Sequence record: ON528721
Strand: one strand, 5' to 3'
Source: Shigella phage ESh8
DNA: 38,701 bases
Shown here: positions 1 to 38,701 of the stretch, piece after piece
How positions within the stretch are numbered: position 1 is the first letter of the stretch
Layout of the letters: each line of letters opens with the position of its first letter
Made by a program: the position numbers and the translations under genes
The notes under the pieces: generated by a model
What the model was told of the DNA's origin: nothing
The model's input: only the letters and a program-made list of their open reading frames with translations
Database searches by the model: none

Positions 1-1182
1 AACTCTGCTGCTGCCGCTAAGGTCTCAGAGACCAACGCTAAGGCCTCCGAGGAGAGAGCAATCACTGAGGCGAGCAAGCTGGGAAACATGAATGACTTTG
101 CTGGTACAATCGACAAGGTTGAAGGTGTAAACGTGTGGTTCAAAGGGACACTCGTTACTACCCAGAACATCACCGGAGGTGGGCTTATTTCCACAGGCCA
201 CGCTAATATTGGTAAAGGTCTTGCGGTTCAGGAGAATGGTACTTTCGGTATCGACTTAACAGTCCAGCGCGACATTTATGGAAATCGTAACATGACAGTC
301 GCTGGTAACTCTTGGTTGCAGGGAGGTATTAACCAGTCGGCAGCCTCCACCGTGTATAACCAGCTGTATCGCCTTCACCTGAGCAATACGCCAATGCACG
401 TAGGGAACCGTCAAGGTGTCCACATTGGATGGAACGAGTCGAACGCTAGAGGTGAAGCTGTCTTTTTGAATAACCAAGGTGGTGGTGATGGTGGGTTCGT
501 GTTCCGTACAGTTAACGCCGCCAACTCAGTTGAGAAGGGTCGTGTCGATTTTACTCAGGACGGTAACATCTACGCGAATCGCCTACAGGTTCGTTCCGGT
601 GCCAGAATTGAGGGGAACAACAACATCGTAGGTCAGTACCTCTACGCAGGAATGGGCACCGCGACACTAAACCCGGATGGGAACCTTAGCGGCGGTGTGT
701 GGAACAACGTTGGTGGAAACCTTTGGGGAATGCTCCACGACAACTACAGGTTCGCCAAACCTCCTGCTGGTGTCCGGCTGTACACAGGCCGTGGCAGGGA
801 CTACATTGAGGGTAACGTTGATGGTACATCCGTTGGGTTCCGCTGGTTCCAGTCTGACAGAAGGCTTAAAGAGAACCTCAAGGTTGTTCGCTCTGCTGAT
901 GATATGCTCAATATTATCCGCTCGTATATTCCGGTTTCCTATAAATATAAGGACTCTGAGTACGTTGACAACCGTGGGAAGACTGTTACTGTCACCGGTA
1001 AGAACTCTCGTGCTGGTTTCATTACTCAGGACTTGATTCGAATCTGGCCAGAGGCGGTTGATATAATGAGCGACGGTATGCAGTCTCCAGACCCTAACCA
1101 GATTATTGGCGGACTGATGCTGCTTGTTAAGAACCTAGATGAACGTGTTCAGGCGCTTGAATCTAAACTTATGACAGACTAA
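1..1182 (+). CDS. 17: Tail fiber protein gp17, C-terminal portion (5' end cut by window start; open in frame 1 from nt 1). Contains divergent receptor-binding region and a C-terminal intramolecular chaperone-like domain (approx 853..1182)
   Basis: No stop in frame 1 from nt 1 to 1182; preceded logically by T7-like gp17 N-terminus at window end; position immediately upstream of holin 17.5; C-terminal motif WFQSDRRLKENL typical of peptidase S74 / endosialidase-chaperone domains. Confidence 0.85.
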   Translation, partial: NSAAAAKVSETNAKASEERAITEASKLGNMNDFAGTIDKVEGVNVWFKGTLVTTQNITGGGLISTGHANIGKGLAVQENGTFGIDLTVQRDIYGNRNMTVAGNSWLQGGINQSAASTVYNQLYRLHLSNTPMHVGNRQGVHIGWNESNARGEAVFLNNQGGGDGGFVFRTVNAANSVEKGRVDFTQDGNIYANRLQVRSGARIEGNNNIVGQYLYAGMGTATLNPDGNLSGGVWNNVGGNLWGMLHDNYRFAKPPAGVRLYTGRGRDYIEGNVDGTSVGFRWFQSDRRLKENLKVVRSADDMLNIIRSYIPVSYKYKDSEYVDNRGKTVTVTGKNSRAGFITQDLIRIWPEAVDIMSDGMQSPDPNQIIGGLMLLVKNLDERVQALESKLMTD

Positions 1183-1193
1183 GGAGGTGTTAA

Positions 1194-1397
1194 ATGTTAT
1201 CCTTCGACTTCAACAATGAGGTCGTTAAGGCTGCGCCTATTGTTGGCACAGGGGTCGCTGATGGGGCGGCCCGACTCTTTTGGGGACTATCGTTAAACGA
1301 ATGGTTCTACGTTGCAGCTATCGCCTACACAGTGGTTCAGATTGGTGCCAAGGTAGTCGATAAGATGATTGACTGGAAACGTGCAAACAAGGAGTAA
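1194..1397 (+). CDS. 17.5: Class II holin (gp17.5), 67 aa
   Basis: 67 aa, hydrophobic segments, strong RBS TAAGGAGGT, position between tail fiber and gene 18 exactly as in T7. Confidence 0.9.
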   Translation: MLSFDFNNEVVKAAPIVGTGVADGAARLFWGLSLNEWFYVAAIAYTVVQIGAKVVDKMIDWKRANKE

Positions 1398-1400
1398 CCT

Positions 1401-1667
1401 ATGAGCGACAAGACTTTAATCAAGCTGCTGGAGATGCTAGACACGGAGATGGCACAGCGTATGCTTGCTGACCTCCAGAGCGAGGAACGCCGAACGCCGC
1501 AGCTTTACAACGCAATCGGCAAACTGTTAGACCGCCATAAGTTCCAAATCAGTAAGCTGACCCCGGATGAGAACATCCTTGGCGGTCTCGCGGCTGGTCT
1601 GGAAGACTACAACAAAGTGGTCGGCCCTAATGGTCTGACTGATGATGAGACTATCACGCTACAGTAA
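1401..1667 (+). CDS. 18: Terminase small subunit / DNA maturation protein A (gp18), 88 aa
   Basis: Size and position match T7 gp18 (89 aa); RBS AAGGAG. Confidence 0.85.
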   Translation: MSDKTLIKLLEMLDTEMAQRMLADLQSEERRTPQLYNAIGKLLDRHKFQISKLTPDENILGGLAAGLEDYNKVVGPNGLTDDETITLQ

Positions 1668-1673
1668 GTGACA

Positions 1674-1712
1674 TACTCAAGGTTCTCCACGCGGGAGCCT
1701 TTATGGATGTTA
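1674..1712 (+). promoter_or_regulatory. RNase III-type processing hairpin (R18.5-like)
   Basis: Motif ACTCAAGG-stem-loop-CCTTTATGGAT shared with 8 other intergenic sites in this window. Confidence 0.55.
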
Positions 1713-1755
1713 TTTGGTGCATCTACGTGAAATCTGAAAATCGATGGGAGGTGTT

Positions 1756-2208
1756 ATGCTAAAACTTTTACGCAGCGCACTCCCTTGGGTACTCGCCGGG
1801 ACACTCTTTATGGGTGGCTGGCACTTAGGGTCAACCCATGAGAGAGCAAACTGTAAGGAGGTAATCCAAAATGAATACATTGCGAAAACAAAAGCAACCG
1901 CAGCAACTCAGGCAGAGGTCAGTCGGGTATCCCGTGAGTACCAAGAAGAGATTGCAGCCATTGAAGGCAGCACTGATAGGATGCTTAATGACCTGCGTAG
2001 TAATAATAAGCGGCTGTCAGTCCGCATCAAGACCCTTACCGGACTACCAGAAGATAACGGTAGATGCGAGTTTAATGGTCGAGCCGAACTACACGAGTCA
2101 GATGCTAAGCGTATTATCGGAATAACCCAAGCTGCTGATGCTCACGTAAGAGCGCTCCAGCGTACTATTAAGGAGATGCAGAATGAGCGACACCCAAGCA
2201 AACCGTAA
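1756..2208 (+). CDS. 18.5: Rz-like i-spanin (gp18.5); ORF track starts at 1744 but ATG 1756 better placed behind GGGAGG
   Basis: N-terminal TM segment then coiled-coil-like sequence; position before terminase large subunit; contains embedded Rz1-like ORF in +1 frame. Confidence 0.85.
1871..2125 (+). CDS. 18.7: Rz1-like o-spanin lipoprotein (gp18.7) embedded in a different frame within 18.5
   Basis: 84 aa, signal peptide with lipobox-like IISGC, proline-rich mature part, fully nested in Rz ORF as in T7. Confidence 0.8.
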   Translation: MNTLRKQKQPQQLRQRSVGYPVSTKKRLQPLKAALIGCLMTCVVIISGCQSASRPLPDYQKITVDASLMVEPNYTSQMLSVLSE

Positions 2209-3946
2209 TGCGCTAATCATTGCGCAGCTTAAGGGTGACTTCGTGGCCTTCCTGTTCGTATTGTGGAAGGCTTTGGCCCTCCCGCCGCCGACTAAGTGTC
2301 AGATTGATATGGCCCGGTGTCTGGCTAACGGAGACAACAAGAAGTTTATCCTACAGGCTTTCCGTGGTATCGGTAAGTCATTCATCACCTGTGCGTTCGT
2401 TGTGTGGACGTTATGGCGTGACCCTCAGTTGAAGATACTAATTGTCTCTGCATCCAAAGAACGTGCGGACGCTAACTCCATCTTCATCAAGAACATCATT
2501 GACCTGCTGCCCTTCTTGGCTGAGCTAAAGCCTCGCCCCGGTCAGCGTGACTCTGTGATTAGTTTCGATGTTGGCCCTGCCAAGCCTGACCACTCTCCGT
2601 CTGTGAAGTCGGTGGGTATCACTGGTCAGTTGACTGGTAGTCGTGCTGATATCATCATAGCGGATGACGTTGAGATTCCGTCTAACTCCGCAACTCAAGG
2701 TGCCCGTGAGAAGCTGTGGACTCTGGTGCAGGAATTTGCCGCACTGCTGAAACCGCTGCCGACTTCTCGCGTTATCTACCTTGGTACGCCTCAAACCGAA
2801 ATGACCTTGTACAAGGAACTCGAAGATAACCGTGGGTACACCACAATCATCTGGCCTGCGCTCTATCCGCGTAGCCGTGAGGAAGACCTGTACTATGGCG
2901 ACCGTCTGGCCCCGATGCTCCGCGAAGAGTTCAACGATGGGTTCGAGATGCTCCAAGGTCAACCGACTGACCCCGTGCGCTTCGATATGGAAGACCTGCG
3001 TGAGCGTGAGTTGGAATACGGTAAGGCTGGCTTCACTTTGCAGTTCATGCTCAACCCGAACCTGAGTGATGCCGAGAAGTACCCCTTACGCCTCCGTGAC
3101 GCTATCGTGTGCGGTCTGGACTTCGAGAAAGCCCCAATGCATTACCAGTGGCTTCCGAACCGTCAGAATCGCAATGAAGAGCTACCTAACGTGGGCCTTA
3201 AGGGTGATGATATTCATAGCTATCATTCGTGCAGCCAGAACACTGGACAGTACCAGCAGCGCATCATCGTGATCGACCCGAGTGGTCGCGGTAAGGATGA
3301 GACTGGTTACGCAGTGTTATTCACCCTGAATGGCTACATCTATCTGATGGAAGCTGGCGGGTTCCGCGATGGTTATTCCGATAAGACCCTTGAGTCCCTC
3401 GCTAAGAAAGCGAAGCAGTGGAAGGTTCAGACAGTGGTCTTCGAGAGTAACTTCGGGGATGGTATGTTTGGTAAGGTATTCAGCCCTGTGCTCCTGAAAC
3501 ACCATGCAGCCTCTATGGAAGAGATTCGTGCTCGTGGTATGAAGGAACTACGCATTTGTGATACGCTGGAGCCTGTACTCTCTACGCACCGCCTTGTGAT
3601 TCGTGACGAGGTGATTCGTGAGGACTACCAGACTGCCCGTGACGCTGATGGCAAGCATGATGTTCGCTATTCGCTGTTCTACCAGTTGACCCGTATGGCT
3701 CGTGAGAAGGGCGCTGTGGCCCACGATGACCGACTTGATGCACTAGCATTGGGTGTGGAGTTCTTACGCTCTACGATGGAACTGGACGCCGTGAAGGTGG
3801 AGGCTGAGGTGCTTGAGGCGTTCTTAGAGGAACACATGGAGCACCCAATCCATTCGGCTGGTCACGTAGTTACCGCTATGGTTGACGGGATGGAACTCTA
3901 TTGGGAGGATGACGATGCGAATAGCAACAGGTTCATTGACTGGTAG
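2183..3946 (+). CDS. 19: Terminase large subunit / DNA maturation protein B (gp19), 587 aa
   Basis: 587 aa (T7 gp19 586 aa); Walker A-like GIGKS; start overlaps 18.5 end. Confidence 0.95.
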
Positions 3947-4026
3947 TTATGCATATTGAGTGCATAAGGAAGCATTGAGACCACGGATGGTCACTTTAAG
4001 AAACTCCTTAAGAATCAATGAGTTTG

Positions 4027-4049
4027 AATTAACCCTCACTAAAGGGAGA
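4027..4049 (+). promoter_or_regulatory. T3-type phage RNAP promoter (phiOR-like), AATTAACCCTCACTAAAGGGAGA
   Basis: Exact match to T3 promoter consensus; located after gene 19 before 19.5 as phiOR in T7. Confidence 0.9.
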
Positions 4050-4190
4050 GAGGGGACTTAAAGCTATTATATAGGTTAGTCATTCAGGTTATGCAATGAC
4101 CCTTTATGCACTTTAAGTCTACCTCTATGATTGGTGATATTATCATTGTATAATCACCCTACCTTAGAGCAACTGAAAGGAGGTGGCTCA

Positions 4191-4340
4191 ATGTTACGCT
4201 TGCTGATTGCCCTGCTGCGTCATAGAGTCACTTGGCGATTTCTTCTGGTACTTACTGCTACCCTTGGGTACGCAGGTCTTACTGACCACCTCGGTCAACT
4301 GGAAGTGGCCTTTTGCTCTATACTCTCTTGTGGGGATTAA
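4191..4340 (+). CDS. 19.5: gp19.5-like small protein, 49 aa (ORF track start 4131 is upstream of RBS; ATG 4191 preferred)
   Basis: MLRLLIALLRHRVTWRFLLVL... closely resembles T7 gp19.5 (49 aa); RBS AAAGGAGG. Confidence 0.8.
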   Translation: MLRLLIALLRHRVTWRFLLVLTATLGYAGLTDHLGQLEVAFCSILSCGD

Positions 4341-4419
4341 ATTATTGTTGATGACCGACAAGCGGCTCTGAGGGATTCGTAGGTATAGTTTCACTACACC
4401 AACTCATCCCTGTAGAGTC

Positions 4420-4910
4420 AACCCTAAAGGTTATACCTAAAGATGCCCTGTAGTTCGTAATGGTCTTACAGGGTCTTCTGGTGTCTCCTAGCTATCCCTT
4501 CGGGATGCACCTATGGTCTCACCTATGGTGTGGCCTTACCTAAAGTGGTTGCCTAAAGAGACCCTTTAAGTATTTACCACAAAAATCTGAATGGGTATCT
4601 CACAGTTCAAGAACCCAAAGTACCCCCATAGCCCTCCTAAAGCCACCTAAAGCCAGCCCTACCCCTAGGGTTTAACCTTCGGTTAACCTTGGGTATCTCC
4701 TCAAGTGGCCTATAGGATAGCCTAAAGTGTTGCCTAAAGTCAATACCTAAAGAGGTGGCTGCCTATTGGAGACTTAAAGAGTGTCCTAGTGTACCAGTTC
4801 GATAGTACATCTCTATGCGTCCCTATCTGTTAGCCTCATAAAGTAAACCCTAAAGCCGCCACCTAAAGACCAGACCTAAAGCCATCACCTAAAGAGTGCC
4901 GCTATCTTAA
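4420..4910 (+). repeat. Array of dispersed CCTAAAG-type heptamer repeats (about 13 copies) spanning the genome-end region
   Basis: CCTAAAG or ACCTAAAG seen at approx 4423, 4437, 4549, 4562, 4648, 4658, 4729, 4743, 4756, 4849, 4865, 4878, 4893; same motif class as T7 end-region short repeats. Confidence 0.8.
4598..4828 (+). repeat. Probable terminal repeat (single collapsed copy; boundaries approximate)
   Basis: Starts with TCTCACAGTTCAAGAACCCAAAGTACCCCCATAG, matching remembered T3/T7 left-end sequence pattern; lies between right-end genes (19.5) and left-end early promoters. Confidence 0.5.
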
Positions 4911-4976
4911 AGACAACCAGACCGATAGACCCATTGTTAACCTGTAGTGATGCCCTGTAGTTATCTGTAGTCAATT

Positions 4977-4999
4977 CAATTACCCTCACTAAAGGGAAT
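4977..4999 (+). promoter_or_regulatory. Variant phage RNAP promoter (phiOL-like), CAATTACCCTCACTAAAGGGAAT
   Basis: Core CCCTCACTAAAGGGA present, one A missing in upstream AATTAA box; position left of host promoters as phiOL in T7. Confidence 0.6.
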
Positions 5000-5052
5000 A
5001 AGGGATACTTAAAGAGGGAATAAGGGATTTAATAAAAGATTTAAATTAATGG

Positions 5053-5082
5053 TTGACTTTAAGTAACCCTTAAGGCTATTAT
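5053..5082 (+). promoter_or_regulatory. Host sigma70-type early promoter (A1-like): TTGACT - 18 nt - TATTAT
   Basis: -35 TTGACT at 5053, -10 TATTAT at 5077. Confidence 0.7.
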
Positions 5083-5181
5083 TCATCACGTCAACGGGAC
5101 AACGGCCTTAAAGCCACTCCCTGAGATACCGGAGTCAACCGGATAAGTAGACAGCCTGATAAGTCATACGAAAAACAGGCA

Positions 5182-5211
5182 TTGACAACATGAAGTAACA
5201 TGCAGTAAGAT
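5182..5211 (+). promoter_or_regulatory. Host sigma70-type early promoter (A2-like): TTGACA - 18 nt - TAAGAT
   Basis: Sequence TTGACAACATGAAGTAACATGCAGTAAGATAC is the remembered T7 A2 promoter. Confidence 0.8.
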
Positions 5212-5286
5212 ACACAGCGTCAACCGGACACAAGGTGTCTTCTAGGTGACTTAAGCGCACCACGGCACATAAAGTGAAACAAACGG

Positions 5287-5315
5287 TTGACAACATGAAG
5301 TAAGCACGGTACGAT
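5287..5315 (+). promoter_or_regulatory. Host sigma70-type early promoter (A3-like): TTGACA - 17 nt - TACGAT
   Basis: TTGACAACATGAAGTAAGCACGGTACGATGTACC matches remembered T7 A3. Confidence 0.8.
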
Positions 5316-5530
5316 GTACCACATGAAAGACACCGAGTGTCGTAGGTGTAAAAACGCGACATAGTGGATAGATGGCGAAAGCACAAGCGACCACGATAAT
5401 AAAGAGCTTGTCGCACTTATAACGCAAGTGACGGCTAACACTGAAATAGCCTCGGCTCAACGAAACTGTAGCCTAAAGTTCTTTAACAATCTGGATAATA
5501 GCTCTTGAGTGTACCGATGTATAAGCGAAT

Positions 5531-5572
5531 AACTCAAGGTCGCACTGAAAGCGTGGCCTTTATGATATTCAC
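5531..5572 (+). promoter_or_regulatory. RNase III-type processing hairpin upstream of gene 0.3 (R0.3-like)
   Basis: ACTCAAGGTCGCACTGAAAGCGTGGCCTTTATGAT; stem GGTCGCAC/GTGGCC with G-U pairs. Confidence 0.65.
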
Positions 5573-5602
5573 TTAACACGAACTAACATGAGGTAACACC
5601 AA

Positions 5603-6061
5603 ATGATTTTCACTAAAGAGCCTGCTAACGTCTTCTATGTACTGGTGTCAGCTTTCCGTTCTAACCTTGATGATGAGGTGAACATGAGCCGCCACCGCCA
5701 CATGGTTAGCACTTTACGTGCCGCACCGGGTCTTTATGGCTCCGTTGAGTCAACCGATTTGACCGGGTGCTATCGTGAGGCAATCGCAAGCGCACCGACT
5801 GAGGAAAAAACGGTTCGTGTACGCTGCAAGGACAAGGCGCAGGCACTCAATGTTGCACGATTAGCTTGCAATGAGTGGGAGCAAGATTGCGTACTGGTAT
5901 ACAAATCACAGACTCACACGGCTGGTCTGGTGTACGCTAAAGGTATCGACGGGTATAAGGCTGAACGCCTGCCGGGTAGCTTCCAAGAGGTTCCTAAAGG
6001 CGCACCACTGCAAGGCTGCTTTACGATTGACGAGTTCTGTCGCCGCTGGCAAGTACAGTAA
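5603..6061 (+). CDS. 0.3: S-adenosylmethionine-degrading enzyme (T3 SAMase, anti-restriction), 152 aa
   Basis: 152 aa; sequence MIFTKEPANVFYVLVSAFRSNL... recognised as T3 gp0.3 SAMase; first early gene after host promoters. Confidence 0.9.
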   Translation: MIFTKEPANVFYVLVSAFRSNLDDEVNMSRHRHMVSTLRAAPGLYGSVESTDLTGCYREAIASAPTEEKTVRVRCKDKAQALNVARLACNEWEQDCVLVYKSQTHTAGLVYAKGIDGYKAERLPGSFQEVPKGAPLQGCFTIDEFCRRWQVQ

Positions 6062-6065
6062 GTGA

Positions 6066-6108
6066 TAGACTCAAGGTCGCACTGTATGTGTGGCCTTTAT
6101 GATTATCA
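6066..6108 (+). promoter_or_regulatory. RNase III-type processing hairpin immediately downstream of gene 0.3
   Basis: ACTCAAGGTCGCACTGTATGTGTGGCCTTTATGATTATC. Confidence 0.65.
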
Positions 6109-6134
6109 CTTTAACATGCAATAGGACTAACACC

Positions 6135-6335
6135 ATGAGTAAACTTCTGGCAACCTCCAAAATCCAAGGACAATGCACTGTAACGCTGCGTGAGTATTAC
6201 CACGGGTCGATGGGATGCACCTATGTTGTGCGCTACGGCAAACAGGTCACGCACTGGGTAAACCCGATTTTAGCACAAGAGGATTATCAAGCCTGTGTGA
6301 TACACCAAGCAACATGTGCGGGCTGGAATGATTGA
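6135..6335 (+). CDS. Hypothetical early protein, 66 aa, Cys/His-containing
   Basis: ORF in early region; ATG 6135 chosen because the ORF-track GTG at 6090 lies inside the RNase III hairpin; weak RBS. Confidence 0.5.
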   Translation: MSKLLATSKIQGQCTVTLREYYHGSMGCTYVVRYGKQVTHWVNPILAQEDYQACVIHQATCAGWND

Positions 6336-6354
6336 CATTACAGGAGGATTAGCA

Positions 6355-6513
6355 ATGGCTATACTTATCACTATCGCACTCTTTGCGGTCGCTGGCTGGT
6401 ACTCTGAGTCACGCAAGGCCGCTCGCTATCATCGCAAGATGGTTAAACTCATGGAACACTTGGACGCAGAAGGGCGAGGCCGCGAGGCTATCGAACTGGT
6501 GAAACACGCATGA
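6355..6513 (+). CDS. Hypothetical early small membrane protein, 52 aa
   Basis: Strong RBS CAGGAGGA 7 nt upstream of ATG 6355; N-terminal hydrophobic helix AILITIALFAVAGWY. Confidence 0.6.
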   Translation: MAILITIALFAVAGWYSESRKAARYHRKMVKLMEHLDAEGRGREAIELVKHA

Positions 6514-6707
6514 TGATTCTCTTTATCGCACTGGTCTATCTGTGCATCGCTATGTACTTTATGCGAGACTTTAAGCGCGGTCTGGCAATACACAAGGCAA
6601 CGCTGAGTTACTTTAAGTGGGGATTCATCCCACGGTTTACGGTTCGTGAACGTAACGGACGCTTTAAGGCCAACAAGGTAGGAGTATTCTACATTGCTAC
6701 GCACTAA
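6510..6707 (+). CDS. Hypothetical early small membrane protein, 65 aa
   Basis: ATGA start/stop overlap with upstream ORF (translational coupling); N-terminal hydrophobic helix. Confidence 0.55.
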   Translation: MMILFIALVYLCIAMYFMRDFKRGLAIHKATLSYFKWGFIPRFTVRERNGRFKANKVGVFYIATH

Positions 6708-6756
6708 CTCAAAGCACGTAAAGATTGCACTGTATGCGATGGCTTATGGTGCATCG
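6706..6756 (+). promoter_or_regulatory. Degenerate RNase III-type hairpin (R0.5-like)
   Basis: ACTCAAAG...CACTGTATGCGATGGCTTATGG resembles the shared motif but with substitutions. Confidence 0.4.
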
Positions 6757-6878
6757 AAACGCAAGGTCAAACGCATCTTAACGAGACACCGCAAGATGAC
6801 CGCACGACAGGCTGCAAGCGCTGTCAAATGGGCTGAATTTACTCTTTACTCTTCTTACAGATAACAGGACACTGAACG

Positions 6879-7988
6879 ATGACTTTCACCGAAGCACAAG
6901 CCGCACTCGAAGCTATCCGCAACCTACCGATTGAGCGCCTGAACGAACGCCAGCCCATGCTGGTGGCTCTTGCGGCTGCTATCGTGAACGATGAGACTCA
7001 AGACGGCGAACTGACGCAGGCCAAAGGCAATTGGGGTCTGGAGTCTATGGACTACTGGCAGACACTGGCGGAGCGTATGCGTGATGTTGGATTTGTACGA
7101 TTGGGCAACGGTCACTTTAGCGCAGCATATGAGCACGCACTGTTACCGGGCAAGGTTATCAAGGTAGGCTTTAAGAAAGAGGACTCAGGCGCTGCCTATG
7201 CTGCCTTCTGCCGCATGAATCAGGGTCGTGAGGGTATCCCTACGGTGTACGACATTCAGCGTCATACAGGCTGCTACACGGTGGTCTTGGACTATCTGAC
7301 ACCACTTAACGATTGGTGCTACGGTGAAAGCGATAAGATTCGCCACCACTTTCAGGCTGCACAGGAAATCATTCAGGAGGATTGCTTCGATACCGCCGAA
7401 GAGTACCCGATAAGCGAGGGCTTCATTGAGACCTGCAAGGATATCCGCAAGTTCTTCTTAGGCATCGCATCGTTCGACTGTCACAGCGGTAACATGATGA
7501 AAGACCAGATGGGACGCCTGATTATCACAGACCCGGTATCATTCAGCGCAGACGACAAGTTAAAGCCGGGTGAATTTCACTGTGACCCGGATGAACTAAT
7601 CGCCGAGATTGAGGCGCTGAGAGCGCAGGAAGCGATTGACCGCTGTAAGGCACGCAAGGCACGCCGTGACCCTAAAGGAACCTTTCAGGTAGCACGTAAA
7701 GCACGTATCAAATGGCGCAGAAAGGCCTCTAAGCGTGAGAAGCGCAACGCTAAGGTACTCGCTAAGATGCGCATGGACGCCAATCAGAATCGCAGGGATG
7801 AGCCTAGGGCGCGTATGGTGTGGGGCGATAAGCACTGGCGCAACGCTTGGATGTACCACAATAACCTAAACTTTGCAGAACTGGAGCGTAAAGCCGCTGC
7901 GGTAATGATGATGCACGATGAGGTGCGCATTCAGTGGGGCAAACCGTTACACATAGACGCATACCTTGACAGGAGACTGCAAGGCTGA
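6879..7988 (+). CDS. 0.7: Serine/threonine protein kinase, host transcription shutoff (gp0.7), 369 aa
   Basis: N-terminal region with GNGHFSAAY...VIKVGFKKEDSGAAY...CRM..G..GIP.VYD matches T7 gp0.7 kinase; basic C-terminal half. Confidence 0.9.
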   Translation: MTFTEAQAALEAIRNLPIERLNERQPMLVALAAAIVNDETQDGELTQAKGNWGLESMDYWQTLAERMRDVGFVRLGNGHFSAAYEHALLPGKVIKVGFKKEDSGAAYAAFCRMNQGREGIPTVYDIQRHTGCYTVVLDYLTPLNDWCYGESDKIRHHFQAAQEIIQEDCFDTAEEYPISEGFIETCKDIRKFFLGIASFDCHSGNMMKDQMGRLIITDPVSFSADDKLKPGEFHCDPDELIAEIEALRAQEAIDRCKARKARRDPKGTFQVARKARIKWRRKASKREKRNAKVLAKMRMDANQNRRDEPRARMVWGDKHWRNAWMYHNNLNFAELERKAAAVMMMHDEVRIQWGKPLHIDAYLDRRLQG

Positions 7989-7989
7989 T

Positions 7990-8030
7990 AGAGTCTTTTC
8001 TTACAGGTCATCATGTGGTGGCCTGAATAG
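7990..8030 (+). promoter_or_regulatory. RNase III-type hairpin upstream of gene 1 (R1-like)
   Basis: ACAGGTCATCATGTGGTGGCCTGAATAGG; stem GGTCATCA/GTGGTGGCC-like. Confidence 0.45.
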
Positions 8031-8058
8031 GAACGATTTATTCACAATGAGGTAAGCA

Positions 8059-10713
8059 ATGAACATCATCGAAACTATCGAAAAGAATGACTTCTCCGAA
8101 ATCGAACTGGCTGCTATCCCGTTCAACACGCTGGCAGACCATTACGGTAGCGCATTGGCGCGTGAACAACTGGCTTTAGAGCATGAGTCTTATGAGCTAG
8201 GCGAGCGCCGCTTCCTCAAGATGCTTGAGCGTCAAGCGAAAGCTGGTGAGATTGCAGACAACGCAGCCGCTAAGCCATTACTCGCTACGCTTCTCCCTAA
8301 GTTAACCGCACGCATCGTTGAGTGGCTCGAAGAGTACGCCTCTAAGAAAGGCCGCAAGCCTGTAGCCTATGCACCACTCCAATCACTCAAGCCGGAGGCG
8401 TCCGCGTTTATCACGCTCAAGGTCATCCTTGCGTCACTGACCAGCACGAACATGACAACAATTCAGGCCGCTGCTGGTATGCTGGGGAAAGCCATTGAGG
8501 ACGAGGTACGTTTCGGTCGCATCCGTGACCTCGAAGCGAAGCACTTCAAGAAACACGTTGAGGAACAACTCAACAAGCGCCACGGGCAAGTCTACAAGAA
8601 AGCCTTTATGCAGGTGGTTGAGGCAGACATGATTGGTCGCGGGCTGCTGGGAGGTGAGGCGTGGTCTAGCTGGGACAAGGAAACCACGATGCACGTAGGG
8701 ATTCGCCTGATTGAAATGCTCATTGAGTCCACGGGTCTGGTGGAATTGCAGCGCCACAACGCAGGTAACGCAGGCTCTGACCATGAGGCACTACAACTGG
8801 CCCAAGAGTACGTCGATGTGTTAGCGAAGCGTGCAGGCGCTCTGGCGGGCATCTCTCCGATGTTCCAGCCGTGTGTCGTACCGCCGAAACCTTGGGTATC
8901 AATCACAGGTGGCGGCTATTGGGCTAACGGTCGCAGGCCTTTGGCACTCGTTCGCACCCACTCTAAGAAGGGACTGATGCGCTATGAGGATGTTTACATG
9001 CCAGAAGTTTACAAGGCGGTCAACATCGCACAGAACACCGCATGGAAAATCAACAAGAAAGTTCTTGCGGTTGTCAATGAGATTGTGAACTGGAAGAATT
9101 GCCCGGTCGCAGACATTCCATCACTGGAGCGCCAAGAGTTACCGCCTAAGCCGGACGACATTGACACCAACGAGGCAGCACTCAAGGAGTGGAAGAAAGC
9201 CGCCGCTGGTATCTACCGCTTGGACAAGGCACGAGTGTCTCGCCGTATCAGCTTAGAGTTCATGCTGGAGCAGGCCAACAAGTTCGCAAGTAAGAAAGCA
9301 ATCTGGTTCCCTTACAACATGGACTGGCGCGGTCGTGTGTACGCTGTACCGATGTTCAACCCGCAAGGCAACGACATGACCAAGGGTCTCCTAACCCTCG
9401 CTAAAGGCAAGCCAATCGGTGAGGAAGGGTTCTACTGGCTGAAAATCCACGGTGCGAACTGTGCGGGTGTCGATAAGGTTCCATTCCCTGAGCGCATCGC
9501 GTTCATCGAGAAGCACGTAGACGACATTCTGGCTTGCGCTAAAGACCCAATCAATAACACTTGGTGGGCCGAGCAGGATTCACCTTTCTGTTTCCTCGCG
9601 TTCTGCTTCGAGTATGCAGGCGTTGCGCACCACGGTCTGAGCTACAATTGCTCTCTGCCGCTGGCGTTCGATGGGTCTTGCTCTGGTATCCAGCACTTCT
9701 CCGCGATGCTGCGCGATGAGGTAGGCGGTCGTGCGGTTAACCTTCTGCCAAGCGAAACCGTGCAGGACATTTACGGCATCGTTGCGCAGAAAGTAAACGA
9801 GATTCTCAAACAGGATGCAATCAACGGCACACCTAACGAGATGATTACCGTGACCGACAAGGACACCGGGGAAATCTCAGAGAAGCTCAAGCTGGGAACC
9901 TCAACGCTGGCGCAACAGTGGCTGGCATATGGTGTAACCCGTAGCGTGACTAAACGTTCGGTCATGACGCTGGCTTACGGTTCCAAGGAGTTCGGCTTTC
10001 GTCAACAGGTACTGGACGACACCATTCAGCCTGCGATTGACAGCGGTAAGGGCTTGATGTTCACCCAACCGAACCAAGCGGCTGGCTATATGGCTAAGCT
10101 GATTTGGGACGCGGTGAGCGTGACCGTAGTCGCAGCGGTTGAGGCGATGAACTGGCTCAAGTCTGCCGCTAAGCTGCTGGCTGCTGAGGTCAAGGACAAG
10201 AAGACCAAGGAGATTCTGCGCCACCGTTGCGCGGTTCACTGGACTACGCCGGACGGCTTCCCGGTCTGGCAGGAATACCGCAAGCCACTCCAGAAGCGTC
10301 TTGATATGATTTTCTTAGGGCAATTCCGTCTGCAACCGACGATTAATACCCTCAAGGATTCAGGCATTGACGCACACAAGCAGGAGTCTGGCATCGCGCC
10401 TAACTTTGTTCACTCACAGGACGGTAGCCACCTACGCATGACAGTCGTTTATGCTCACGAGAAGTATGGCATTGAGTCCTTTGCGCTCATCCATGACAGC
10501 TTTGGGACTATCCCGGCAGACGCTGGTAAGCTCTTTAAGGCTGTGCGTGAAACGATGGTTCTCACCTACGAGAACAACGATGTGCTGGCAGACTTCTATG
10601 ACCAGTTTGCAGACCAGCTACACGAGACCCAACTGGACAAGATGCCTCCGCTTCCGAAGAAAGGAAATCTGAACCTGCAAGACATTCTCAAGTCTGACTT
10701 TGCCTTTGCATAA
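8059..10713 (+). CDS. 1: Single-subunit DNA-dependent RNA polymerase (T3-type), 884 aa
   Basis: 884 aa (T3 RNAP length); near-identical to remembered T3 RNAP sequence; C-terminus FAFA; matches the T3-type promoters found genome-wide. Confidence 0.98.
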   Translation: MNIIETIEKNDFSEIELAAIPFNTLADHYGSALAREQLALEHESYELGERRFLKMLERQAKAGEIADNAAAKPLLATLLPKLTARIVEWLEEYASKKGRKPVAYAPLQSLKPEASAFITLKVILASLTSTNMTTIQAAAGMLGKAIEDEVRFGRIRDLEAKHFKKHVEEQLNKRHGQVYKKAFMQVVEADMIGRGLLGGEAWSSWDKETTMHVGIRLIEMLIESTGLVELQRHNAGNAGSDHEALQLAQEYVDVLAKRAGALAGISPMFQPCVVPPKPWVSITGGGYWANGRRPLALVRTHSKKGLMRYEDVYMPEVYKAVNIAQNTAWKINKKVLAVVNEIVNWKNCPVADIPSLERQELPPKPDDIDTNEAALKEWKKAAAGIYRLDKARVSRRISLEFMLEQANKFASKKAIWFPYNMDWRGRVYAVPMFNPQGNDMTKGLLTLAKGKPIGEEGFYWLKIHGANCAGVDKVPFPERIAFIEKHVDDILACAKDPINNTWWAEQDSPFCFLAFCFEYAGVAHHGLSYNCSLPLAFDGSCSGIQHFSAMLRDEVGGRAVNLLPSETVQDIYGIVAQKVNEILKQDAINGTPNEMITVTDKDTGEISEKLKLGTSTLAQQWLAYGVTRSVTKRSVMTLAYGSKEFGFRQQVLDDTIQPAIDSGKGLMFTQPNQAAGYMAKLIWDAVSVTVVAAVEAMNWLKSAAKLLAAEVKDKKTKEILRHRCAVHWTTPDGFPVWQEYRKPLQKRLDMIFLGQFRLQPTINTLKDSGIDAHKQESGIAPNFVHSQDGSHLRMTVVYAHEKYGIESFALIHDSFGTIPADAGKLFKAVRETMVLTYENNDVLADFYDQFADQLHETQLDKMPPLPKKGNLNLQDILKSDFAFA

Positions 10714-10724
10714 CAAGCACTTAG

Positions 10725-10747
10725 CATTAACCCTCACTAACGGGAGA
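10725..10747 (+). promoter_or_regulatory. T3-type phage RNAP promoter, CATTAACCCTCACTAACGGGAGA
   Basis: Consensus match with A->C at +1 region; downstream of gene 1. Confidence 0.85.
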
Positions 10748-10799
10748 CTACTTAAGGTCTCCCACTTTAAGACACTTTAGGTACTAAGAGATTAAATTT

Positions 10800-11072
10800 A
10801 TGATTAACATTAAGACTTTCTTTAAGAACATCTTTAAGTTAAACCGCTTGACTTCCGTTAAGTTCTACGCTTGGATGCCCGGTAGTGATGACCTCCGCAA
10901 GACTGAATTTAAGTTAGGCTTAGGGCCGTGCGGTAAGGTGGTCAAGAAGTTGGAATGTTACACAACGTCCTCCGGGATGGTCATCTTCCAGACCACTGAG
11001 GACAACGAAACGAAATCCTTCTACTACCCGAAAGGTTCAACGTGTGGTCGTATCGAACGGACATACAGTTAA
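10800..11072 (+). CDS. Hypothetical protein (gene 1.05-like), 90 aa
   Basis: ORF between two phage promoters; AT-rich leader; weak RBS. Confidence 0.55.
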   Translation: MINIKTFFKNIFKLNRLTSVKFYAWMPGSDDLRKTEFKLGLGPCGKVVKKLECYTTSSGMVIFQTTEDNETKSFYYPKGSTCGRIERTYS

Positions 11073-11089
11073 CCCTCACTAACGGGAGA
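11067..11089 (+). promoter_or_regulatory. T3-type phage RNAP promoter, AGTTAACCCTCACTAACGGGAGA
   Basis: Consensus core; overlaps stop codon of preceding ORF. Confidence 0.85.
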
Positions 11090-11093
11090 GTTA

Positions 11094-11130
11094 TCCTCAA
11101 GGTCATCCAAGCGGGTGGCCTTTGTGATTA
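11094..11130 (+). promoter_or_regulatory. RNase III-type hairpin (R1.1-like)
   Basis: CCTCAAGGTCATCCAAGCGGGTGGCCTTTGTGATT. Confidence 0.6.
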
Positions 11131-11164
11131 ACTTTCAATACACATCAACATGAGGTAAGATACT

Positions 11165-11305
11165 ATGCGTACCAACTTTGAGAAATTTACCAAGCGCGAT
11201 TCAGTGGTCAACGAGCATGGCGAACAGTGGCAAGAGCGCCGTGACCGCATAAAGAAACGCCACAAGCAACAGCGCGGTAACTCACAGAAACGGGAGTGGA
11301 ACTAA
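11165..11305 (+). CDS. 1.1: gp1.1-like small basic protein, 46 aa (not in ORF track, under 60 aa)
   Basis: MRTNFEKFTKRD... resembles T7 gp1.1 N-terminus; stop TAA overlaps ATG of gene 1.2. Confidence 0.75.
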   Translation: MRTNFEKFTKRDSVVNEHGEQWQERRDRIKKRHKQQRGNSQKREWN

Positions 11306-11580
11306 TGATGGGACGTATCTATAGCGGCAACCTGAACGATTACAAAGATGCGGTAGCGCGTCTACAGGAAGACCATGACGTGACCGTGAAGGTGGAGTCA
11401 TTCAGTTATGAAAACCCAGCGAAGATGTGCAGGTCATCCGGTGAGGTTCTCCGTGTGTTCACACGCTCCGGGCATCTGGTGGCATCCAGAACCTTCGAGC
11501 ACAGCGACAGTGATGTACAAATCAACGCGCAGACTGCATGGCTCCGCAAGGTTCACAGCGATTTGAAACACTGGAAGTAA
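11305..11580 (+). CDS. 1.2: gp1.2-like protein (inhibitor of host dGTPase in T7), 91 aa
   Basis: MMGRIYSGNL... and C-terminal ...DLKHWK match T7 gp1.2 (MGRLYSGNL...QLKDWK); ORF-track GTG start at 11296 rejected. Confidence 0.8.
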   Translation: MMGRIYSGNLNDYKDAVARLQEDHDVTVKVESFSYENPAKMCRSSGEVLRVFTRSGHLVASRTFEHSDSDVQINAQTAWLRKVHSDLKHWK

Positions 11581-11600
11581 TAACCCTCACTAACAGGAGA
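11578..11600 (+). promoter_or_regulatory. T3-type phage RNAP promoter, TAATAACCCTCACTAACAGGAGA
   Basis: Consensus core. Confidence 0.85.
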
Positions 11601-11637
11601 ATCCTCAAGGTCACTTTAGCGAGTGGCCTTTGTGATT
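11601..11637 (+). promoter_or_regulatory. RNase III-type hairpin (R1.3-like)
   Basis: CCTCAAGGTCACTTTAGCGAGTGGCCTTTGTGATT. Confidence 0.6.
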
Positions 11638-11674
11638 CGAACTGATTAACTTTCAACCGATGAGGAACAACCTT

Positions 11675-12691
11675 ATGAACATCTTCAAGACCAACCCATT
11701 CAAAGCTGTGTCATTCGTAGAGTCTGCCGTTAAGAAAGCGCTGGAGACCTCCGGCTACCTAATGGCTGATATCAAATATGATGGTGTGCGCGGTAACATT
11801 GTGGTTGACAACGTGGCTGAGGCCGCATGGGTGTCTCGCGTATCCAAGTTCATCCCGGCGCTGGAACACCTGAACGGTTTCGATAAGCGCTGGCAGCAAC
11901 TACTGAACGATGACCGCTGCATCTTCCCGGACGGCTTCATGCTGGATGGTGAACTGATGGTCAAAGGCGTAGACTTCAACACGGGGTCTGGCCTACTGAG
12001 AACCAAGTGGCTCAAGAAGAATAACTTCATGTTTGACCGTGGTGGTGTTGAGCCGCTGAAAGGTTCCAAAGTAGCCTTTGAGTTAGACCCCAAGCTACTC
12101 AGTGTTCGCCTGTATGCTGTCATGCCGATTCACATTGCGGAGTCTGGCGAGGACTACGATGTACAGAACCTGCTGATGCCGTATCATGTGGAAGCCATGC
12201 GCTCTCTTCTGGTTGAATACTTCCCGGAAATCGAGTGGCTTATCGCTGAGACCTACGAGGTCTACGATATGGATTCGCTGACTGAACTGTACGAAGAGAA
12301 GCGTGCCGAAGGTCACGAGGGTCTCATTGTGAAAGACCCACAAGGCATCTACAAGCGAGGCAAGAAGTCTGGCTGGTGGAAGCTCAAGCCTGAGTGTGAA
12401 GCTGACGGTATCATTCAGGGTGTCAATTGGGGAACCGAAGGGTTAGCCAACGAGGGTAAAGTGATAGGCTTTAGTGTGCTTCTTGAGACTGGTCGTTTAG
12501 TAGACGCCAACAACATCTCTCGCGCACTGATGGACGAGTTCACAGCCAACGTTAAAGCCCACGGTGAAGACTTCTACAACGGGTGGGCCTGTCAGGTCAA
12601 CTATATGGAAGAGACCCCGGACGGCTCCCTGCGTCACCCTAGCTTCGAGAAGTTCCGAGGCACTGAGGACAACCCTCAAGAGAAAATGTAA
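11675..12691 (+). CDS. 1.3: ATP-dependent DNA ligase, 338 aa from ATG 11675
   Basis: KYDGVR adenylation motif; MNIFKTNPFKAVSFVESA... matches T7 ligase; C-terminal FRGTEDNPQEKM identical to T7 ligase end. Confidence 0.95.
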   Translation: MNIFKTNPFKAVSFVESAVKKALETSGYLMADIKYDGVRGNIVVDNVAEAAWVSRVSKFIPALEHLNGFDKRWQQLLNDDRCIFPDGFMLDGELMVKGVDFNTGSGLLRTKWLKKNNFMFDRGGVEPLKGSKVAFELDPKLLSVRLYAVMPIHIAESGEDYDVQNLLMPYHVEAMRSLLVEYFPEIEWLIAETYEVYDMDSLTELYEEKRAEGHEGLIVKDPQGIYKRGKKSGWWKLKPECEADGIIQGVNWGTEGLANEGKVIGFSVLLETGRLVDANNISRALMDEFTANVKAHGEDFYNGWACQVNYMEETPDGSLRHPSFEKFRGTEDNPQEKM

Positions 12692-12701
12692 CCAACTAAC
12701 T

Positions 12702-12733
12702 GGCTCACCTTCACGGGTGGGCCTTTCTTCGTT
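12702..12733 (+). terminator. Intrinsic terminator (TE-like) ending the early operon
   Basis: 8-bp stem GGCTCACC/GGTGGGCC (one G-U) with 6-nt loop followed by TTTCTTCGTT. Confidence 0.75.
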
Positions 12734-12739
12734 CCGGGG

Positions 12740-12762
12740 AATTAACCCTCACTAACAGGAGA
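12740..12762 (+). promoter_or_regulatory. T3-type phage RNAP promoter, AATTAACCCTCACTAACAGGAGA
   Basis: Consensus match. Confidence 0.9.
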
Positions 12763-12770
12763 CACACACC

Positions 12771-12848
12771 ATGTGGCTTATCCTATTCGCTATCGTCGCA
12801 ACGCTGGGATTAATGGCTGCCGACGACAACATTTGGCCTGATTGTTAA
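12771..12848 (+). CDS. gp1.5-like tiny hydrophobic peptide, 25 aa
   Basis: ATG 9 nt after promoter +1 region; MWLILFAIVATLGLMAADDNIWPDC; T7 has a 29-aa gene 1.5 here. Confidence 0.45.
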   Translation: MWLILFAIVATLGLMAADDNIWPDC

Positions 12849-12860
12849 GGAGACAACATC

Positions 12861-13118
12861 ATGCGTTTACACTTCAACACATCAAATGGTATCTTTTCGG
12901 TTCGCCGTGAAGACCGCTCTACAGCAGTGGCCTCTGAGCGCAACGCCAAGCTGCCGCTGATTGGTTCGGTCGTCCCACTGTCGCCCCGTGTTCACCTGCT
13001 GATAACTCGTGGAGAGTTCATTAAGGCGATGAATAAAGAGCGCCCGCATCTGGAAGCCGTGGTCACTTACTGGCCTCGCATCCGTCTGTTCGTTAAGTGG
13101 ATTAAGGAGGTGCTGTAA
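12861..13118 (+). CDS. 1.6: gp1.6-like hypothetical protein, 85 aa
   Basis: RBS TAAGGAG; position and size as T7 gp1.6. Confidence 0.75.
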   Translation: MRLHFNTSNGIFSVRREDRSTAVASERNAKLPLIGSVVPLSPRVHLLITRGEFIKAMNKERPHLEAVVTYWPRIRLFVKWIKEVL

Positions 13119-13609
13119 TGTTACAACATCATTGGAACAAACCAGACTTAGAAGCCCGCTTCCCGGTTAACTCTGTTGTGCGATACTCCGGCGGTGGCCT
13201 CAAGCGTATCTTAGGGATGAGCGGAGTGGTCACTGGTCACTCGCACACAGGTCGCGTTAAGGTTCGCTTCGGTACTCAGCACGCTGAGGTTCTTCCTGAC
13301 AACCTGATTCCGCTGCCTAAAGCTGACGTTAAGACTCCGAACGTGGAAGCACCGAAGGCAGAAGTCAAGTCTGACGTGACACACCCGAACCACTACATGC
13401 TGTTCGACAACGTGGAAGCCATTGAGGTTATCGCCCGGTCAATGACCGTCGAGGCGTTCCGTGGGTACTGCCTTGGGAATATTTTGAAGTACCGCCTGCG
13501 TGCTGGCAAGAAATCCGAACTGGCAACGATGGAGAAAGACCTTAAGAAAGCGGCTTTCTATCAGGAACTGTTTGACAAACACCGGGGGCTGTGTTATGAC
13601 GCTTCGTGA
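13118..13609 (+). CDS. 1.7: gp1.7-like protein (nucleotide kinase in T7), 163 aa
   Basis: C-terminal region [43 protein letters not shown] resembles T7 gp1.7. Confidence 0.7.
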
Positions 13610-13742
13610 ATGCTGCGATTGGTGTGCCGCTAAGTGGAACCAAGCTATTGAGGATGGTGACAAGGCGGCTGCTGACGCTTACAAACAACTGTACGCGCTG
13701 TGGGAGCGGCGCTTTAAGGAGGCTCAAAGTGGAGCAACGTGA
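13596..13742 (+). CDS. 1.8: gp1.8-like protein, 48 aa
   Basis: 48 aa as T7 gp1.8; start overlaps end of 1.7. Confidence 0.6.
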
Positions 13743-13893
13743 ACAGAAATACCTTCTGACGATAGAAGGAAACACCGAGTCCTTTGAGGTTCCGGTATTC
13801 GCCCGGTCTCTCGAAGAGGCAACGCTACAGGCTGAACATTATGAGGACGCTGGGTTCGTAGTGACTCGTATCCGTCCAGAAGTGAAAGCCTAA
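13729..13893 (+). CDS. 2: Host RNA polymerase inhibitor gp2, 54 aa, GTG start
   Basis: AGGAGG 7 nt upstream of GTG 13729; ...[38 protein letters not shown] aligns with T7 gp2 ...[34 protein letters not shown]. Confidence 0.75.
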
Positions 13894-13913
13894 TTACCCT
13901 CACTAAAGGGAAC
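13891..13913 (+). promoter_or_regulatory. Variant phage RNAP promoter upstream of SSB gene, TAATTACCCTCACTAAAGGGAAC
   Basis: Core CCCTCACTAAAGGGA; same upstream variant as the phiOL-like site. Confidence 0.75.
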
Positions 13914-13945
13914 AACCCAATCATTAACCACAAAGGAGAAACATT

Positions 13946-14644
13946 ATGGCTGGTTTCAAGAAGAAAATCTACACATCTGGTCTTGGCACTGCTGAGCCTT
14001 ATGCTTACCTGAGTAAGCCGGATTATGGCAACGAAGAGCGTGGCTTCGGCAACCCTCGTGGTATCTATAAGGTAGACCTGACTCTTTCCAATAAAGACCC
14101 GCGCTGTCAGGCAATGGTCGATGAAATCGTGAAGACTCACGAAGAGGCTTATGCTGCTGCCGTGGAAGAGTTCGAGGCTAACCCGCCGCAGGCACAGCGT
14201 GGTAAGAAACCGCTGAAACCTTACGAGGGCGACATGCCGTTCTTCGATAACGGTGACGGTACGACTACCTTCAAGTTCAAATGCTATGCGTCTTTCCAAG
14301 ACAAGAAGACCAAAGAGACCAAACACATCAATCTGGTAGTGGTCGATAGCAAAGGTAAGAAGATTCAGGACGTTCCGATTATCGGTGGTGGCTCTAAGCT
14401 GAAAGTGAAATACTCTCTGGTGCCTTACAAATGGAACACAGCTGTGGGCGCAAGCGTCAAGCTACAACTGGAGTCCGTGATGCTGGTCGAACTGGCTACC
14501 TTCGGTGGTGGCGGTGAAGATGAGTGGGCCGATGAAGTCGAAGACGGTGGTTACACTGCGAGTGAATCCCGTCAGTCCCGCGATGAGCAGGAGTGGCAGG
14601 AAGACGAGCACGAAGAAACCCCGGATGAGGATGAGGATTTTTAA
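13946..14644 (+). CDS. 2.5: Single-stranded DNA-binding protein gp2.5, 232 aa
   Basis: 232 aa as T7 gp2.5; highly acidic C-terminal tail ending in F. Confidence 0.95.
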   Translation: MAGFKKKIYTSGLGTAEPYAYLSKPDYGNEERGFGNPRGIYKVDLTLSNKDPRCQAMVDEIVKTHEEAYAAAVEEFEANPPQAQRGKKPLKPYEGDMPFFDNGDGTTTFKFKCYASFQDKKTKETKHINLVVVDSKGKKIQDVPIIGGGSKLKVKYSLVPYKWNTAVGASVKLQLESVMLVELATFGGGGEDEWADEVEDGGYTASESRQSRDEQEWQEDEHEETPDEDEDF

Positions 14645-14647
14645 ACC

Positions 14648-15118
14648 ATGAACCTGCGGGAGAAACTGGAGGCTTACTCTAAAGTGTCTCCCTCTGGTTG
14701 CTGGGAGTGGCAGCGAGCCACTGCTGGGAAGGGTTATGGTTTAATATCCATAGGTCGCCAGCGTCAAGCATATGCGCACAGGGTGTCATACTTCATCTTC
14801 AACGGGCCAATTTCCGAAGGTCTTGTAGTCAGACATAAGTGTGATAACCCTTGCTGCGTTAACCCTGAGCACCTAGAAGTTGGGACTCAGGAAGACAACA
14901 TGCAGGACTGTAAGAAGCGTGGTCGTCTATCCGCGCCACCAGTAGCGAGAGGTGTACACAATCACAAGACCAAGCTGACCGATGAACAGGTGGCCTACAT
15001 TGTGAACTCCAAGAAGAGTAGCCGCGAGTTAGCCAACGAGTTTGGAGTCTCGCCGCAGGCTATAAACTGGAGGAAGAAACAATGGCAGGCTACGGCGCAA
15101 AAGGAATCCGAAAAGTAG
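14648..15118 (+). CDS. HNH-family endonuclease with C-terminal helix-turn-helix-like DNA-binding tail (putative free-standing homing endonuclease), 156 aa
   Basis: Motifs AHRVSYFIFNG...VVRHKCDNPCCVNPEHLEVGTQEDN (His-Asn-His core, Cys ligands); C-terminal LTDEQVAYIVNS..SSRELANEFGVSPQAINWRKK; overlaps start of endonuclease I gene by 37 nt. Confidence 0.8.
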   Translation: MNLREKLEAYSKVSPSGCWEWQRATAGKGYGLISIGRQRQAYAHRVSYFIFNGPISEGLVVRHKCDNPCCVNPEHLEVGTQEDNMQDCKKRGRLSAPPVARGVHNHKTKLTDEQVAYIVNSKKSSRELANEFGVSPQAINWRKKQWQATAQKESEK

Positions 15119-15531
15119 GTTCCTTCCGTTCTGGACTTGAAGATAAAGTCCACAAACAACTGGAGGCTCGTGGGGTAAAGGCTGAATATGAAATGTGGAA
15201 GATTCCATATGTTGTACCAGCCAGTAATCACACGTACCGACCAGATTTTATTTTACCCAATGGAATCATTGTCGAGACCAAGGGACTGTGGGAAGCTGAT
15301 GACCGGAAGAAGCACTTGCTAATCCGTGAGCAGTATCCTGAACTGGACATTCGTCTGGTGTTCTCTTCGAGTCGTACCAAAATATACAAAGGGTCTCCAA
15401 CTTCTTACGCCGAGTTCTGCGAGAAGAAAGGGATTCTCTTTGCCGACAAACTGATACCCGTCGAGTGGCTCAAGGAGCCTAAGCGGGACGTACCGTGGGA
15501 GAAACTAATTCGTGTAAAGGAGAAAAAGTAA
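15082..15531 (+). CDS. 3: Endonuclease I (Holliday junction resolvase) gp3, 149 aa
   Basis: 149 aa as T7 gp3; position; RBS GGAGGA. Confidence 0.9.
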   Translation: MAGYGAKGIRKVGSFRSGLEDKVHKQLEARGVKAEYEMWKIPYVVPASNHTYRPDFILPNGIIVETKGLWEADDRKKHLLIREQYPELDIRLVFSSSRTKIYKGSPTSYAEFCEKKGILFADKLIPVEWLKEPKRDVPWEKLIRVKEKK

Positions 15532-15987
15532 ATGGCTAAAGTTCAATTCAAACCACGAGCAACCACGGAGGCAATCTTTGTGCATTGCTCAGCAACCAAG
15601 CCAAGCCAGAACATTGGCGTTCGTGAGATTCGTCAGTGGCACAAAGAGCAGGGCTGGTTAGACGTAGGATATCACTTCATCATCAAGCGTGATGGCACTG
15701 TGGAAGCAGGCCGCGATGAACTGGCTGTAGGTTCCCACGTGAAAGGTTACAACCACAACTCCGTAGGCGTATGCCTCGTTGGTGGGATTGATGATAAAGG
15801 CAAGTTCGACGCCAACTTTACACCTGCGCAAATGCAAGCGCTGCGTAGTCTACTGGTCACGCTGCTGGCGAAGTATGAGGGTTCAGTCCTTCGTGCTCAC
15901 CATGACGTTGCACCCAAAGCCTGCCCGTCCTTCGACTTGAAGCGCTGGTGGGAGAAGAACGAACTGGTTACATCTGACCGAGGGTGA
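15532..15987 (+). CDS. 3.5: Lysozyme / N-acetylmuramoyl-L-alanine amidase gp3.5, 151 aa
   Basis: 151 aa; MAKVQFKPRATTEAIFVHCSATKPSQNIGVREIRQWH... matches T7 lysozyme. Confidence 0.95.
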   Translation: MAKVQFKPRATTEAIFVHCSATKPSQNIGVREIRQWHKEQGWLDVGYHFIIKRDGTVEAGRDELAVGSHVKGYNHNSVGVCLVGGIDDKGKFDANFTPAQMQALRSLLVTLLAKYEGSVLRAHHDVAPKACPSFDLKRWWEKNELVTSDRG

Positions 15988-15991
15988 TGCC

Positions 15992-16097
15992 ATGAGGATG
16001 ATTTGTATTCGCTGTGATAAGCCGTTGAAGAGTCGTGTACCGTCACGTCAGTGTCAGTGCAAAGACCCAATCAAGGCGGAGGAACACACCGAGGAAT

Positions 16098-16099
<2 letters not shown>
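15992..16099 (+). CDS. Small Cys-rich protein (gp3.7-like), 35 aa, possible zinc ribbon
   Basis: MRMICIRCDKPLKSRVPSRQCQCKDPIKAEEHTEE; CxxC plus CxC; not in ORF track (under 60 aa). Confidence 0.4.
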
Positions 16100-17916
<1,817 letters not shown>

Positions 17917-17918
<2 letters not shown>

Positions 17919-17939
17919 TTAACCCTCACTAACGGGAAC
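17917..17939 (+). promoter_or_regulatory. T3-type phage RNAP promoter, GATTAACCCTCACTAACGGGAAC
   Basis: Consensus core. Confidence 0.8.
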
Positions 17940-17965
17940 AACCATTAAACCATAGGAGACACATC

Positions 17966-18178
17966 ATGTTTAAATTCATTAACGCTTTAGGTAAGCTGGT
18001 AGTTAAACTGTATTTCATCGAAGCCAAGAAGCTGGACAAGAAAGCCAAAGCTGATTCACAGCGAGCCATTGAGTTGGCGAAACAGTCCCGTGAGAAATCC
18101 GATGCGGCTGTTAGTGGCATCCACAAGTCGGCAGCGATTGCAGCCAAAGCACAGTCCATGAGCAAATTCTTTGAGTAA
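17966..18178 (+). CDS. 4.3: gp4.3-like hypothetical protein, 70 aa
   Basis: 70 aa as T7 gp4.3; position. Confidence 0.75.
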   Translation: MFKFINALGKLVVKLYFIEAKKLDKKAKADSQRAIELAKQSREKSDAAVSGIHKSAAIAAKAQSMSKFFE

Positions 18179-18188
18179 GGAGCACACT

Positions 18189-18473
18189 ATGAGCAAGTCA
18201 ATCACCCACGCGAACACCATCCGTCTGCCAGACACCGCTGACCAGTTCTCCCGCCGAGTACACATTAATGTGCGCGGTGAGAAGGTAACGATGGTCTACC
18301 GCTGGAAAGACCACAAGTCTCCGAAAGCACACACTCAACGAATGACCTTGGATGACAAGCAGGTCGGTCGCCTGATGGGTGCCCTGACTATGGCTGCTGA
18401 CAAGGTGGTCGGTGACAACCGTGAGCGTCTGGTAGAGTTCGGCGCTGGTATGCAAGAGATTATCGAGAAGTGA
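18189..18473 (+). CDS. 4.5: gp4.5-like hypothetical protein, 94 aa
   Basis: RBS TAAGGAG before ATG 18189; position before DNA polymerase. Confidence 0.7.
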   Translation: MSKSITHANTIRLPDTADQFSRRVHINVRGEKVTMVYRWKDHKSPKAHTQRMTLDDKQVGRLMGALTMAADKVVGDNRERLVEFGAGMQEIIEK

Positions 18474-18512
18474 TAAACTCAAGGTCGCCCAAGGGTGGCC
18501 TTTATGATTATC
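18474..18512 (+). promoter_or_regulatory. RNase III-type hairpin (R4.7-like)
   Basis: ACTCAAGGTCGCCCAAGGGTGGCCTTTATGATT. Confidence 0.65.
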
Positions 18513-18540
18513 ATTTAGCACGAAACCAAAGGAGGGCATT

Positions 18541-20655
18541 ATGCTCGTAAGTGACATTGAGGCCAACAACCTCTTAGAGAAAGTCACCAAGTTTCACTGT
18601 GGCGTTATCTATGACTACCGGGATGGTGAGTATCATAGCTATCGTCCGGGCGACTTCGGGGCGTATCTGGATGCGCTGGAAGCCGAGGTGAAGCGAGGTG
18701 GGCTTATTGTTTTCCATAACGGTCACAAGTATGACGTTCCGGCTTTAGAGAAACTCGCAAAGCTGCAACTCAATCGTGACTTCAAGTTACCCCGTGAGAA
18801 TTGTATTGACACATTGGTACTCTCGCGTTTACTTCATGCGAACCTTAAAGACACAGACATGGGGCTTCTTCGTTCCGGGAAACTACCCGGTCGTCGCTTC
18901 GGGTCTCACGCTCTTGAGGCATGGGGTTATCGCTTGGGCGAGATGAAAGGTGAATACAAGGACGACTTCAAGGCTATGCTGGAAGAGCAGGGAGAAGAGT
19001 ATGTTGATGGTGCTGAGTGGGTTTCGTTCAACGAGCCGATGATGGCGTATAACGTTCAAGACGTTGTGGTCACTGTCAAGCTCTTAGAGAAATTCCTTAC
19101 AGACATCCACTACTTCCCTGCGGGTATGGACTTCACGAAGTACGATGCGGATTTATTCTGGCGTGAAGCTGGCGAATCTGTGGATATTGAACATCGTGCA
19201 GCGTGGCTTTTAGCGAAGCAGGAGCGTAACGGCTTCCCGTTCAACACCAAGGCAATTGAGGAACTTTATGTAGAACTGGCAGCGAAACGCGCTGAACTTC
19301 TGCGAAAGTTAACCGAAACGTTTGGCTCGTGGTATCAACCGAAAGGTGGTAAGGAACTCTTCAAGCACCCACGGACAGGCAAGCCGCTGCCGAGTTATCC
19401 TCGCGTGGTCTATCCGAAACAGGGTGGCGTGTACAAGAAGCCTCGTAATAAGGCACAGCGCGAAGGTCTTGAACCTTGCGACTTGGACACGAGGGACTAC
19501 ATGGAGGGTGCTCCGTATACTCCGGTAGAGTTCGTTACGTTCAAGCCAAGTAGCCGTGACCATATTCAGAAGAAACTACAGGAGGCCGGATGGGTTCCTG
19601 AGAAGTTCACCGAGAAGGGTGCGCCTGTGGTGGACGATGAGGTCTTGGAGCATGTACGAGTGGATGACCCTGAGAAGCAGGCGTGCATTGACTTGATTAA
19701 AGAGTACCTGATGATACAGAAGCGTATCGGTCAGGCGGCAGAAGGCGACAAAGCGTGGTTACGTTATGTTCAAGATGACGGTAAGATTCATGGAGCCGTT
19801 AACCCTAACGGTGCAGTTACTGGTCGTGCTACTCATAGTTTCCCAAACCTTGCACAAGTACCCGGAGTTCGTTCTCCTTACGGGGAGCAGTGTCGTAGCG
19901 CTTTTGGTGCTGAACATCATTTGGACGGGATTACTGGCAAGCCGTGGGTGCAAGCGGGGATAGACGCCAGTGGCTTAGAGTTGCGCTGTCTGGCACACTT
20001 CATGGCTCGCTTCGACAACGGAGAGTATGCGAATGAGATTCTCAACGGTGACATTCACACCAAGAACAAGAACGCTGCGGAACTCCCAACGCGAGACAAC
20101 GCCAAGACCTTCATTTACGGGTTCCTTTACGGAGCCGGAGATGAGAAGATTGGTCAGATTGTTGGGGCCGGGAAGGAGCGCGGGAAGGAACTCAAGAAGA
20201 AATTCTTAGAGAACACCCCGGCGATTGCAGCGCTACGAGAAGCTATCCAACAGTCTCTCGTTAAGTCTTCCGCTTGGATTGGCGGTGAGCAGAAAGTCCA
20301 GTGGAAACGCCGTTGGATTAAGGGTCTGGATGGTCGCAAGGTTCACGTCAGGTCTCCACACGCAGCGCTCAACACATTGTTGCAGTCTGCTGGTGCTCTG
20401 ATTTGTAAGCTGTGGATTATCAAGACCGAAGAGATGCTCATTGAGAAAGGCTTGAAGCACGGCTGGGATGGTGACTTTGCGTACATGGCTTGGGTACATG
20501 ATGAAATTCAGGTAGCTTGCCGCACAGAGCACATCGCTCAGATTGTTATTGACACCGCGCAGGAGGCTATGCGTTGGGTCGGAGAGCATTGGGCTTTCCG
20601 TTGTCGTTTAGATACCGAGGGTAAGATGGGGCCGAATTGGGCTGTCTGCCACTAA
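18541..20655 (+). CDS. 5: DNA polymerase gp5 (family A, with 3'-5' exonuclease), 704 aa
   Basis: 704 aa as T7 DNAP; near-identical blocks to remembered T7 gp5; C-terminus MGPNWAVCH. Confidence 0.98.
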   Translation: MLVSDIEANNLLEKVTKFHCGVIYDYRDGEYHSYRPGDFGAYLDALEAEVKRGGLIVFHNGHKYDVPALEKLAKLQLNRDFKLPRENCIDTLVLSRLLHANLKDTDMGLLRSGKLPGRRFGSHALEAWGYRLGEMKGEYKDDFKAMLEEQGEEYVDGAEWVSFNEPMMAYNVQDVVVTVKLLEKFLTDIHYFPAGMDFTKYDADLFWREAGESVDIEHRAAWLLAKQERNGFPFNTKAIEELYVELAAKRAELLRKLTETFGSWYQPKGGKELFKHPRTGKPLPSYPRVVYPKQGGVYKKPRNKAQREGLEPCDLDTRDYMEGAPYTPVEFVTFKPSSRDHIQKKLQEAGWVPEKFTEKGAPVVDDEVLEHVRVDDPEKQACIDLIKEYLMIQKRIGQAAEGDKAWLRYVQDDGKIHGAVNPNGAVTGRATHSFPNLAQVPGVRSPYGEQCRSAFGAEHHLDGITGKPWVQAGIDASGLELRCLAHFMARFDNGEYANEILNGDIHTKNKNAAELPTRDNAKTFIYGFLYGAGDEKIGQIVGAGKERGKELKKKFLENTPAIAALREAIQQSLVKSSAWIGGEQKVQWKRRWIKGLDGRKVHVRSPHAALNTLLQSAGALICKLWIIKTEEMLIEKGLKHGWDGDFAYMAWVHDEIQVACRTEHIAQIVIDTAQEAMRWVGEHWAFRCRLDTEGKMGPNWAVCH

Positions 20656-20674
20656 TTCTATAGGAGAAATTATT

Positions 20675-20974
20675 ATGGCTATGACCAAGAAATTTAAAGT
20701 GTCATTCGACGTTACCGCTAAGATGGCATCTGACGTTCAGGAAATCTTGGAGAAAGACATTCTGCACCTGTGTAAGCAGGTTGGCTCAGGCGCTATTGTC
20801 CCCACTGGTAAACAGAAAGAGATGATTGTCCAGTTCCTGACGTATGGCATGGAGGGGCTGATGGCCTTCCTTGTGCGAACGTCTTTCCGTGAGGCCATCA
20901 AAGATATGCACGAAGAGTATGCCGATAAGGACAGCTTCAAGCTGTCTCCCGCTACTGTACGGGAGGTGTTCTAA
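20675..20974 (+). CDS. 5.5: gp5.5 (H-NS-binding protein in T7), 99 aa
   Basis: MAMTKKFKVSFDVTAKM... nearly identical to T7 gp5.5. Confidence 0.9.
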   Translation: MAMTKKFKVSFDVTAKMASDVQEILEKDILHLCKQVGSGAIVPTGKQKEMIVQFLTYGMEGLMAFLVRTSFREAIKDMHEEYADKDSFKLSPATVREVF

Positions 20975-21183
20975 TGAGTGAATACCTGAAAGTGCTGGCA
21001 GCTATCAAAGGTTGCCCTAAGTCCTTTCAGTCGAACTATGTGCGAAACAATGCGGCTCTCGTGGCTGAGGCCGCTTCTCGTGGACACATTAGCTGTTTGA
21101 CTGTGGGCGGTCGTAATGGTGGAGCATGGGAGGTCACAGCCTCTGGTGTGCGCTTCCTGAAACGAATGGGAGGTTGCGTATGA
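20974..21183 (+). CDS. 5.7: gp5.7-like protein, 69 aa
   Basis: 69 aa as T7 gp5.7; ATGA overlap with 5.5 stop. Confidence 0.8.
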   Translation: MSEYLKVLAAIKGCPKSFQSNYVRNNAALVAEAASRGHISCLTVGGRNGGAWEVTASGVRFLKRMGGCV

Positions 21184-21362
21184 TTATGCCTAAGAGTGAC
21201 ACCGTAACGATGACCCGTGATGCGTGGAACGATGTTAGCGCGTACATTGATAAGCTGGAGAAAGACCTAGAGTTCCTGAATGCGCTTAAGGCGTGTGGTG
21301 TGGATAATTGGGACGGATACTCTGATGCAGTCGAAATGGTTTACGGGGAGGATGACGAATGA
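21180..21362 (+). CDS. 5.9: gp5.9-like acidic protein (RecBCD inhibitor in T7), 60 aa
   Basis: RBS GGGAGG; acidic, ends ...GEDDE; position before exonuclease gene. Confidence 0.7.
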   Translation: MIMPKSDTVTMTRDAWNDVSAYIDKLEKDLEFLNALKACGVDNWDGYSDAVEMVYGEDDE

Positions 21363-22270
21363 GCCTAATCACATTGAAAGACTTCGCGGAGATGCGTGAA
21401 GGTAAGCCTATGGAGAAGGGAGTGCTGGTCATGGATGGTGACTGGTTGGTATATCAGTCAATGGCTGCTGCCGAAGTTGAGACGGATTGGGGAGACGACA
21501 TTTGGACTCTTGAGTGTGACCACGCTAAGGCACGGAGCATTCTCGATTCTGCAATCGAATCGTACCGAACCCGTAAGAAGGCTTGGAGTGACGCTATGGT
21601 TGTTCTGGCGTATACCGACGATGTGAACTGGCGTAAGGTATTGGTTGATGAGACCTATAAGGAGAACCGTAAGGCGACCCGTAAACCTGTGGGCTACCGT
21701 GACTTCTTAGCGAAGCTGTGGGAGCGCGATGAGTTCATTCACATCAAAGAGGACATGCTGGAGGGTGATGACGTTATGGGAATCATTGGGTCTGGTCACG
21801 AGGTCTTCGGCTTCAAGAAGGCTGTGTTGGTCTCCTGTGACAAGGACTTCAAGACTATCCCGGACGTTGACTTCCTGTGGTGTACCACTGGCAACATCTT
21901 GACGCAGACCAAAGAGACCGCTGATTGGTGGCATCTCTTCCAGACCATCAAGGGTGATATGACTGATGGCTACTCCGGGATTCCCGGCTGGGGCGATACA
22001 GCAGAAGGTTTCCTGAATGACCCGTTCATTGTGGAGCCTGTAGAGTCCGTGTTGAAGTCTGGTAAGAACAAGGGGCAGACAGTAACCAAGTGGGTGAAGC
22101 GTGCTCCTGATGCGACTGAGACGCTGTGGGACTGCATTAAATCCATTGGTGCCAAAGCTGGGATGACCGAGCAGGAAATCATCAAGCAAGGCCAGATGGC
22201 TCGCATTCTTCGCTTCGAGGAATACAATTACATTGACAAGGAGATTTACTTATGGACGCCGCAAAGCTGA
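21359..22270 (+). CDS. 6: 5'-3' exonuclease gp6, 303 aa
   Basis: [11 protein letters not shown]..., ...[24 protein letters not shown]...[27 protein letters not shown] match T7 gp6. Confidence 0.95.
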
Positions 22271-22365
22271 TTACCATCGCTGTGCTGGTAGGTATGCTGG
22301 CGCGAGGTCTCTGGATGTTCGCTCTCATAGTCCGAGATGTGAAGCGAGACTCCGAGATTAAGTGA
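22252..22365 (+). CDS. 6.3: gp6.3-like small membrane peptide, 37 aa
   Basis: 37 aa as T7 gp6.3; hydrophobic; not in ORF track (under 60 aa). Confidence 0.6.
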
Positions 22366-22425
22366 TAAACTCAAGGCTCTCTGTATTAACCCTCACTAAA
22401 GGGAAGAGGGAGCCTTTATGATTAT
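22366..22425 (+). promoter_or_regulatory. RNase III-type hairpin (R6.5-like) with a phage promoter (22384..22406, TATTAACCCTCACTAAAGGGAAG) in its loop
   Basis: ACTCAAGGCTCTCT...promoter...AGGGAGCCTTTATGATT; flanks pair CTCTC/AGGGAG. Confidence 0.75.
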
Positions 22426-22457
22426 TACTTTAAGACTTAACCTTAAGAGGTGAAATT

Positions 22458-22703
22458 ATGTTACAACCAATTAATCATGTTTTAACTCATCCAGATGATA
22501 TTCCTAGTATGCCTCGTGCAGCTAAAGAGTATCTACAGGTGCGCTTCAATCAGGCCTATGTGATGGAGTCCGGGGAGTACCGTGCGCTCCGCGCTGCGGG
22601 TTACTCTGAGTCTTTCATTGCTGGTGTGATGCATGGTCTGTACCTTGCCTCTCGAACACTTGATGAGATTGAGGTGCGTAAAGAGCAACTGAGACAGGAG
22701 TAA
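22458..22703 (+). CDS. 6.5: gp6.5-like hypothetical protein, 81 aa
   Basis: Position and size as T7 gp6.5. Confidence 0.75.
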   Translation: MLQPINHVLTHPDDIPSMPRAAKEYLQVRFNQAYVMESGEYRALRAAGYSESFIAGVMHGLYLASRTLDEIEVRKEQLRQE

Positions 22704-22707
22704 TTAT

Positions 22708-22959
22708 ATGTGCTGGAAACCGAAGGTGAAAGTCCCTAAGATGGACACTAACCAGATTCGCGCTGCCGAACCAGCACCTTTGACTGAGCCACCGAAATCT
22801 GTGGTATGGGGAGGCGATGACGATGAGGACACCAGCGTGTCTTCCTCTGAGGTGCCAACCTCACCGAGCAGCGGTAAGAGCAGTCTCAAGGTAAAGCTGG
22901 ATGACAGCGCAGCCAAGAACAAGAGTAAATCCTCCATTCGCTCCAAGGCGTTTGGGTAA
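22708..22959 (+). CDS. 6.7: gp6.7-like virion protein, 83 aa
   Basis: Position and size as T7 gp6.7; Ser/acidic-rich. Confidence 0.75.
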   Translation: MCWKPKVKVPKMDTNQIRAAEPAPLTEPPKSVVWGGDDDEDTSVSSSEVPTSPSSGKSSLKVKLDDSAAKNKSKSSIRSKAFG

Positions 22960-22986
22960 CTGAGTCATAGCATAGGGAGAAACATC

Positions 22987-23307
22987 ATGGGATTCTTCAA
23001 GAAAATCAAGAAGGCTGTTAAGAAAGTTGTGAAGGAAGTTAGCAGACCAGTCGAGAAGGCAGGTAAGGAAGTTGGTAAGGTTGTTGGAGGCGCGCTGGGT
23101 GCAGGTAAGCAGGAGATTATCCAACAAGAGGCTCCAGCACCAGTAGTAGCTGCACCGCCACCAGCACAGATTGTAGACGTACCTGAACAGGATAAGGCTG
23201 AGGGCGAGGATGAGGCGCAAACCGAGAGCGCACGTAAGAAGGCACGCGCTGGCGGTAAGAAAGCACTTAGCGTAGCTCGCAGTTCCGGCGGTGGAATCAA
23301 TATCTGA
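22987..23307 (+). CDS. 7.3: gp7.3-like tail/host-range protein, 106 aa
   Basis: Lys/Ala-rich with Pro/Ala stretch; position before portal gene. Confidence 0.75.
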   Translation: MGFFKKIKKAVKKVVKEVSRPVEKAGKEVGKVVGGALGAGKQEIIQQEAPAPVVAAPPPAQIVDVPEQDKAEGEDEAQTESARKKARAGGKKALSVARSSGGGINI

Positions 23308-23317
23308 GGAGGACTGA

Positions 23318-24925
23318 ATGGCTGATTCAAAACGTACAGGATTGGGCGAAGACGGTGCTAAAGCTACCTATGACCGCCTGACGAACGACCGTAGAGCCTA
23401 TGAGACTCGTGCGGAAAACTGTGCGCAATACACCATTCCGTCCTTGTTCCCGAAGGAGTCCGATAACGAATCTACCGACTACACGACTCCGTGGCAGGCT
23501 GTAGGTGCGCGGGGTCTTAACAATCTGGCCTCTAAGTTAATGCTTGCGTTATTCCCGATGCAGTCGTGGATGAAGCTGACCATTAGCGAATATGAGGCGA
23601 AGCAGCTTGTTGGAGACCCTGATGGACTCGCTAAGGTGGACGAAGGTCTGTCTATGGTTGAGCGTATTATCATGAATTATATCGAATCCAACAGCTACCG
23701 TGTGACGCTCTTTGAGTGCCTCAAGCAGTTGATCGTGGCAGGTAATGCACTGCTTTACTTACCGGAACCCGAAGGTAGCTACAATCCGATGAAGCTGTAC
23801 CGATTGTCTTCTTATGTTGTCCAAAGAGACGCATACGGCAATGTGTTACAGATTGTCACTCGTGACCAGATAGCCTTTGGTGCTCTCCCGGAAGACGTTC
23901 GGTCTGCGGTAGAGAAAGCTGGTGGTGAGAAGAAGATGGACGAAATGGTCGATGTGTACACCCATGTGTATCTCGATGAAGAGTCCGGCGATTACCTCAA
24001 GTACGAGGAAGTAGAGGACGTTGAGATTGATGGCTCCGATGCCACCTATCCGACTGACGCTATGCCCTACATTCCGGTTCGCATGGTTCGCATTGATGGC
24101 GAGTCTTACGGTCGCTCCTACTGTGAAGAATACTTAGGTGACTTAAGGTCTCTTGAGAATCTCCAAGAGGCTATCGTTAAGATGAGCATGATTAGTGCGA
24201 AGGTCATCGGTCTGGTGAACCCGGCTGGAATCACGCAGCCACGTAGATTAACCAAAGCTCAGACTGGTGACTTCGTTCCCGGTCGTCGAGAAGACATTGA
24301 CTTCCTGCAACTGGAGAAGCAAGCTGACTTTACCGTAGCGAAAGCTGTGAGTGACCAGATAGAAGCACGCTTATCGTATGCCTTTATGTTGAACTCTGCG
24401 GTGCAACGAACAGGTGAACGTGTGACCGCCGAAGAGATTCGATACGTTGCGTCAGAACTGGAAGATACGCTTGGTGGTGTCTATTCGATTCTGTCTCAAG
24501 AACTGCAATTGCCTCTGGTTCGTGTGCTCTTGAAGCAACTCCAAGCAACCTCGCAGATTCCTGAGCTACCGAAAGAAGCCGTTGAGCCGACTATCAGCAC
24601 AGGTCTGGAAGCAATCGGGCGTGGTCAAGACCTCGATAAGCTGGAGCGCTGTATCTCCGCTTGGGCTGCTCTGGCTCCTATGCAGGGAGACCCGGACATT
24701 AACCTTGCTGTCATTAAGCTGCGCATTGCTAACGCCATTGGTATTGATACTTCTGGTATCCTACTGACGGACGAGCAGAAGCAAGCACTGATGATGCAGG
24801 ATGCGGCCCAAACAGGTATCGAGAACGCTGCCGCCACTGGTGGGGCTGGTGTGGGTGCTCTAGCGACCTCAAGTCCAGAAGCTATGCAGGGTGCAGCAGC
24901 ACAGGCTGGCCTAGACGCCACCTAA
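23318..24925 (+). CDS. 8: Portal (head-tail connector) protein gp8, 535 aa
   Basis: 535 aa (T7 gp8 536 aa); position; strong RBS GAGGAGG. Confidence 0.95.
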   Translation: MADSKRTGLGEDGAKATYDRLTNDRRAYETRAENCAQYTIPSLFPKESDNESTDYTTPWQAVGARGLNNLASKLMLALFPMQSWMKLTISEYEAKQLVGDPDGLAKVDEGLSMVERIIMNYIESNSYRVTLFECLKQLIVAGNALLYLPEPEGSYNPMKLYRLSSYVVQRDAYGNVLQIVTRDQIAFGALPEDVRSAVEKAGGEKKMDEMVDVYTHVYLDEESGDYLKYEEVEDVEIDGSDATYPTDAMPYIPVRMVRIDGESYGRSYCEEYLGDLRSLENLQEAIVKMSMISAKVIGLVNPAGITQPRRLTKAQTGDFVPGRREDIDFLQLEKQADFTVAKAVSDQIEARLSYAFMLNSAVQRTGERVTAEEIRYVASELEDTLGGVYSILSQELQLPLVRVLLKQLQATSQIPELPKEAVEPTISTGLEAIGRGQDLDKLERCISAWAALAPMQGDPDINLAVIKLRIANAIGIDTSGILLTDEQKQALMMQDAAQTGIENAAATGGAGVGALATSSPEAMQGAAAQAGLDAT

Positions 24926-24945
24926 TAACCCTCACTAAAGGGAGA
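24923..24945 (+). promoter_or_regulatory. T3-type phage RNAP promoter, TAATAACCCTCACTAAAGGGAGA
   Basis: Consensus; overlaps portal stop codon. Confidence 0.9.
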
Positions 24946-25026
24946 CCTCATCTTTGAAATGAGCGATGACTAAAGGTTGGAGTCCTTTGGTTTCCCTTTA
25001 TCTTTAACAACTTAGGAGATTTAACA

Positions 25027-25959
25027 ATGGCTGAATCTAATGCAGACGTTTATGCGTCCTTCGGTGTGAACAACGCGGTAATGACCGGAAGCACACCTAC
25101 TGAACACGAACAAAATATGCTGAGTCTCGATGTTGCTGCCCGTGATGGCGATGATGCAATCGTGCTTAGCGAGGAACCGAGTTCTCATGACGATGACCCT
25201 TATGCGGCTGGTGAAGACCCATTCGCTGACGGTGAGGACGATGAGGGCCGCATTCAGGTTCGTATCAGTGAAGATGGTAACGAAGCCGAGTTCGACACTG
25301 GTAGCGATAACGCTGAGGTTGAGACAGAAGGTGAGGCCGCTGAGTTTGAGCCGCTGGGTGACACTCCAGAAGAACTGAGCCAAGTGACTGAACAATTAGG
25401 ACAGCACGAAGAAGGCTTTCAGGCGATGGTCGAGCAGGCCGTTGAGCGTGGACTGAGCGCAGAGTCGGTGACTCGCATCTACGAAGAGTACGAAGCCGAT
25501 GGCATCTCTGAGAAATCCTATGCGGAACTCGAAGCTGCTGGATATAGCCGTGCCTTTGTGGACTCCTACATCTCCGGTCAGGAAGCCCTTGTAGACCAGT
25601 ACGTCAATCAGGTAGTTGCCTTTGCTGGTGGTAAGGAACGCTTTAGCGCAATCCATACGCACCTTGAAGCAACCAACCCGGCTGCGGCTGAGTCCCTTGA
25701 GACTGCCATGATGAACCGAGACTTGGCGACTGTCAAAGCAATTATCAATCTGGCTGGTGAGAGTTACACGAAGAAATTCGGTAAGCCCGCCAACCGTAGT
25801 GTTACCAAGCGTGCTACTCCGGTTAAACCTGTAGCTCGCCAGAAAGAGGGCTTTACGAATCAGGCTGAGATGATTAAAGCTATGAGTGACCCGCGTTACC
25901 GTAGCGATGCTGCCTACCGTCAAATGGTAGAACAGAAGGTTATCGACTCCAGTTTCTAA
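25027..25959 (+). CDS. 9: Capsid assembly (scaffolding) protein gp9, 310 aa
   Basis: Very acidic, 310 aa (T7 gp9 307 aa); position before major capsid gene. Confidence 0.9.
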   Translation: MAESNADVYASFGVNNAVMTGSTPTEHEQNMLSLDVAARDGDDAIVLSEEPSSHDDDPYAAGEDPFADGEDDEGRIQVRISEDGNEAEFDTGSDNAEVETEGEAAEFEPLGDTPEELSQVTEQLGQHEEGFQAMVEQAVERGLSAESVTRIYEEYEADGISEKSYAELEAAGYSRAFVDSYISGQEALVDQYVNQVVAFAGGKERFSAIHTHLEATNPAAAESLETAMMNRDLATVKAIINLAGESYTKKFGKPANRSVTKRATPVKPVARQKEGFTNQAEMIKAMSDPRYRSDAAYRQMVEQKVIDSSF

Positions 25960-25980
25960 TTAACCCTCACTAAAGGGAGA
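25958..25980 (+). promoter_or_regulatory. T3-type phage RNAP promoter (phi10), AATTAACCCTCACTAAAGGGAGA
   Basis: Perfect consensus; followed by long leader with TAAGGAGAT RBS for capsid gene. Confidence 0.95.
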
Positions 25981-26115
25981 GACCATAGATGCCTACAATG
26001 GTTGAATCACCTGAGCACAGAACTTTGTGGTCGCTCCCGTAGGTGAAACATTGAGAACCAACTCGATTCAAGTAGTAACCAAACTTTTCTTTAAATTAAC
26101 ATAAGGAGATTCAAC

Positions 26116-27159
26116 ATGGCTAACATTCAAGGCGGACAGCAAATTGGTACTAATCAGGGTAAGGGTCAGTCCGCAGCGGACAAATTGGCGCTGTTCCTGA
26201 AAGTGTTCGGCGGTGAAGTCCTGACTGCTTTCGCTCGCACCTCCGTGACCATGCCTCGTCACATGCTGCGCTCTATTGCTTCCGGTAAGTCCGCACAGTT
26301 CCCTGTGATTGGTCGCACCAAAGCCGCTTACCTGAAACCGGGTGAGAACCTCGATGACAAACGTAAGGATATCAAACACACCGAGAAGGTAATCCACATT
26401 GATGGCCTGCTGACTGCGGACGTTCTGATTTACGACATTGAGGACGCAATGAACCACTACGACGTTCGCGCTGAGTACACCGCTCAGTTGGGTGAATCTC
26501 TGGCGATGGCGGCTGACGGTGCTGTACTGGCTGAACTGGCTGGTCTGGTTAACCTGCCGGACGCATCCAATGAGAACATCGAGGGTCTCGGTAAGCCTAC
26601 CGTACTGACTCTGGTTAAGCCTACCACTGGCGACCTGACTGACCCGGTTGAGCTGGGTAAATCGATTATCGCTCAGTTGACTATCGCTCGTGCGTCTCTG
26701 ACCAAGAACTACGTTCCGGCTGCTGACCGTACCTTCTACACCACTCCTGATAACTACTCTGCGATTCTGGCCGCTCTGATGCCGAACGCTGCAAACTATC
26801 AGGCACTGATTGACCCTGAGCGTGGTACTATCCGTAACGTGATGGGCTTCGAAGTGGTTGAGGTTCCGCACCTGACCGCTGGTGGCGCTGGTGATACCCG
26901 TGAGGATTCCCCGGCTGACCAGAAGCACGCTTTCCCGGCGACTTCCAGCACTACCGTTAAGGTTGCTCTGGATAACGTTGTGGGCCTGTTCCAGCACCGC
27001 TCTGCGGTTGGTACGGTCAAGCTGAAAGACTTGGCTCTGGAGCGCGCTCGTCGTGCGAACTATCAGGCTGACCAGATTATCGCTAAGTACGCGATGGGCC
27101 ACGGCGGTCTGCGTCCAGAAGCTGCTGGCGCTATCGTGCTCCCAAAGGTGTCGGAGTAA
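26116..27159 (+). CDS. 10A: Major capsid protein 10A, 347 aa
   Basis: MANIQGGQQIGTNQGKG... and ...IAKYAMGHGGLRPEAAGA match T7 10A throughout. Confidence 0.98.
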   Translation: MANIQGGQQIGTNQGKGQSAADKLALFLKVFGGEVLTAFARTSVTMPRHMLRSIASGKSAQFPVIGRTKAAYLKPGENLDDKRKDIKHTEKVIHIDGLLTADVLIYDIEDAMNHYDVRAEYTAQLGESLAMAADGAVLAELAGLVNLPDASNENIEGLGKPTVLTLVKPTTGDLTDPVELGKSIIAQLTIARASLTKNYVPAADRTFYTTPDNYSAILAALMPNAANYQALIDPERGTIRNVMGFEVVEVPHLTAGGAGDTREDSPADQKHAFPATSSTTVKVALDNVVGLFQHRSAVGTVKLKDLALERARRANYQADQIIAKYAMGHGGLRPEAAGAIVLPKVSE

Positions 27160-27431
27160 TTCCCGACCCCACTGGAGTTACTCTTAGTCAGAAGACTATG
27201 AGCTTAGTCGTTGGGGCTTCTAAAGCCCTGACTGCTACGGTAACTCCGGCTGATGCAGTACAGACAGTGACCTTTACGTCTTCCGATGCGAAGATTGCTA
27301 CGGTCGATGCCTCTGGTACTGTAACTGCTGTGGGCGCTGGCTCCGCTGACATCACTGCTACTACTGTGAATGGCCTGACGGCTGTCTGCAAGGTCACTGT
27401 GAAAGCAGTAGAGCCTCCCGTAGAAGGCTAA
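27147..27431 (+). CDS. 10B: Minor capsid protein 10B C-terminal extension, reached by -1 ribosomal frameshift at slippery heptamer C_CCA_AAG (27141..27147); 94 aa extension with Ig-like (Big_2-like) domain
   Basis: X_XXY_YYZ slippery site in 10A frame 4 codons before 10A stop; -1 frame open to 27431; extension has TATVTPADA...VTFTSSDAKIATVDASGTVTAVGAGSADITATTVNGLTAVCKVTV pattern. Confidence 0.75.
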   Translation, partial: GVGVIPDPTGVTLSQKTMSLVVGASKALTATVTPADAVQTVTFTSSDAKIATVDASGTVTAVGAGSADITATTVNGLTAVCKVTVKAVEPPVEG

Positions 27432-27470
27432 GGTCTTTACCGGGGATTTACTTTCCTTCATTACTTTATG

Positions 27471-27512
27471 AACCCCTTGGGTGCCCTCTGAGGGTATCTG
27501 AGGGGTTTTTTG
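27471..27512 (+). terminator. Late terminator (Tphi-like) hairpin plus U-tract
   Basis: AACCCCTTGGGTGCCCTCTGAGGGTATCTGAGGGGTTTTTTG, very similar to T7 Tphi. Confidence 0.85.
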
Positions 27513-27513
27513 C

Positions 27514-27536
27514 TTTAAACCCTCACTAACAGGAGG
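27514..27536 (+). promoter_or_regulatory. Phage RNAP promoter directly after terminator, TTTAAACCCTCACTAACAGGAGG
   Basis: Core CCCTCACTAACAGGAG; its downstream AGGAGG doubles as RBS for gene 11. Confidence 0.7.
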
Positions 27537-27543
27537 TAACACC

Positions 27544-28134
27544 ATGCGCTCTTATGAGATGAACATTGAGACCGCAGAAGAGCTATCAGCCGTCAACGAC
27601 ATTCTGGCTTCCATCGGTGAGCCACCAGTATCAACCCTTGAGGGTGATGCGAATGCTGACGTTGCGAATGCTCGACGTGTACTCAATAAGATTAACCGAC
27701 AGATTCAATCACGAGGATGGACATTCAATATTGAGGAAGGTGTGACCCTTCTACCGGATGCGTTCTCTGGTATGATTCCATTTAGCTCTGACTACCTGTC
27801 CGTAATGGCAACCAGCGGTCAGACCCAATATGTCAACCGTGGTGGCTATCTCTATGACCGCTCTGCGAAGACCGACAGATTCCCTTCTGGTGTTCAGGTC
27901 AACCTGATTCGTCTGAGAGAGTTCGATGAGATGCCTGAGTGCTTCCGTAACTACATCGTCACCAAGGCTTCACGCCAGTTCAACAACCGATTCTTCGGTG
28001 CGCCGGAGGTAGACGGAGTGTTGCAGGAAGAAGAGCAGGAAGCGTGGCGTGCGTGCTTCGAGTACGAACTAGACTACGGCAACTACAACATGCTGGACGG
28101 TGACGCATTCACCTCTGGTCTACTTAACCGCTAA
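27544..28134 (+). CDS. 11: Tail tubular protein A gp11, 196 aa
   Basis: 196 aa, same as T7 gp11; position. Confidence 0.95.
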
Positions 28135-28149
28135 TCATAAGGAGGCTCT

Positions 28150-30555
28150 ATGGCTCTCATTAGTCAATCAATCAAGAACCTCAAGGGTGGTATCAGCCAA
28201 CAGCCAGATATTCTCCGGTTCGCTGAACAAGGTAGCGTGCAGATTAACGGTTGGTCTTCTGAGTCCGAGGGTCTCCAGAAGCGCCCACCGATGATTCACC
28301 TTAAGACCCTTGGCCCTGCTGGGTATGTGGGTGCGCAACCTTACGTGCATCTTATCAACCGTGATGAGTTCGAGCAGTATTTCGTGGTGTTCACTGGTGA
28401 AGACATTAAGGTGTTCGACCTCGATGGTAAGGAGTACCAAGTACGTGGAGACCGCTCTTATGTACGAACAGCCAACCCACGGGAAGACCTTCGGATGGTA
28501 ACGGTGGCTGACTATACCTTTGTTACTAACCGCAAGGTGGTTGTGCAGAGTAACGACCAATCGGTCAACCTTCCGGGCTTTAAAGACCAAGGTGATGCGC
28601 TGATTAATGTTCGTGGTGGGCAATATGGGCGTAGACTCTCAATCGAGTTCAACGGGGCTGAGCGTGCTGCTATTCAACTACCAGACGGCTCACAACCAGC
28701 ACACGTCAATGAGGTTGACGGTCAGGCCATCGCTGAGAAGCTGGCGGCTCAGTTGCGGAATAACCTAGGGAACCCAAACAATGAACAAAACCCAAATAAG
28801 TGGCGCTTCAACGTTGGCCCCGGATTCATCCATATCCTTGCGCCAAATAACGATAACGTTTGGGGACTACAGACTAAGGATGGTTACGCAGACCAGCTAA
28901 TCAACCCTGTAACCCATTACACTCAGTCGTTCCAGAAGTTGCCTATTAACGCTCCAGATGGGTACATTGTGAAGATTGTTGGTGATACCTCAAAGACTGC
29001 CGACCAGTATTACGTTAGGTTCGACCTCAACCGTAAGGTATGGGTAGAAACAATCGGCTGGAACACAAGGACTCACCTGCACTACCACACGATGCCTTGG
29101 GCGCTTGTACGTGCTTCTGACGGGAACTTTGACTTCAAGTACCTTGAGTGGGGTGCTCGTACTGTGGGTGATGATACAACTAACCCATACCCATCGTTTA
29201 CCGGACAGACAATCAATGATATTTTCTTCTTCCGTAACCGTTTGGGGTTCCTTAGTGGGGAGAACATCATCTTGTCTCGCACCTCGAAATACTTCAACTT
29301 CTTCCCGGCCTCCGTGTCAAACTACTCCGACGATGACCCAATCGACGTTGCGGTTAGCCACAACCGGGTGTCAACCTTGAAGTATGCCGTTCCGTTCTCC
29401 GAAGAGTTGCTCCTGTGGTCTGACCAAGCGCAGTTCGTTCTGACAGCCTCTGGTATCCTTTCGAGTCGCTCCGTAGAGTTGAACCTTACGACTCAGTTTG
29501 ATGTGCAAGACAGGGCACGCCCACATGGTGTAGGACGTAATGTATACTTTGCATCACCTCGCGCTTCCTTCACATCCATTAACCGATACTATGCGGTACA
29601 GGATGTAAGCTCTGTGAAGAACGCAGAGGACATGACGGCTCACGTTCCGAACTACATACCGAATGGGGTATTCAGTATATCGGGTACAACCGCTGAGAAC
29701 TTCGCGGCTATCCTTACGAGCGGAGCACCGAACCGGGTGTATATCTACAAGTTCCTCTATATTGATGAAGAAATCAGGCAGCAGTCGTGGTCTCATTGGG
29801 ACTTTGGGGACAACGTTACGGTGTTTGCAGCACAGGTGATAAACTCAACAATGACTGTATTGATGAGCAATGAACATGCTGTGTGGATGGGACGCTTGCA
29901 CTTCACGAAGAACTCCATAGACATTCCGGGAGAACCTTACAGATTATACATCGACGCTAAGAGGAAATACACCATCCCTGCCGGGACGTATAATGATGAT
30001 ACCTACCAGACGTCCATAAGCCTCGCAGCGATTTATGGGATGAACTTCACTAAGGGTAAAGTGTCTGTGGTCTTCCCTGATGGAAAGATTATAGAGGTAG
30101 ACCCGCCAATCAACGGTTGGAGCAGTGACCCGGTGTTACGACTTGATGGGAACCAAGAGGGCCAAGTGGTTTACATTGGGTTCAACATCCCATTCACGTA
30201 TACGTTCTCGAAGTTCCTCATTAAGAAGACTGCTGAGGACGGCTCGACGGCTACCGAGGATATTGGTCGCTTACAGCTTCGGCGTGCGTGGGTAAACTAT
30301 GAGGACTCAGGAGCGTTCACCATCCGTGTGAACAACCTGTCCCGTGAGTTCATCTACACAATGGCTGGCGCTCGTTTGGGTTCTGACAATCTGCGTGTTG
30401 GCAGGTCGAACATTGGCACAGGGCAGTACCGCTTCCCGGTGGTTGGCAATGCGCAGACGAACCTAGTAACCATCGAGTCCGATGCGTCTACCCCATTGAA
30501 CATCATTGGGTGCGGCTGGGAGGGGAACTACCTTCGTCGTTCTTCTGGCATTTAA
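28150..30555 (+). CDS. 12: Tail tubular protein B gp12, 801 aa
   Basis: 801 aa (T7 gp12 794 aa); position; RBS AAGGAGG. Confidence 0.95.
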   Translation: MALISQSIKNLKGGISQQPDILRFAEQGSVQINGWSSESEGLQKRPPMIHLKTLGPAGYVGAQPYVHLINRDEFEQYFVVFTGEDIKVFDLDGKEYQVRGDRSYVRTANPREDLRMVTVADYTFVTNRKVVVQSNDQSVNLPGFKDQGDALINVRGGQYGRRLSIEFNGAERAAIQLPDGSQPAHVNEVDGQAIAEKLAAQLRNNLGNPNNEQNPNKWRFNVGPGFIHILAPNNDNVWGLQTKDGYADQLINPVTHYTQSFQKLPINAPDGYIVKIVGDTSKTADQYYVRFDLNRKVWVETIGWNTRTHLHYHTMPWALVRASDGNFDFKYLEWGARTVGDDTTNPYPSFTGQTINDIFFFRNRLGFLSGENIILSRTSKYFNFFPASVSNYSDDDPIDVAVSHNRVSTLKYAVPFSEELLLWSDQAQFVLTASGILSSRSVELNLTTQFDVQDRARPHGVGRNVYFASPRASFTSINRYYAVQDVSSVKNAEDMTAHVPNYIPNGVFSISGTTAENFAAILTSGAPNRVYIYKFLYIDEEIRQQSWSHWDFGDNVTVFAAQVINSTMTVLMSNEHAVWMGRLHFTKNSIDIPGEPYRLYIDAKRKYTIPAGTYNDDTYQTSISLAAIYGMNFTKGKVSVVFPDGKIIEVDPPINGWSSDPVLRLDGNQEGQVVYIGFNIPFTYTFSKFLIKKTAEDGSTATEDIGRLQLRRAWVNYEDSGAFTIRVNNLSREFIYTMAGARLGSDNLRVGRSNIGTGQYRFPVVGNAQTNLVTIESDASTPLNIIGCGWEGNYLRRSSGI

Positions 30556-30575
30556 CTTAAAGTCTCCCTGCGGTG

Positions 30576-30598
30576 AATTAACCCTCACTAAAGGGAGA
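30576..30598 (+). promoter_or_regulatory. T3-type phage RNAP promoter, AATTAACCCTCACTAAAGGGAGA
   Basis: Perfect consensus. Confidence 0.95.
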
Positions 30599-30628
30599 CA
30601 CTAATAGATACGAGGGGGTTAAAGCATT

Positions 30629-31039
30629 ATGTACATTACAAAGTGTTTACAAATCCATGCCGACAACTTTCAGCCGTCCGTAGAGGACATTCTGGAAGCT
30701 GAGGCATTGGGTGTCGAACCAAAGGTAATTCCTGATGATAACACCGTGGCAATGCTTAGCGATAACGCTGTGTTGGCAATTGGTGGCAATCAGGGAGACC
30801 GAGTGTGGTTCCTTACCTCTAAGTACGTCCCACTGTTTACCTTGAGGGAGCGCTTAGAGTTTCGTAGACTTATCATTGAATATCGTGATATGATGCTGAG
30901 CCAGTACGAGTCCATTTGGAATTTCGTTTGGGTAGGCAATAAGTCACACATTCGTTTCCTAAAGACCATAGGCGCGGTATTCCATAATGAGTTTACCGCT
31001 GATGGTCAATTCCAATTATTCACTATCAGTAGGAGGTAA
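30629..31039 (+). CDS. 13: Internal virion protein A gp13, 136 aa
   Basis: Size and position as T7 gp13 (138 aa). Confidence 0.85.
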   Translation: MYITKCLQIHADNFQPSVEDILEAEALGVEPKVIPDDNTVAMLSDNAVLAIGGNQGDRVWFLTSKYVPLFTLRERLEFRRLIIEYRDMMLSQYESIWNFVWVGNKSHIRFLKTIGAVFHNEFTADGQFQLFTISRR

Positions 31040-31041
31040 CT

Positions 31042-31635
31042 ATGTGCTGGATGGCAGCGATTCCTATTGCCATGATGGGTGCCCAAGCTCTAAGTAGCCA
31101 GAACAGTGCTGACAAGGCGCGAGTGGCACAGACCGAAGCTGGACGCAGACAGGCAATGGAGATGGTCAAAGAGATGAATATCCAGAATGCCAACGCCTCG
31201 CTTGAACAACGGGACGCCCTTGAAGCTGCATCCTCTGAGTTGACTTCACGTAACATGCAGAAGGTACAAGCTATGGGAACCATCCGTGCAGCTATCGGCG
31301 AGAGTATGCTAGAAGGCGAATCCATGAAGCGCATCAAGCGTATCGAAGAGGGCAACTACATTCGGGAGGCCAATAGCGTCACCGAGAACTACCGTCGAGA
31401 CTACGCGAGTATCTTTGCGCAACAGTTGGGACGCACTCAGTCCACAGCAAGTCAAGTCGATTCCATATACAAGAGCGAGGCCAAAGGTAAGTCTGGTCTT
31501 ATGCGCGTACTAGACCCTCTGTCCATTATGGGTCAGGAAGCTGCAAGTCAATATGCGGCTGGTGGATTTGACAAGAAAGGTGGAAACCAAGCAGCACCTA
31601 TCAGTGCCGCCAAAGGAACCAAGACCGGGAGGTAA
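31042..31635 (+). CDS. 14: Internal virion (core) protein B gp14, 197 aa
   Basis: Size and position as T7 gp14 (196 aa). Confidence 0.9.
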   Translation: MCWMAAIPIAMMGAQALSSQNSADKARVAQTEAGRRQAMEMVKEMNIQNANASLEQRDALEAASSELTSRNMQKVQAMGTIRAAIGESMLEGESMKRIKRIEEGNYIREANSVTENYRRDYASIFAQQLGRTQSTASQVDSIYKSEAKGKSGLMRVLDPLSIMGQEAASQYAAGGFDKKGGNQAAPISAAKGTKTGR

Positions 31636-31637
31636 TA

Positions 31638-33881
31638 ATGGCTAGTAAACTAAATAGTGTTTTAGGTAACATGGCGACTCCCGGTATGGAACGACTCCGG
31701 GGCGTCAAAGGTATGGACTACCGGGCAGCAACCATTCAGGCTGAACAACCAAGGGCGAGTCTTCTGGACTCCATTAGTCGATTCGCTAAGGCTGGTGCCG
31801 ATATGTACATGGCGAAAGATGAACGTGATAAGCAACGAGCCGATGAGCGCTCCAACGAGATTATCCGTAAGCTGACCCCTGAGCAGCGCAGACAGGCTAT
31901 CCAGAATGGTACACTGCTGTATCAGGATGACCCATACGCAATGCAAGCCTTGAAGTTCAAGACAGGGCGTAATGCTGCGTTCCTCGTTGATGATGAGGTT
32001 CAACAGGCCATCAAAGAGGGTCGCTTCCGTACTCGTGAAGAGATGGAGCAGTATCGACACTCACGCCTACAGGAACAGTCGAAGTCGTTCGCTGAGCAGT
32101 TCGGCATCAATGAGATGGACGAGGAGTACCAGAAGGGTTTCAATGCGAACATCACAGAGCGTAACATTGCTCTGTATGGCGCACATGATACCTTCCTGAG
32201 TGACCAAGCGCAGAAGGGTGCTATCCTGAACTCGAAGGTTGAACTAAATGGTGTCCTGTCTGACCCTGACCTACTGTCTCGTCCTGAGTCCGGTGAGTTC
32301 TTCCAGAACTACATTGACAACTCATTGGTGACAGGGATGACCGACAATCAGGCTCAACAGGTTATCTCTTCGTCCTTGAATGACGTGCTACAGCGTCCGG
32401 GTGGTGCCGCCTTCTTGCAGAACATTGAGAACCGCAAGGTGACTCTTAATGGCGCTACGACTACCTATCGTGAACTGATGGGTGATGAACAGTGGCAGGC
32501 CATGATGATTAAGGCACAGCACACTCAATTCCAGAACAACGCGAAGTTAACAGAGAAGTTCCGACTGGATATTAACTCAGCGCTTAACCAAGCGGACACT
32601 GGTAAAGGCTGGGAGACTCTTCAAGGCATCAAGGCCGAACTCGATAAGATTCAGCCGGGTGAAGAGATGACTCCTGAGCGTGAGTGGTTGATTTCCGCAC
32701 AGGAACAGATGCGCACCCGCTTCAAGCAGGAACAGGCTGAGACAGCCAAGCTGATGGACAAGCAACAGAAGACCCTGAATAAATCTCTGGTCATCGACAA
32801 GCAGTTCCAGAAGCGCCTCAATGGTGAATACGTCTCGACCAACTATAAGGACATGCCGACCAACGAGAACACTGGTGAGTTTACACATAGCGATATGGTC
32901 AACTACGCGAACCAGAAGTTAGCGGAAATCGAAGCGATGGACTTAACACCTGAACAGAAAGACAAACTGAAATTGGACTACCTACGGGCAGACTCCAAGG
33001 AGGGTGCTTTCCGTGCAGCGTTTGGTGAGATGATTACTGACGCGGGTAACGAGTGGCAGGCTGCGGTGATTAACGGTAAGATGCCTGAGAGCACACCAGC
33101 GATGGACAACCTTCGTCGCATCCGCAACACTGACCCTGACCTGATTGCCTCTCTGTATCCTGACAAGGCCGAGTTGTTCCTGACTATGGACATGTTGGAT
33201 AACCAAGGTATCGACACGCAGGTTCTTATCGACGCTGATAAGTCCCGCGCACAGAAGACCAAGGAGATGCAGTTTGAGGATGACCGAGCGTGGGCCGCTA
33301 TGACGAACGATTCAACGAATCCGCAAATCAAGTACATGCCTGCTAGCGTCCAAGGTTACGCACGGAAGATTTATGATTCCGTGAAGTACCGGACAGGGAA
33401 CCCTGACATGGCAACCGAACAGGTCGCAAAGTTCCTCTCTGATTCAACGACTACGTTCTCCAGTAGTGATGTTGATGGCGATACCTATGGTGTCCTGCCG
33501 AAGAACATCCTTACTGTTTCGGATGACCCTAAGTCGTGGGAGCAAGGTAAGAACATTCTGGACGAAGCCATTAAGGGAATCACAGCGGCGAACCCTTGGA
33601 TTACCAACAAGCAACTGTCGGTGTACCAGCAAGGTGATTCAATCTACCTGATGGACACAACCGGACAGGTTCGCATTCGGTATGACCAAGAGTTGCTCCA
33701 GCGTGAGTACCAGCGTACCGCACAGATGCAAGCTGAGGCAGCACGAGAGAAAGCCCTCAAAGAGGCCAACAAGCGTGCCCCAATCAGCCGTGTATCACAG
33801 GCGCGTGAAGAAGCGCGTAAACGTGTCCAAGAGAAACGGAAGAAGACTCCGAAGTACATCTATGGACGTAAAGAAGACTAA
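31638..33881 (+). CDS. 15: Internal virion (core) protein C gp15, 747 aa
   Basis: 747 aa, identical length to T7 gp15; position. Confidence 0.95.
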   Translation: MASKLNSVLGNMATPGMERLRGVKGMDYRAATIQAEQPRASLLDSISRFAKAGADMYMAKDERDKQRADERSNEIIRKLTPEQRRQAIQNGTLLYQDDPYAMQALKFKTGRNAAFLVDDEVQQAIKEGRFRTREEMEQYRHSRLQEQSKSFAEQFGINEMDEEYQKGFNANITERNIALYGAHDTFLSDQAQKGAILNSKVELNGVLSDPDLLSRPESGEFFQNYIDNSLVTGMTDNQAQQVISSSLNDVLQRPGGAAFLQNIENRKVTLNGATTTYRELMGDEQWQAMMIKAQHTQFQNNAKLTEKFRLDINSALNQADTGKGWETLQGIKAELDKIQPGEEMTPEREWLISAQEQMRTRFKQEQAETAKLMDKQQKTLNKSLVIDKQFQKRLNGEYVSTNYKDMPTNENTGEFTHSDMVNYANQKLAEIEAMDLTPEQKDKLKLDYLRADSKEGAFRAAFGEMITDAGNEWQAAVINGKMPESTPAMDNLRRIRNTDPDLIASLYPDKAELFLTMDMLDNQGIDTQVLIDADKSRAQKTKEMQFEDDRAWAAMTNDSTNPQIKYMPASVQGYARKIYDSVKYRTGNPDMATEQVAKFLSDSTTTFSSSDVDGDTYGVLPKNILTVSDDPKSWEQGKNILDEAIKGITAANPWITNKQLSVYQQGDSIYLMDTTGQVRIRYDQELLQREYQRTAQMQAEAAREKALKEANKRAPISRVSQAREEARKRVQEKRKKTPKYIYGRKED

Positions 33882-33899
33882 CAGTGATAAGGAGGCTCC

Positions 33900-36800
33900 A
33901 TGAGCTACGATAAGAACAAACCTAGCGAGTTCGATGGGTTATTTCAAAAAGCGGCAGACAAACATGGGGTCTCCTATGACCTGCTTCGTAAATTAGCATT
34001 CAATGAGTCCAGCTTCAATCCAAAGGCCAAATCACCAACTGGCCCGAAGGGTCTCATGCAGTTCACCAAGGGTACAGCCACTGCGCTTGGCCTAAAGGTT
34101 ACTGACGATGATGACGATGACCGTTACAACCCTGAGTTGGCTGTGGATGCAGCCGCTCGTCACCTGAGTGACCTCATTCGGAAGTACGATGGGGATGAAC
34201 TCAAAGCTGCCTTGGCGTATAATCAGGGCGAGGGGCGCAACGGTGCTCCACAGATACAGGCTTATGACAAAGGTGATTGGGCTTCAATCTCTGAGGAAGG
34301 TCGTAACTATATGCGTAACCTGATGGACGTAGCCAACAGTCCTCGCAAGGGGGACTTGGAGGCGTTCGGCGGTATCACCCCAAAGGCTAAGGGCATTCCA
34401 TCGGGGGATGCATTTGCTGGAATCGGGAAGAAGCAGACGGTAGGAACCGACCTGCCGGAGTCAACTGGATTCAAAGTGGAGGGTAAAGAGCAGAAAGCAC
34501 CTAACGTGCCTTATGCTAAGGACTTTTGGGAAAAGACTGGAACAACACTGGACGAGTTTAACTCACGCTCTACCTTCTTCGGAATTGGAGATGCAACAAG
34601 TGCGGAGCTTCACAACTCTGTACTTGGAGTTGCTTTCCGTGCAGCCCGTAGCGACGATGGTTTTGATTTGTTCAAGGACACCATTACGCCTACCCGTTGG
34701 AATAGCCATACGTGGACTCCAGAAGAGCTAGAGCGAATCCGTAAGGAAGTGAAGAACCCCGCGTACATCAACGTAGTCACTGGAGGCTCTCCTGAGAATC
34801 TGGACGCCCTCATTAAGATGGCGAATGACAACTACGAGATGGACGCACGGTCTGCCGATGCTGGTGTTGGTGCCAAACTTACTGCTGGTATCGTCGGTGC
34901 TGGTGTAGACCCGCTGAGTTACGTGCCGCTAGTAGGCGTAGCCGGGAAGGGTCTCAAGGTGGTTAACAAGGCTTTCATTGTGGGTACTCAAAGTGCTGGC
35001 CTCGCTGTTGCCTCTGAGGGTCTCCGTACATCAATCGCTGGTGGAGAAGCCCACTATGCTGATGCTGCTTTAGGTGGTCTGATGTTCGGTGCCGGGATGA
35101 GCGCAATCAGTGACGCTATCGCTGCTGGTATTCGCCGTTCCCGTGGGACTGAGGTTGTTAATGACTTCGCTCCTATGGCACACCGCTTGGAAGCCCGTGA
35201 GACCGCTCTGAACTCTGGTGGGGAAGACCTGACCCGTATGCCTAGCGAGAACCGTGTGTTCGACCGTGAGCACGCTGGCGTTGAGTATTCACCTCTGGAG
35301 ACCGAGCCGGGTGCCGTTGTGTTACCTCAAGGTCAAATCCTGAGCGACACCAACCCACTTAACCCTCAGACTCTTAGCGAGTTCGAGGCGGTCAACCCTG
35401 AGCGTGCCGCTCGTGGTATCTCTTTGGGTGGTTTCACTGAGATTGGCTTGAAGACTCTCCGCTCTGAGAACCAGACTGTTCGCTCCATTGCGAGTGACCT
35501 TGTGCGTTCTCCGACAGGGATGGAATCAGGCTCTAACGGTAAGTTCGGTGCGACTGCTTCTGACATTAAGGAGCGGCTCCACGCGAACAATCAGCGCACC
35601 TACAATCAGCTTTATGATGCTGTGCGTACTGCAATGAAAGACCCTGAGTTCTCCACGGGTGGGGCCACAATGAGCCGTAAGGAAATCCGACAGGAAATCT
35701 ACAAGCGTGCAGCCTTGGCGATTGAGCGACCTGAGCTTCAAGCAAACCTGACAAAGGGTGAGCGGAACGTGATGAAAATCCTCAAGCAGCACTTTGACCT
35801 CAAACGTGAAATCATGGAGAACCCGTCAATCTTCGGCAACACCAAGGCGGTCAGTATCTTCCCCGGCTCACGCCACAAGGGAACCTACGTGCCAAACGTG
35901 TACGACCGAGCTATCAAGATTGAGATGGTTAAGCGTTACGGTAATGATGGCTTGCAGCGAGCAATCGCGGAGTCATGGTTGACGTCTTATCGTGCTCGTC
36001 CAGAAGTCAAGGCGAGGGTCGATGAGTACCTGATGGAACTTAACGGTCTCAAATCCGTGCAGGAAGTTACGCCTGAGATGGTGCAGAAGCACGCGATGGA
36101 CAAGGCGTATGGTATTTCACACACTGACCAGTTCTCTGCCTCCTCTGTCATTGAGGATAACATTGAGGGTCTGGTGGGTATCGAGAACAACAACTTCTTG
36201 GAAGCCCGTAACATGTTCGACAGTGACATGGCGGTGACTCTCCCTGATGGTAACACGTTCTCTGTGAATGACCTGCGTACCTATGACATGGCTGAAATTC
36301 TGCCTGCATACGACCGACGAGTAGATGGTGATGTTGCAATCATGGGTGGTTCCGGTAAGACTACCAAAGACCTGAAAGATGAAATCATGGCGCTGGATAA
36401 GCAGTCAGAGGGCAACGGCACATTGAAAGGTGAAGTGGAAGCCCTCAAGGACACCGTGAAGATTCTGACTGGTCGTGCCCGTAGGAACCCGGAAGGCGCT
36501 TGGGGTACAGCCCTGCGCTCCGTCAATGACCTCACGTTCTTTGCTAAGAACGCCTATATGGGCGCACAGAACGTTACTGAAATCGCTGGTATGCTGGCGA
36601 AAGGTAACGTCTCTGCGATAACTCACGGAATACCCATGATTAACGATTGGGTCAACCGTGGTAAACCGCTTCGTGCCTCTGAGATTAAGGAGCTACACGG
36701 GATGGTGTTCGGTAAGGAACTAGACCAACTAATCCGTCCGGGACGTGAAGACCACGTGCGCCGACTCCGGGAGTCTACGGACACCAGCGCTGCGGTTGCC

Positions 36801-37862
36801 AATGTGGTCGGTACGATTCGTTTCGGTACTCAAGAGTTGGCTGCACGCTCTCCTTGGACAATGCTCCTGAACGGAACATCAAACTACATTCTTGATGCTG
36901 CCCGTCAGGGTGTGCTTGGGGATGTGGCTGGAGCGGCCCTTGCTGGGAAAGCCTCTAAGTTCGGTAAGGCAAACTACCTTAAGTCTGCCTCTATCAGCCC
37001 TGAGCAGTGGAATGGAATCAAGCAGTTGTTCAGAGACCATGCGACTCGTGGAGAAGACGGTAAGTTCACCATTCGTGACAAACAGGCTTTCGCTAACGAC
37101 CCTCGTTCAATGGACTTGTGGCGACTGGCCGACAAGGTGGCGGATGAGACTATACTGCGCCCTCACAAGGTTTCCTCACAGGACTCCAAAGCGTTCGGTG
37201 CAGGGGTGAAGATGGTGATGCAGTTTAAGAACTTCGTCATCAAGTCCCTTAACTCCCGGTTCGTCCGTAGCTTCTACGAGGCAACGAAGAACAACCGTGC
37301 GTTAGACCAAGCGTTGACTCACATCATCTCCTTGGGTCTAGCTGGTGGTTACTACGTTGGGCAGGCGCACCTTAAGGCTGCGAGTCTACAGGAGCACAAA
37401 CGTAAGGAGTACCTTAAGAACGCCCTTGACCCTAAGATGATTGCTCATGCGTCAATCTCTCGTAGTTCACACTTAGGCTCGCCAGTGAGTATCTACGACA
37501 TGTTCGCTGGGATGGTTGGTAGCGATACCTATAAGTACACCCGCTCTACGGTACTCCCTAAAGAGTCCGAGAAGCGTGACCCTACCAAGGCAGTGACAGG
37601 TAGACAGGTGGCTTCAACTATCGCAGGTGCAGTTGGTGAGCAGGTTCCGGGTTTAGGTTTTGTTGGCTCTGTGGGTGCAACAGCTATTAACGCCGCTTCC
37701 CTGCTGTCTTCTCCAAACAAGGCTACCGCTCTGGAGTTCCGTACAGGACTCTTCAACACCTCTCGTGAGTTGATTCCTAATGACCCGCTATCGCAGCAAC
37801 TCATTATGAAAATCTACGAGGCCAACGGTATCCGCGTAAAGGAGACGCCGAAGAAACAATAA
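33900..37862 (+). CDS. 16: Internal virion (core) protein D gp16 with N-terminal lytic transglycosylase domain, 1320 aa
   Basis: 1320 aa (T7 gp16 1318 aa); N-terminal SLT-like motifs LAFNESSFNP...GLMQF. Confidence 0.95.
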   Translation: MSYDKNKPSEFDGLFQKAADKHGVSYDLLRKLAFNESSFNPKAKSPTGPKGLMQFTKGTATALGLKVTDDDDDDRYNPELAVDAAARHLSDLIRKYDGDELKAALAYNQGEGRNGAPQIQAYDKGDWASISEEGRNYMRNLMDVANSPRKGDLEAFGGITPKAKGIPSGDAFAGIGKKQTVGTDLPESTGFKVEGKEQKAPNVPYAKDFWEKTGTTLDEFNSRSTFFGIGDATSAELHNSVLGVAFRAARSDDGFDLFKDTITPTRWNSHTWTPEELERIRKEVKNPAYINVVTGGSPENLDALIKMANDNYEMDARSADAGVGAKLTAGIVGAGVDPLSYVPLVGVAGKGLKVVNKAFIVGTQSAGLAVASEGLRTSIAGGEAHYADAALGGLMFGAGMSAISDAIAAGIRRSRGTEVVNDFAPMAHRLEARETALNSGGEDLTRMPSENRVFDREHAGVEYSPLETEPGAVVLPQGQILSDTNPLNPQTLSEFEAVNPERAARGISLGGFTEIGLKTLRSENQTVRSIASDLVRSPTGMESGSNGKFGATASDIKERLHANNQRTYNQLYDAVRTAMKDPEFSTGGATMSRKEIRQEIYKRAALAIERPELQANLTKGERNVMKILKQHFDLKREIMENPSIFGNTKAVSIFPGSRHKGTYVPNVYDRAIKIEMVKRYGNDGLQRAIAESWLTSYRARPEVKARVDEYLMELNGLKSVQEVTPEMVQKHAMDKAYGISHTDQFSASSVIEDNIEGLVGIENNNFLEARNMFDSDMAVTLPDGNTFSVNDLRTYDMAEILPAYDRRVDGDVAIMGGSGKTTKDLKDEIMALDKQSEGNGTLKGEVEALKDTVKILTGRARRNPEGAWGTALRSVNDLTFFAKNAYMGAQNVTEIAGMLAKGNVSAITHGIPMINDWVNRGKPLRASEIKELHGMVFGKELDQLIRPGREDHVRRLRESTDTSAAVANVVGTIRFGTQELAARSPWTMLLNGTSNYILDAARQGVLGDVAGAALAGKASKFGKANYLKSASISPEQWNGIKQLFRDHATRGEDGKFTIRDKQAFANDPRSMDLWRLADKVADETILRPHKVSSQDSKAFGAGVKMVMQFKNFVIKSLNSRFVRSFYEATKNNRALDQALTHIISLGLAGGYYVGQAHLKAASLQEHKRKEYLKNALDPKMIAHASISRSSHLGSPVSIYDMFAGMVGSDTYKYTRSTVLPKESEKRDPTKAVTGRQVASTIAGAVGEQVPGLGFVGSVGATAINAASLLSSPNKATALEFRTGLFNTSRELIPNDPLSQQLIMKIYEANGIRVKETPKKQ

Positions 37863-37880
37863 ACCCTCACTAAAGGGAGA
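37858..37880 (+). promoter_or_regulatory. T3-type phage RNAP promoter (phi17), AATAAACCCTCACTAAAGGGAGA
   Basis: Consensus core; overlaps gene 16 stop; followed by GAGAGAGG...CCTCTTCTCTC inverted repeat. Confidence 0.9.
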
Positions 37881-37933
37881 GAGGTCACATTCTGGCCTCT
37901 TCTCTCTTAATGCTAATTTACAAAGGAGGTCAC

Positions 37934-38701
37934 ATGGCTACAACTATTAAGACCGTGATGACTTACCCGCTGGATGGCTCCACTACGGACTTCAATATTC
38001 CGTTTGAGTATCTGGCTCGTAAGTTCGTCCGAGTGACACTTATCGGCGTTGACCGAAAGGAACTCATCTTGAATCAAGACTATCGTTTTGCGACTAAGAC
38101 CACAATCTCCACAACGAGAGCATTGGGGCCAGCGGACGGTTATACTTTGATTGAAATCCGTCGATTCACCTCCGCTACAGACCGTCTGGTTGACTTTACC
38201 GACGGCTCTATCCTGCGGGCATATGATTTGAACATCTCGCAGGTTCAGACACTCCACGTTGCTGAGGAAGCCCGTGACCTTACCACTGATACAATTGGCG
38301 TTAACAATGATGGGAACTTGGATGCTCGTGGTCGTCGTATCGTTAACGTTGCGGATGCGCAAGATGTAGGTGATGCAGTCAACTTAGGCCAAATCCAACG
38401 GTGGAACGACTCTGCGTTGAACTCTGCGAATCGAGCGAAACAGGAAGCTGACCGTGCTACCGCTCGTGCAAACGATGCGAACAACTCTGCGAACGCATCT
38501 GCAAGCTCTGCAAGCTCTTCTGCTGGGTCTGCTGAGTTATCAAAACAGTGGGCCGTTAAGGAAACCGCTGTGGAGCCAAATCTAGAATCATCACGAACCT
38601 ACGCGCTTCACTCCATGTCATACCGGAATGAGGCTAAAGGCTCTGCCGACCGTGCCGCTGTTTCCGAGACCAACGCTAAGGACTCCGAAGTTTCCGCTGC
38701 T
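37934..38701 (+). CDS. 17: Tail fiber protein gp17, N-terminal portion (3' end cut by window end; 256 codons, no stop)
   Basis: MATTIKTVMTYPLDGSTTDFNIPFEYLARKFVRVTLIGVDRKEL... matches T7 gp17 N-terminal tail-attachment domain; RBS AAAGGAGGT. Confidence 0.95.
   Translation, partial: MATTIKTVMTYPLDGSTTDFNIPFEYLARKFVRVTLIGVDRKELILNQDYRFATKTTISTTRALGPADGYTLIEIRRFTSATDRLVDFTDGSILRAYDLNISQVQTLHVAEEARDLTTDTIGVNNDGNLDARGRRIVNVADAQDVGDAVNLGQIQRWNDSALNSANRAKQEADRATARANDANNSANASASSASSSAGSAELSKQWAVKETAVEPNLESSRTYALHSMSYRNEAKGSADRAAVSETNAKDSEVSAA

Follow-up and report, generated by a model that had tools for sequence, protein, structure and literature searches.

In endoNF and T5 pb1, three C-terminal domains assemble and template the folding of the distal trimer; a Lys-activated Ser cuts the bond directly before itself, and the chaperone domain then departs. 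A 2019 review listed a self-excising domain in the Yersinia phages vB_YenP_AP5, phiYeO3-12, AP10, and phiYe-F10 (PMC6950378). For phiYeO3-12 gp17, a 2020 study reported a UniProt S74 annotation at aa 539–645, homology models based on 3gud and 4uw8, and an SDS-PAGE mass of ~58 kDa against a theoretical 69.4 kDa, together with an ~11-kDa fragment (PMC7582827). The BASEL paper of 2025 noted a C-terminal intramolecular chaperone in the Teseptimavirus fiber of Escherichia phage MeretOppenheim (Bas102) (PMC11990801).

Here, we analyzed a 38,701-nucleotide stretch of DNA from Shigella phage ESh8 (ON528721), referred to as the window. Its two ends each carry part of a tail fiber gene; joined as 37934..38701 plus 1..1182, they form a single gene 17 encoding 649 aa (Table 1). 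The product is collinear with phiYeO3-12 gp17 (CAB63638, 645 aa), aa 1–643 aligning with aa 1–641 at 79.6% identity, and with the fiber of Yersinia phage vB_Yep_15 over its full length at 93.5% identity. Judged by sequence, gp17 is thus a tail fiber of the phiYeO3-12 type and a full-length orthologue. We assign a probability of about 0.9 to the reading that this locus, as gene 17 of a T3-type podophage, specifies a fiber of the phiYeO3-12 type consisting of an attachment domain, a shaft, a distal receptor binder, and a self-cleaving S74 chaperone. The original prediction, made from the letters of the window and its open reading frames, had described these features where we found them, and its reading is supported; it missed the orthology to phiYeO3-12 gp17. 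The phiYeO3-12 group, to which vB_YenP_AP5, AP10, phiYe-F10, vB_Yep_15, Enterobacter phage E-3, and Klebsiella phage IME305 belong, has the three-part design, the SDRRLK site, the placement of the gene after gene 16 and before the holin gene, and the phi17 promoter in common with gp17 of ESh8. In contrast, allelic differences from this group are concentrated in aa 324–373, 404–413, and 474–503, which are also the most variable parts of the family, and the receptor may differ. The combination of PF03906 and PF13884 occurs in at least 90 clusters (90% identity) of a large protein collection, many of them on ~39-kb contigs. The architecture, the S74 domain, and the processing have already been published for close orthologues; this is therefore a common, described fiber type, and it opens no new question.

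Table 1 Features of gene 17 and its surroundings in the ESh8 window.
Feature	Position (nt)	Strand	Remarks
phi17, T3-type phage RNA polymerase promoter	37858..37880	+	upstream of gene 17; 1 mismatch to T3 consensus
gp17 aa 1–155, T7-type tail-attachment domain	37934..38398	+	PF03906, E = 3.7 × 10−59
gp17 aa 156–256, first part of Ala/Ser-rich coiled-coil shaft	38399..38701	+	collinear with T7 gp17 shaft
gp17 aa 257–307, shaft end, last T7/T3-similar stretch	1..153	+	alignments stop at aa 307–309
gp17 aa 308–540, Gly/Asn-rich distal receptor-binding region	154..852	+	C-terminus of predicted mature fiber
Motif DGNLSGGVW..GGNLW, aa 475–527	655..813	+	also in T7/T3 gp17 (T7 aa 435–484)
gp17 aa 541–649 and stop codon, Peptidase_S74 intramolecular chaperone, 109 aa, 12.4 kDa	853..1182	+	
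SDRRLK, predicted nucleophile Ser541 (853–855) and general base Lys546 (868–870)	853..870	+	
Gene 17.5, holin	1194..1397	+	phrog_920 holin, E = 2.7 × 10−31

The Peptidase_S74 domain occupies the extreme C-terminus of a protein that begins with the N-terminus of a T7-type trimeric fiber. Pfam placed PF13884 on aa 541–609 with 43.3 bits (E = 4.4 × 10−11), above the curated cut-off of 22 bits, and thereby bore out the proposal that an S74 domain is present. The WFQ-SDRRLKENL segment starts at position 844, with the Ser codon at 853–855. A Ser-x4-Lys dyad had been proposed as S256 and K261; the dyad is there, but its residues are Ser541 and Lys546, since the earlier numbers had been counted on an internal ATG ORF (88..1182). 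Likewise, the stretch from Ser541 to the end has exactly the anticipated length of ~109 aa. Among aligned family sequences covering the site, Ser and Asp are invariant in 58 of 58 and Lys in 51 of 51, and S541, D542, and K546 are also invariant in 30 diverse S74 proteins and in an alignment with 20 distant ones at 22–33% identity. No other part of the family is as conserved as the chaperone domain. Outside the phiYeO3-12 group, the DNA of MeretOppenheim (Bas102) is 84.5% identical across window positions 799–1153, whereas the receptor-binding part that precedes its chaperone is divergent, without a megablast match before nt 799.

Structural comparisons pointed to the same domain. A single-sequence PDB search with the C-terminal 346 aa returned one weak match, 8jov (E = 0.022), and alignment profiles were needed for significant PDB matches. 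With the family profile, SDRRLK was aligned to SDERLK of 8jov, a phage tail fiber (E = 8 × 10−9), to ADLRAK of 7dc3, the MyRF ICA domain carrying a Ser-to-Ala mutation (E = 3 × 10−8), and to SDRRIK of 6f45, Salmonella phage S16 gp37 (E = 3 × 10−7). An AlphaFold model of aa 519–649, built on a diverse S74 alignment, reached a pLDDT of 81.7; Foldseek retrieved MyRF ICA first (E = 4.6 × 10−4, TM 0.59) and the endoNF chaperone next. As modeled, the domain has the fold of the solved chaperone domains, with a long C-terminal helix at its end. Sequence identity to the solved homologues, namely endoNF K1F endosialidase (3gw6), T5 pb1 (4uw8), the GA-1 neck appendage (3gud), S16 gp37 (6f45), and MyRF ICA (7dc3), is 15–24%, and their upstream passengers are unrelated (a sialidase beta-propeller with stalk, the T5 tip, and a transcription factor).

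On this basis, the predicted scissile bond is Gln540|Ser541, and a working mechanism can be outlined by analogy with the orthologues and the solved homologues. The fiber would be a trimer docking onto the tail through aa 1–155 and continuing as a coiled-coil shaft over aa 156–307, both parts being common to T7 and T3. A beta-structured distal region, aa 308–540, would stand in place of the pyramid and tip domains of T7/T3, and its most likely role is host receptor binding; the receptor class suggested by the orthologues is the LPS O-antigen, which the phiYeO3-12 group uses. Three copies of aa 541–649 would assemble and nucleate trimerization and folding of the distal fiber. Ser541, activated by Lys546, would then cut Gln540–Ser541, freeing the 12.4-kDa fragment and leaving a mature fiber of 58.1 kDa with its tip exposed. 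The calculated masses (70.4 kDa for the whole protein, yielding 58.1 kDa for aa 1–540 and 12.4 kDa for the remainder) agree with the published processing of phiYeO3-12 gp17.

Alternatively, the S74-like domain might be a relic that remains on the fiber, capping it structurally or contributing to the binding tip, without self-cleavage. Cleavage of this exact protein is predicted from an orthologue, and some proteins with such domains have been described as truncated or variable (PMC11990801), both of which would leave room for a relic. Nonetheless, we regard it as very improbable: the family shows no variation at the motif Ser, Asp, and Lys, which lie in its best-conserved domain, and the 80%-identical orthologue yields products of ~58 and ~11 kDa (PMC7582827). 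The predicted self-cleavage would place the end of the mature virion fiber at Gln540. A further implication is that any construct expressing the receptor-binding protein must include the C-terminal 109 aa, whether the aim is host-range engineering or diagnostics, as with phiYeO3-12 gp17.

Upstream of the chaperone, gp17 divides into a part shared with T7 and T3 and a part that is not. The T7 gp17 structures 7boz and 8e4g matched the N-terminal part (E = 1 × 10−89 and 5 × 10−75, respectively), and T7 gp17 aa 1–292 aligned with aa 1–309 here. Attachment domain and shaft, that is aa 1–307, are common to T7 and T3 gp17 at 53–55% identity (BLASTP), PF03906, which likewise scores higher than its curated cut-off, being followed by a collinear coiled-coil shaft in which Ala makes up 21.7% and Ser 15.1%. 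A T7-like N-terminus had been recognized earlier, albeit over ~150 aa; the similarity is real but reaches aa ~307, about double that extent, which places the break near window nt 153.

Past aa 307, BLASTP against T3 and T7 gp17 gave no significant match. T7 and T3 gp17 have pyramid and tip domains and lack S74, whereas the distal 340 aa of the ESh8 fiber are unrelated to these domains and include an S74-type chaperone; neither BLASTP nor hhalign detected pyramid and tip domains here. Comparison by hhalign with the T7/T3 distal halves aligned just a 50-column motif (probability 56%, E = 1.2 × 10−4), and in the profile search DGNLSGGVW..GGNLW came up again, weakly, as the second match. The short DGN-x-G-x-x-W motif is thus common to both fibers. 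We had considered that collinearity with the distal domains of T7/T3 might be hidden and rejected this, as profile–profile comparison gave the short motif alone. These results are in line with the original prediction that the C-terminal half does not resemble the T7 distal domain and that a Gly/Asn-rich stretch precedes the S74 domain (Gly 17.2% and Asn 12.0% in aa 308–540).

Could the C-terminal half instead be an enzymatic tailspike, a depolymerase similar to the K1F endosialidase? S74 domains often come after depolymerases, and K1F gp17 itself combines a T7-type N-terminus with a sialidase and an S74 C-terminus (PMC7582827). However, the shaft and the predicted cleavage site are just 233 aa apart, and the distal core is common to ordinary myovirus tail fibers. 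Pfam searches of aa 304–540 at E values up to 1 recovered no meaningful family, catalytic and beta-helix families included, and PDB sequence searches with aa 308–540 gave no match. With no catalytic domain found, and hence no glycosidase or lyase of the K1F gp17 type, we discarded the depolymerase, which we consider highly improbable. A receptor-binding tail fiber with a C-terminal chaperone remains the preferred reading.

The distal core, aa ~383–493, was found in 87 representative clusters. Separately, we observed this core (aa ~383–500; GLHIGWNE..GGFVFRTVN..DGNxxGxxW; window 532–900) in fibers of ~400 aa within a myovirus-type baseplate cluster, at locus L009 5001–6814 (a Logan SRR10605995 contig). 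These fibers are without S74 and have a separate Caudo_TAP assembly protein next to them (PF02413, 26.4 bits). The core thus occurs with a chaperone in cis in some fibers and in trans in others.

An AF2 monomer model of aa 304–649 was poor (pLDDT 66.5, pTM 0.37), and Foldseek searches of the PDB with this low-confidence model returned nothing significant (best E = 0.13). A more specific proposal is that the distal region represents a structurally uncharacterized receptor-binding fold, which a chaperone acting either in cis or in trans can mature, and that the receptor of this allele is not the Y. enterocolitica O:3 O-antigen; taken as a whole, we hold this proposal to be possible but doubtful.

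We then compared the two sides of the fiber with those of related phages. Residues 1–180 are 97–100% identical to phiYeO3-12 and IME305, the Teetrevirus type, and 73–97% identical to vB_Yep_15. Residues 181–649, by contrast, are ~100% identical to the Teseptimavirus vB_Yep_15 and divergent from phiYeO3-12, most strongly in aa 301–420 and 481–510. Relative to vB_Yep_15, the module breakpoint therefore falls at ~aa 180 (nt ~38471), a recombination breakpoint inside the fiber, and the two patterns indicate that a module was swapped between the genera. Such mosaicism amounts to an ordinary exchange of receptor-binding modules between T3-like and T7-like phages, of which this fiber provides another example. 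Regarding the receptor, AP5 depends on the O:3 O-antigen of Y. enterocolitica (PMC4283147), which makes the originally predicted difference from the receptor of T3 and T7 a reasonable supposition. The phages with the closest fibers were isolated on Yersinia, Shigella, Klebsiella, and Enterobacter; binding of the O:3 O-antigen by the ESh8 fiber is therefore not to be assumed.

The residue numbering used here depends on joining the window ends. At the start of the window, frame 1 reads through 393 aa to a stop codon (1..1182, +); at its end, an ATG opens a frame that continues to the last nucleotide (37934..38701, +) and encodes 256 aa beginning with MATTIKTV. When the last 300 and first 300 nt of the window were joined, this 600-nt junction aligned to contiguous vB_Yep_15 DNA over 600 of 600 columns, without gaps and at 98.8% identity, and it was also gapless against Shigella phage ESh7. 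Because of this gapless junction, and because the annotated vB_Yep_15 fiber has the same length of 649 aa, we infer that the window is a circularly permuted, complete genome of a T3-type phage. The original prediction had made a protein of ~649 aa conditional on circularity, and the joined frame has precisely this length, compared with 553 aa for T7 gp17 and 558 aa for T3 gp17. That the two halves are separate genes, in a non-circular window or a chimeric assembly, has a negligible probability: no terminal redundancy was found in the window and its circularity was deduced rather than directly seen, but the frame is continuous, its length matches the vB_Yep_15 fiber, and the gapless junction alignments to vB_Yep_15 and ESh7 led us to reject a chimera.

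Several public records that match window 1–1182 have an incomplete fiber annotation. In Klebsiella phage KP13MC5-2, the matching fiber is a ‘hypothetical protein’ of 262 aa, truncated where the record ends; in Escherichia phage 64795_ec1, it is annotated as a 341-aa fragment; and in Shigella phage ESh7, the C-terminal part of the fiber is without annotation.

The genomic context is that of T7 and T3. In the ORF map, gene 17 is flanked by gene 16 and the gene 17.5 holin and preceded by a phage promoter, and the order of gene 17 and holin is that of phiYeO3-12, T3, and T7. An annotated phi17 promoter occupies the equivalent position before gene 17 of phiYeO3-12. The window contains 10 matches to T3-type promoters, phi17 among them, compared with 0 expected by chance, and an AAGGAGG sequence is located 4 nt upstream of the gene 17 ATG. 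Downstream of gene 17 follows the usual set of genes for holin, small terminase, spanin, and large terminase. With Teetrevirus phages such as Serratia phage 2050H2 and Citrobacter phage SH1, the genome backbone shares ~96% identity. Across the full window, scans for Rfam families and tRNAs found nothing.

Elsewhere in the window, the terminase gene is followed at 4027–4049 by a perfect promoter of the T3 type, the position of phiOR in phiYeO3-12, and three consecutive strong sigma-70-type promoters at 5053–5315 resemble the A1–A3 early promoters. Together, these phiOR-like and A1–A3-like promoters suggest that the physical genome ends lie at ~4100–5000 and that the terminal repeat has been collapsed. 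A 152-aa early gene at 5603–6061 has the position and size of T3 gene 0.3, and its product matches a PHROG labelled ‘SAM-dependent methyltransferase’. Since the product of T3 gene 0.3 is an anti-restriction enzyme that degrades SAM, this methyltransferase label is probably misleading. Finally, a 344-aa antisense ORF at 26068–27102 (−) lies almost exactly over the major capsid gene (26116–27159, +) and is probably a by-product of codon composition.

Follow-up and report, generated by a model that had tools for sequence, protein, structure and literature searches.

Shigella phage ESh8 has a T3-like genome whose record is very probably complete but permuted and cut within the tail-fibre gene

Relationship of ESh8 to described phages

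Yersinia phage phiYe-F10 (NC_047755), phage phiYeO3-12 (AJ251805) and phage T3 (NC_003298) are described relatives of Shigella phage ESh8. Terminal repeats of 231 and 232 nt are present in the records of T3 and phiYeO3-12, respectively. The genome of ESh8 has already been published (38,701 bp; ON528721; Teetrevirus; MiSeq 2x300 reads, Newbler 2.7; PMC9686686, Table 2, Antibiotics 2022), and the whole of that 38,701 nt stretch is the window analysed here. The record begins within a gene, which is an ordinary assembly convention. All features described below are on the + strand.

When similarity across the genome was determined with our own VIRIDIC-style calculation, ESh8 was 80.9% similar to T3 and 88.5–92.5% similar to seven other Teetrevirus genomes. 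The initial annotation, made from the sequence alone, had described the genome as T3-like. This description holds, and the window, once rotated, is colinear over its full length with both phiYeO3-12 and T3 (96% and 92% aligned, respectively), but its nearest relatives are phiYe-F10 and phiYeO3-12 (90–92%) rather than T3 (81%). The most closely related, phiYe-F10, is 92.5% similar with a colinear gene order. phiYeO3-12 is also colinear and 90.0% similar, and most of its structural proteins are 97–100% identical to those of ESh8. Like ESh8, both phages carry promoters of the T3 type, one of them ahead of gene 17, and encode a tail fibre protein, gp17, with a C-terminal S74 chaperone domain. Unlike ESh8, phiYe-F10 has an Ocr-like 0.3 instead of a SAM-cleaving enzyme, and phiYeO3-12 has genes 1.45, 5.3 and 13.5, which are missing in ESh8.

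T3 belongs to the same genus and shares with ESh8 a promoter consensus, a SAM-cleaving 0.3 and an 884 aa RNA polymerase. The terminal repeats of T3 and ESh8 are 92.6% identical, and gp1.7 and gp4 are 97–99% identical, whereas gp15 and gp16 are just 67–69% identical. T3 gp17 aligns with that of ESh8 over the first 288 residues only and is without the S74 domain region.

The ICTV threshold for membership of a genus is at least 70% nucleotide similarity across the genome. ESh8 exceeds 70% similarity to the Teetrevirus genomes, encodes its own RNA polymerase, and has T3-type promoters and colinear genes on one strand. We conclude that this lytic T3-like podophage belongs to the genus Teetrevirus (Autographiviridae, Studiervirinae). 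As it is less than 95% similar to every genome compared, ESh8 could perhaps qualify as a Teetrevirus species of its own, as yet unnamed and carrying T7-type 2.8 and 5.5 modules.

Gene content and promoters

Genes were mapped by using all T3 and phiYeO3-12 proteins to query the circularised window with tblastn. This mapping, together with a whole-genome BLAST of the rotated window, showed all genes to be on one strand and in colinear order between 0.3 and 19.5. Apart from three optional endonuclease genes, each gene of phiYeO3-12 has its colinear homologue in ESh8. In the window as deposited, the order is the C-terminal part of gene 17, then 17.5, 18, 18.5/18.7, 19 and 19.5, the terminal repeat, 0.3 through 16, and finally the N-terminal part of gene 17, which is the order that had been read from the sequence initially. 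The right-end genes 17.5 (holin), 18, 18.5/18.7, 19, 19.2, 19.3 and 19.5 occupy positions 1194–4340 and their products are 95–100% identical to those of phiYeO3-12 (tblastn). Among them, gene 19 (2183–3946) encodes the large terminase, identified by tblastn and by its terminase Pfam domains, and gene 19.5, found by tblastn, lies at 4191–4340.

Gene 0.3 (5603–6061) encodes an S-adenosylmethionine-cleaving enzyme (SAMase; Pfam S-AdoMet_lyase, E = 6e-41) that is 99.3% identical to its phiYeO3-12 counterpart and 98.0% identical to that of T3. The single-subunit RNA polymerase encoded by gene 1 (8059–10713; Pfam RNA_pol and RPOL_N) is 884 aa long and shares 99.2%, 98.8% and 82.4% identity with the polymerases of phiYeO3-12, T3 and T7, respectively. 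Gene 16 (33900–37862) is the last complete gene before the end of the window. Its 1,320 aa product is 98.3% identical to phiYeO3-12 gp16 and exactly matches URY10989.1 of Shigella phage ESh8.

A search for T3-type promoters matching TTAACCCTCACTAAAGGGAGA found 15, all on the + strand and colinear with the promoters of T3 and phiYeO3-12; none are expected in shuffled sequence. No T7-type promoter site was present in the genome within three mismatches. A phiOR promoter is at 4029–4049. A phiOL-type T3 promoter is at 4979–4999, 382 nt from the likely left end of the genome, and is colinear with phiOL of T3 (366–388) and of phiYeO3-12 (375–397). The T3-type promoter phi17 follows gene 16 at 37860–37880; before gene 17, T3 has instead an unused T7-type promoter sequence. 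The SAMase, the polymerase and the promoters make up the T3 repertoire that the initial annotation had recognized.

T7-type modules

An HNH homing-endonuclease gene (14648–15118; Pfam HNH_3, E = 7e-14) is located between genes 2.5 and 3. It is homologous to T7 gene 2.8, found in the same position, and the proteins are 43% identical, while T3 and phiYeO3-12 have no counterpart. The 156 aa protein exactly matches URY10963.1 of ESh8, and a look-up of contigs encoding it returned none. Gene 5.5 (20675–20974; Pfam Phage_T7_55) directly follows gene 5, and is of the T7 type, with gp5.5 sharing 91.9% identity with T7, 52.5% with T3 and 44.6% with phiYeO3-12. The 2.8-like gene and this gene 5.5 distinguish ESh8 from phiYe-F10 and phiYeO3-12, and are the few T7-type alleles in the genome.

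Homologues of T7 genes 5.3 and 7 were not found in the genome, and the sole match to T7 gp7.7 was the HNH gene at 14648, with none at the position expected for 7.7. The intergenic gaps are 19 nt from gene 5 to 5.5, 27 nt from 6.7 to 7.3 and 10 nt from 7.3 to 8. The reported absence of 5.3, 7 and 7.7 at their expected positions was therefore correct, but 5.3 is not specific to T7. As the T3 and phiYeO3-12 records both include gene 5.3, its absence from ESh8 is not a T3 trait.

A single terminal repeat within the contig

Alignment of the window with both ends of T3 and phiYeO3-12 revealed a single copy of a direct terminal repeat, 227 nt in length, at 4598–4824. The left ends of both phages begin to align at 4598 and their right ends cease to align at 4824, and the sequence is conserved at both boundaries. 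The start and the single copy agree with the initial annotation, which had placed the end near 4828, 4 nt further on. The copy sits inside the contig, flanked by sequence unique to the right end on one side and to the left end on the other, and a repeat comparison found neither a second copy nor an end-to-end overlap in the window. This is how a collapsed repeat looks, and a collapsed or concatemer-derived assembly is what had been suggested. By analogy with T3 and phiYeO3-12, the DNA in the virion should be linear and carry the 227 bp sequence at each end, and the physical ends probably lie at 4598 and 4824. With one copy of the repeat collapsed, the packaged genome would therefore be approximately 38,928 bp.

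We consider it very probable that the window is the complete T3-like genome of ESh8, permuted by collapse of its terminal repeats and cut in gene 17. Under this explanation, reads from both copies of the 227 bp repeat would merge during short-read de novo assembly, and the assembly graph would close into a circle, which would then be opened at an arbitrary position and output as a linear contig. In ESh8, the cut is between codons 256 and 257 of the tail-fibre gene.

A circular-looking assembly could also arise from reads of head-to-tail concatemers, which have one repeat per junction. A concatemer junction would look exactly like positions 4233–5186, namely right-end sequence, one repeat and left-end sequence, and unpackaged DNA is possible in crude lysates. 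As both routes yield the same contig, they are indistinguishable here. However, the DNA came from phage isolates and was prepared for restriction analysis and sequencing (PMC9686686), and collapse of the 227 bp repeat is by itself sufficient to close the graph. A concatemeric source is thus unlikely, and we infer that the circle was formed by repeat collapse.

The join within gene 17

The ATG of gene 17 is at 37934, and the 768 nt from there to the end of the window at 38701 make up 256 codons with no stop among them. At the other end of the window, reading frame 1 is already open at nt 1, and the 393 codons that continue from 38701 are followed by a TAA at 1180–1182 (C-terminal part, 1–1182). 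Joining the end to the start creates a single in-frame ORF for a 649 aa tail fibre protein, as the initial annotation had deduced when it placed the origin inside gene 17. The joined gp17 includes a complete set of Pfam domains, with Phage_T7_tail at residues 1–155 and the chaperone domain Peptidase_S74 at 541–609.

The 90 nt either side of the junction align without gaps with six independent genomes, ESh7, ESh9, phiYeO3-12, phiCFP-1, vB_Yep_15 and IME305, and 179 of these 180 bases are identical in Yersinia phage vB_Yep_15. When a 1,400 nt segment spanning the junction was used as the query, single segments of the same length in query and record were returned from ESh7, vB_Yep_15 and phiCFP-1, and in the BLAST of the rotated window the junction is covered by one 12.5 kb phiYeO3-12 segment. 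The joined protein is ungapped at residues 256|257 relative to seven other gp17 proteins, and three of these (vB_Yep_15, ESh7 and ESh9) are also exactly 649 aa. As the junction and the joined protein both align without gaps, the window ends are adjacent and the join is in frame; no reference in which the ends are apart or the frame is broken was among the six genomes.

The base at nt 6 is T in the window and G in all six relatives. The change is synonymous, and could be a genuine difference or an error at the contig end. A 45-mer across the junction, with or without an N at nt 6, had no exact match in viral_contigs, nor did the first 51 nt in genome_contigs, metagenome_contigs or viral_contigs. 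These blanks are uninformative about the join because the sequence is simply absent from those collections. The exact 649 aa protein was likewise not found in the protein collection searched, as expected given that the deposited record splits the gene.

The cut falls between two copies of a 29 nt repeat that are 90% identical (repeat family D14). The first copy, at 38660–38688 (core 38666–38681), encodes VSETNAK, and the second, at 22–50 (core 28–43), is 63 nt, or 21 codons, downstream across the join. The core of the repeat is the 16-mer GAGACCAACGCTAAGG, found in the window only at 28 and 38666. The peptide VSETNAK occurs once on each side of the join, so both the shared peptide and the shared 16-mer had been correctly noted. 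This location raises the possibility that the ends are not adjacent and that gene 17 sequence, such as at least one 63 nt repeat unit, was lost or duplicated at the cut, particularly as the cut in the ESh9 record lies within this region too, at a distance of 36 nt, and the assembler may misbehave there. However, exactly two copies with exactly 63 nt spacing are present in each of the six relatives, which are ungapped across the join, gp17 is likewise 649 aa long in vB_Yep_15, ESh7 and ESh9, and the 2x300 nt reads (PMC9686686) are far longer than a 29 nt repeat. A missing or additional unit is therefore very improbable and was rejected; the cut involved neither a loss nor a duplication of sequence. 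The gap-free alignments of the junction and of gp17 show that the two-copy arrangement is the norm in this family and not an assembly artefact, a doubt that the initial annotation had raised.

Headful packaging, which would produce circularly permuted, terminally redundant DNA without fixed ends, has in its favour only that the contig lacks a repeat at its own ends, and was rejected as scarcely credible: the large terminase shares 99% identity with gp19 of phiYeO3-12 and 97% with that of T3, two phages whose annotations give fixed ends with short direct repeats, and sequence is conserved at the two boundaries of the repeat.

Recognizing that the record was permuted by repeat collapse reveals no new biology, but is of practical use. 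Although complete, the record is in an inconvenient orientation that splits the tail-fibre gene, the main determinant of host range, across its ends, and gene 17 would be overlooked or labelled truncated if the sequence were annotated as deposited. Rotation to 4598 and addition of a second copy of 4598–4824 at the other end would restore the packaged form of approximately 38,928 bp, in the correct orientation and with gp17 intact at 649 aa.

Composition of gp17

Residues 1–150 of ESh8 gp17 are 98.7% identical to phiYeO3-12 gp17, but the receptor-binding part of the phiYeO3-12 protein shares only 66% identity. With the 649 aa gp17 of vB_Yep_15 (PV596791), residues 151–290 and 291–649 share 99–100% and 96% identity, respectively, and residues 1–150 only 82%. 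Unlike the Teetrevirus ESh8, vB_Yep_15 has Teseptimavirus in its taxonomy line. From this placement and the divergent N-terminus, we conclude that the shared part of gp17 is a mosaic module.

Sibling records and the position of the cut

Three other records from the same study also have their cut within a gene, namely gene 17 in ESh9, gene 1 in ESh10 and gene 4 in ESh12. These records are flagged UNVERIFIED, and their split genes are given only as misc_features. ESh8 and ESh9 went through one assembly pipeline, and 36 nt separate their cuts, which both lie in the repeat where the conserved part of gp17 gives way to its variable, receptor-binding part. The KP13MC5-2 and HMGUsm2 records, like that of ESh9, are also cut within gene 17. 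A contig-break hot spot in gene 17 was considered and rejected, as just 3 of 98 records that match the junction are split there and approximately 3.5 would be expected with random origins, which gives no ground for claiming a general enrichment. The ESh10 and ESh12 cuts in genes 1 and 4 also speak against a hot spot.

The closeness of the ESh8 and ESh9 cuts is the sole remaining hint, and is suggestive. Minority tail-fibre recombinants in the sewage-derived lysates could have caused the assembly graph to branch at the gp17 boundary, which, if true, would mean that there was genuine host-range diversity inside each lysate. That the cut was non-arbitrary for this reason and that ESh8 is, in addition, an unnamed Teetrevirus species with T7-type 2.8 and 5.5 is, as a combined proposal, decidedly doubtful.

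The accession of ESh8 gp16 is the last before that of the first ESh9 protein, which fits a record that ends in a cut gene 17.

Continuity of gene 17 across the record ends

Tail-fibre gene 17 is divided between the two ends of the ESh8 window. Preceded by a T3-type promoter (37860-37880) and a ribosome-binding site, the N-terminal part starts with the ATG at 37934 and extends on the plus strand to the last base, 38701, without a stop (768 nt, 256 codons). The C-terminal part (1-1182, plus strand) is open in frame 1 from nt 1 and ends with TAA at 1180-1182. Joining 38701 to 1 is in frame, as the initial annotation stated, and produces a single ORF of 649 codons. Pfam matches in the joined product, gp17, are the T7 tail-fibre N-terminal domain (residues 1-155) and an S74 intramolecular chaperone domain (residues 541-609); judging from sequence, the SDRRLK motif at the start of the S74 match may be a self-cleavage site. 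The 16-mer GAGACCAACGCTAAGG, previously noted on either side of the join, was found at two window sites only, 28 and 38666. It forms the core of a longer, 29-nt repeat, the copies of which are 90% identical, are spaced 63 nt (21 codons) apart over the join and both encode VSETNAK.

When 1,400 nt spanning the join was used as a query, ESh7 (ON528720), vB_Yep_15 (PV596791) and phiCFP-1 each matched in a single segment of equal query and record length. The 90 nt on each side of the junction aligned without gaps to ESh7, ESh9 (ON528722, circularised for this alignment), phiYeO3-12 (AJ251805), phiCFP-1, vB_Yep_15 (179/180 bases) and IME305. Likewise, gp17 is gapless between residues 256 and 257 relative to seven other gp17 sequences, is exactly 649 aa in vB_Yep_15, ESh7 and ESh9, and includes two VSETNAK units in all T3-like relatives. 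With the window restarted at 4598, the left end of the terminal repeat, the alignment to phiYeO3-12 was continuous through the junction, which lies inside one 12.5-kb segment. From the DNA, protein and rotated-genome alignments over the join, we conclude that the window ends are adjacent, that gp17 is joined in frame and that the repeat count, which could have been an assembly artefact, is real and the norm for the family.

At nt 6 the window has T (AACTCT), in contrast to the G (AACTCG) of all six relatives compared. This synonymous substitution (Ser), 6 nt from the contig start, could be a true difference or an end-of-contig error. In the ESh7 record, gene 17 is annotated merely as a 753-nt misc_feature (27686-28438), though its translation is the intact 649-aa ORF; the short annotation seems to come from the pipeline and not from a disrupted gene.

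Terminal repeat and origin of the permuted contig

In their annotations, T3 (NC_003298) and phiYeO3-12 each have a linear genome flanked by direct repeats. Alignment of their left 600 nt begins at window 4598 and that of their right 600 nt ends at 4824, defining a 227 nt terminal repeat (4598-4824) with boundaries conserved in a multiple alignment (left, ...GGGTA|TCTCA...; right, ...GTCCCT|ATCTG...). Neither a second copy nor an overlap of the window start and end was found within the window. A single copy had been recognised initially but placed with its end at 4828, 4 nt too far. We infer that 4598 and 4824 are the physical genome ends, which would make the packaged genome 38,701 + 227 = 38,928 bp long.

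T7-type phages package from concatemers with one repeat copy per junction. The circle was probably closed through repeat collapse and not through concatemer reads. In a short-read assembly the two terminal-repeat copies would merge, the assembly graph would thereby close into a circle, and the assembler would open that circle at an arbitrary position to write a linear contig. The paper describing ESh8, a sewage isolate assembled de novo from MiSeq reads (2x300) using Newbler 2.7, makes no mention of terminal repeats (PMC9686686).

The sibling records ESh9, ESh10 and ESh12, produced in the same study, are likewise permuted and all flagged UNVERIFIED, with ESh10 cut within gene 1 and ESh12 within gene 4. 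Gene 17 is cut in three further deposited Teetrevirus records, ESh9, KP13MC5-2 (origin at window 352/353) and HMGUsm2 (near 38382), and there is no overall enrichment of record cuts in this gene. The origin of ESh9, which came from the same laboratory and assembler as ESh8, is at window 38665/38666, exactly where the first 16-mer copy begins and 36 nt from the ESh8 cut. Such closeness is unlikely to be due to chance. The window is an ordinary, previously published genome, unhelpfully oriented, and the initial description of a complete, circularly permuted T3-like genome with its origin in gene 17 holds with minor corrections.

Gene content and promoters

Every annotated T3 and phiYeO3-12 protein was used to query the genome with tblastn. 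The order is colinear, with 17 (C-terminal part), 17.5, 18, 18.5/18.7, 19, 19.2, 19.3, 19.5 and the terminal repeat followed by 0.3, 0.45, 0.6, 0.65, 0.7, 1 and onwards to 16 and 17 (N-terminal part). The gene set is complete; the only phiYeO3-12 genes without a homologue are 1.45, 5.3 and 13.5, all of them optional endonuclease genes. The T3 repertoire recognised at the outset was confirmed: gp0.3 is an S-adenosylmethionine-cleaving enzyme, the RNA polymerase is 884 aa, and 15 T3-type promoters, all on the plus strand, are positioned as expected from T3 and phiYeO3-12. No T7-type promoters were found in the window.

T7 genes 0.3 (ocr), 0.4, 0.5, 1.4, 3.8, 4.1, 4.7, 5.3 and 7 have no homologue in the window, and the sole match to T7 gp7.7 is an HNH gene elsewhere in the genome. 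The sites expected for 5.3, 7 and 7.7 are intergenic gaps of 19, 27 and 10 nt, respectively. While these absences are as originally described, 5.3 is not T7-specific. It is present in both T3 and phiYeO3-12, so its absence is a trait of the ESh8 lineage and not of T3-like phages.

A 65-aa ORF with a GTG start (6316-6513), between 0.45 and 0.6, matches no Pfam family and lacks a counterpart in T3 and phiYeO3-12, though the region aligns to ESh9. Approximately 100 nt of the early promoter region (5332-5438) aligns to none of T3, phiYeO3-12 and ESh9.

Relatives and mosaic segments

In a VIRIDIC-style calculation, genome similarity was 92.5% to phiYe-F10 (NC_047755), 91.6% to HMGUsm2, 90.0% to both phiYeO3-12 and ESh10, 89.0% to ESh9 and 80.9% to T3. 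ESh8 is a member of the genus Teetrevirus, closer to the Yersinia-phage group than to T3, and the published description (38,701 bp, ON528721) also gives Teetrevirus, with phiYe-F10 the nearest relative (PMC9686686).

The genome is mosaic. While gp1.7 and gp4 are nearest to T3, gp5, gp6, gp15 and gp16 (1,320 aa, an exact match to URY10989.1) are nearest to phiYeO3-12. In the interval separating genes 2.5 and 3, which is empty in T3 and phiYeO3-12, ESh8 has a 156-aa HNH homing-endonuclease gene (from 14648; exact match to URY10963.1), the product of which is 43% identical to T7 gp2.8, encoded at the identical position. Within this region (14648-15531), the adjacent gene 3 is unusually divergent, at 70% identity to T3, 78% to phiYeO3-12 and 80% to T7, while the neighbouring gp2.5 and gp3.5 both show 97-99% identity to T3 and phiYeO3-12. 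The divergent gene 3 looks like flanking sequence transferred together with the endonuclease gene. Gene 5.5 (20675-20974), directly upstream of which 5.3 is missing, has an allele of T7 type, with 92% identity to T7 gp5.5 against 52% to T3 and 45% to phiYeO3-12. It constitutes a small module of Teseptimavirus origin within a Teetrevirus backbone. The T7 gene 5.5 product opposes the host protein H-NS.

A further mosaic segment, 27143-27471, is downstream of gene 10A. Also present in phiYe-F10 and KNP3, it has no alignment to T3, phiYeO3-12 or ESh9. An ORF within it (27198-27431), read in the -1 frame with respect to 10A, may be a 10B extension produced by frameshifting.

The tail fibre gp17 is itself mosaic. 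Residues 1-150 (37934-38383), the N-terminal domain, share 98.7% identity with phiYeO3-12, IME305 and ESh9, compared with only 82% with vB_Yep_15. Conversely, residues 151-649 (38384-38701 and 1-1182), comprising the shaft and receptor-binding part, share 96-100% identity with vB_Yep_15 and only 66-87% with phiYeO3-12.

Follow-up and report, generated by a model that had tools for sequence, protein, structure and literature searches.

Several small proteins of the early region of phage T7 offer a comparison for the genes treated here. Gp0.4, an inhibitor of FtsZ, is a small, acidic early protein of the same neighbourhood; gp0.5 is an uncharacterised class I protein associated with the membrane (PMC12798971, PMC11863960), and Gp0.6 has been reported to inhibit MreB (Molshanski-Mor et al. 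2014, as cited in PMC6965359 and in bioRxiv 10.64898/2026.09.14.751387). Literature searches covering gp0.45, gp0.5, gp0.6 and the early proteins of Autographiviridae turned up no work on what the T3-type genes do.

The window, the whole stretch of 38,701 nucleotides from Shigella phage ESh8 (ON528721), is a complete, circularly permuted T3-like (Teetrevirus) genome, and all features located below are on its + strand. The sequence-only reading had placed three small ORFs between the genes of a SAM lyase and a protein kinase. Upstream lies gene 0.3, encoding S-adenosylmethionine lyase (5603..6061; Pfam PF23780, E = 6e-41; phrog_2226), and downstream gene 0.7, encoding the T3/T7-type protein kinase (6879..7988; phrog_2828, E = 2.9e-177, with a kinase annotation in related records). 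The three ORFs have exactly the lengths given (66, 52 and 65 aa), but the cluster is larger: a fourth gene, ORF4 (6694-6864), fills the remaining gap before the kinase. The interval consists of four accessory genes of class I (transcribed by host RNAP), all conserved and protein-coding, namely 0.45, an unnamed gene of the "0.5 slot", 0.6 and 0.65, and we hold the identity and gene status of these ORFs to be virtually certain. The earlier description of them as unmatched and uncharacterised stands insofar as tblastn detects no homology to T7 gp0.4 or gp0.5; it falls insofar as they were already annotated in T3-like phages. All four ORFs match PHROG families with E-values from 1e-25 to 1e-43 and are 97-100% identical to annotated proteins. 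They are ordinary accessory genes with putative functions, and their discovery in itself adds nothing, since they are already present in GenBank and PHROGs as hypothetical proteins.

The early, host-RNAP-transcribed location proposed for the cluster is borne out by the signals around it. Three sigma-70-type host promoters, equivalents of A1-A3, drive the early region (5053..5315); each agrees with 10 of 12 consensus positions (-35/-10 pairs TTGACT/TATTAT, TTGACA/TAAGAT and TTGACA/TACGAT), and A1-A3 are annotated at matching positions in the record of phiSG-JL2. No T3-type phage promoter is found between 4050 and 10725. The four small genes and the 0.7 kinase lie between two RNase III-type hairpins. 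The first, equivalent to R0.45/R0.5, would start the 0.45-0.7 mRNA (6060..6111; -22.8 kcal/mol, z = -3.1); none of 200 shuffles folds as well, and the records of phiSG-JL2 and T3 carry a stem_loop at the corresponding position. The second, annotated as R1 in T3 and phiSG-JL2, would end this mRNA (7986..8044; -22.5 kcal/mol, z = -3.0). A third RNase III-like hairpin at the junction of ORF3 and ORF4 was considered and is not supported (z = -1.45). Rfam returned no RNA family within 4300-8200.

Genes as short as these could be chance reading frames or annotation artefacts, in a region serving merely as spacer and RNA-processing sequence. Reading frames of 50-66 codons often arise by chance, positions 4500-9000 are overlapped by 62 ORFs of 25 aa or more, and outside PHROGs no protein family library recognises the ORFs of the cluster. 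However, all four evolve as coding sequence in their stated frames. In the annotated frame, pN/pS is 0.17 for ORF1, 0.37 for ORF2 and 0.32 for ORF3, against 0.73-2.56 when the same DNA is read in the two remaining frames, and this frame-specific selection effectively refutes the artefact, whose probability we consider close to nil. Moreover, length and motifs are kept down to 35-60% identity, Shine-Dalgarno sequences and ATGA coupling are present, and the ORFs are packed closely along the coding strand of the interval. The earlier reading had also allowed that the ORFs might be absent from related phages; they are conserved there as coding genes, and homologues of ORF1, ORF2 and ORF3 are found by tblastn in 152, 46 and 573 phage records, respectively.

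The new point is the organization of the region. The early region is a fixed series of independently exchangeable cassette slots, common to the Studiervirinae: slot A holds SAM lyase or Ocr, slot B T7 gp0.4, slot C gp0.45, slot D T7 gp0.5 or the ORF2 type, slot E T7 gp0.6A or T3 gp0.6, and slot F variants of 0.65/0.6B, followed by the kinase. The occupants were counted in 80 viral contigs anchored on the kinase. The T3-type 0.6 is present in 63 of them and the T7-type 0.6A in 14; no contig carries both, and three carry neither, two of which contain less than 1,200 nt of sequence upstream of the kinase. Essentially no genome leaves slot E empty, and its occupant is always exactly one of two proteins unrelated to each other. 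The exclusivity of the two types gives a Fisher p of 4.5e-13, a value that overstates independence because the contigs are phylogenetically related. ORF1 is found at its canonical place in about 14 of the 80 contigs, ORF2 in a single one. All four combinations of slot D and slot E occur, and abutting coordinates imply the same ATG/TGA overlap between the two slots in T7 and in recombinants combining ORF2 with the T7-type 0.6A.

In slot C, ESh8 carries ORF1 (6135..6335), the 66-aa soluble product of gene 0.45 (phrog_6500, E = 1.1e-43). It is 97% identical, over an equal length, to gp0.45 of phiSG-JL2, whose gene sits at the same position after the R0.45 hairpin; synteny likewise places the family behind the 0.3/0.4 genes. 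T3 itself, unlike phiSG-JL2 and ESh8, lacks this gene. For ORF1, AlphaFold predicts a beta-meander and a helix at low confidence (pLDDT 64), and a profile sequence search of solved structures gave only noise (E ~1). One of the ORFs had been called Cys/His-rich. The composition holds for ORF1 (4 Cys, 3 His), but the feature is weak: only C54 and H57 are invariant, while among the homologues C28 is mostly replaced by Ser, C14 is variable and C61 is lost in two. A Cys/His metal-binding (zinc-finger-like) protein was rejected, as there are no four conserved ligands and no Pfam match. ORF1 is not a replacement of T7 gp0.4 either, since the two co-occur in the same genomes; gp0.4 is unrelated in sequence to the ORFs of the cluster (no tblastn cross-matches). 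ORF1 may act as a small soluble binder.

Slot D is occupied by ORF2 (6355..6513; phrog_25811, E = 1.9e-38), a 52-aa single-pass membrane protein with a predicted transmembrane segment at approximately residues 2-16 and a conserved tail containing the motif LDAEGRG.EA. Many records annotate it as "hypothetical protein", and it has no gene name. Some records use an in-frame upstream ATG at 6328; ATG 6355, giving the 52-aa form, is favoured as the probable start because a strong AGGAGG lies 7 nt before it and because of the N-termini of divergent homologues. One homologue, in the 0.5 slot of the Teseptimavirus Bas65, is 41% identical and keeps the motif. In its own frame pN/pS is 0.37 compared with 0.95-1.79 in the other frames; in one comparison the constraint is weak (omega 0.95 vs. 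L043), with changes near the membrane boundary. T7 gp0.5 resembles ORF2 in being small, hydrophobic, optional, located in slot D and coupled to slot E, T7 gene 0.5 overlapping 0.6A by ATGA just as ORF2 overlaps ORF3. The two types are never found together and share no sequence similarity (no tblastn cross-match in ORF2-type loci). Nearly the whole of T7 gp0.5 is hydrophobic; ORF2, by contrast, consists of one transmembrane helix and a conserved, charged helical tail.

The ATGA overlap noted in the first reading is confirmed at 6510-6513, where the ATG of ORF3 overlaps the TGA of ORF2. ORF3 (6510..6707) is gene 0.6 of T3 (0.6A), encoding a 65-aa membrane-anchored protein. It matches phrog_2385 over residues 1-65 (E = 9.2e-30) and is 91% identical to T3 gp0.6, which has the same length of 65 aa and the same place upstream of 0.65 and the kinase. 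The gene is called 0.6A in phiSG-JL2 and phiYeO3-12; in phiSG-JL2 it contains a 14-aa in-frame duplication that ORF3 of ESh8 lacks. Its relatives form 117 clusters of 61-74 aa. In an alignment of 59 sequences, 19 columns are invariant, mostly within the C-terminal 25 residues, and all of them are present in the ESh8 protein, which has both the N-terminal transmembrane helix and the invariant C-terminal motif PRFTVR..NGRFKANKVG.FY.ATH.

N-terminal transmembrane helices had been assigned to two of the ORFs, and these are ORF2 and ORF3: the best 17-residue Kyte-Doolittle means are 1.95 (from residue 1) and 2.58 (from residue 2), respectively. For ORF3, AlphaFold (pLDDT 91) places the transmembrane helix at residues 2-27, followed by a basic, three-stranded beta domain; the tail contains 11 K+R against 2 D+E. 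An N-out/C-in topology in the inner membrane is likely for both proteins, and their conserved tails would then face the cytoplasm, as the N-terminal tails are 1-2 residues long and the C-terminal flanks are positive. The fold of ORF3 retrieved only its own family from BFVD with Foldseek, a profile sequence search found nothing in solved structures, and a search with the family profile among 1.84 billion representatives yielded 11 proteins, all of them small phage proteins. The predicted cytoplasmic domain shows no variation among phages that infect Klebsiella, Escherichia, Yersinia, Pectobacterium, Erwinia and Serratia; hence, its target should be a conserved host component and not a variable defence.

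ORF4 (6694..6864; phrog_10380, E = 3.7e-25), in slot F, is gene 0.65 of T3, corresponding to the "0.6B" tail of phiSG-JL2; its product, about 56 aa long, is very basic. Compared with L017, the gene shows a pS of 0.72 and a pN of 0.27, an asymmetry that is not seen in the other frames. It shares 14 nt with the 3' end of ORF3, and TTG 6694 and ATG 6739 are its candidate starts. The joined 0.6B of the phiSG-JL2 and T7 records (labelled "possible" in T7) and the 119-aa "Putative 0.6B protein" of phiYeO3-12 in UniProt suggest that ORF3 and ORF4 could instead form one product of ~120 aa, joined near the ORF3 stop by a programmed +1 frameshift and serving as the functional unit. The last 26 nt before this stop are open in the +1 frame, the homology of ORF4 starts at the junction, and T7-type and T3-type genomes alike conserve the sequence of the junction. 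Yet neither a canonical +1 slippery site (none is prfB-like) nor a slow A-site codon is visible in the overlap of 8 codons, and many genomes with ORF3 leave slot F empty or fill it with unrelated ORFs. Independent initiation of ORF4 is sufficient, as a start codon with a Shine-Dalgarno sequence precedes the ORF3 stop. In most lineages this is an ATG at a distance of 17 nt, and in the T3 group a TTG at 14 nt, itself preceded by AGGAG (6680-6684 in ESh8) 9 nt upstream. T3 annotates 0.65 as an independently started gene, with a UUG start. The ATG could also owe its conservation to the Tyr-Val codons of ORF3, which are themselves conserved. A frameshifted fusion seems very unlikely.

ORF3 can be set against the other occupant of slot E. 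T7 gp0.6A and ORF3 take the same slot to the exclusion of each other, and both are small and very basic (53 vs. 65 aa, pI 10.4 vs. 10.5, 11 K+R each). T7 gp0.6A, on the contrary, has no transmembrane segment and is soluble, while ORF3 has its helix. Homology is not detected: hhalign aligns the last 13 residues only, at a probability of 4.8%, and tblastn gives no cross-match. The one-for-one replacement, together with the reported inhibition of MreB by T7 Gp0.6, suggests that ORF3 is most plausibly a non-homologous functional counterpart of T7 gp0.6A, although we would give this less than even prospects. In that role ORF3, a small effector, would target MreB or the elongasome on the cytoplasmic side of the inner membrane. 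ORF2, ATGA-coupled to whichever gene fills slot E, would most likely partner or modulate this effector from within the membrane, a part that T7 gp0.5 would play in its own genome. The best explanation overall, exchangeable early cassettes with ORF3 acting on MreB/elongasome and ORF2 as its partner, stands in our judgement at about an even chance. A bolder form of it appears unlikely: T3-type gp0.6 could be the founder of a group of phage-restricted, membrane-anchored mini-effectors, with a fold unseen in solved structures, displacing T7 gp0.6A against MreB/elongasome or another conserved inner-membrane-associated machine, with ORF2 or T7 gp0.5 as the slot-D partner.

The sequence-only reading had put forward cell division, defence inhibition and exclusion as possible roles; none of these is backed by a match to a library or a structure. 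Scans of the four proteins against Pfam, NCBIfam and PADLOC gave nothing meaningful, the sole match being ORF4 to an arginyltransferase at E = 0.04, and none of the four has a relative in the PDB. Inhibition of host immunity by at least one small protein of the cluster, with the patchily distributed ORF1 and ORF2 as the likeliest candidates, would suit the neighbourhood, since the pre-early region encodes SAM lyase, Ocr and the kinase as anti-defence proteins (PMC11680406), and the 0.7-type kinase has been reported, in a 2026 paper (PMC13645617), to disarm bacterial defences. The sporadic, accessory distribution of ORF1 and ORF2 and the omega of ~0.95 of ORF2 against one relative are also in line with it. 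Still, no match to any characterised family was obtained; in PADLOC, which contains models of defence and not of anti-defence, the four proteins have no match at E up to 1. The pooled pN/pS of ORF1, 0.14 across phages of many host genera, is less typical of a fast-evolving counter-defence protein, and with its low-confidence model the fold matches are leads only. ORF3 is near-universal, and the invariance of its domain argues for a core host target. We therefore regard anti-defence as a rather unlikely role for the cluster, and for ORF3 the one functional lead obtained, a positional one, points to a possible takeover of cell envelope or cell shape.

The membrane location of ORF2 and ORF3, both predicted inner-membrane proteins of the first minutes of infection, could also serve to block the DNA of a later T7-like phage, or to aid the entry of the phage's own genome. 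In 1976, Hirsch-Kauffmann et al. reportedly found that mutual and superinfection exclusion of T3 and T7 needs early protein synthesis, and we know of no gene identified as being behind it. Some exclusion proteins, for example T4 Sp, act in the periplasm, whereas the prediction for ORF2 and ORF3 puts their conserved domains in the cytoplasm; furthermore, the alternative occupant of slot E, T7 gp0.6A, is soluble. T7 gp0.5, the counterpart in slot D, is membrane-associated (PMC12798971), as exclusion or membrane conditioning would lead one to expect. A search of titles and abstracts found no paper on superinfection exclusion in the T7 group. Taken together, such a function is distinctly improbable.

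Should the action of ORF3 and its slot-D partner on MreB/elongasome prove true, it would provide the first function for the long-uncharacterised T7 gp0.5 slot, for which the slot analysis suggests a partner role, and a further case, beside SAM lyase and Ocr, in which unrelated proteins replace each other in a host-takeover function. The slot analysis may be useful in itself. About 570 sequenced phages, many therapeutic Klebsiella phages among them, contain the ORF3 family.

The phage phiYeO3-12 is said to tolerate insertions and deletions in its genes 0.3-0.7 (attributed to Kiljunen et al., 2005), and T3 itself also does without ORF2; any benefit of these genes should therefore be conditional. 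At their 3' ends, the two slot-E genes share a junction of ~35 nt, and T7 gp0.6A and ORF3 have in common their last residues, NK[IV]G..Y..TH. With regard to the MreB analogy, the exclusivity of the two could reflect cassette exchange at this shared recombination junction and not a shared function.

The window is a complete genome of a T3-like (Teetrevirus) phage in a circularly permuted assembly, with the physical left end of phiSG-JL2 aligning at 4598. Across its segment 6000-6900, identity is 98.7% with Salmonella phage 1Sgal1PP and 95-97% with a large number of Klebsiella, Escherichia, Serratia, Pantoea and Citrobacter phages. Three small ORFs on the plus strand are located in this segment, between the genes of the SAM lyase (5603-6061; Pfam PF23780, E = 6e-41) and the 0.7 kinase (6879-7988; phrog_2828, E = 2.9e-177). 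Because three sigma-70-type promoters lie upstream (5053-5315, each with 10 of 12 consensus positions, counterparts of the annotated A1-A3 of phiSG-JL2) and none of the 12 T3-type phage promoters of the window falls within 4050-10725, the cluster belongs to the class I region transcribed by the host RNA polymerase, as the sequence-only reading had proposed. Three stable RNase III-type hairpins (5520-5575, 6060-6111 and 7986-8044; z about -3), for which Rfam returned no family, flank the 0.3 mRNA and the 0.45-0.7 mRNA. The SAM lyase gene contains an in-frame internal ATG at 5684, which matches the internal start annotated as 0.3B in T3 and phiSG-JL2.

ORF1 (6135-6335, 66 aa) shares 97% identity with phiSG-JL2 gp0.45, and ORF3 (6510-6707, 65 aa) shares 91% with T3 gene 0.6. 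ORF2 (6355-6513, 52 aa; phrog_25811) is nameless, being a "hypothetical protein" in many records, e.g., ORF3 of Citrobacter phage SH2 (PMC4925675). T3 differs in lacking both ORF1 and ORF2. These boundaries are exactly those first read, as is the ATGA overlap of ORF2 and ORF3, found at 6510-6513; the cluster is not limited to three genes, however, as a fourth (6694-6864) had been overlooked. This ORF4 is T3 gene 0.65 (phrog_10380, E = 3.7e-25). Against diverged relatives, pN/pS in the stated frames is 0.17, 0.37 and 0.32 for ORF1, ORF2 and ORF3, and 0.27/0.72 for ORF4, versus 0.7-2.6 in the two alternative frames of the same DNA. Chance ORFs are ruled out by this frame specificity, and judged on codon-level conservation, ORF1-ORF4 are genuine genes. 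ORF1 is preceded by AGGA and ORF2 by AGGAGG; ORF3 has almost no Shine-Dalgarno sequence, consistent with translational coupling to ORF2.

By tblastn, homologues of ORF1, ORF2 and ORF3 are found in 152, 46 and 573 phage records, respectively. Related clusters in a large protein collection (17, 11 and 117) contain only small proteins, and the longest contigs carrying them are ~40 kb, the genome size of a T7-like phage. When 1.84 billion representative proteins were searched with an ORF3-family profile, only 11 matched, none longer than 93 aa and none with the domain embedded in a larger protein. The description of ORF1 as Cys/His-rich proved weak: of its Cys and His residues, all homologues share only C54 and H57. 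The failure to match the ORFs to T7 gp0.4, gp0.5 or gp0.6A was justified, tblastn giving no cross-hits; hhalign aligned only the last 13 residues of gp0.6A with the ORF3 family, at a probability of 4.8%. All four genes are already annotated and grouped in PHROGs, and the finding is in itself ordinary.

ORF4 encodes a very basic protein (pI 11.4) and overlaps the end of ORF3 by 14 nt. Its sequence is annotated in phiSG-JL2 as the tail of a frameshifted "0.6B", and expression of ORF3-ORF4 as one +1 fusion is annotated in some records. Such a fusion seems the less likely reading: no recognisable slippery site was found at the overlap, and ORF4 has candidate starts of its own, a TTG at 6694 placed 9 nt past AGGAG (UUG is the start in the T3 annotation) or an internal ATG at 6739. 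In most lineages, an ATG is conserved 17 nt before the ORF3 stop, replaced in the T3 group by a TTG 14 nt before it; conservation of the Tyr-Val codons of ORF3 could also account for this ATG.

The main new result came from placing the window proteins, together with T7 Ocr, gp0.4, gp0.5, gp0.6A and the 0.6B tail, on the collected loci. Judged by gene order, the early region is a fixed series of exchangeable cassettes: SAM lyase or Ocr, sometimes both (slot A), gp0.4 (B), gp0.45 (C), T7 gp0.5 or the ORF2 type (D), T7 gp0.6A or T3 gp0.6 (E) and 0.65/0.6B variants (F), followed by the kinase. All four slot D/E combinations were observed; in T7 and in recombinants joining ORF2 to T7 0.6A, the two slots abut as an ATG/TGA overlap requires. 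ORF1 co-occurs with gp0.4, which rules it out as a gp0.4 replacement. A divergent gp0.45-like paralogue (~37% identity) is placed differently from ORF1, upstream of the SAM lyase/Ocr gene, in Przondovirus-like genomes (locus L029, 1696-1836, and about 10 of the 80 kinase-anchored contigs, L062-L141).

Slot E provides a modest, testable lead. To avoid ascertainment bias, it was counted in 80 distinct viral contigs with the kinase as sole anchor: 63 carry only the T3-type 0.6, 14 only the T7-type 0.6A, none both and three neither. If the two types occurred independently, about 11 contigs should carry both and about 14 neither (Fisher p = 4.5e-13, a significance inflated by shared ancestry). Of the three contigs with neither, two have less than 1,200 nt of sequence ahead of the kinase; the third, L079 (IMGVR_UViG_2700988866_000001), lacks both proteins although its upstream stretch is at least 1,200 nt long, and may contain a third, unrecognised cassette. 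Similarity between the two genes is confined to ~35 nt at their 3' ends (AACAAGrTAGG...CTATG...AACGCACTrA), a stretch that includes the start of the slot F gene (window 6660-6710; T7 locus 950-1000; locus L026 1606-1721). In L026, a T3-type 0.6 is joined to a T7-type 0.6B tail, which suggests that cassettes recombine at this junction.

ORF2 and ORF3 both start with a strongly hydrophobic stretch, in agreement with the N-terminal transmembrane helices noticed earlier. In the high-confidence AlphaFold model of ORF3 (pLDDT 91), a TM helix (2-27) is followed by three strands (31-36, 40-46 and 52-57) and a second, short helix (59-63). Its tail is very basic (11 K+R against 2 D+E) and holds nearly all 19 invariant positions. 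With an N-tail of 1-2 residues and positive charge past the helix, the positive-inside rule predicts an N-out/C-in topology. ORF2 has the same layout, and its tail motif LDAEGRG.EA is kept in a Teseptimavirus Bas65 homologue of ~41% identity. In phiSG-JL2 gp0.6A (2105-2344 of its locus), 14 aa directly past the TM helix are duplicated in tandem and in frame (FKRGLAIHKATLSY x2), which indicates a juxtamembrane segment tolerant of lengthening. In a metagenomic relative (L042, 2656-2934), an extra 92-aa membrane protein separates the ORF2 and ORF3 homologues; hence, their adjacency is not obligatory.

According to Molshanski-Mor et al. 2014, as cited in PMC6965359 and bioRxiv 10.64898/2026.09.14.751387, T7 Gp0.6 targets MreB and makes cells lemon-shaped. 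The filling of slot E by exactly one of two proteins, a pattern shared with SAM lyase/Ocr in slot A, suggests a common benefit. The predicted cytoplasmic domain of ORF3 is invariant among phages of many enterobacterial genera, which favours a conserved host target over a variable immune system, and a basic, membrane-anchored domain at the inner leaflet would be well placed to meet MreB. The best single hypothesis, still a tentative one, is that ORF3 is a non-homologous functional counterpart of Gp0.6, a step from slot to function that we infer. The predicted membrane proteins ORF2 and ORF3 could act in superinfection exclusion, but prediction places their conserved domains in the cytoplasm, and T7 gp0.6A, the other occupant of slot E, is soluble. 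For the sporadic ORF1 and ORF2, an anti-defence role is reasonable, although nothing positive was found in its favour. ORF2 may be a membrane partner of the slot E protein, as would T7 gp0.5, itself still uncharacterised (PMC12798971, PMC11863960). Large myoviruses (Justusliebigvirus and Aeromonas phage Aeh1; PQ529420, OZ035773, NC_005260) also carry homologues of T7 gp0.6A, at 49-59% identity, so that the reported MreB inhibitor, unlike the T3-type 0.6, is mobile well beyond T7-like phages.

Follow-up and report, generated by a model that had tools for sequence, protein, structure and literature searches.

The window analyzed here is the 38,701-nucleotide sequence of Shigella phage ESh8 (ON528721), and the whole of it is the genome of a T3-like (Teetrevirus) phage. 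The 1.1 kb around genes 1.7, 1.8 and 2 shares 94-97% identity with T3, phiSG-JL2 and some 100 other Teetrevirus records. The three genes are read from the same strand and overlap one another (Table 1). The stop codon of gene 1.6 and the ATG of gene 1.7 have one base in common (TAATG), genes 1.7 and 1.8 share 14 nt (ATGACGCTTCGTGA), and genes 1.8 and 2 also share 14 nt (GTGGAGCAACGTGA), such that the last five codons of gene 1.8 (QSGAT) overlap the start of gene 2. An earlier reading of the letters alone, here called the sequence-only reading, had proposed that gene 1.8 starts inside the end of 1.7 and that gene 2 overlaps the 1.8 stop. Both proposals hold, given that ATG 13596 sits 14 nt within 1.7 and that the second overlap can be read directly, and the span proposed, 13596-13893, runs exactly from the start of 1.8 to the stop of gene 2.

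Table 1. Features in and around the 1.7/1.8/2 region of the ESh8 window (positions are those of the window)
Feature	Position	Strand	Remarks
Promoter phi1.5 (phage RNA polymerase)	12740..12762	+	AATTAACCCTCACTAACAGGAGA
Gene 1.7, 163 aa	13118..13609	+	stop TGA 13607-13609; DUF3310 / nucleotide-kinase family
Gene 1.8, 48 aa	13596..13742	+	ATG 13596, stop TGA 13740-13742
Open stretch in the gene 2 frame, 5' of the GTG	13606..13728	+	predicted non-coding in the gene 2 frame
Shine-Dalgarno sequence of gene 2	13716..13722	+	AAGGAGG, within 1.8 codons K-E-A (Lys-Glu-Ala)
Gene 2, 54 aa	13729..13893	+	probable start GTG 13729, stop TAA 13891-13893; Gp2-type inhibitor of host RNA polymerase, by homology
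Promoter phi2.5	13891..13913	+	overlaps the gene 2 stop codon; core CCCTCACTAAAGGGA at 13897-13911
HNH_3 homing-endonuclease ORF, 156 aa	14648-15118	+	Pfam 7e-14

Genes and promoters of the region

Genes 1.5, 1.6, 1.7, 1.8 and 2 form one compact unit under phi1.5. The core of this promoter is the stretch labeled "T3 promoter phi1.5" in AJ318471, from which it differs only in the first base, and the hairpin of the early terminator TE lies just 5' of it. The T3 annotation of the 1.6/1.7/1.8/2 stretch has no promoter or terminator between genes, and transcription of gene 2 would come from phi1.5 and from phage promoters upstream. The records of T3, phiSG-JL2 and phiYeO3-12 mark phi2.5 at the corresponding position, and its core sequence was counted at 12 sites, compared to 0 expected by chance.

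The window is a circular permutation of the T3 map, with gene 1.7 at 13118 as compared to 8061 in T3. Late genes (17.5 and 19.5-like ORFs) lie at the left end, and the permuted map therefore places the genome ends or a terminal repeat inside the window. The HNH_3 ORF sits 3' of gene 2.5, which encodes the single-stranded DNA-binding protein (SSB), and 5' of an ORF starting at 15082, presumably gene 3. Given that T3 has gene 3 directly after 2.5, the HNH_3 ORF is an insertion relative to T3.

The product of gene 1.7 matches Pfam DUF3310 (7.5e-22) and PHROG families 4943 and 2585, annotated as nucleotide kinase, and the location of the gene agrees with that of the annotated gene 1.7 of T3. The product of gene 1.8 matched no Pfam family. 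It can be placed in the gp1.8 family by its match to phrog_1312 (E=5.6e-18, with residues 1-44 on profile positions 2-45 of 46) together with the location of its gene directly 5' of gene 2. The similarity of Serratia phage SALSA and Citrobacter phage SH1 to the window ends exactly at the 1.8 ATG and is missing from the stretch corresponding to window 13560-13605. In both, the DNA is unrelated to gene 1.7 right up to that ATG and a different gene precedes 1.8 (in SALSA through an ATGA overlap), and codons 2-3 of 1.8 vary synonymously only. This break suggests that 1.8 and gene 2 are transferred together as a module and that the start of 1.8 is a boundary of recombination. In Klebsiella phage mtp14, a GAG to TAG change in codon 19 of 1.8, homologous to window position 13650, would shorten gp1.8 to 18 aa, suggesting that gene 1.8 is dispensable in mtp14 or that the base is an error.

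Gene 2 lies between 1.7 (DUF3310)/1.8 and the SSB gene 2.5 (Pfam SBB_T7, 4.8e-87), in the class II region, and its 54-aa product is small and acidic, with 11 Asp/Glu residues. The product matches the Pfam family PF16857 (RNA_pol_inhib) with 82.1 bits (cut-off 27; E=2.7e-23), and the domain starts at residue 6 and covers profile positions 1-47 of 47. It also matches phrog_1307, "RNA polymerase inhibitor" (E=1.5e-25), and the structure of T7 Gp2 (2WNM; phmmer E=1.2e-8), with residues 5-52 on T7 13-61. In the phmmer alignment R47/R49 (TRIRP) fall on T7 R56/R58 (TRVRP), and F19 falls on T7 F27. Residues R56/R58 of strand beta-3 of T7 Gp2 bind the beta-prime jaw of RNA polymerase, and the conserved F27 is also important (PMC3541766). 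Judged by the Pfam, PHROG and PDB matches together, the 54-aa product is a clear homologue of T7 Gp2, in line with the sequence-only reading, which had named gene 2 a homologue of the host RNA polymerase inhibitor. By homology, it would bind host RNA polymerase at the beta-prime jaw and turn off transcription by the host enzyme following the takeover by the phage polymerase.

The start of gene 2

The translation of gene 2 probably starts at GTG 13729, to which we would assign a probability of about 0.9 from sequence comparison. Within the 1.8 frame, an AGGAGG occupies 13717-13722. Six nucleotides separate it from the GTG, whose first G is 7 positions past the last G of the motif. The sequence-only reading had described both the distance and the position of the motif in the 1.8 coding sequence in the same way. 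Throughout the window there are 18 copies of AGGAGG on the + strand as compared to 3 on the - strand. In 14 of the 18 + strand copies, the start codon of an ORF of at least 49 codons lies within 4-10 nt downstream, which argues that the site at 13717 is more than a chance occurrence. The longer AAGGAGG is invariant in 18 T3-type and five phiYeO3-12-type sequences; in one of the latter, from Klebsiella phage 175002 (L088), it is unchanged while adjacent synonymous sites differ. Ribosomes would reach GTG 13729 by direct binding to AAGGAGG.

The pattern of substitution was used to compare the reading frames on either side of the GTG. Variant codons in an alignment of the 18 T3-type sequences were scored as synonymous or nonsynonymous. 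From 13599 to 13728 there are 16 synonymous and 8 nonsynonymous variant codons in the gene 1.8 frame and 5 and 16, respectively, in the gene 2 frame (Fisher's exact p=0.007), counts in which the number of independent substitutions is limited, given that the T3-type sequences are closely related. The gene 2 frame 3' of the GTG has 16 synonymous and 10 nonsynonymous variant codons, and control non-coding frames have 3/20, 3/21 and 1/25. Upstream of the GTG, the gene 2 frame resembles the non-coding controls.

There is no start codon between GTG 13729 and the start of the Pfam domain. In an assay of Gp2 activity, a fragment of T7 Gp2 comprising residues 14-59 slowed the growth of E. coli expressing it (PMC3541766), suggesting that the short N-terminus obtained by initiation at GTG 13729 would be sufficient. 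The curated T3 records X05031 and AJ318471 give a 54-aa gp2 from the homologous GTG, with the ribosome binding site marked in X05031, and so agree with the GTG start that had been proposed for ESh8. A search of the accessible literature gave no direct protein evidence for a T3-type gp2, be it from N-terminal sequencing, mass spectrometry or ribosome profiling.

The start of gene 2 is part of a 52-nt near-invariant island at 13692-13743, in which the 18 T3-type sequences have only one singleton and the two changes of T3 itself. The island spans a conserved C-terminal motif of gp1.8, the Shine-Dalgarno sequence, the GTG and the overlap, and the stretches beside it carry many synonymous differences. 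A 59-nt junction is 100% identical in 30 records.

Longer open frames and the public annotation of gp2

The frame of gene 2 is open from 13600 to 13893 in 18 of 18 T3-type sequences, and no T3-type sequence has a stop codon in this frame between 13600 and 13728. Longer forms of gp2 must be excluded instead by the substitution pattern and by the phiYeO3-12-type relatives. To gauge what the open frame means, gp1.8 was randomly recoded with the codon usage of the window, and 87.5% of the synonymous recodings leave the gene 2 frame open. The openness of the 95-aa frame therefore carries no information, and the idea that the long frame is meaningful in itself was rejected on this basis. Judged from these sequence tests, the long frame upstream of the GTG is a predicted by-product of the amino-acid make-up of gp1.8 that would not be translated as part of gp2.

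Initiation at GTG 13606 would give a product of 95 aa, with the first 41 codons overprinted on 1.8 in another frame. This start is very unlikely, even though its frame is open in all 18 T3-type sequences, its GTGA overlap with the 1.7 stop resembles a coupling junction, and VSG32 and phiCFP-1 are annotated from it. The 5 synonymous and 16 nonsynonymous variant codons of the extension are like those of the control frames, and the frame is one that most recodings of gp1.8 would keep open. No Shine-Dalgarno sequence lies upstream of this GTG, and in SALSA and SH1 two preceding codons change the amino acid in this frame while remaining synonymous in the 1.8 frame. The equivalent frame of phiYeO3-12-type relatives ends in stop codons and is not joined to gp2. 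Lastly, the Pfam domain begins only at residue 47 of the 95-aa ORF.

A start at ATG 13654, which would result in a 79-aa protein, or at the adjacent GTG 13657 is slightly less likely still. ATG 13654 is the sole ATG in the open frame, and SH1 (79 aa) and Sekstaphage-1 (77 aa) are annotated from its neighborhood. However, the codon at this site is M in 10 of the 18 sequences, L (CTG) in 6 and R (AGG) in 2, with gp2 downstream unaffected; the only purine-rich motif, GAGG, abuts the ATG without a spacer; and the substitution pattern argues against this form just as it does against the 95-aa form. All three upstream starts were rejected by the synonymous and nonsynonymous counts, the phiYeO3-12-type relatives, the non-conservation of the ATG and the lack of a spaced Shine-Dalgarno sequence.

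The least likely alternative is that 1.8 and 2 are one gene, expressed by programmed frameshifting or split by a frameshift in sequencing, for although gene 2 occupies the +1 frame relative to 1.8, its frame is open throughout 1.8, and a K11-type contig has the two genes joined by a 1-nt deletion, the same layout of frames is found in at least 36 independent records and is thus not a sequencing error; the frame relation of 1.8 and 2 varies by lineage (in T3 the stop precedes the GTG, the phiYeO3-12-type has an ATGA in another frame and T7 has a 2-nt gap), so that no conserved frameshift site is possible; one relative (L026) has gene 2 without any 1.8; and the two products match separate PHROG families, each from end to end. 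A fusion by frameshifting was ruled out on the varying frame relation. The deletion in the K11-type contig (L040, IMGVR_UViG_2974603841_000001, about 2250-2440) lies in an AAAA run just past the gene 2 ATG and puts gp2 in frame with 1.8, either as a natural fusion or as a homopolymer sequencing error. The sequence-only reading had named initiation at a different codon and a single frameshifted ORF as findings that would speak against it, and the comparative tests reject both.

The public records of near-identical DNA contain five lengths of gp2. The product is 54 aa in T3, phiSG-JL2, LL2, Patroon, SALSA, RPN15 and KP13MC5-2, 95 aa in VSG32 and phiCFP-1, 79 aa in SH1, 77 aa in Sekstaphage-1 and 58 aa in ESh12, where the difference comes from an indel near the stop. 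AAGGAGG is marked as a ribosome binding site in X05031, LL2 and Patroon. Several records omit gene 1.8, and the 95-aa call swallows 1.8 in another frame. On the comparisons above, the correct call would be the 54-aa, GTG-started gp2 with a separate 1.8. The value of the result is as a check on annotation, with little for discovery.

Related phages, translational coupling and gp2 dosage

The map of 1.7, 1.8 and 2 is correct but already known, as T3 has been annotated since 1987 with the 54-aa, GTG-started gp2 and its ribosome binding site (X05031, Schmitt et al. 1987; see also AJ318471, strain Luria). T3 is like the window in gene order, the 14-nt 1.7/1.8 overlap, AAGGAGG, the GTG start, a 54-aa gp2 and the placement of phi2.5 on the stop codon. 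Comparison of the two gp2 proteins, which had been suggested as a check, gives 51 of 54 identical residues. The only difference in layout is that a CAA to TAA change at window position 13725 ends gp1.8 five codons earlier in T3, at 43 aa, such that 1.8 ends 2 nt before the GTG and does not overlap gene 2. In phiSG-JL2 (EU547803), the annotation agrees base for base with the layout in ESh8, including the two 14-nt overlaps and the GTG start; gp1.8 is 48 aa, gp2 is 100% identical, and the region differs from that of the window by only a few substitutions (97.6% identity).

T7 Gp2 (PDB 2WNM, 2LMC and 4LK0), a characterized inhibitor of E. coli RNA polymerase, belongs to the same fold family, PF16857. 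Like gene 2 of ESh8, T7 gene 2 lies between 1.8 and 2.5, and R56/R58 and F27 are conserved. Unlike the window gp2, to which it is about 50% identical, T7 Gp2 is a 64-aa protein whose N-terminus is longer and whose gene begins with ATG, with a 2-nt gap between 1.8 and this start. In K11-type and T7-type phages gp2 begins at an ATG that lies 4 and 16 residues, respectively, ahead of the first beta strand, a placement that favors GTG 13729 in ESh8. T7-like phages in general have overlapping starts and stops in this region.

A second allele of the 5' end of gene 2 is present in 55 phage records, phiYeO3-12 (AJ251805) and 54 others. Among the sequences compared, it is carried by phiYeO3-12 (L085:471-707), L005, L007, L088 and L089, in DNA homologous to window 13716-13760. 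These phages have the same 1.7, 1.8 and position of AAGGAGG as the window and a near-identical inhibitor domain, but the start codon is an ATG behind a 7-nt spacer, the 1.8 frame relation is shifted by one, the ATG overlaps the 1.8 stop as ATGA, and a TAA lies directly 5' in frame. The retention of AAGGAGG despite the differences in start codon and frame relation argues that the initiation site is conserved. The phiYeO3-12-type gp2 has 78 aa, and 73 extra nucleotides encode a Cys-rich N-terminal segment (MSQCNNGCQYAKDVGMENHSCANRCMYS). The segment holds two CxxxC motifs, which are possibly metal-binding. The ESh8 window carries the short, T3-type allele, and a search of the window for a relative of the 73-nt segment found none. 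The host genera of the two alleles overlap.

One carrier of the second allele, Klebsiella phage 175002 (L088), is classified as a Przondovirus and has a Teetrevirus-like 1.7-1.8-2 module of about 89% identity with a phiYeO3-12-type gene 2. The module is followed by a T7/K11-style promoter (GACTCACTATAGGGA) in place of a T3-type phi2.5. This arrangement suggests exchange of the module between genera.

The layout of the region is that of coupled genes on one strand, in which 1.7/1.8 and 1.8/2 each overlap by 14 nt and 1.6/1.7 by 1 nt. The 1.8 stop is 11 nt downstream of the gene 2 start in ESh8, 2 nt upstream of it in T3, and overlaps it in the phiYeO3-12-type. Given its position in ESh8, ribosomes that finish 1.8 could also re-initiate at the GTG, and termination-reinitiation coupling from 1.8 to 2 may occur in addition to direct binding. 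The strong, independent Shine-Dalgarno sequence suggests that such coupling is not obligatory. Control by RNA structure was also considered. The minimum-energy fold of 13680-13790 pairs the Shine-Dalgarno region with 13776-13788, but the structure is not significant (z = -1.66; 15 of 200 shuffles fold equally well), and the proposal that structure hides the Shine-Dalgarno sequence and start codon is unsupported. A search of 12600-14700 with Rfam gave no match at E<=1.

In E. coli, initiation at GTG is several-fold less efficient than at ATG. The sequence-only reading had suggested that the non-ATG start may tune the dosage of the inhibitor. That the GTG is adaptive, selected for low gp2 or for dependence on 1.8 translation, and not a neutral accident of history, seems doubtful. 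The GTG is found in 18 of 18 aligned T3-type sequences and in 2 of 2 metagenome contigs. In addition, 1.8 of T3 ends before the GTG, where the overlap does not block a G to A change, yet the GTG is kept. The strongest possible Shine-Dalgarno sequence stands beside a weak codon, a pairing that recurs at T3 gene 19, where a GTG is found behind TAAGGAGG. Among the 54 annotated starts of T3 there are 49 ATG, 4 GTG and 1 TTG.

On the other side, the T3-type junctions are near-identical by descent, as seen in the 30 records with identical junctions, so that retention of the GTG represents very few independent trials and has little power to show selection. Metagenome and viral contigs were also searched for a T3-type junction with ATG; all 6 matches have GTG, although the matches are few and closely related and 4 of them are virus-collection contigs already among the aligned 18. 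Moreover, in the same hosts the phiYeO3-12-type (55 records), K11-type and T7-type phages make this inhibitor from an ATG, and so speak against a weak start being needed in general.

A still less probable extension of adaptive tuning is that selection has joined the GTG, the maximal Shine-Dalgarno sequence and the stop of 1.8, 11 nt 3' of the GTG, into a device setting the output of gp2 relative to that of gp1.8. In that case, the two forms of gene 2, T3-type (short, GTG) and phiYeO3-12-type (ATG, with the CxxxC...CxxxC extension), would be alleles of the inhibitor that differ in function and are exchanged among Teetrevirus phages by recombination.

Follow-up and report, generated by a model that had tools for sequence, protein, structure and literature searches.

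Shigella phage ESh8 carries a free-standing HNH endonuclease gene between genes 2.5 and 3, and wherever this gene occurs at that junction in its T3-like relatives it is accompanied by the same divergent allele of gene 3, endonuclease I. The gene itself is almost certainly an HNH homing-type endonuclease of the I-HmuI-like HNH_3 family. The best explanation overall, and one that we consider probable, is a free-standing HNH homing-type endonuclease that would be active by intronless homing with co-conversion; this judgment blends near certainty about the identity of the gene with a far more guarded view of its active homing on a T3-type junction or gene 3. The class of gene, its position, and its presence/absence polymorphism are already known, T7 gene 2.8 being a long-known positional homolog, and so the finding mostly confirms existing annotation. 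Indeed, the gene is annotated in near-identical phages as "HNH homing endonuclease," "putative homing endonuclease," or "Gp2.8/Gp7.7 HNH motif protein." What is added here is modest, namely, the strict linkage between the HNH gene and one gene 3 allele, with its boundaries mapped.

Locus organization and expression signals

The window is the complete 38,701-nt stretch of Shigella phage ESh8 DNA (ON528721), a circularly permuted T3-like (Teetrevirus) genome most closely related to Shigella phage ESh9 and Klebsiella phage KpnP_VR4605. The features of the locus are as follows.

13893 to 13911, plus strand: T3-type phage RNA polymerase promoter phi2.5, at the position of the annotated phi2.5 of phiYeO3-12 and T3
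13946 to 14644, plus strand: gene 2.5 (ssDNA-binding protein; Pfam SBB_T7, E = 5e-87), the left homology arm
14633 to 14637, plus strand: GAGGA Shine-Dalgarno-like motif for the HNH open reading frame (ORF), within the end of gene 2.5 and 10 nt upstream of the ATG, a sub-optimal spacing
14641 to 15531, plus strand: linkage block, the putative exchanged cassette, containing all 96 fixed differences between carriers and empty-site genomes
14648 to 15118, plus strand: HNH endonuclease gene, "allele A" (ATG start, 156 amino acids), the counterpart of T7 gene 2.8
14771 to 14905, plus strand: HNH_3 catalytic core (residues 42 to 86), including H63, N84, and C65/C70/H75
14969 to 15112, plus strand: C-terminal three-helix (HTH-like), putative DNA-binding tail (residues ~108 to 155), from the AlphaFold model and weak HTH profiles
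15069 to 15074, plus strand: GGAGGA Shine-Dalgarno motif for gene 3, within the 3' end of the HNH ORF and 7 nt before the ATG at 15082
15082 to 15531, plus strand: gene 3 (endonuclease I, 149 amino acids; Pfam Phage_endo_I, E = 3e-80), the variant allele tied to the HNH gene
15532 to 15987, plus strand: gene 3.5 (amidase/lysozyme), the right homology arm, where 98 to 100% identity to empty-site genomes resumes at the first codon
16100 to 16118: T3-type promoter phi3.8, the next after phi2.5, a promoter-consensus match

The original prediction, made from the sequence of the window, had placed a 156-amino-acid ORF at 14648 to 15118, its start 3 nt past the stop codon of gene 2.5 and its 3' end overlapping gene 3 by 37 nt, and all of these values proved exact. 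The gene 2.5 stop ends at 14644, the 3-nt gap reads ACC, and the overlap begins with the gene 3 start at 15082. Compared with genomes in which the junction is empty, the insert adds 434 nt (a match span of 1,701 versus 1,267 nt). The gene is part of the class II, or DNA-metabolism, region. A tblastn search of the window with six HNH seeds from relatives matched only the gene at 14648 to 15118, and no second HNH gene was found. A terminase-associated HNH protein, of the type of the HK97 gp74-like packaging factor, was ruled out because the gene is not adjacent to the terminase or portal genes; homology to annotated relatives places the large terminase ORF at 2183 to 3946 and the portal gene at 23318 to 24925.

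Across the window there were 16 matches to the promoter consensus, against 0.02 expected. No T3-type promoter lies between phi2.5 and phi3.8, which places the HNH ORF on one transcript with genes 2.5, 3, and 3.5. No sigma-70-like promoter was found inside the block, and no convincing terminator either, the matches being weak and mostly on the noncoding strand. The Shine-Dalgarno motifs of the HNH gene and of gene 3 are both annotated as ribosome binding sites at equivalent positions in phages Poynor and KLB4. A second allele of the HNH gene described below (allele B) and T7 gene 2.8 have their own GAGG/GGGAGG where the window has the gene 3 Shine-Dalgarno motif. We also considered a regulatory RNA hairpin hiding the HNH start and rejected it, the fold not being significant (z = -1.6).

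The HNH protein and its known relatives

The 156-amino-acid protein gave a Pfam match to HNH_3 (PF13392) with an E value of 7e-14, spanning profile positions 2 to 46 of 46 and scoring 51.6 bits against a cutoff of 24.8, and it matched PHROG HNH families with E values down to 3e-34. The motifs by which the core had been recognized, AHRVSY...RHKCDNPCCVNPEHL...EDN, are present. Of the two families anticipated for the protein, HNH_3 was borne out and AP2-HNH was rejected: the only Pfam matches at an E value of ≤0.1 were HNH_3, a below-threshold match to zf-His_Me_endon, and a below-threshold match to HTH_24 (residues 120 to 142; E = 0.0097), with none to AP2. Searching 5.8 billion proteins yielded 224 homologs at an E value of ≤1e-5; nearly all have PF13392, and several have additional precomputed HTH Pfam domains. 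Twelve residues are invariant in an alignment of 65 homologs: C18, Y30, R45, H63, C65, C70, N72, P73, H75, L76, N84, and D87. In an alignment with I-HmuI, H63 falls on the histidine of the "VVDHK" motif and N84 on the asparagine downstream, and the two are predicted to act as the general base and a metal ligand, respectively. C18, together with C65, C70, and H75, forms what looks like a structural zinc site of the Cys3His type.

A sequence search of the PDB returned marginal matches only (I-HmuI, E = 0.38), and a fold search was thus needed. The AlphaFold2 model (pLDDT, 87.6) has N-terminal strands followed by a beta-beta-alpha core, with strands at residues 60 to 63 and 76 to 79 and then a helix at 81 to 90. 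A low-confidence linker at residues ~92 to 110 leads to three C-terminal helices (112 to 120, 125 to 132, and 136 to 155) with pLDDT values of about 85 to 91. The best Foldseek match in the PDB was I-HmuI (1U3E), with a probability of 0.99, an E value of 7e-3, and 141 aligned columns; it was followed by I-PpoI and then by assorted HTH repressors. TM scores for the top matches to this predicted model were only 0.31 to 0.36, and the modest value for I-HmuI (0.36) arises because the domain orientations differ. The original prediction had read the protein as having the architecture of a phage homing endonuclease, with an HNH core and a helix-turn-helix tail. The overall architecture (an N-terminal beta domain, HNH core, linker, and C-terminal helical tail), for which I-HmuI is the nearest structural match, agrees with that reading, and the core has a clear HNH profile match. 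The HTH-like tail, putatively DNA binding, is supported less firmly than the core, by the HTH_24 match, by the three modeled helices at residues 112 to 155, and by other weak profile matches (PHROG 323/357, E of ~1e-3; LexA/SpoIIID, E of 0.25 to 0.85).

I-HmuI, an HNH homing endonuclease from Bacillus phage SPO1, resembles the modeled ESh8 protein in its N-terminal beta region, its HNH beta-beta-alpha-metal core, its helical linker, and its C-terminal HTH. I-HmuI nicks one strand. It is only 23% identical to the ESh8 protein and is intron encoded, whereas the ESh8 gene is free-standing, and it lacks the Cys3His cluster; the ESh8 protein weakly matches an I-PpoI-type zinc-loop profile.

Among phages, T7 gene 2.8 likewise lies between genes 2.5 and 3, and its 3' end overlaps gene 3 and carries the gene 3 ribosome binding site. 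The T7 protein is homologous to the ESh8 HNH protein over its full length, core and C-terminal tail included, with 40 to 44% amino acid identity over 88% of the query. It differs in its length, 139 rather than 156 amino acids, and in its start codon, a GTG that immediately follows the gene 2.5 stop. T7 gene 3 is about 70% identical in nucleotide sequence to both the window-type and the T3-type gene 3. In the part of a preprint available to us, T7 gp2.8 is treated as a homing endonuclease (10.1101/2025.09.07.674715). Much closer are Citrobacter phage SH1 ORF17, Serratia phage 2050H2 gp016, and Klebsiella phage KpnP_VR4605 gp21, which represent the window allele (97 to 99% nucleotide and up to 99.4% amino acid identity), at the same site and with the same linked gene 3 allele. 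The host backgrounds of allele A vary and include Klebsiella, Serratia, Citrobacter, Pantoea, and Shigella. For SH1, the available portion of the genome report identifies ORF17 as a homing endonuclease that is absent from SH2 and phiYeO3-12, and in a table, without comment in that portion, it lists the gene 3 products of SH1 and SH2 as 73% identical (Hamdi et al. 2016, PMC4925675).

Junction occupancy and linkage to gene 3

The state of the junction was read from the best 60 matches in the GenBank phage collection. About 20 records had an occupied junction, 10 with allele A and 10 with allele B, and the other matches among the best 60 were 1,267-nt empty spans. Allele A, at 96.5 to 98.5% nucleotide identity, accounts for 10 records with RefSeq duplicates counted; its carriers are KpnP_VR4605, 2050H2, Poynor, ESh9, KLB4, F5M1C, SH1, and ESh7. 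Allele B is a different, homologous HNH gene of 151 amino acids, 44% identical to allele A in amino acid sequence, and its 10 records comprise Klebsiella phage 31, 536_P3, KP13MC5-2, 10164-302, 10164RH, mtp1, mtp14, F2M1C, and Patroon. At an empty site, gene 2.5 ends and gene 3 begins within a single TAATG, the stop and start codons overlapping. Phages in this state are T3, phiYeO3-12, E-4, SH2, AP5, phiSG-JL2, and all other T3-like phages among the matches listed. The statement in the original prediction that T3 has no such ORF at this locus is thus correct, the TAATG overlap being present in both T3 and phiYeO3-12, and the ORF is far from universal in T3-like genomes, with T3, phiYeO3-12, E-4, SH2, and most others empty. 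T7 gene 2.8 represents a third allele at the same junction (40 to 44% amino acid identity), and two Berlinvirus phages, PP74 (71%) and BP12A, carry an HNH gene at this position as well. Among T7-like phages in IMG/VR, approximately 9 of 115 distinct loci have at the junction an HNH gene that resembles allele A, allele B, or gene 2.8. This patchiness, spanning at least three genera, is what a homing endonuclease gene would be expected to show.

To delimit the region that differs between carriers and empty-site genomes, 5 kb around the locus was aligned for the window and 20 Teetrevirus genomes, giving 14 genomes with the HNH gene and 7 with an empty site. Gene 2.5 is 92 to 100% identical across both classes. 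Gene 3 of the window is 97 to 100% identical to that of the 13 other carriers, whether they have allele A or allele B, whereas against each of the 7 empty-site genomes it is 42 to 76% identical per 100-nt bin. From the very first codon of gene 3.5 (15532), the empty-site genomes are again 98 to 100% identical to the window. The window-type and T3-type gene 3 alleles share, overall, 68% nucleotide and 67 to 74% amino acid identity, and synonymous sites between them are saturated; by comparison, dS between the window and phiYeO3-12 is 0.12 for gene 2.5 and 0.02 for gene 3.5. In population statistics from this small sample of 21 genomes, all 96 of 96 fixed differences between carriers and empty-site genomes fall within 14641 to 15529, and divergence between the classes stands at 0.312 for gene 3, compared with 0.036 for gene 2.5 and 0.061 for gene 3.5, the latter two not exceeding within-class diversity. 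Since every fixed difference lies inside the block, the mobile unit would consist of the HNH gene plus the whole of gene 3. By this comparison, the exchanged unit is bounded by the last gene 2.5 codons and the gene 3 stop.

The same association held in a wider census. A megablast search of 50,697 phage records for the variant gene 3 (at least 92% identity) recovered exactly the 20 records with HNH allele A or B and no others; no case of the variant gene 3 without the HNH gene was encountered in those records. The exact variant gene 3 allele is absent from IMG/VR (best match, 87% amino acid identity), and the census of strict linkage accordingly covers the GenBank phage collection only. These results modify one part of the original prediction, which had envisaged an insertion between genes 2.5 and 3 whose boundaries could be defined by alignment with relatives lacking it. 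The presence/absence polymorphism is real. The boundaries are not those of a simple, clean insertion, because the HNH gene is always linked to a replaced gene 3 that is 31% diverged, and the unit exchanged is 14641 to 15531.

Two further candidate signals were discarded. The gp3 N terminus reads MAGYGAKG (GYGAKG) in HNH carriers versus GAYAARG in empty-site genomes, a difference that separates the classes only within Teetrevirus. MAGYGAKG is common outside Teetrevirus in genomes without the HNH gene, so the motif alone is no mark of immunity, and GYGAKG as a general mark of immunity was rejected on the basis of 51 distinct IMG/VR loci that have it without an HNH gene. An apparent second linked block ~2.7 kb downstream (the 17750 bin) was an alignment-end artifact, blastn giving 93 to 98% identity for all classes. 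Separately, the alignment contains other mosaic blocks with 42 to 65% identity (13150 to 13350, 13650 to 13750, and 16150 to 16350), which occur regardless of HNH status.

The block also differs from its flanks in diversity and divergence. The HNH ORF is intact in 14 of 14 carriers examined, and comparison with the 81%-identical homolog of Klebsiella phage 5OI88 gave a dN/dS ratio of 0.12 at a dS of 0.55, indicating purifying selection; the gene 3 allele is more constrained, with a ratio of 0.04. Within class A, diversity is 0.019 in the HNH gene and 0.011 in gene 3, and it is higher in the flanks (0.034 and 0.079). Between the window and 5OI88, the HNH protein and gp3 show 86% and 93% amino acid identity, compared with 67% for the flanking gp2.5 and 73% for gp3.5, and dS is 0.5 to 0.9 in the block versus about 2 in gene 3.5. 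The low diversity of the block in class A and the contrast with 5OI88 point to recent spread and lateral transfer. Judged by these sequence comparisons, the block has moved laterally between distinct phage lineages.

Homing, alternative explanations, and consequences

Characterized free-standing endonucleases of phage T4 offer a functional model. SegF, SegG, and MobE cut outside their own genes in genomes that lack them, and repair co-converts flanking sequence, leading to localized marker exclusion (PMC2988022; PMC2790892). Like the ESh8 gene, they are free-standing genes between essential genes, patchily distributed in close relatives and with co-inherited flanks (PMC2988022; PMC2790892). 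MobE, like the ESh8 protein, combines an HNH domain with a C-terminal DNA-binding region, putative in the ESh8 case, while the Seg proteins are GIY-YIG enzymes, unlike the ESh8 HNH protein. Where the T4 enzymes cleave and how they bias inheritance has been measured, whereas for the ESh8 enzyme cleavage, target location, and inheritance bias are what we infer from comparative genomics only. The literature searched reports no activity or target for T7 gp2.8 or for the ESh8 protein.

By analogy, in a mixed infection the ESh8 enzyme would nick or cut an HNH-less T3-like rival either at the junction of genes 2.5 and 3, or close to it, or within its T3-type gene 3, and the phage recombination machinery (gp2.5, gp6, and gp3) would mend the break from the HNH-carrying genome. 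Crossovers would resolve only in stretches of high homology, that is, in genes 2.5 and 3.5, and with crossovers so confined, repair would transfer the HNH gene along with the entire divergent gene 3. Such an outcome would amount to marker exclusion or to intronless homing with co-conversion. Protection of the carrier from its own enzyme might come from its divergent gene 3, from the split junction, or from the two together, and the presence of the same gene 3 allele in A and B carriers would fit a common target in the T3-type allele. We put the chance that the gene is an active homing element aimed at the T3-type junction or gene 3 slightly above even. An extended version of this proposal is possible, and we offer it tentatively. 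It holds that the HNH gene and the divergent gene 3 make up a co-adapted two-gene drive cassette, in which nuclease alleles A and B, and perhaps T7 gp2.8, would cut the T3-type gene 3 while the linked gene 3 supplied immunity; such a cassette would sweep an essential recombination/DNA-breakdown gene across T7-like species and genera and may, in addition, confer a catalysis-independent anti-defense benefit.

Other explanations for the locus were weighed against homing. That 14648 to 15118 is a chance ORF or a miscalled overlap without a product might be suggested by its tight packing and the sub-optimal spacing of its Shine-Dalgarno motif, but the significant family matches, the 224 homologs, the confident fold prediction, and the purifying selection refute this, leaving it a negligible probability. 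The linkage pattern could also come from passive linkage. Here, the HNH gene would be a passenger, inactive or irrelevant to spread, on a divergent gene 3 module moved by ordinary homologous recombination. The gene 3 alleles are too diverged (68% nucleotide identity) to recombine with each other, so any exchange, driven by a nuclease or not, would carry both genes, and the linkage is expected from missing homology alone. Consistent with this, nearby mosaic blocks of T3-like genomes have no endonuclease gene close by, and the gene 3 allele is more constrained than the HNH gene (dN/dS of 0.04 versus 0.12). However, a passenger with no role in its own spread does not readily account for an ORF that is intact in all 14 carriers, has a dN/dS of 0.12 over a dS of 0.55, and retains invariant active-site residues. 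Nor does it account for three diverged alleles (A, B, and T7 2.8) persisting at one junction across three genera, or for a variant gene 3 that is always accompanied by the HNH gene in 50,697 records. We regard the passive explanation as quite improbable.

The protein might instead be kept mainly for a benefit to the phage, for example in anti-defense, where DNA binding without catalysis would blunt a break-sensing host defense. A 2025 preprint, in the part available to us, reports that phage HNH homing endonucleases weaken GAPS4 defense even when catalytically dead and that T7 without genes 2.8, 3.8, and 7.7 loses to the wild type only in GAPS4+ cells (10.1101/2025.09.07.674715). Strong purifying selection on the whole HNH protein (dN/dS of 0.12) is compatible with a benefit at this level. 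In that same part of the preprint, however, the GAPS4 effect is given individually for bas24_0090 and T7 gp3.8, and for T7 as the triple deletion only, with no effect specific to gp2.8 (10.1101/2025.09.07.674715). Moreover, the catalytic residues are invariant in 65 homologs, which a pure DNA-binding role would not require, and the patchy distribution and cassette-like linkage are the signature of a selfish element. As the main reason for retention of the gene, anti-defense seems unlikely to us, but anti-defense and homing roles are not mutually exclusive.

The preferred explanation, homing with co-conversion, is directly testable in the phages SH1 and SH2, which have a host in common but are in different states at the 2.5/3 junction. 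An active nuclease would bias which version of the 2.5-3-3.5 region is inherited in mixed T3-like infections. T3-like phages are widely used in therapy cocktails against Klebsiella, Serratia, Citrobacter, and Enterobacter, and an active HNH gene could thus affect cocktail stability and the formation of recombinants. Activity would also explain the existence of two deeply diverged endonuclease I alleles in a group of phages that are otherwise 95 to 99% identical.

Layout of the genome

The window is the whole genome, circularly permuted. Its ends cut the tail-fiber gene in two, and the late genes (holin, 18, 18.5, and 19) are placed ahead of the early region, while the presumed physical genome ends are flanked by T3-type promoters at 4029 and 4979.

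1-1182 and about 37900-38701, tail-fiber gene (gene 17)

Probable recombination at gene 3 and mosaic blocks elsewhere

In the genomes with allele B, the second HNH gene found at the 2.5/3 junction, the point at which gene 3 (endonuclease I) becomes identical to that of the window varies within 15082-15200 (compared loci L002, L017, and L018).

about 15097, switch to the window type in KP13MC5-2 and 10164-302
about 15175, switch to the window type in Klebsiella phage 31
about 15195, switch to the window type in Patroon and F2M1C

These differing switch points suggest that cassettes of the A type (that of the window) and the B type have recombined repeatedly within the 5' end of gene 3. At the same end, the N terminus of gp3 reads MAGAYAARCTQGRAFRSG in the T3 RefSeq record versus MAGAYAARGVRKVGAFRSG in phiYeO3-12 and E-4, and the T3 gene (L005, 2587-2640) differs from these by two gaps, of 2 nt and 1 nt, with a few codons between them. 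Either T3 has a short, compensated frameshift here or its old record contains a sequencing error. At the 3' end, the terminal A-run (window about 15519-15524) carries one additional A in two relatives.

L007 15313-15771, gene 3 with the extra A, ESh9
L011 4183-4641, gene 3 with the extra A, Poynor

The resulting frameshift gives gp3 proteins that end in ...KKVNG or ...KKING, with an overlap with gene 3.5. This ending is similar to the T3-type C terminus (...KKNG) and sits on the backbone of the variant, HNH-linked allele.

Gene 1.7, genes 1.8/2, and gene 4 (in its 5' part) also contain sharp mosaic blocks.

13150-13350, mosaic block
13650-13750, mosaic block
16150-16350, mosaic block

Their identity is 47 to 70% to some relatives and 93 to 100% to others. 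Their assortment is independent of HNH status, and no endonuclease gene adjoins them within the window.

Endonuclease genes of relatives

In a distant group of T7-like IMG/VR contigs (L166-L183), whose gp2.5 is about 28% identical, the 2.5/3 gap holds a conserved but unrelated 152-aa ORF that has no HNH similarity. Relatives carry, between genes 1.2 and 1.3, a paralogous HNH+HTH endonuclease with 34 to 36% amino acid identity to the window protein (equivalent window position, about 11580-11660), and in some the interval from gene 1.3 to gene 1.6 holds a small HNH gene.

L011 302-718, HNH+HTH endonuclease, Poynor
L018 27-443, HNH+HTH endonuclease, Patroon
L006 11755-12171, HNH+HTH endonuclease, E-4
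L018 1560-1859, small HNH gene, Patroon
L015 1568-1813, small HNH gene, ESh7

A tblastn search seeded with the HNH proteins of relatives found neither gene in the window. Thus, the subset of homing-endonuclease genes differs from one T3-like genome to another.

Follow-up and report, generated by a model that had tools for sequence, protein, structure and literature searches.

Gene 3.7 of Shigella phage ESh8: a conserved 35-residue protein of T3-like phages with four invariant cysteines

The window that we analysed, namely the whole 38,701-nucleotide stretch of Shigella phage ESh8 (sequence record ON528721), carries an open reading frame of 35 codons between the genes for the lysozyme and the primase-helicase. 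That frame, which we call gene 3.7 on the grounds given below, begins with the ATG at 15992, ends with the TAA at 16097-16099, and is translated into MRMICIRCDKPLKSRVPSRQCQCKDPIKAEEHTEE (Table 1). The initial annotation had described a cysteine-rich mini-protein of 35 aa following the lysozyme gene and containing a CxxC and a CxC pair; the frame and the translation were as described, and the two pairs were located at C5/C8 and C21/C23, respectively. The lysozyme gene terminates with the TGA at 15985-15987, leaving a gap of 4 nt before the ATG of gene 3.7, and the GAGG core of the Shine-Dalgarno sequence ends 8 nt ahead of that ATG. Neither the GAGGG nor its spacing varies in any of the relatives, whereas the intervening lysozyme stop codon can be TGA, TAA, or TAG; the same element is carried as an RBS in the annotations of the phages Patroon and LL2.

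On its 3' side, gene 3.7 runs into a 23-bp phage RNA-polymerase promoter, whose core matches perfectly and whose transcription start is the G at 16115; sites with up to 2 mismatches to the 13-nt core occur 13 times on the plus strand of the window versus an expectation of 0.8. The frame had been said to end one nucleotide inside the gene 4 promoter, which overlap is indeed present, but amounts to 2 nt when the promoter limits of the T3 and phiSG-JL2 records are used (CDS end 2068, promoter start 2067), a trivial difference. Beyond the transcription start, the RNA can fold into a hairpin of -14.9 kcal/mol, with a z-score of only -1.1, so that the fold by itself is not significant. By analogy with the processing role known from T7, the upstream mRNAs in which gene 3.7 is contained probably have their 3' end at that hairpin (R3.8). 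A minus-strand ORF of 57 aa (15897..16070) that overlaps gene 3.7 was set aside, since to our knowledge the genes of this phage group all lie on one strand and since the substitutions described below suit the plus-strand frame.

Table 1. Features at the gene 3.7 locus of phage ESh8, with positions in the window
Feature	Position	Strand	Basis or remark
Gene 3.5, N-acetylmuramoyl-L-alanine amidase (lysozyme)	15532..15987	+	Pfam Amidase_2, E 1e-16; 3.5/amidase in the T3 and phiSG-JL2 records
Shine-Dalgarno GAGGG for gene 3.7	15980..15984	+	Sequence; inside the lysozyme coding end
Gene 3.7 CDS	15992..16099	+	35 aa plus stop; Cys5, Cys8, Cys21, Cys23
T3-type phage RNA polymerase promoter AATTAACACTCACTAAAGGGAGA (phi3.8 in T3 records), drives gene 4	16098..16120	+	Pattern search; T3 and phiSG-JL2 promoters in the same place
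12-bp hairpin AAAGGGAGACUU/AACGGUUUCCCUUU, RNase III site R3.8 in relatives	16111..16138	+	RNA fold; stem_loop features in T3 and phiSG-JL2
Gene 4A primase-helicase, downstream neighbour	16166..17866	+	Pfam Helic-prim_T7_N, DnaB_C, Toprim

With respect to the wider genome, the window (1..38701) apparently corresponds to a whole T3-like genome circularly permuted relative to the standard map, with the late genes first, which permutation places gene 3.7 at 16.0 kb instead of at the about 10.5-11.5 kb of T3 and phiSG-JL2. A 587-aa ORF at 2183..3946 resembles the large terminase and the RNA polymerase occupies 8059..10713, the gene assignments in ESh8 away from gene 3.7 being founded on size and order only. 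Between gene 2.5 (SSB, 13946..14644) and gene 3 (endonuclease I, 15082..15531) there is an HNH_3 homing-endonuclease ORF of 156 aa (14648..15118, plus strand; Pfam PF13392, E 7e-14, with zf-His_Me_endon below the cutoff) that shares 37 nt with the beginning of gene 3. T3 and phiSG-JL2 are without that ORF, gene 3 beginning in those phages where gene 2.5 ends; and we consider it probably a mobile insertion.

The ESh8 protein is 100% identical to the gp3.7 of phiYeO3-12 (CAB63607) and of phiSG-JL2, and coincides in 34 of its 35 residues with the product of T3 gene 3.7 (UniProt Y37_BPT3; GenBank CAA35134), E35K being the sole difference. The corresponding ORF is annotated as "gp3.7" in phiSG-JL2 and as the CDS "3.7" in the T3 record X17255; and an exact-sequence look-up placed the ESh8 protein in one cluster with the "3.7 protein [Yersinia phage phiYeO3-12]" and the "Uncharacterized gene 3.7 protein" Y37_BPT3. 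The protein also matched PHROG 17413 ("unknown function") with an E of 4.1e-29, residues 1-35 aligning to profile positions 1-35. The succession of gene 3.5, gene 3.7, the phi3.8 promoter with the R3.8 hairpin, and gene 4 is identical to the annotated maps of T3 and phiSG-JL2; and a megablast of the region returned 326 phage records, those with more than 90% identity being T3-like phages (Teetrevirus) from Klebsiella, Enterobacter, Citrobacter, Salmonella, Yersinia, Serratia, and E. coli. Judged by its sequence and map position, the ESh8 ORF is the T3-group (genus Teetrevirus) gene 3.7, already known as an annotated ORF: the genes of T3, phiYeO3-12, and phiSG-JL2 are the same gene in the same position, without any substantive difference. 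As a gene call, the ESh8 ORF consequently adds nothing new, in that the X17255 annotation, the UniProt entry, and the PHROG already exist. Within the searchable literature we found no report that assigns a function to gp3.7 or demonstrates either its translation or its binding of metal; the "gp3.7" in a paper on a Citrobacter phage is an unrelated, 70-aa protein of the Dev2 type. About one in two of the T3-like records listed from GenBank and RefSeq, including the RefSeq entry for T3 (NC_047864), has no annotation at the gene 3.7 match, and two annotators place the start of the gene at Met3 (33 aa). Automated annotation routinely misses this conserved gene.

The length of the frame is in itself unremarkable, an open frame of 35 codons being expected by chance with a P of about 0.18 from the base composition; what is unusual here is the occurrence of four cysteines among 35 residues (P about 2e-4 at the genome's cysteine frequency of 0.8%). 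We therefore accept gene 3.7 as real on the evidence of its conservation and not of its length. In a tblastn search gp3.7 was recovered from 101 phage records, every alignment extending over 80% or more of the protein with an identity of 88-100%; conservation across T3-like genomes had been proposed as a check on the ORF, and the frame was found to be intact in 101 of 101 records and interrupted in none. At the DNA level, most of the carriers are more than 90% identical, the identity of the gene dropping to 90.7% in T3 and its closest kin.

When 16 sequences of the gene were aligned codon by codon, 15 of the 21 variable sites fell at third codon positions (P = 4e-4) and 13 of the 21 were synonymous; in the remaining two frames, both of which contain stops, 17 of the 21 changes would be non-synonymous. 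ESh8 and T3 differ by nine synonymous changes and one non-synonymous change (dS 0.73, dN 0.012), which counts correspond to a dN/dS of 0.016, as compared with 0.028 for the lysozyme; given the 19.3 synonymous and 85.7 non-synonymous sites, the binomial probability of at least nine synonymous changes out of ten is 2e-6. Over nine pairwise comparisons, the dN/dS of gene 3.7 ranged from 0.016 to 0.12. The replacements in the sequenced phages affect residues 17, 20, 22, 25, 30, and 33-35, with residues 4-16 and the cysteines untouched; the database variants add replacements at residues 2, 3, and 6, and none at a cysteine. These patterns of substitution argue that purifying selection is preserving both the protein sequence of gp3.7 and its four cysteines, and that gene 3.7 is a genuine small gene, which we regard as very probably translated. 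Two variants stand apart. A metagenomic copy (L112) bears an R15C replacement that creates a fifth cysteine, the four original ones being untouched; and in a Logan contig of 1193 nt (P0012) the stop of gene 3.7 is lost, so that the frame reads through the promoter to give a 44-aa product ending in HTEEQLTLTKGMT. Either variant may be genuine or may stem from faulty assembly.

With phmmer, an exhaustive comparison of gp3.7 with 1.84 billion representative proteins returned two clusters (at 50%), that of gp3.7 itself and one consisting of a single protein of 36 aa, MAKMICLKCGLALKSKVVTKQCSCKEPIKAEVTTKD, with an E of 3e-5. The latter is encoded in a 2-kb Logan assembly of metagenomic origin that comprises the end of a lysozyme gene, the ORF and its GAGG-type RBS, a T7-type promoter, and a primase; the TAA stop of the ORF doubles as the first bases of the promoter, as it does in ESh8. 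The closest relatives of that contig are the Teetrevirus phages, with which its DNA is about 75% identical. Between the two lineages the lysozymes are 87% and the primases 82% identical, versus 53% (about 53-55%) for gp3.7, which protein, according to those identities, evolves faster than either of its neighbours; the DNA of gene 3.7 is about 59% identical to that of the homologous ORF (64 of 108 positions). Retained in the homologue are all four cysteines, L12-K13-S14, V16, Q20, K24-x-P26-I27-K28-A29-E30, and six basic positions, from which comparison a conserved, basic core emerges of the form MIC-x2-C-x3-LKS-x-V-x3-QC-x-CK-x-PIKAE. Variation in gp3.7 is greatest in the acidic tail AEEHTEE, whose counterpart in the homologue is not acidic; that tail is accordingly unlikely to be the functional core.

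Beyond the T3-like copies and that homologue, the searches were negative. When degenerate DNA patterns combining the cysteine spacing with CKxPIK were scanned against viral, metagenome, and bacterial-genome collections, the true matches were confined to T3-like contigs and no bacterial or prophage homologue appeared; the remaining matches, 14 from metagenomes and 4 from bacterial genomes, either contained stops or were unrelated. A tblastn of the homologue against 50,697 phage records recovered only the same 101 Teetrevirus records. Within the window, comparison of the family profile with the six-frame translation disclosed no paralogue (the next best E being 0.31); the zinc domain of the primase and the zinc loop of the HNH protein, considered as candidate paralogues, exhibited no similarity in that search. 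As far as these searches reach, the family is very narrow and shallow, with the evidence for its conservation coming mostly from closely related genomes.

A rival explanation is that the frame is open by chance in non-coding DNA, the conservation then reflecting either close kinship or a constraint on the DNA itself, such as a promoter element or a cis site. The about 18% expectation for 35 open codons, the more than 90% DNA identity of most carriers, and the failure of about half of the GenBank annotators to call the gene are all compatible with that view, but it does not account for the three-base periodicity and the excess of synonymous changes, both specific to the frame of gene 3.7, or for the conserved Shine-Dalgarno sequence. 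Moreover, in the divergent homologue the frame is still open, the length is maintained at 36 aa, and no cysteine is missing; and T7-like promoters situated directly after the lysozyme stop imply that no upstream DNA element is needed. We consequently hold a chance frame to be very improbable.

The region that separates the phi3.8 promoter from the lysozyme stop differs among the relatives outside the T3 group, which are devoid of gene 3.7. In T7-like and Berlinvirus-like loci the promoter starts at the lysozyme stop, and most of those loci have no ORF in the slot; in some K11-like and other loci, the slot is filled by unrelated hydrophobic mini-ORFs. Loci with such an ORF include L009:1960-2046, L082:1961-2053, L064, and L031:1958-2056, together with L032, L041, L044, L065, L068, and L069. 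One of the hydrophobic slot peptides, MIIHEMGLYDLIYHLAFLLAMVYVLTRN, of 28-30 aa, is conserved among loci with lysozymes of 92% and 73% identity to the ESh8 enzyme; another, M[VIL]TQALIIFGLPILIVGTLYCINKEWFSDGQE, of 32 aa, occurs in at least 8 K11-like loci. Such variety suggests that the slot is a hot spot at which mini-genes can replace one another. On the other side of the phi3.8 promoter, before the primase, an extra ORF is present in Klebsiella phage NL_ZS_3 (L085:834-1175) and, in an HNH-like form, in a second locus (L009:2279-2593), which position is that of gene 3.8 in T7; ESh8 has none there, the gap measuring only 45 nt.

The existence of unrelated occupants, or of none, in other lineages would suit a quite different role for gene 3.7, in which translation itself were what mattered: the short frame would keep ribosomes between the lysozyme gene and R3.8, thus protecting the message or tuning the 3' end of the lysozyme mRNA, or would simply space the promoter, with the peptide being incidental. 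The tight packing of the ORF, 4 nt after the lysozyme stop, with a 2-nt promoter overlap and the hairpin beyond, is likewise what such a role would lead one to expect. The peptide, however, is under strong purifying selection (the dN/dS of 0.016, with 9 of the 10 differences from T3 synonymous), and the four cysteines along with the LKS and CKxPIKAE motifs persist at 53% protein and about 59% DNA identity, which features a pure spacer would not keep; we accordingly judge that explanation improbable, and continue to regard the protein as the object of selection.

As to what that protein might be, none of the cysteines C5, C8, C21, and C23 varies among 14 distinct sequences, the divergent homologue included, and the four form two pairs separated by a 12-residue spacer. 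Two close cysteine pairs about 12 residues apart are the commonest signature of structural zinc sites. The pairs had been read as suggestive of a zinc ribbon, which reading is borne out with respect to the four invariant cysteines in two pairs, but not in any match to a curated profile or a solved zinc-ribbon structure: against Pfam, NCBIfam, and PADLOC, gp3.7 hit neither a zinc-ribbon nor any other family; the profile of its family matched no PDB sequence at E<=10; and the comparison with solved and predicted folds was equally without a match. An AlphaFold2 model from an 11-sequence alignment, of mediocre confidence (pLDDT 69, pTM 0.32), contained a short helical turn and a single beta-bridge, between residues 3-4 and 11-12, which encloses the CxxC pair only.

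Gp3.7 resembles the classical zinc ribbons and knuckles, such as the domain of the primase gp4, in having four cysteines arranged as two close pairs, and resembles the zinc knuckle in that its CxxC is flanked by a predicted beta-bridge; the neighbouring gp4 bears an N-terminal Cys4 zinc-binding domain of this class (Pfam Zn_Ribbon_Prim). It differs from the classical ribbon in that the second pair is an atypical CxC and that the spacer is only 12 residues long. Taking the sequence evidence together, we find the zinc-ribbon reading plausible, and a Zn(Cys)4 site in gp3.7 slightly favoured over its absence.

The cysteines of a real protein could alternatively serve something other than a structural Zn(Cys)4 site, e.g., disulfides, another metal, an Fe-S-like centre, or a redox or covalently reactive function, without any ribbon or knuckle fold. 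The atypical CxC, the lack of a match to a zinc-ribbon family or fold, and the only moderately confident AlphaFold2 model would be in keeping with such chemistry. Since gp3.7 has neither a signal peptide nor a hydrophobic segment, the protein is by default assigned to the cytoplasm, an environment unfavourable to disulfides; and the four invariant cysteines, grouped as two close pairs with about 12 residues between them, bear the commonest signature of a structural zinc site, with the first pair lying at the predicted hairpin turn. A non-zinc function of the cysteines thus seems unlikely.

We also considered whether gp3.7 might be a mimic or a relative of the ribosomal protein bL36 that acts on the ribosome. 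The bL36 of E. coli is a basic protein of about 37 aa with a Cys-x2-Cys-x12-Cys arrangement, and gp3.7 is similar in length, charge, and C-x2-C-x12-C spacing, a likeness that we treat as a lead only. BLASTP of gp3.7 against E. coli bL36, however, yielded no alignment at E<=100; no PDB sequence matched at E<=10, despite the many ribosome structures in that database; and the Pfam family Ribosomal_L36 was not matched. The ligand set of bL36, C-x2-C-x12-C-x5-H, is furthermore not reproduced at its fourth position, where gp3.7 has a Cys at +2 versus a His at +6 in bL36; and His32 of gp3.7 is not conserved in the divergent homologue. At the sequence level the resemblance to bL36 is therefore rejected, and we give scarcely any credence to an action on the ribosome of that kind.

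The reading that we prefer, with a probability of about 0.7 for the whole of it, is that gene 3.7 is a genuine, translated accessory gene whose product would be a small, basic, metal-binding Cys4 protein that acts as a binder in the middle period of infection. Transcription would take place in the middle period, that of the class II genes of DNA metabolism, and gene 3.7 would be the last cistron of messages that are initiated from phi2.5 (promoter core near 13901) or from a promoter ahead of it and are then cleaved at R3.8, the hairpin immediately after the gene. With only 4 nt between the lysozyme stop and the ATG, ribosomes that finish the lysozyme could re-initiate on gene 3.7, so that the two genes may be translationally coupled. 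The product would be too small for an enzyme. Most likely, it is predicted to fold around one Zn2+ through Cys5, Cys8, Cys21, and Cys23 into a compact, zinc-knuckle-like mini-domain whose core, with the six basic positions common to both lineages, would have a net positive charge; and it would then act stoichiometrically, by binding either nucleic acid or an acidic surface on a protein of the host or the phage. For any particular target we have at best a weak preference. The gene is probably dispensable in the laboratory, since T7 and the Berlinvirus-like and K11-like relatives are without such a gene.

A more specific and more speculative version would combine that prediction with the variable slot: gp3.7 would be one occupant of an undescribed slot for unrelated genes of 28-36 aa, and would be a zinc-knuckle effector directed against a nucleic-acid machine (the replisome, the RNA polymerase, or the ribosome) or against a host defence. 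We consider that version doubtful; if true, it would explain why strong selection on gp3.7 is seen in T3-like phages only.

Precedents for small binders exist within the T7 group, where gp2, of 64 aa in T7, inhibits the RNA polymerase and gp0.4 inhibits FtsZ. Like gp3.7, those host-takeover proteins are very small, non-enzymatic, variable among lineages, encoded by class I or II genes, and presumed to bind stoichiometrically; they differ from it in not being cysteine-rich and in having no sequence relationship to it.

What this analysis contributes to the knowledge of gene 3.7 is modest, consisting in a quantification of purifying selection, a divergent homologue that defines the motif, the variable slot, and the genomes that omit the gene. 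The homologue MAKMICLKCGLALKSKVVTKQCSCKEPIKAEVTTKD and the variable slot together furnish a conserved motif and a comparative frame within which gp3.7, which ranks among the smallest proteins conserved in a model group of phages, can be tested; and were gp3.7 to prove a zinc-knuckle protein that specifically inhibits some machine of the host or of the phage, it would be a further member of the useful group of tiny binders that phages encode.

Follow-up and report, generated by a model that had tools for sequence, protein, structure and literature searches.

The window analyzed here, which is the whole stretch of DNA of 38.7 kb from Shigella phage ESh8, represents a complete genome of a T7-family phage of the T3 type. 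Over the first 25 kb, it aligns with Shigella phage ESh9, Klebsiella phage KP13MC5-2, Serratia phage HMGUsm2 and others at approximately 95–97% identity and 92–95% coverage, and the region of gene 10 shows 96–98.6% identity to about 40 phages (Autographiviridae, Studiervirinae, Teetrevirus). Judged by these alignments, the window is a Teetrevirus genome, with an overall identity of approximately 96% to other genomes of this genus. The gene 10 locus comprises the following features, all of which lie on the plus strand:

25958..25980, plus strand: T3-type late promoter phi10, which drives gene 10 (AATTAACCCTCACTAAAGGGAGA, by direct sequence reading)
26116..27159, plus strand: gene 10A, major capsid protein by standard decoding (ORF, 347 aa, predicted 36,956 Da)
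27141..27147, plus strand: slippery heptamer C_CCA_AAG, its first C being codon position 3 of 10A (CTC CCA AAG)
27147..27197, plus strand: linker GVGVIPDPTGVTLSQKT from the capsid body to the first Met of the -1 ORF, translated by frameshift only
27147..27431, plus strand: -1-frame part of 10B, 94 codons plus TAA (dN/dS approximately 0.2 between alleles)
27153..27184, plus strand: predicted stem-loop, candidate stimulator (11 bp, 27153-27163 pairing with 27174-27184, 5 nt after the heptamer)
27171..27392, plus strand: Big_2 bacterial Ig-like domain, PF02368, residues 11-84 of the 96-aa -1 product
27470..27508, plus strand: Tphi rho-independent terminator hairpin, 38 nt past the 10B stop

At the position homologous to phi10, a promoter is annotated in the records of T3 and phiYeO3-12. 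The 10A protein matches the Pfam family Gp10A-like with an E-value of 5.6e-111, and its closest solved relatives are the T7-family capsids 7y23 (E 1e-179) and 2xvr (E 5e-171). Its start codon is preceded by a strong Shine-Dalgarno pairing of -9.3 kcal/mol. At the other end of the locus, Tphi of ESh8 can be aligned to the Tphi annotated in the T3 and phiYeO3-12 records. It also contains the CCCC of the terminator, which in T7 is reported to be involved in a long-range effect on frameshifting (PMC5009743).

The original prediction placed a heptamer fitting the X_XXY_YYZ rule in the 10A frame four codons before the stop, and both register and coordinates proved correct: AAG is followed by GTG TCG GAG TAA, with the 10A stop codon at 27157-27159. 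Only two heptamers of the X_XXY_YYZ type, C_CCA_AAG included, occur in register within the 347 codons of 10A. The bare CCCAAAG is present in eight copies in the window compared to 4.5 expected, which is no enrichment, and among the three other copies on the plus strand one (34379) is found in slippery register, where the -1 frame closes after three codons. As the bare heptamer is not rare, the heptamer by itself provides no evidence; what is non-random is the combination of register, position, long open frame and conservation. In Escherichia coli, C_CC.A_AA.G was measured as the top -1 heptamer, with a shift of about 0.3% when present alone and of up to 54% in combination with a strong pseudoknot, and A_AA.G is the best tetramer for a -1 shift (PMC4066793). 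T3 and phiYeO3-12 are described in the paper on Kvp1 to shift "at lysyl residues" (PMC2579914). A full-text literature search on 'C_CCA_AAG' returned primer sequences only.

Between 26121 and 27084 the -1 frame is interrupted by 35 stop codons, corresponding to approximately one per nine codons. Only past 27084, where the heptamer lies, is it open, running through 114 stop-free codons (27087-27428) to the TAA at 27429-27431. Translation in this frame from 27141 yields 96 sense codons, i.e., the re-paired Pro-Lys plus 94, followed by the TAA. This is the open frame of 94 codons past the shift that had been foreseen, and the expectation that it ends just before Tphi holds as well, with 38 nt separating the 10B stop from the terminator. 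The frameshift product 10B is described by join(26116..27147, 27147..27431); it would comprise 438 aa with a predicted mass of 45,667 Da, in agreement with the earlier estimate of about 46 kDa. The flagged feature is confirmed in the sequence, and the site is that of the gene 10 -1 frameshift of the T3 type.

The extension had been suggested to resemble bacterial Ig-like domains of the Big_2 type, and the profile search bears this out. Against PF02368 it gives an E-value of 1.1e-15 and a score of 57.8 bits (gathering cut-off 22.8), covering profile positions 3-78 of 79. It furthermore matches Big_2-type domains in solved structures, for example that of a short tail fibre from a phage (9cuy, E 9e-11) and that of a surface protein (7z47). 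AlphaFold2, run with the single sequence of the 96-aa extension, returned seven strands at low confidence (mean pLDDT 46.9, pTM 0.36); because this model is of low confidence, the assignment of the Ig fold is based on sequence homology.

Conservation of the arrangement was assessed in 66 loci fetched by the C-terminal half of 10A, to which T3, phiYeO3-12, Patroon and phiYe-F10 were added. CCCAAAG is found in register in all nine of the T3-like loci with a Big_2 extension (9/9) and likewise in T3, phiYeO3-12 and Patroon. In one locus (L008) a deletion of 15 nt directly after the heptamer leaves the -1 relationship intact, and the 10A stop codon TGA follows right after AAG. The T7-like loci keep the G_GTT_TTC of T7, and the Pseudomonas relatives share the A_AAG core only (C_GAA_AAG, C_GCA_AAG, A_GAA_AAG). 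Two diverged Big_2 alleles exist, each in frame with the slip site: the window-type allele, which is also present in about 37–40 database phages, and the T3-type allele, to which it shows approximately 68% amino-acid identity. vB_YenP_AP5 has an ORF of 41 aa only, and Citrobacter phage SH1 is described as being without the extension (PMC4925675). Other modules were observed at the same place: one T3-like locus has a T7-type tail, many T7-like loci encode a domain of about 90 aa that is beta-rich and unclassified, and Pseudomonas relatives have a Big_2 domain plus a GDSL/SGNH esterase appended in the -1 frame.

The closest characterized systems are T3 (NC_003298, T3p39) and phiYeO3-12 (AJ251805), in which gene 10 is orthologous and 10B is entered in the records as the product of a -1 frameshift at the identical site. 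The slip region ...GTGCTCCCAAAGGTGTCGGAGTAATTCCCGACCCCACTGGAGTTAC... is identical over at least 60 nt around the site, ESh8 shares the -1 frame and the linker PKGVGVIPDPTGVTLSQKTM with both phages, and Tphi follows. The extension of phiYeO3-12 is a Big_2 domain too (E 1.3e-10); the T3-type Big_2 is the other allele than that of ESh8, with approximately 68% amino-acid identity (T7M match). The DNA similarity of ESh8 to T3 and phiYeO3-12 is lost from about 27181-27205 and is regained at Tphi, the extension measures 94 codons in ESh8 compared to 89 in the T3 type, and the distance from the 10B stop to Tphi is 38 nt compared to approximately 160 nt in T3 and phiYeO3-12. Condreay, Wright and Molineux reportedly published a study on bacteriophage T3 gp10B in 1989. 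The record of Klebsiella phage Patroon (MK608335) contains a joined CDS with the same join, 'major capsid protein, Frame shift product', and this phage has the same heptamer and the same Big_2 allele as ESh8 (96/96 positions align, with a few substitutions). Patroon and ESh8 share approximately 97% nucleotide identity and, although the 10A of Patroon is two codons longer, its mechanism is no different.

In T7 itself, a -1 shift close to the 3' end of its orthologous capsid gene likewise results in a minor capsid protein displayed to the outside. The frameshift of T7 gene 10A/10B is said to have been the subject of work by Condron, Atkins and Gesteland in 1991. The slip site of T7 is G_GUU_UUC rather than C_CCA_AAG, and the T7 10B tail of about 41–53 aa is short, rich in Lys/Ala and non-Ig and contains no Pfam domain; the 10B of ESh8 is not of this type, the features of which occur in the T7-like loci instead. 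That frameshifting adds Ig-like domains to capsid proteins, as the original prediction noted, is on record for the coat protein of T3 itself: through a -1 frameshift, the T3 major coat protein is extended by an Ig-like part, and its T7 counterpart is not Ig-like (Atkins et al., PMC5009743), and the T3 case is stated again elsewhere (PMC13320782). In Lactobacillus phage A2 and the Listeria phages A118/A500/PSA, frameshifting adds a C-terminal Ig-like domain to a fraction of the capsid or tail subunits (PMC5009743). These phages differ from ESh8 in belonging to unrelated capsid lineages, in using other slip sites and, in some of them, in a +1 shift. Frameshift-appended Ig-like domains on phage structural proteins were reportedly treated by Fraser et al. 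in 2006. Hoc of phage T4 is similar in that it exposes Ig-like domains on the capsid which are proposed to bind glycans weakly; it differs in that it is a separate decoration protein with several Ig domains and does not extend the major capsid protein by frameshifting.

Downstream of 27147, where a stimulatory RNA structure had been proposed to be sought, RNAfold predicts the hairpin listed above at a spacing of 5 nt. The hairpin alone (42 nt) folds with -14.0 kcal/mol and a stretch of 53 nt with -18.2 kcal/mol at a z-score of -3.15; in longer contexts RNAfold prefers competing structures. At the same position a hairpin is predicted in the relatives, with 8 bp in the T3 type and 5 + 4 bp in the Pseudomonas type. 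In an alignment of six distinct sequences, 93% of the cells pair compared to 30–47% with the partner slid, and one pair is changed on both sides, from A-U to C-G. Covariation among these six sequences is not significant, as 75–121 of 500 shuffles do as well, and in L008 the 5' arm of the hairpin is entirely absent. A scan of 25900-27700 against Rfam at E-values of up to 1 yielded a chance snoRNA match only and no frameshift element. From these folding predictions, a role of the hairpin as frameshift stimulator appears plausible.

Taken as a whole, the sequence comparisons point to the programmed -1 ribosomal frameshift of gene 10A/10B of the T3-like phages, a reading to which we assign a probability of roughly 0.88. 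A frameshift leading to an Ig-like 10B is already known and is the established reading, and the original prediction was right in this respect. Most ribosomes translating the late gene 10 mRNA would pass C_CCA_AAG and stop four codons on, resulting in the 347-aa 10A. A minority would slip back by one base, with tRNA-Pro in the P site (CCA to CCC) and tRNA-Lys in the A site (AAG to AAA) moving in tandem, upon which GGT at 27147-27149 would be decoded next and 94 more codons would be translated in the -1 frame to give the minor capsid protein 10B of 438 aa. 10B would then be composed of residues 1-344 of 10A, a Gly/Val/Pro linker of eight residues, one Big_2 domain and a short Pro-rich tail. We infer that the shift really occurs in ESh8, and the same applies to its rate. 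The C-terminus of the T7-family capsid proteins faces outward, which is the basis of T7 display; therefore, 10B co-assembled with 10A would expose Ig-like domains on the capsid surface.

The Big_2 ORF might instead be an independent small gene encoding 77 aa (27198-27431) from its own ATG. An ATG is indeed present at 27198, and numerous GenBank records call a separate CDS at this place ('structural protein with Ig domain', 'hypothetical protein', 'minor capsid protein 10B'), but these calls appear to be automatic annotation. ATG 27198 is the sole start codon in the -1 frame past the upstream stop: between the stop at 27084 and this ATG, the frame contains no ATG, GTG or TTG. Its Shine-Dalgarno pairing amounts to -1.0 kcal/mol, whereas 10A reaches -9.3 kcal/mol, gene 11 reaches -11.6 and the 28 long ORFs have a median of -8.85, and 80% of the ATGs in the window pair with the Shine-Dalgarno sequence as well as ATG 27198 or better. 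The Big_2 match begins nine residues before this Met, so that an independent product would miss the first strand. The -1 ORF thus has neither a start of its own with a ribosome-binding site nor a complete domain behind it. Moreover, strong purifying selection acts in the -1 frame on the 17 linker codons that precede the ATG: compared with the Pseudomonas Pifdecavirus phages they show 9.5 synonymous and 1.5 non-synonymous differences, the protein being kept while third positions diverged (KGVGVIPDPTGVTLSQKT compared to KGVSV-PDPTGVTLSQKT in Pseudomonas Pifdecavirus). The linker has no start codon and yet evolves like coding sequence, and it is therefore reached from the capsid frame. In all cases, furthermore, the ORF runs across the capsid stop in the -1 frame, beside a conserved A_AAG. 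An independent gene is hence very improbable.

Even less probable is that the -1 ORF constitutes a decaying relic, with slippage at background level and a functionless extension. This notion could draw on the fact that 10B of T7 is dispensable. It could also draw on close relatives which lack the extension, such as Citrobacter phage SH1 (PMC4925675), or retain the 41-aa ORF only (vB_YenP_AP5), and on the stimulator being a candidate only, with covariation that is not significant. Against it, the 94 codons are intact in a frame which elsewhere has a stop about every nine codons, no T3-like locus with a Big_2 extension deviates from the heptamer, and both diverged Big_2 alleles are in frame with the slip site. 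The extension also evolves under constraint, with dN/dS or pN/pS of about 0.2–0.35: for the whole extension, dN/dS is approximately 0.2 between the window-type and the T3-type allele, and the window-type allele by itself gives a pN/pS of 0.35 in the -1 frame compared to 0.87 and 4.05 in the other two. Slippage of the phage RNA polymerase at CCCAAA, instead of tRNA slippage on the ribosome, would lead to the same end protein, and formally the sequence alone does not tell the two routes apart. The homopolymer runs at the site are only 3 nt long, however, and transcriptional slippage needs runs much longer than 3 nt. The motif is also an exact match to the ribosomal X_XXY_YYZ rule and the best -1 motif of E. 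coli, and distant relatives keep only A_AAG, the best ribosomal tetramer (PMC4066793), which makes transcriptional slippage the least probable of the three. Readthrough of the 10A stop codon was ruled out, as the Big_2 domain is encoded in the -1 frame and not in the 0 frame.

The frameshift reading makes ESh8 one more instance of a textbook recoding event and leaves the current understanding unchanged. The Big_2 domain may allow the phage to adhere weakly to the glycans of mucus or cell surfaces. Display of an Ig-like domain is proposed to prolong the stay of phages on surfaces rich in glycans, a property that bears on phage therapy and on capsid display with T3-like phages. Barr et al. reportedly put forward a model of bacteriophage adherence to mucus in 2013. 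From the sequence comparison, the extension looks like a cassette exchanged between conserved flanks, with variation in sequence rather than in kind. More tentatively, and at somewhat less than even odds, the slip site plus linker on the left and Tphi on the right might form a fixed docking cassette, by which Studiervirinae swap capsid-display modules through recombination. If this were true, frameshift-controlled capsid display would be a general, exchangeable module of host adaptation and not a peculiarity of T3 and T7, and the module would include the display of enzymes on the capsid.

For the annotation of the window, the ORF of 77 aa called as 'hypothetical protein' or 'structural protein with Ig domain' should be recorded as the C-terminal portion of 10B, with the join placed at 27147. 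The peptide GVGVIPDPTGVTLSQK, which is coded upstream of ATG 27198, is unique to the frameshift product.

Comparison of the window with the gene 10 loci of T3 (L078) and phage phiYeO3-12 (L003) revealed that the Big_2 cassette and the untranslated stretch 3' of it are substituted relative to both phages as one block, which is bounded by the conserved linker and the conserved terminator Tphi. In T3, approximately 160 nt separate the 10B stop codon from Tphi, while in the window this distance is 38 nt. The substituted block and two further sites of the window are:

Window 27181-27470: block-replaced segment, compared with L078 (T3) 1960-2353 and with phiYeO3-12
Window 27205-27236: strong local hairpin (UAGUCGUUGGGGCUUCUAAAGCCCUGACUGCUA) inside the Big_2 coding region
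Window 34379-34385: second in-register C_CCA_AAG, within a 1323-aa ORF (33891-37862)

The hairpin at 27205-27236 governs the RNAfold predictions when longer contexts are folded, and in the T3-type allele the majority of its stem bases are replaced. At the second C_CCA_AAG the -1 frame closes three codons past the heptamer, so that slippage at this site could merely truncate the protein.

Variation at the slip site, in the linker and in the appended domain was found among the relatives at the following loci:

L008 1194-1452: T3-type metagenomic variant with a 15-nt deletion
L055 334-541: T3-like 10A with a T7-type -1 tail
L070 1498-2925 (Pseudomonas phage vB_PpuP-Maksa, PP496429), also L071-L076: -1-frame ORF of the capsid gene with Big_2 and a GDSL/SGNH hydrolase
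L013-L015, L018, L020, L029-L037, L039, L041, L052 and L058, ~1780-2067 per locus: 87-90-aa beta-rich -1 extension

In the metagenomic variant L008, the 15 nt immediately 3' of CCCAAAG are deleted. With them the predicted stimulatory hairpin loses its 5' arm and the linker becomes five residues shorter, and the 10A stop codon (TGA) now follows the slip codon directly. Despite this deletion, the -1 frame leading into Big_2 is intact. The 10A protein of L055 is T3-like, with a C-terminal half that is 96% identical, its slip site is degraded to G_CCA_AAG and its -1 extension is a Lys/Ala-rich tail of the T7 type (...LTPQQKAAITRARNKALKSQ); L055 appears to be a mosaic of a T3 capsid body and a T7 tail.

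In the Pseudomonas Pifdecavirus phages, the -1-frame ORF of the capsid gene extends over 474 aa counted from the slip site and encodes, behind the same linker as in the window, both Big_2 (E 1.9e-11) and a hydrolase domain of the GDSL/SGNH type (Lipase_GDSL_2, E 2.3e-9). Just the A_AAG core of the slip site is retained, as C_GAA_AAG, C_GCA_AAG or A_GAA_AAG. This arrangement would present an esterase on the capsid via frameshifting. For phage P421, an SGNH domain was recorded in a "minor capsid protein", and frameshifting is nowhere mentioned in that paper (PMC9003214). Pseudomonas phage Phi-S1 (JX173487; L071 1500-1504, identical to L072) carries GGGGG where its relatives have GGGG, and owing to the extra G the ORF for Big_2 and SGNH lies in frame 0 instead of the -1 frame, downstream of the TAA that ends the capsid gene. 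A homopolymer sequencing error is the most likely cause; otherwise, a genuine GGGGG would imply a change to stop-codon readthrough.

Many T7-like phages, whose slip site is the T7 G_GTT_TTC, carry the beta-rich extension of 87-90 aa (e.g., ...SLKVDFPELSDVTDWSLLEVTTPDGVSYSRRTNSLYFKATSGVEGLVIVGYDGSPVRSFNVSFTN) in place of the short T7 tail. It had no significant match in Pfam, with Big_3 on top at E 0.016, and it may represent an unclassified Ig-like display domain.
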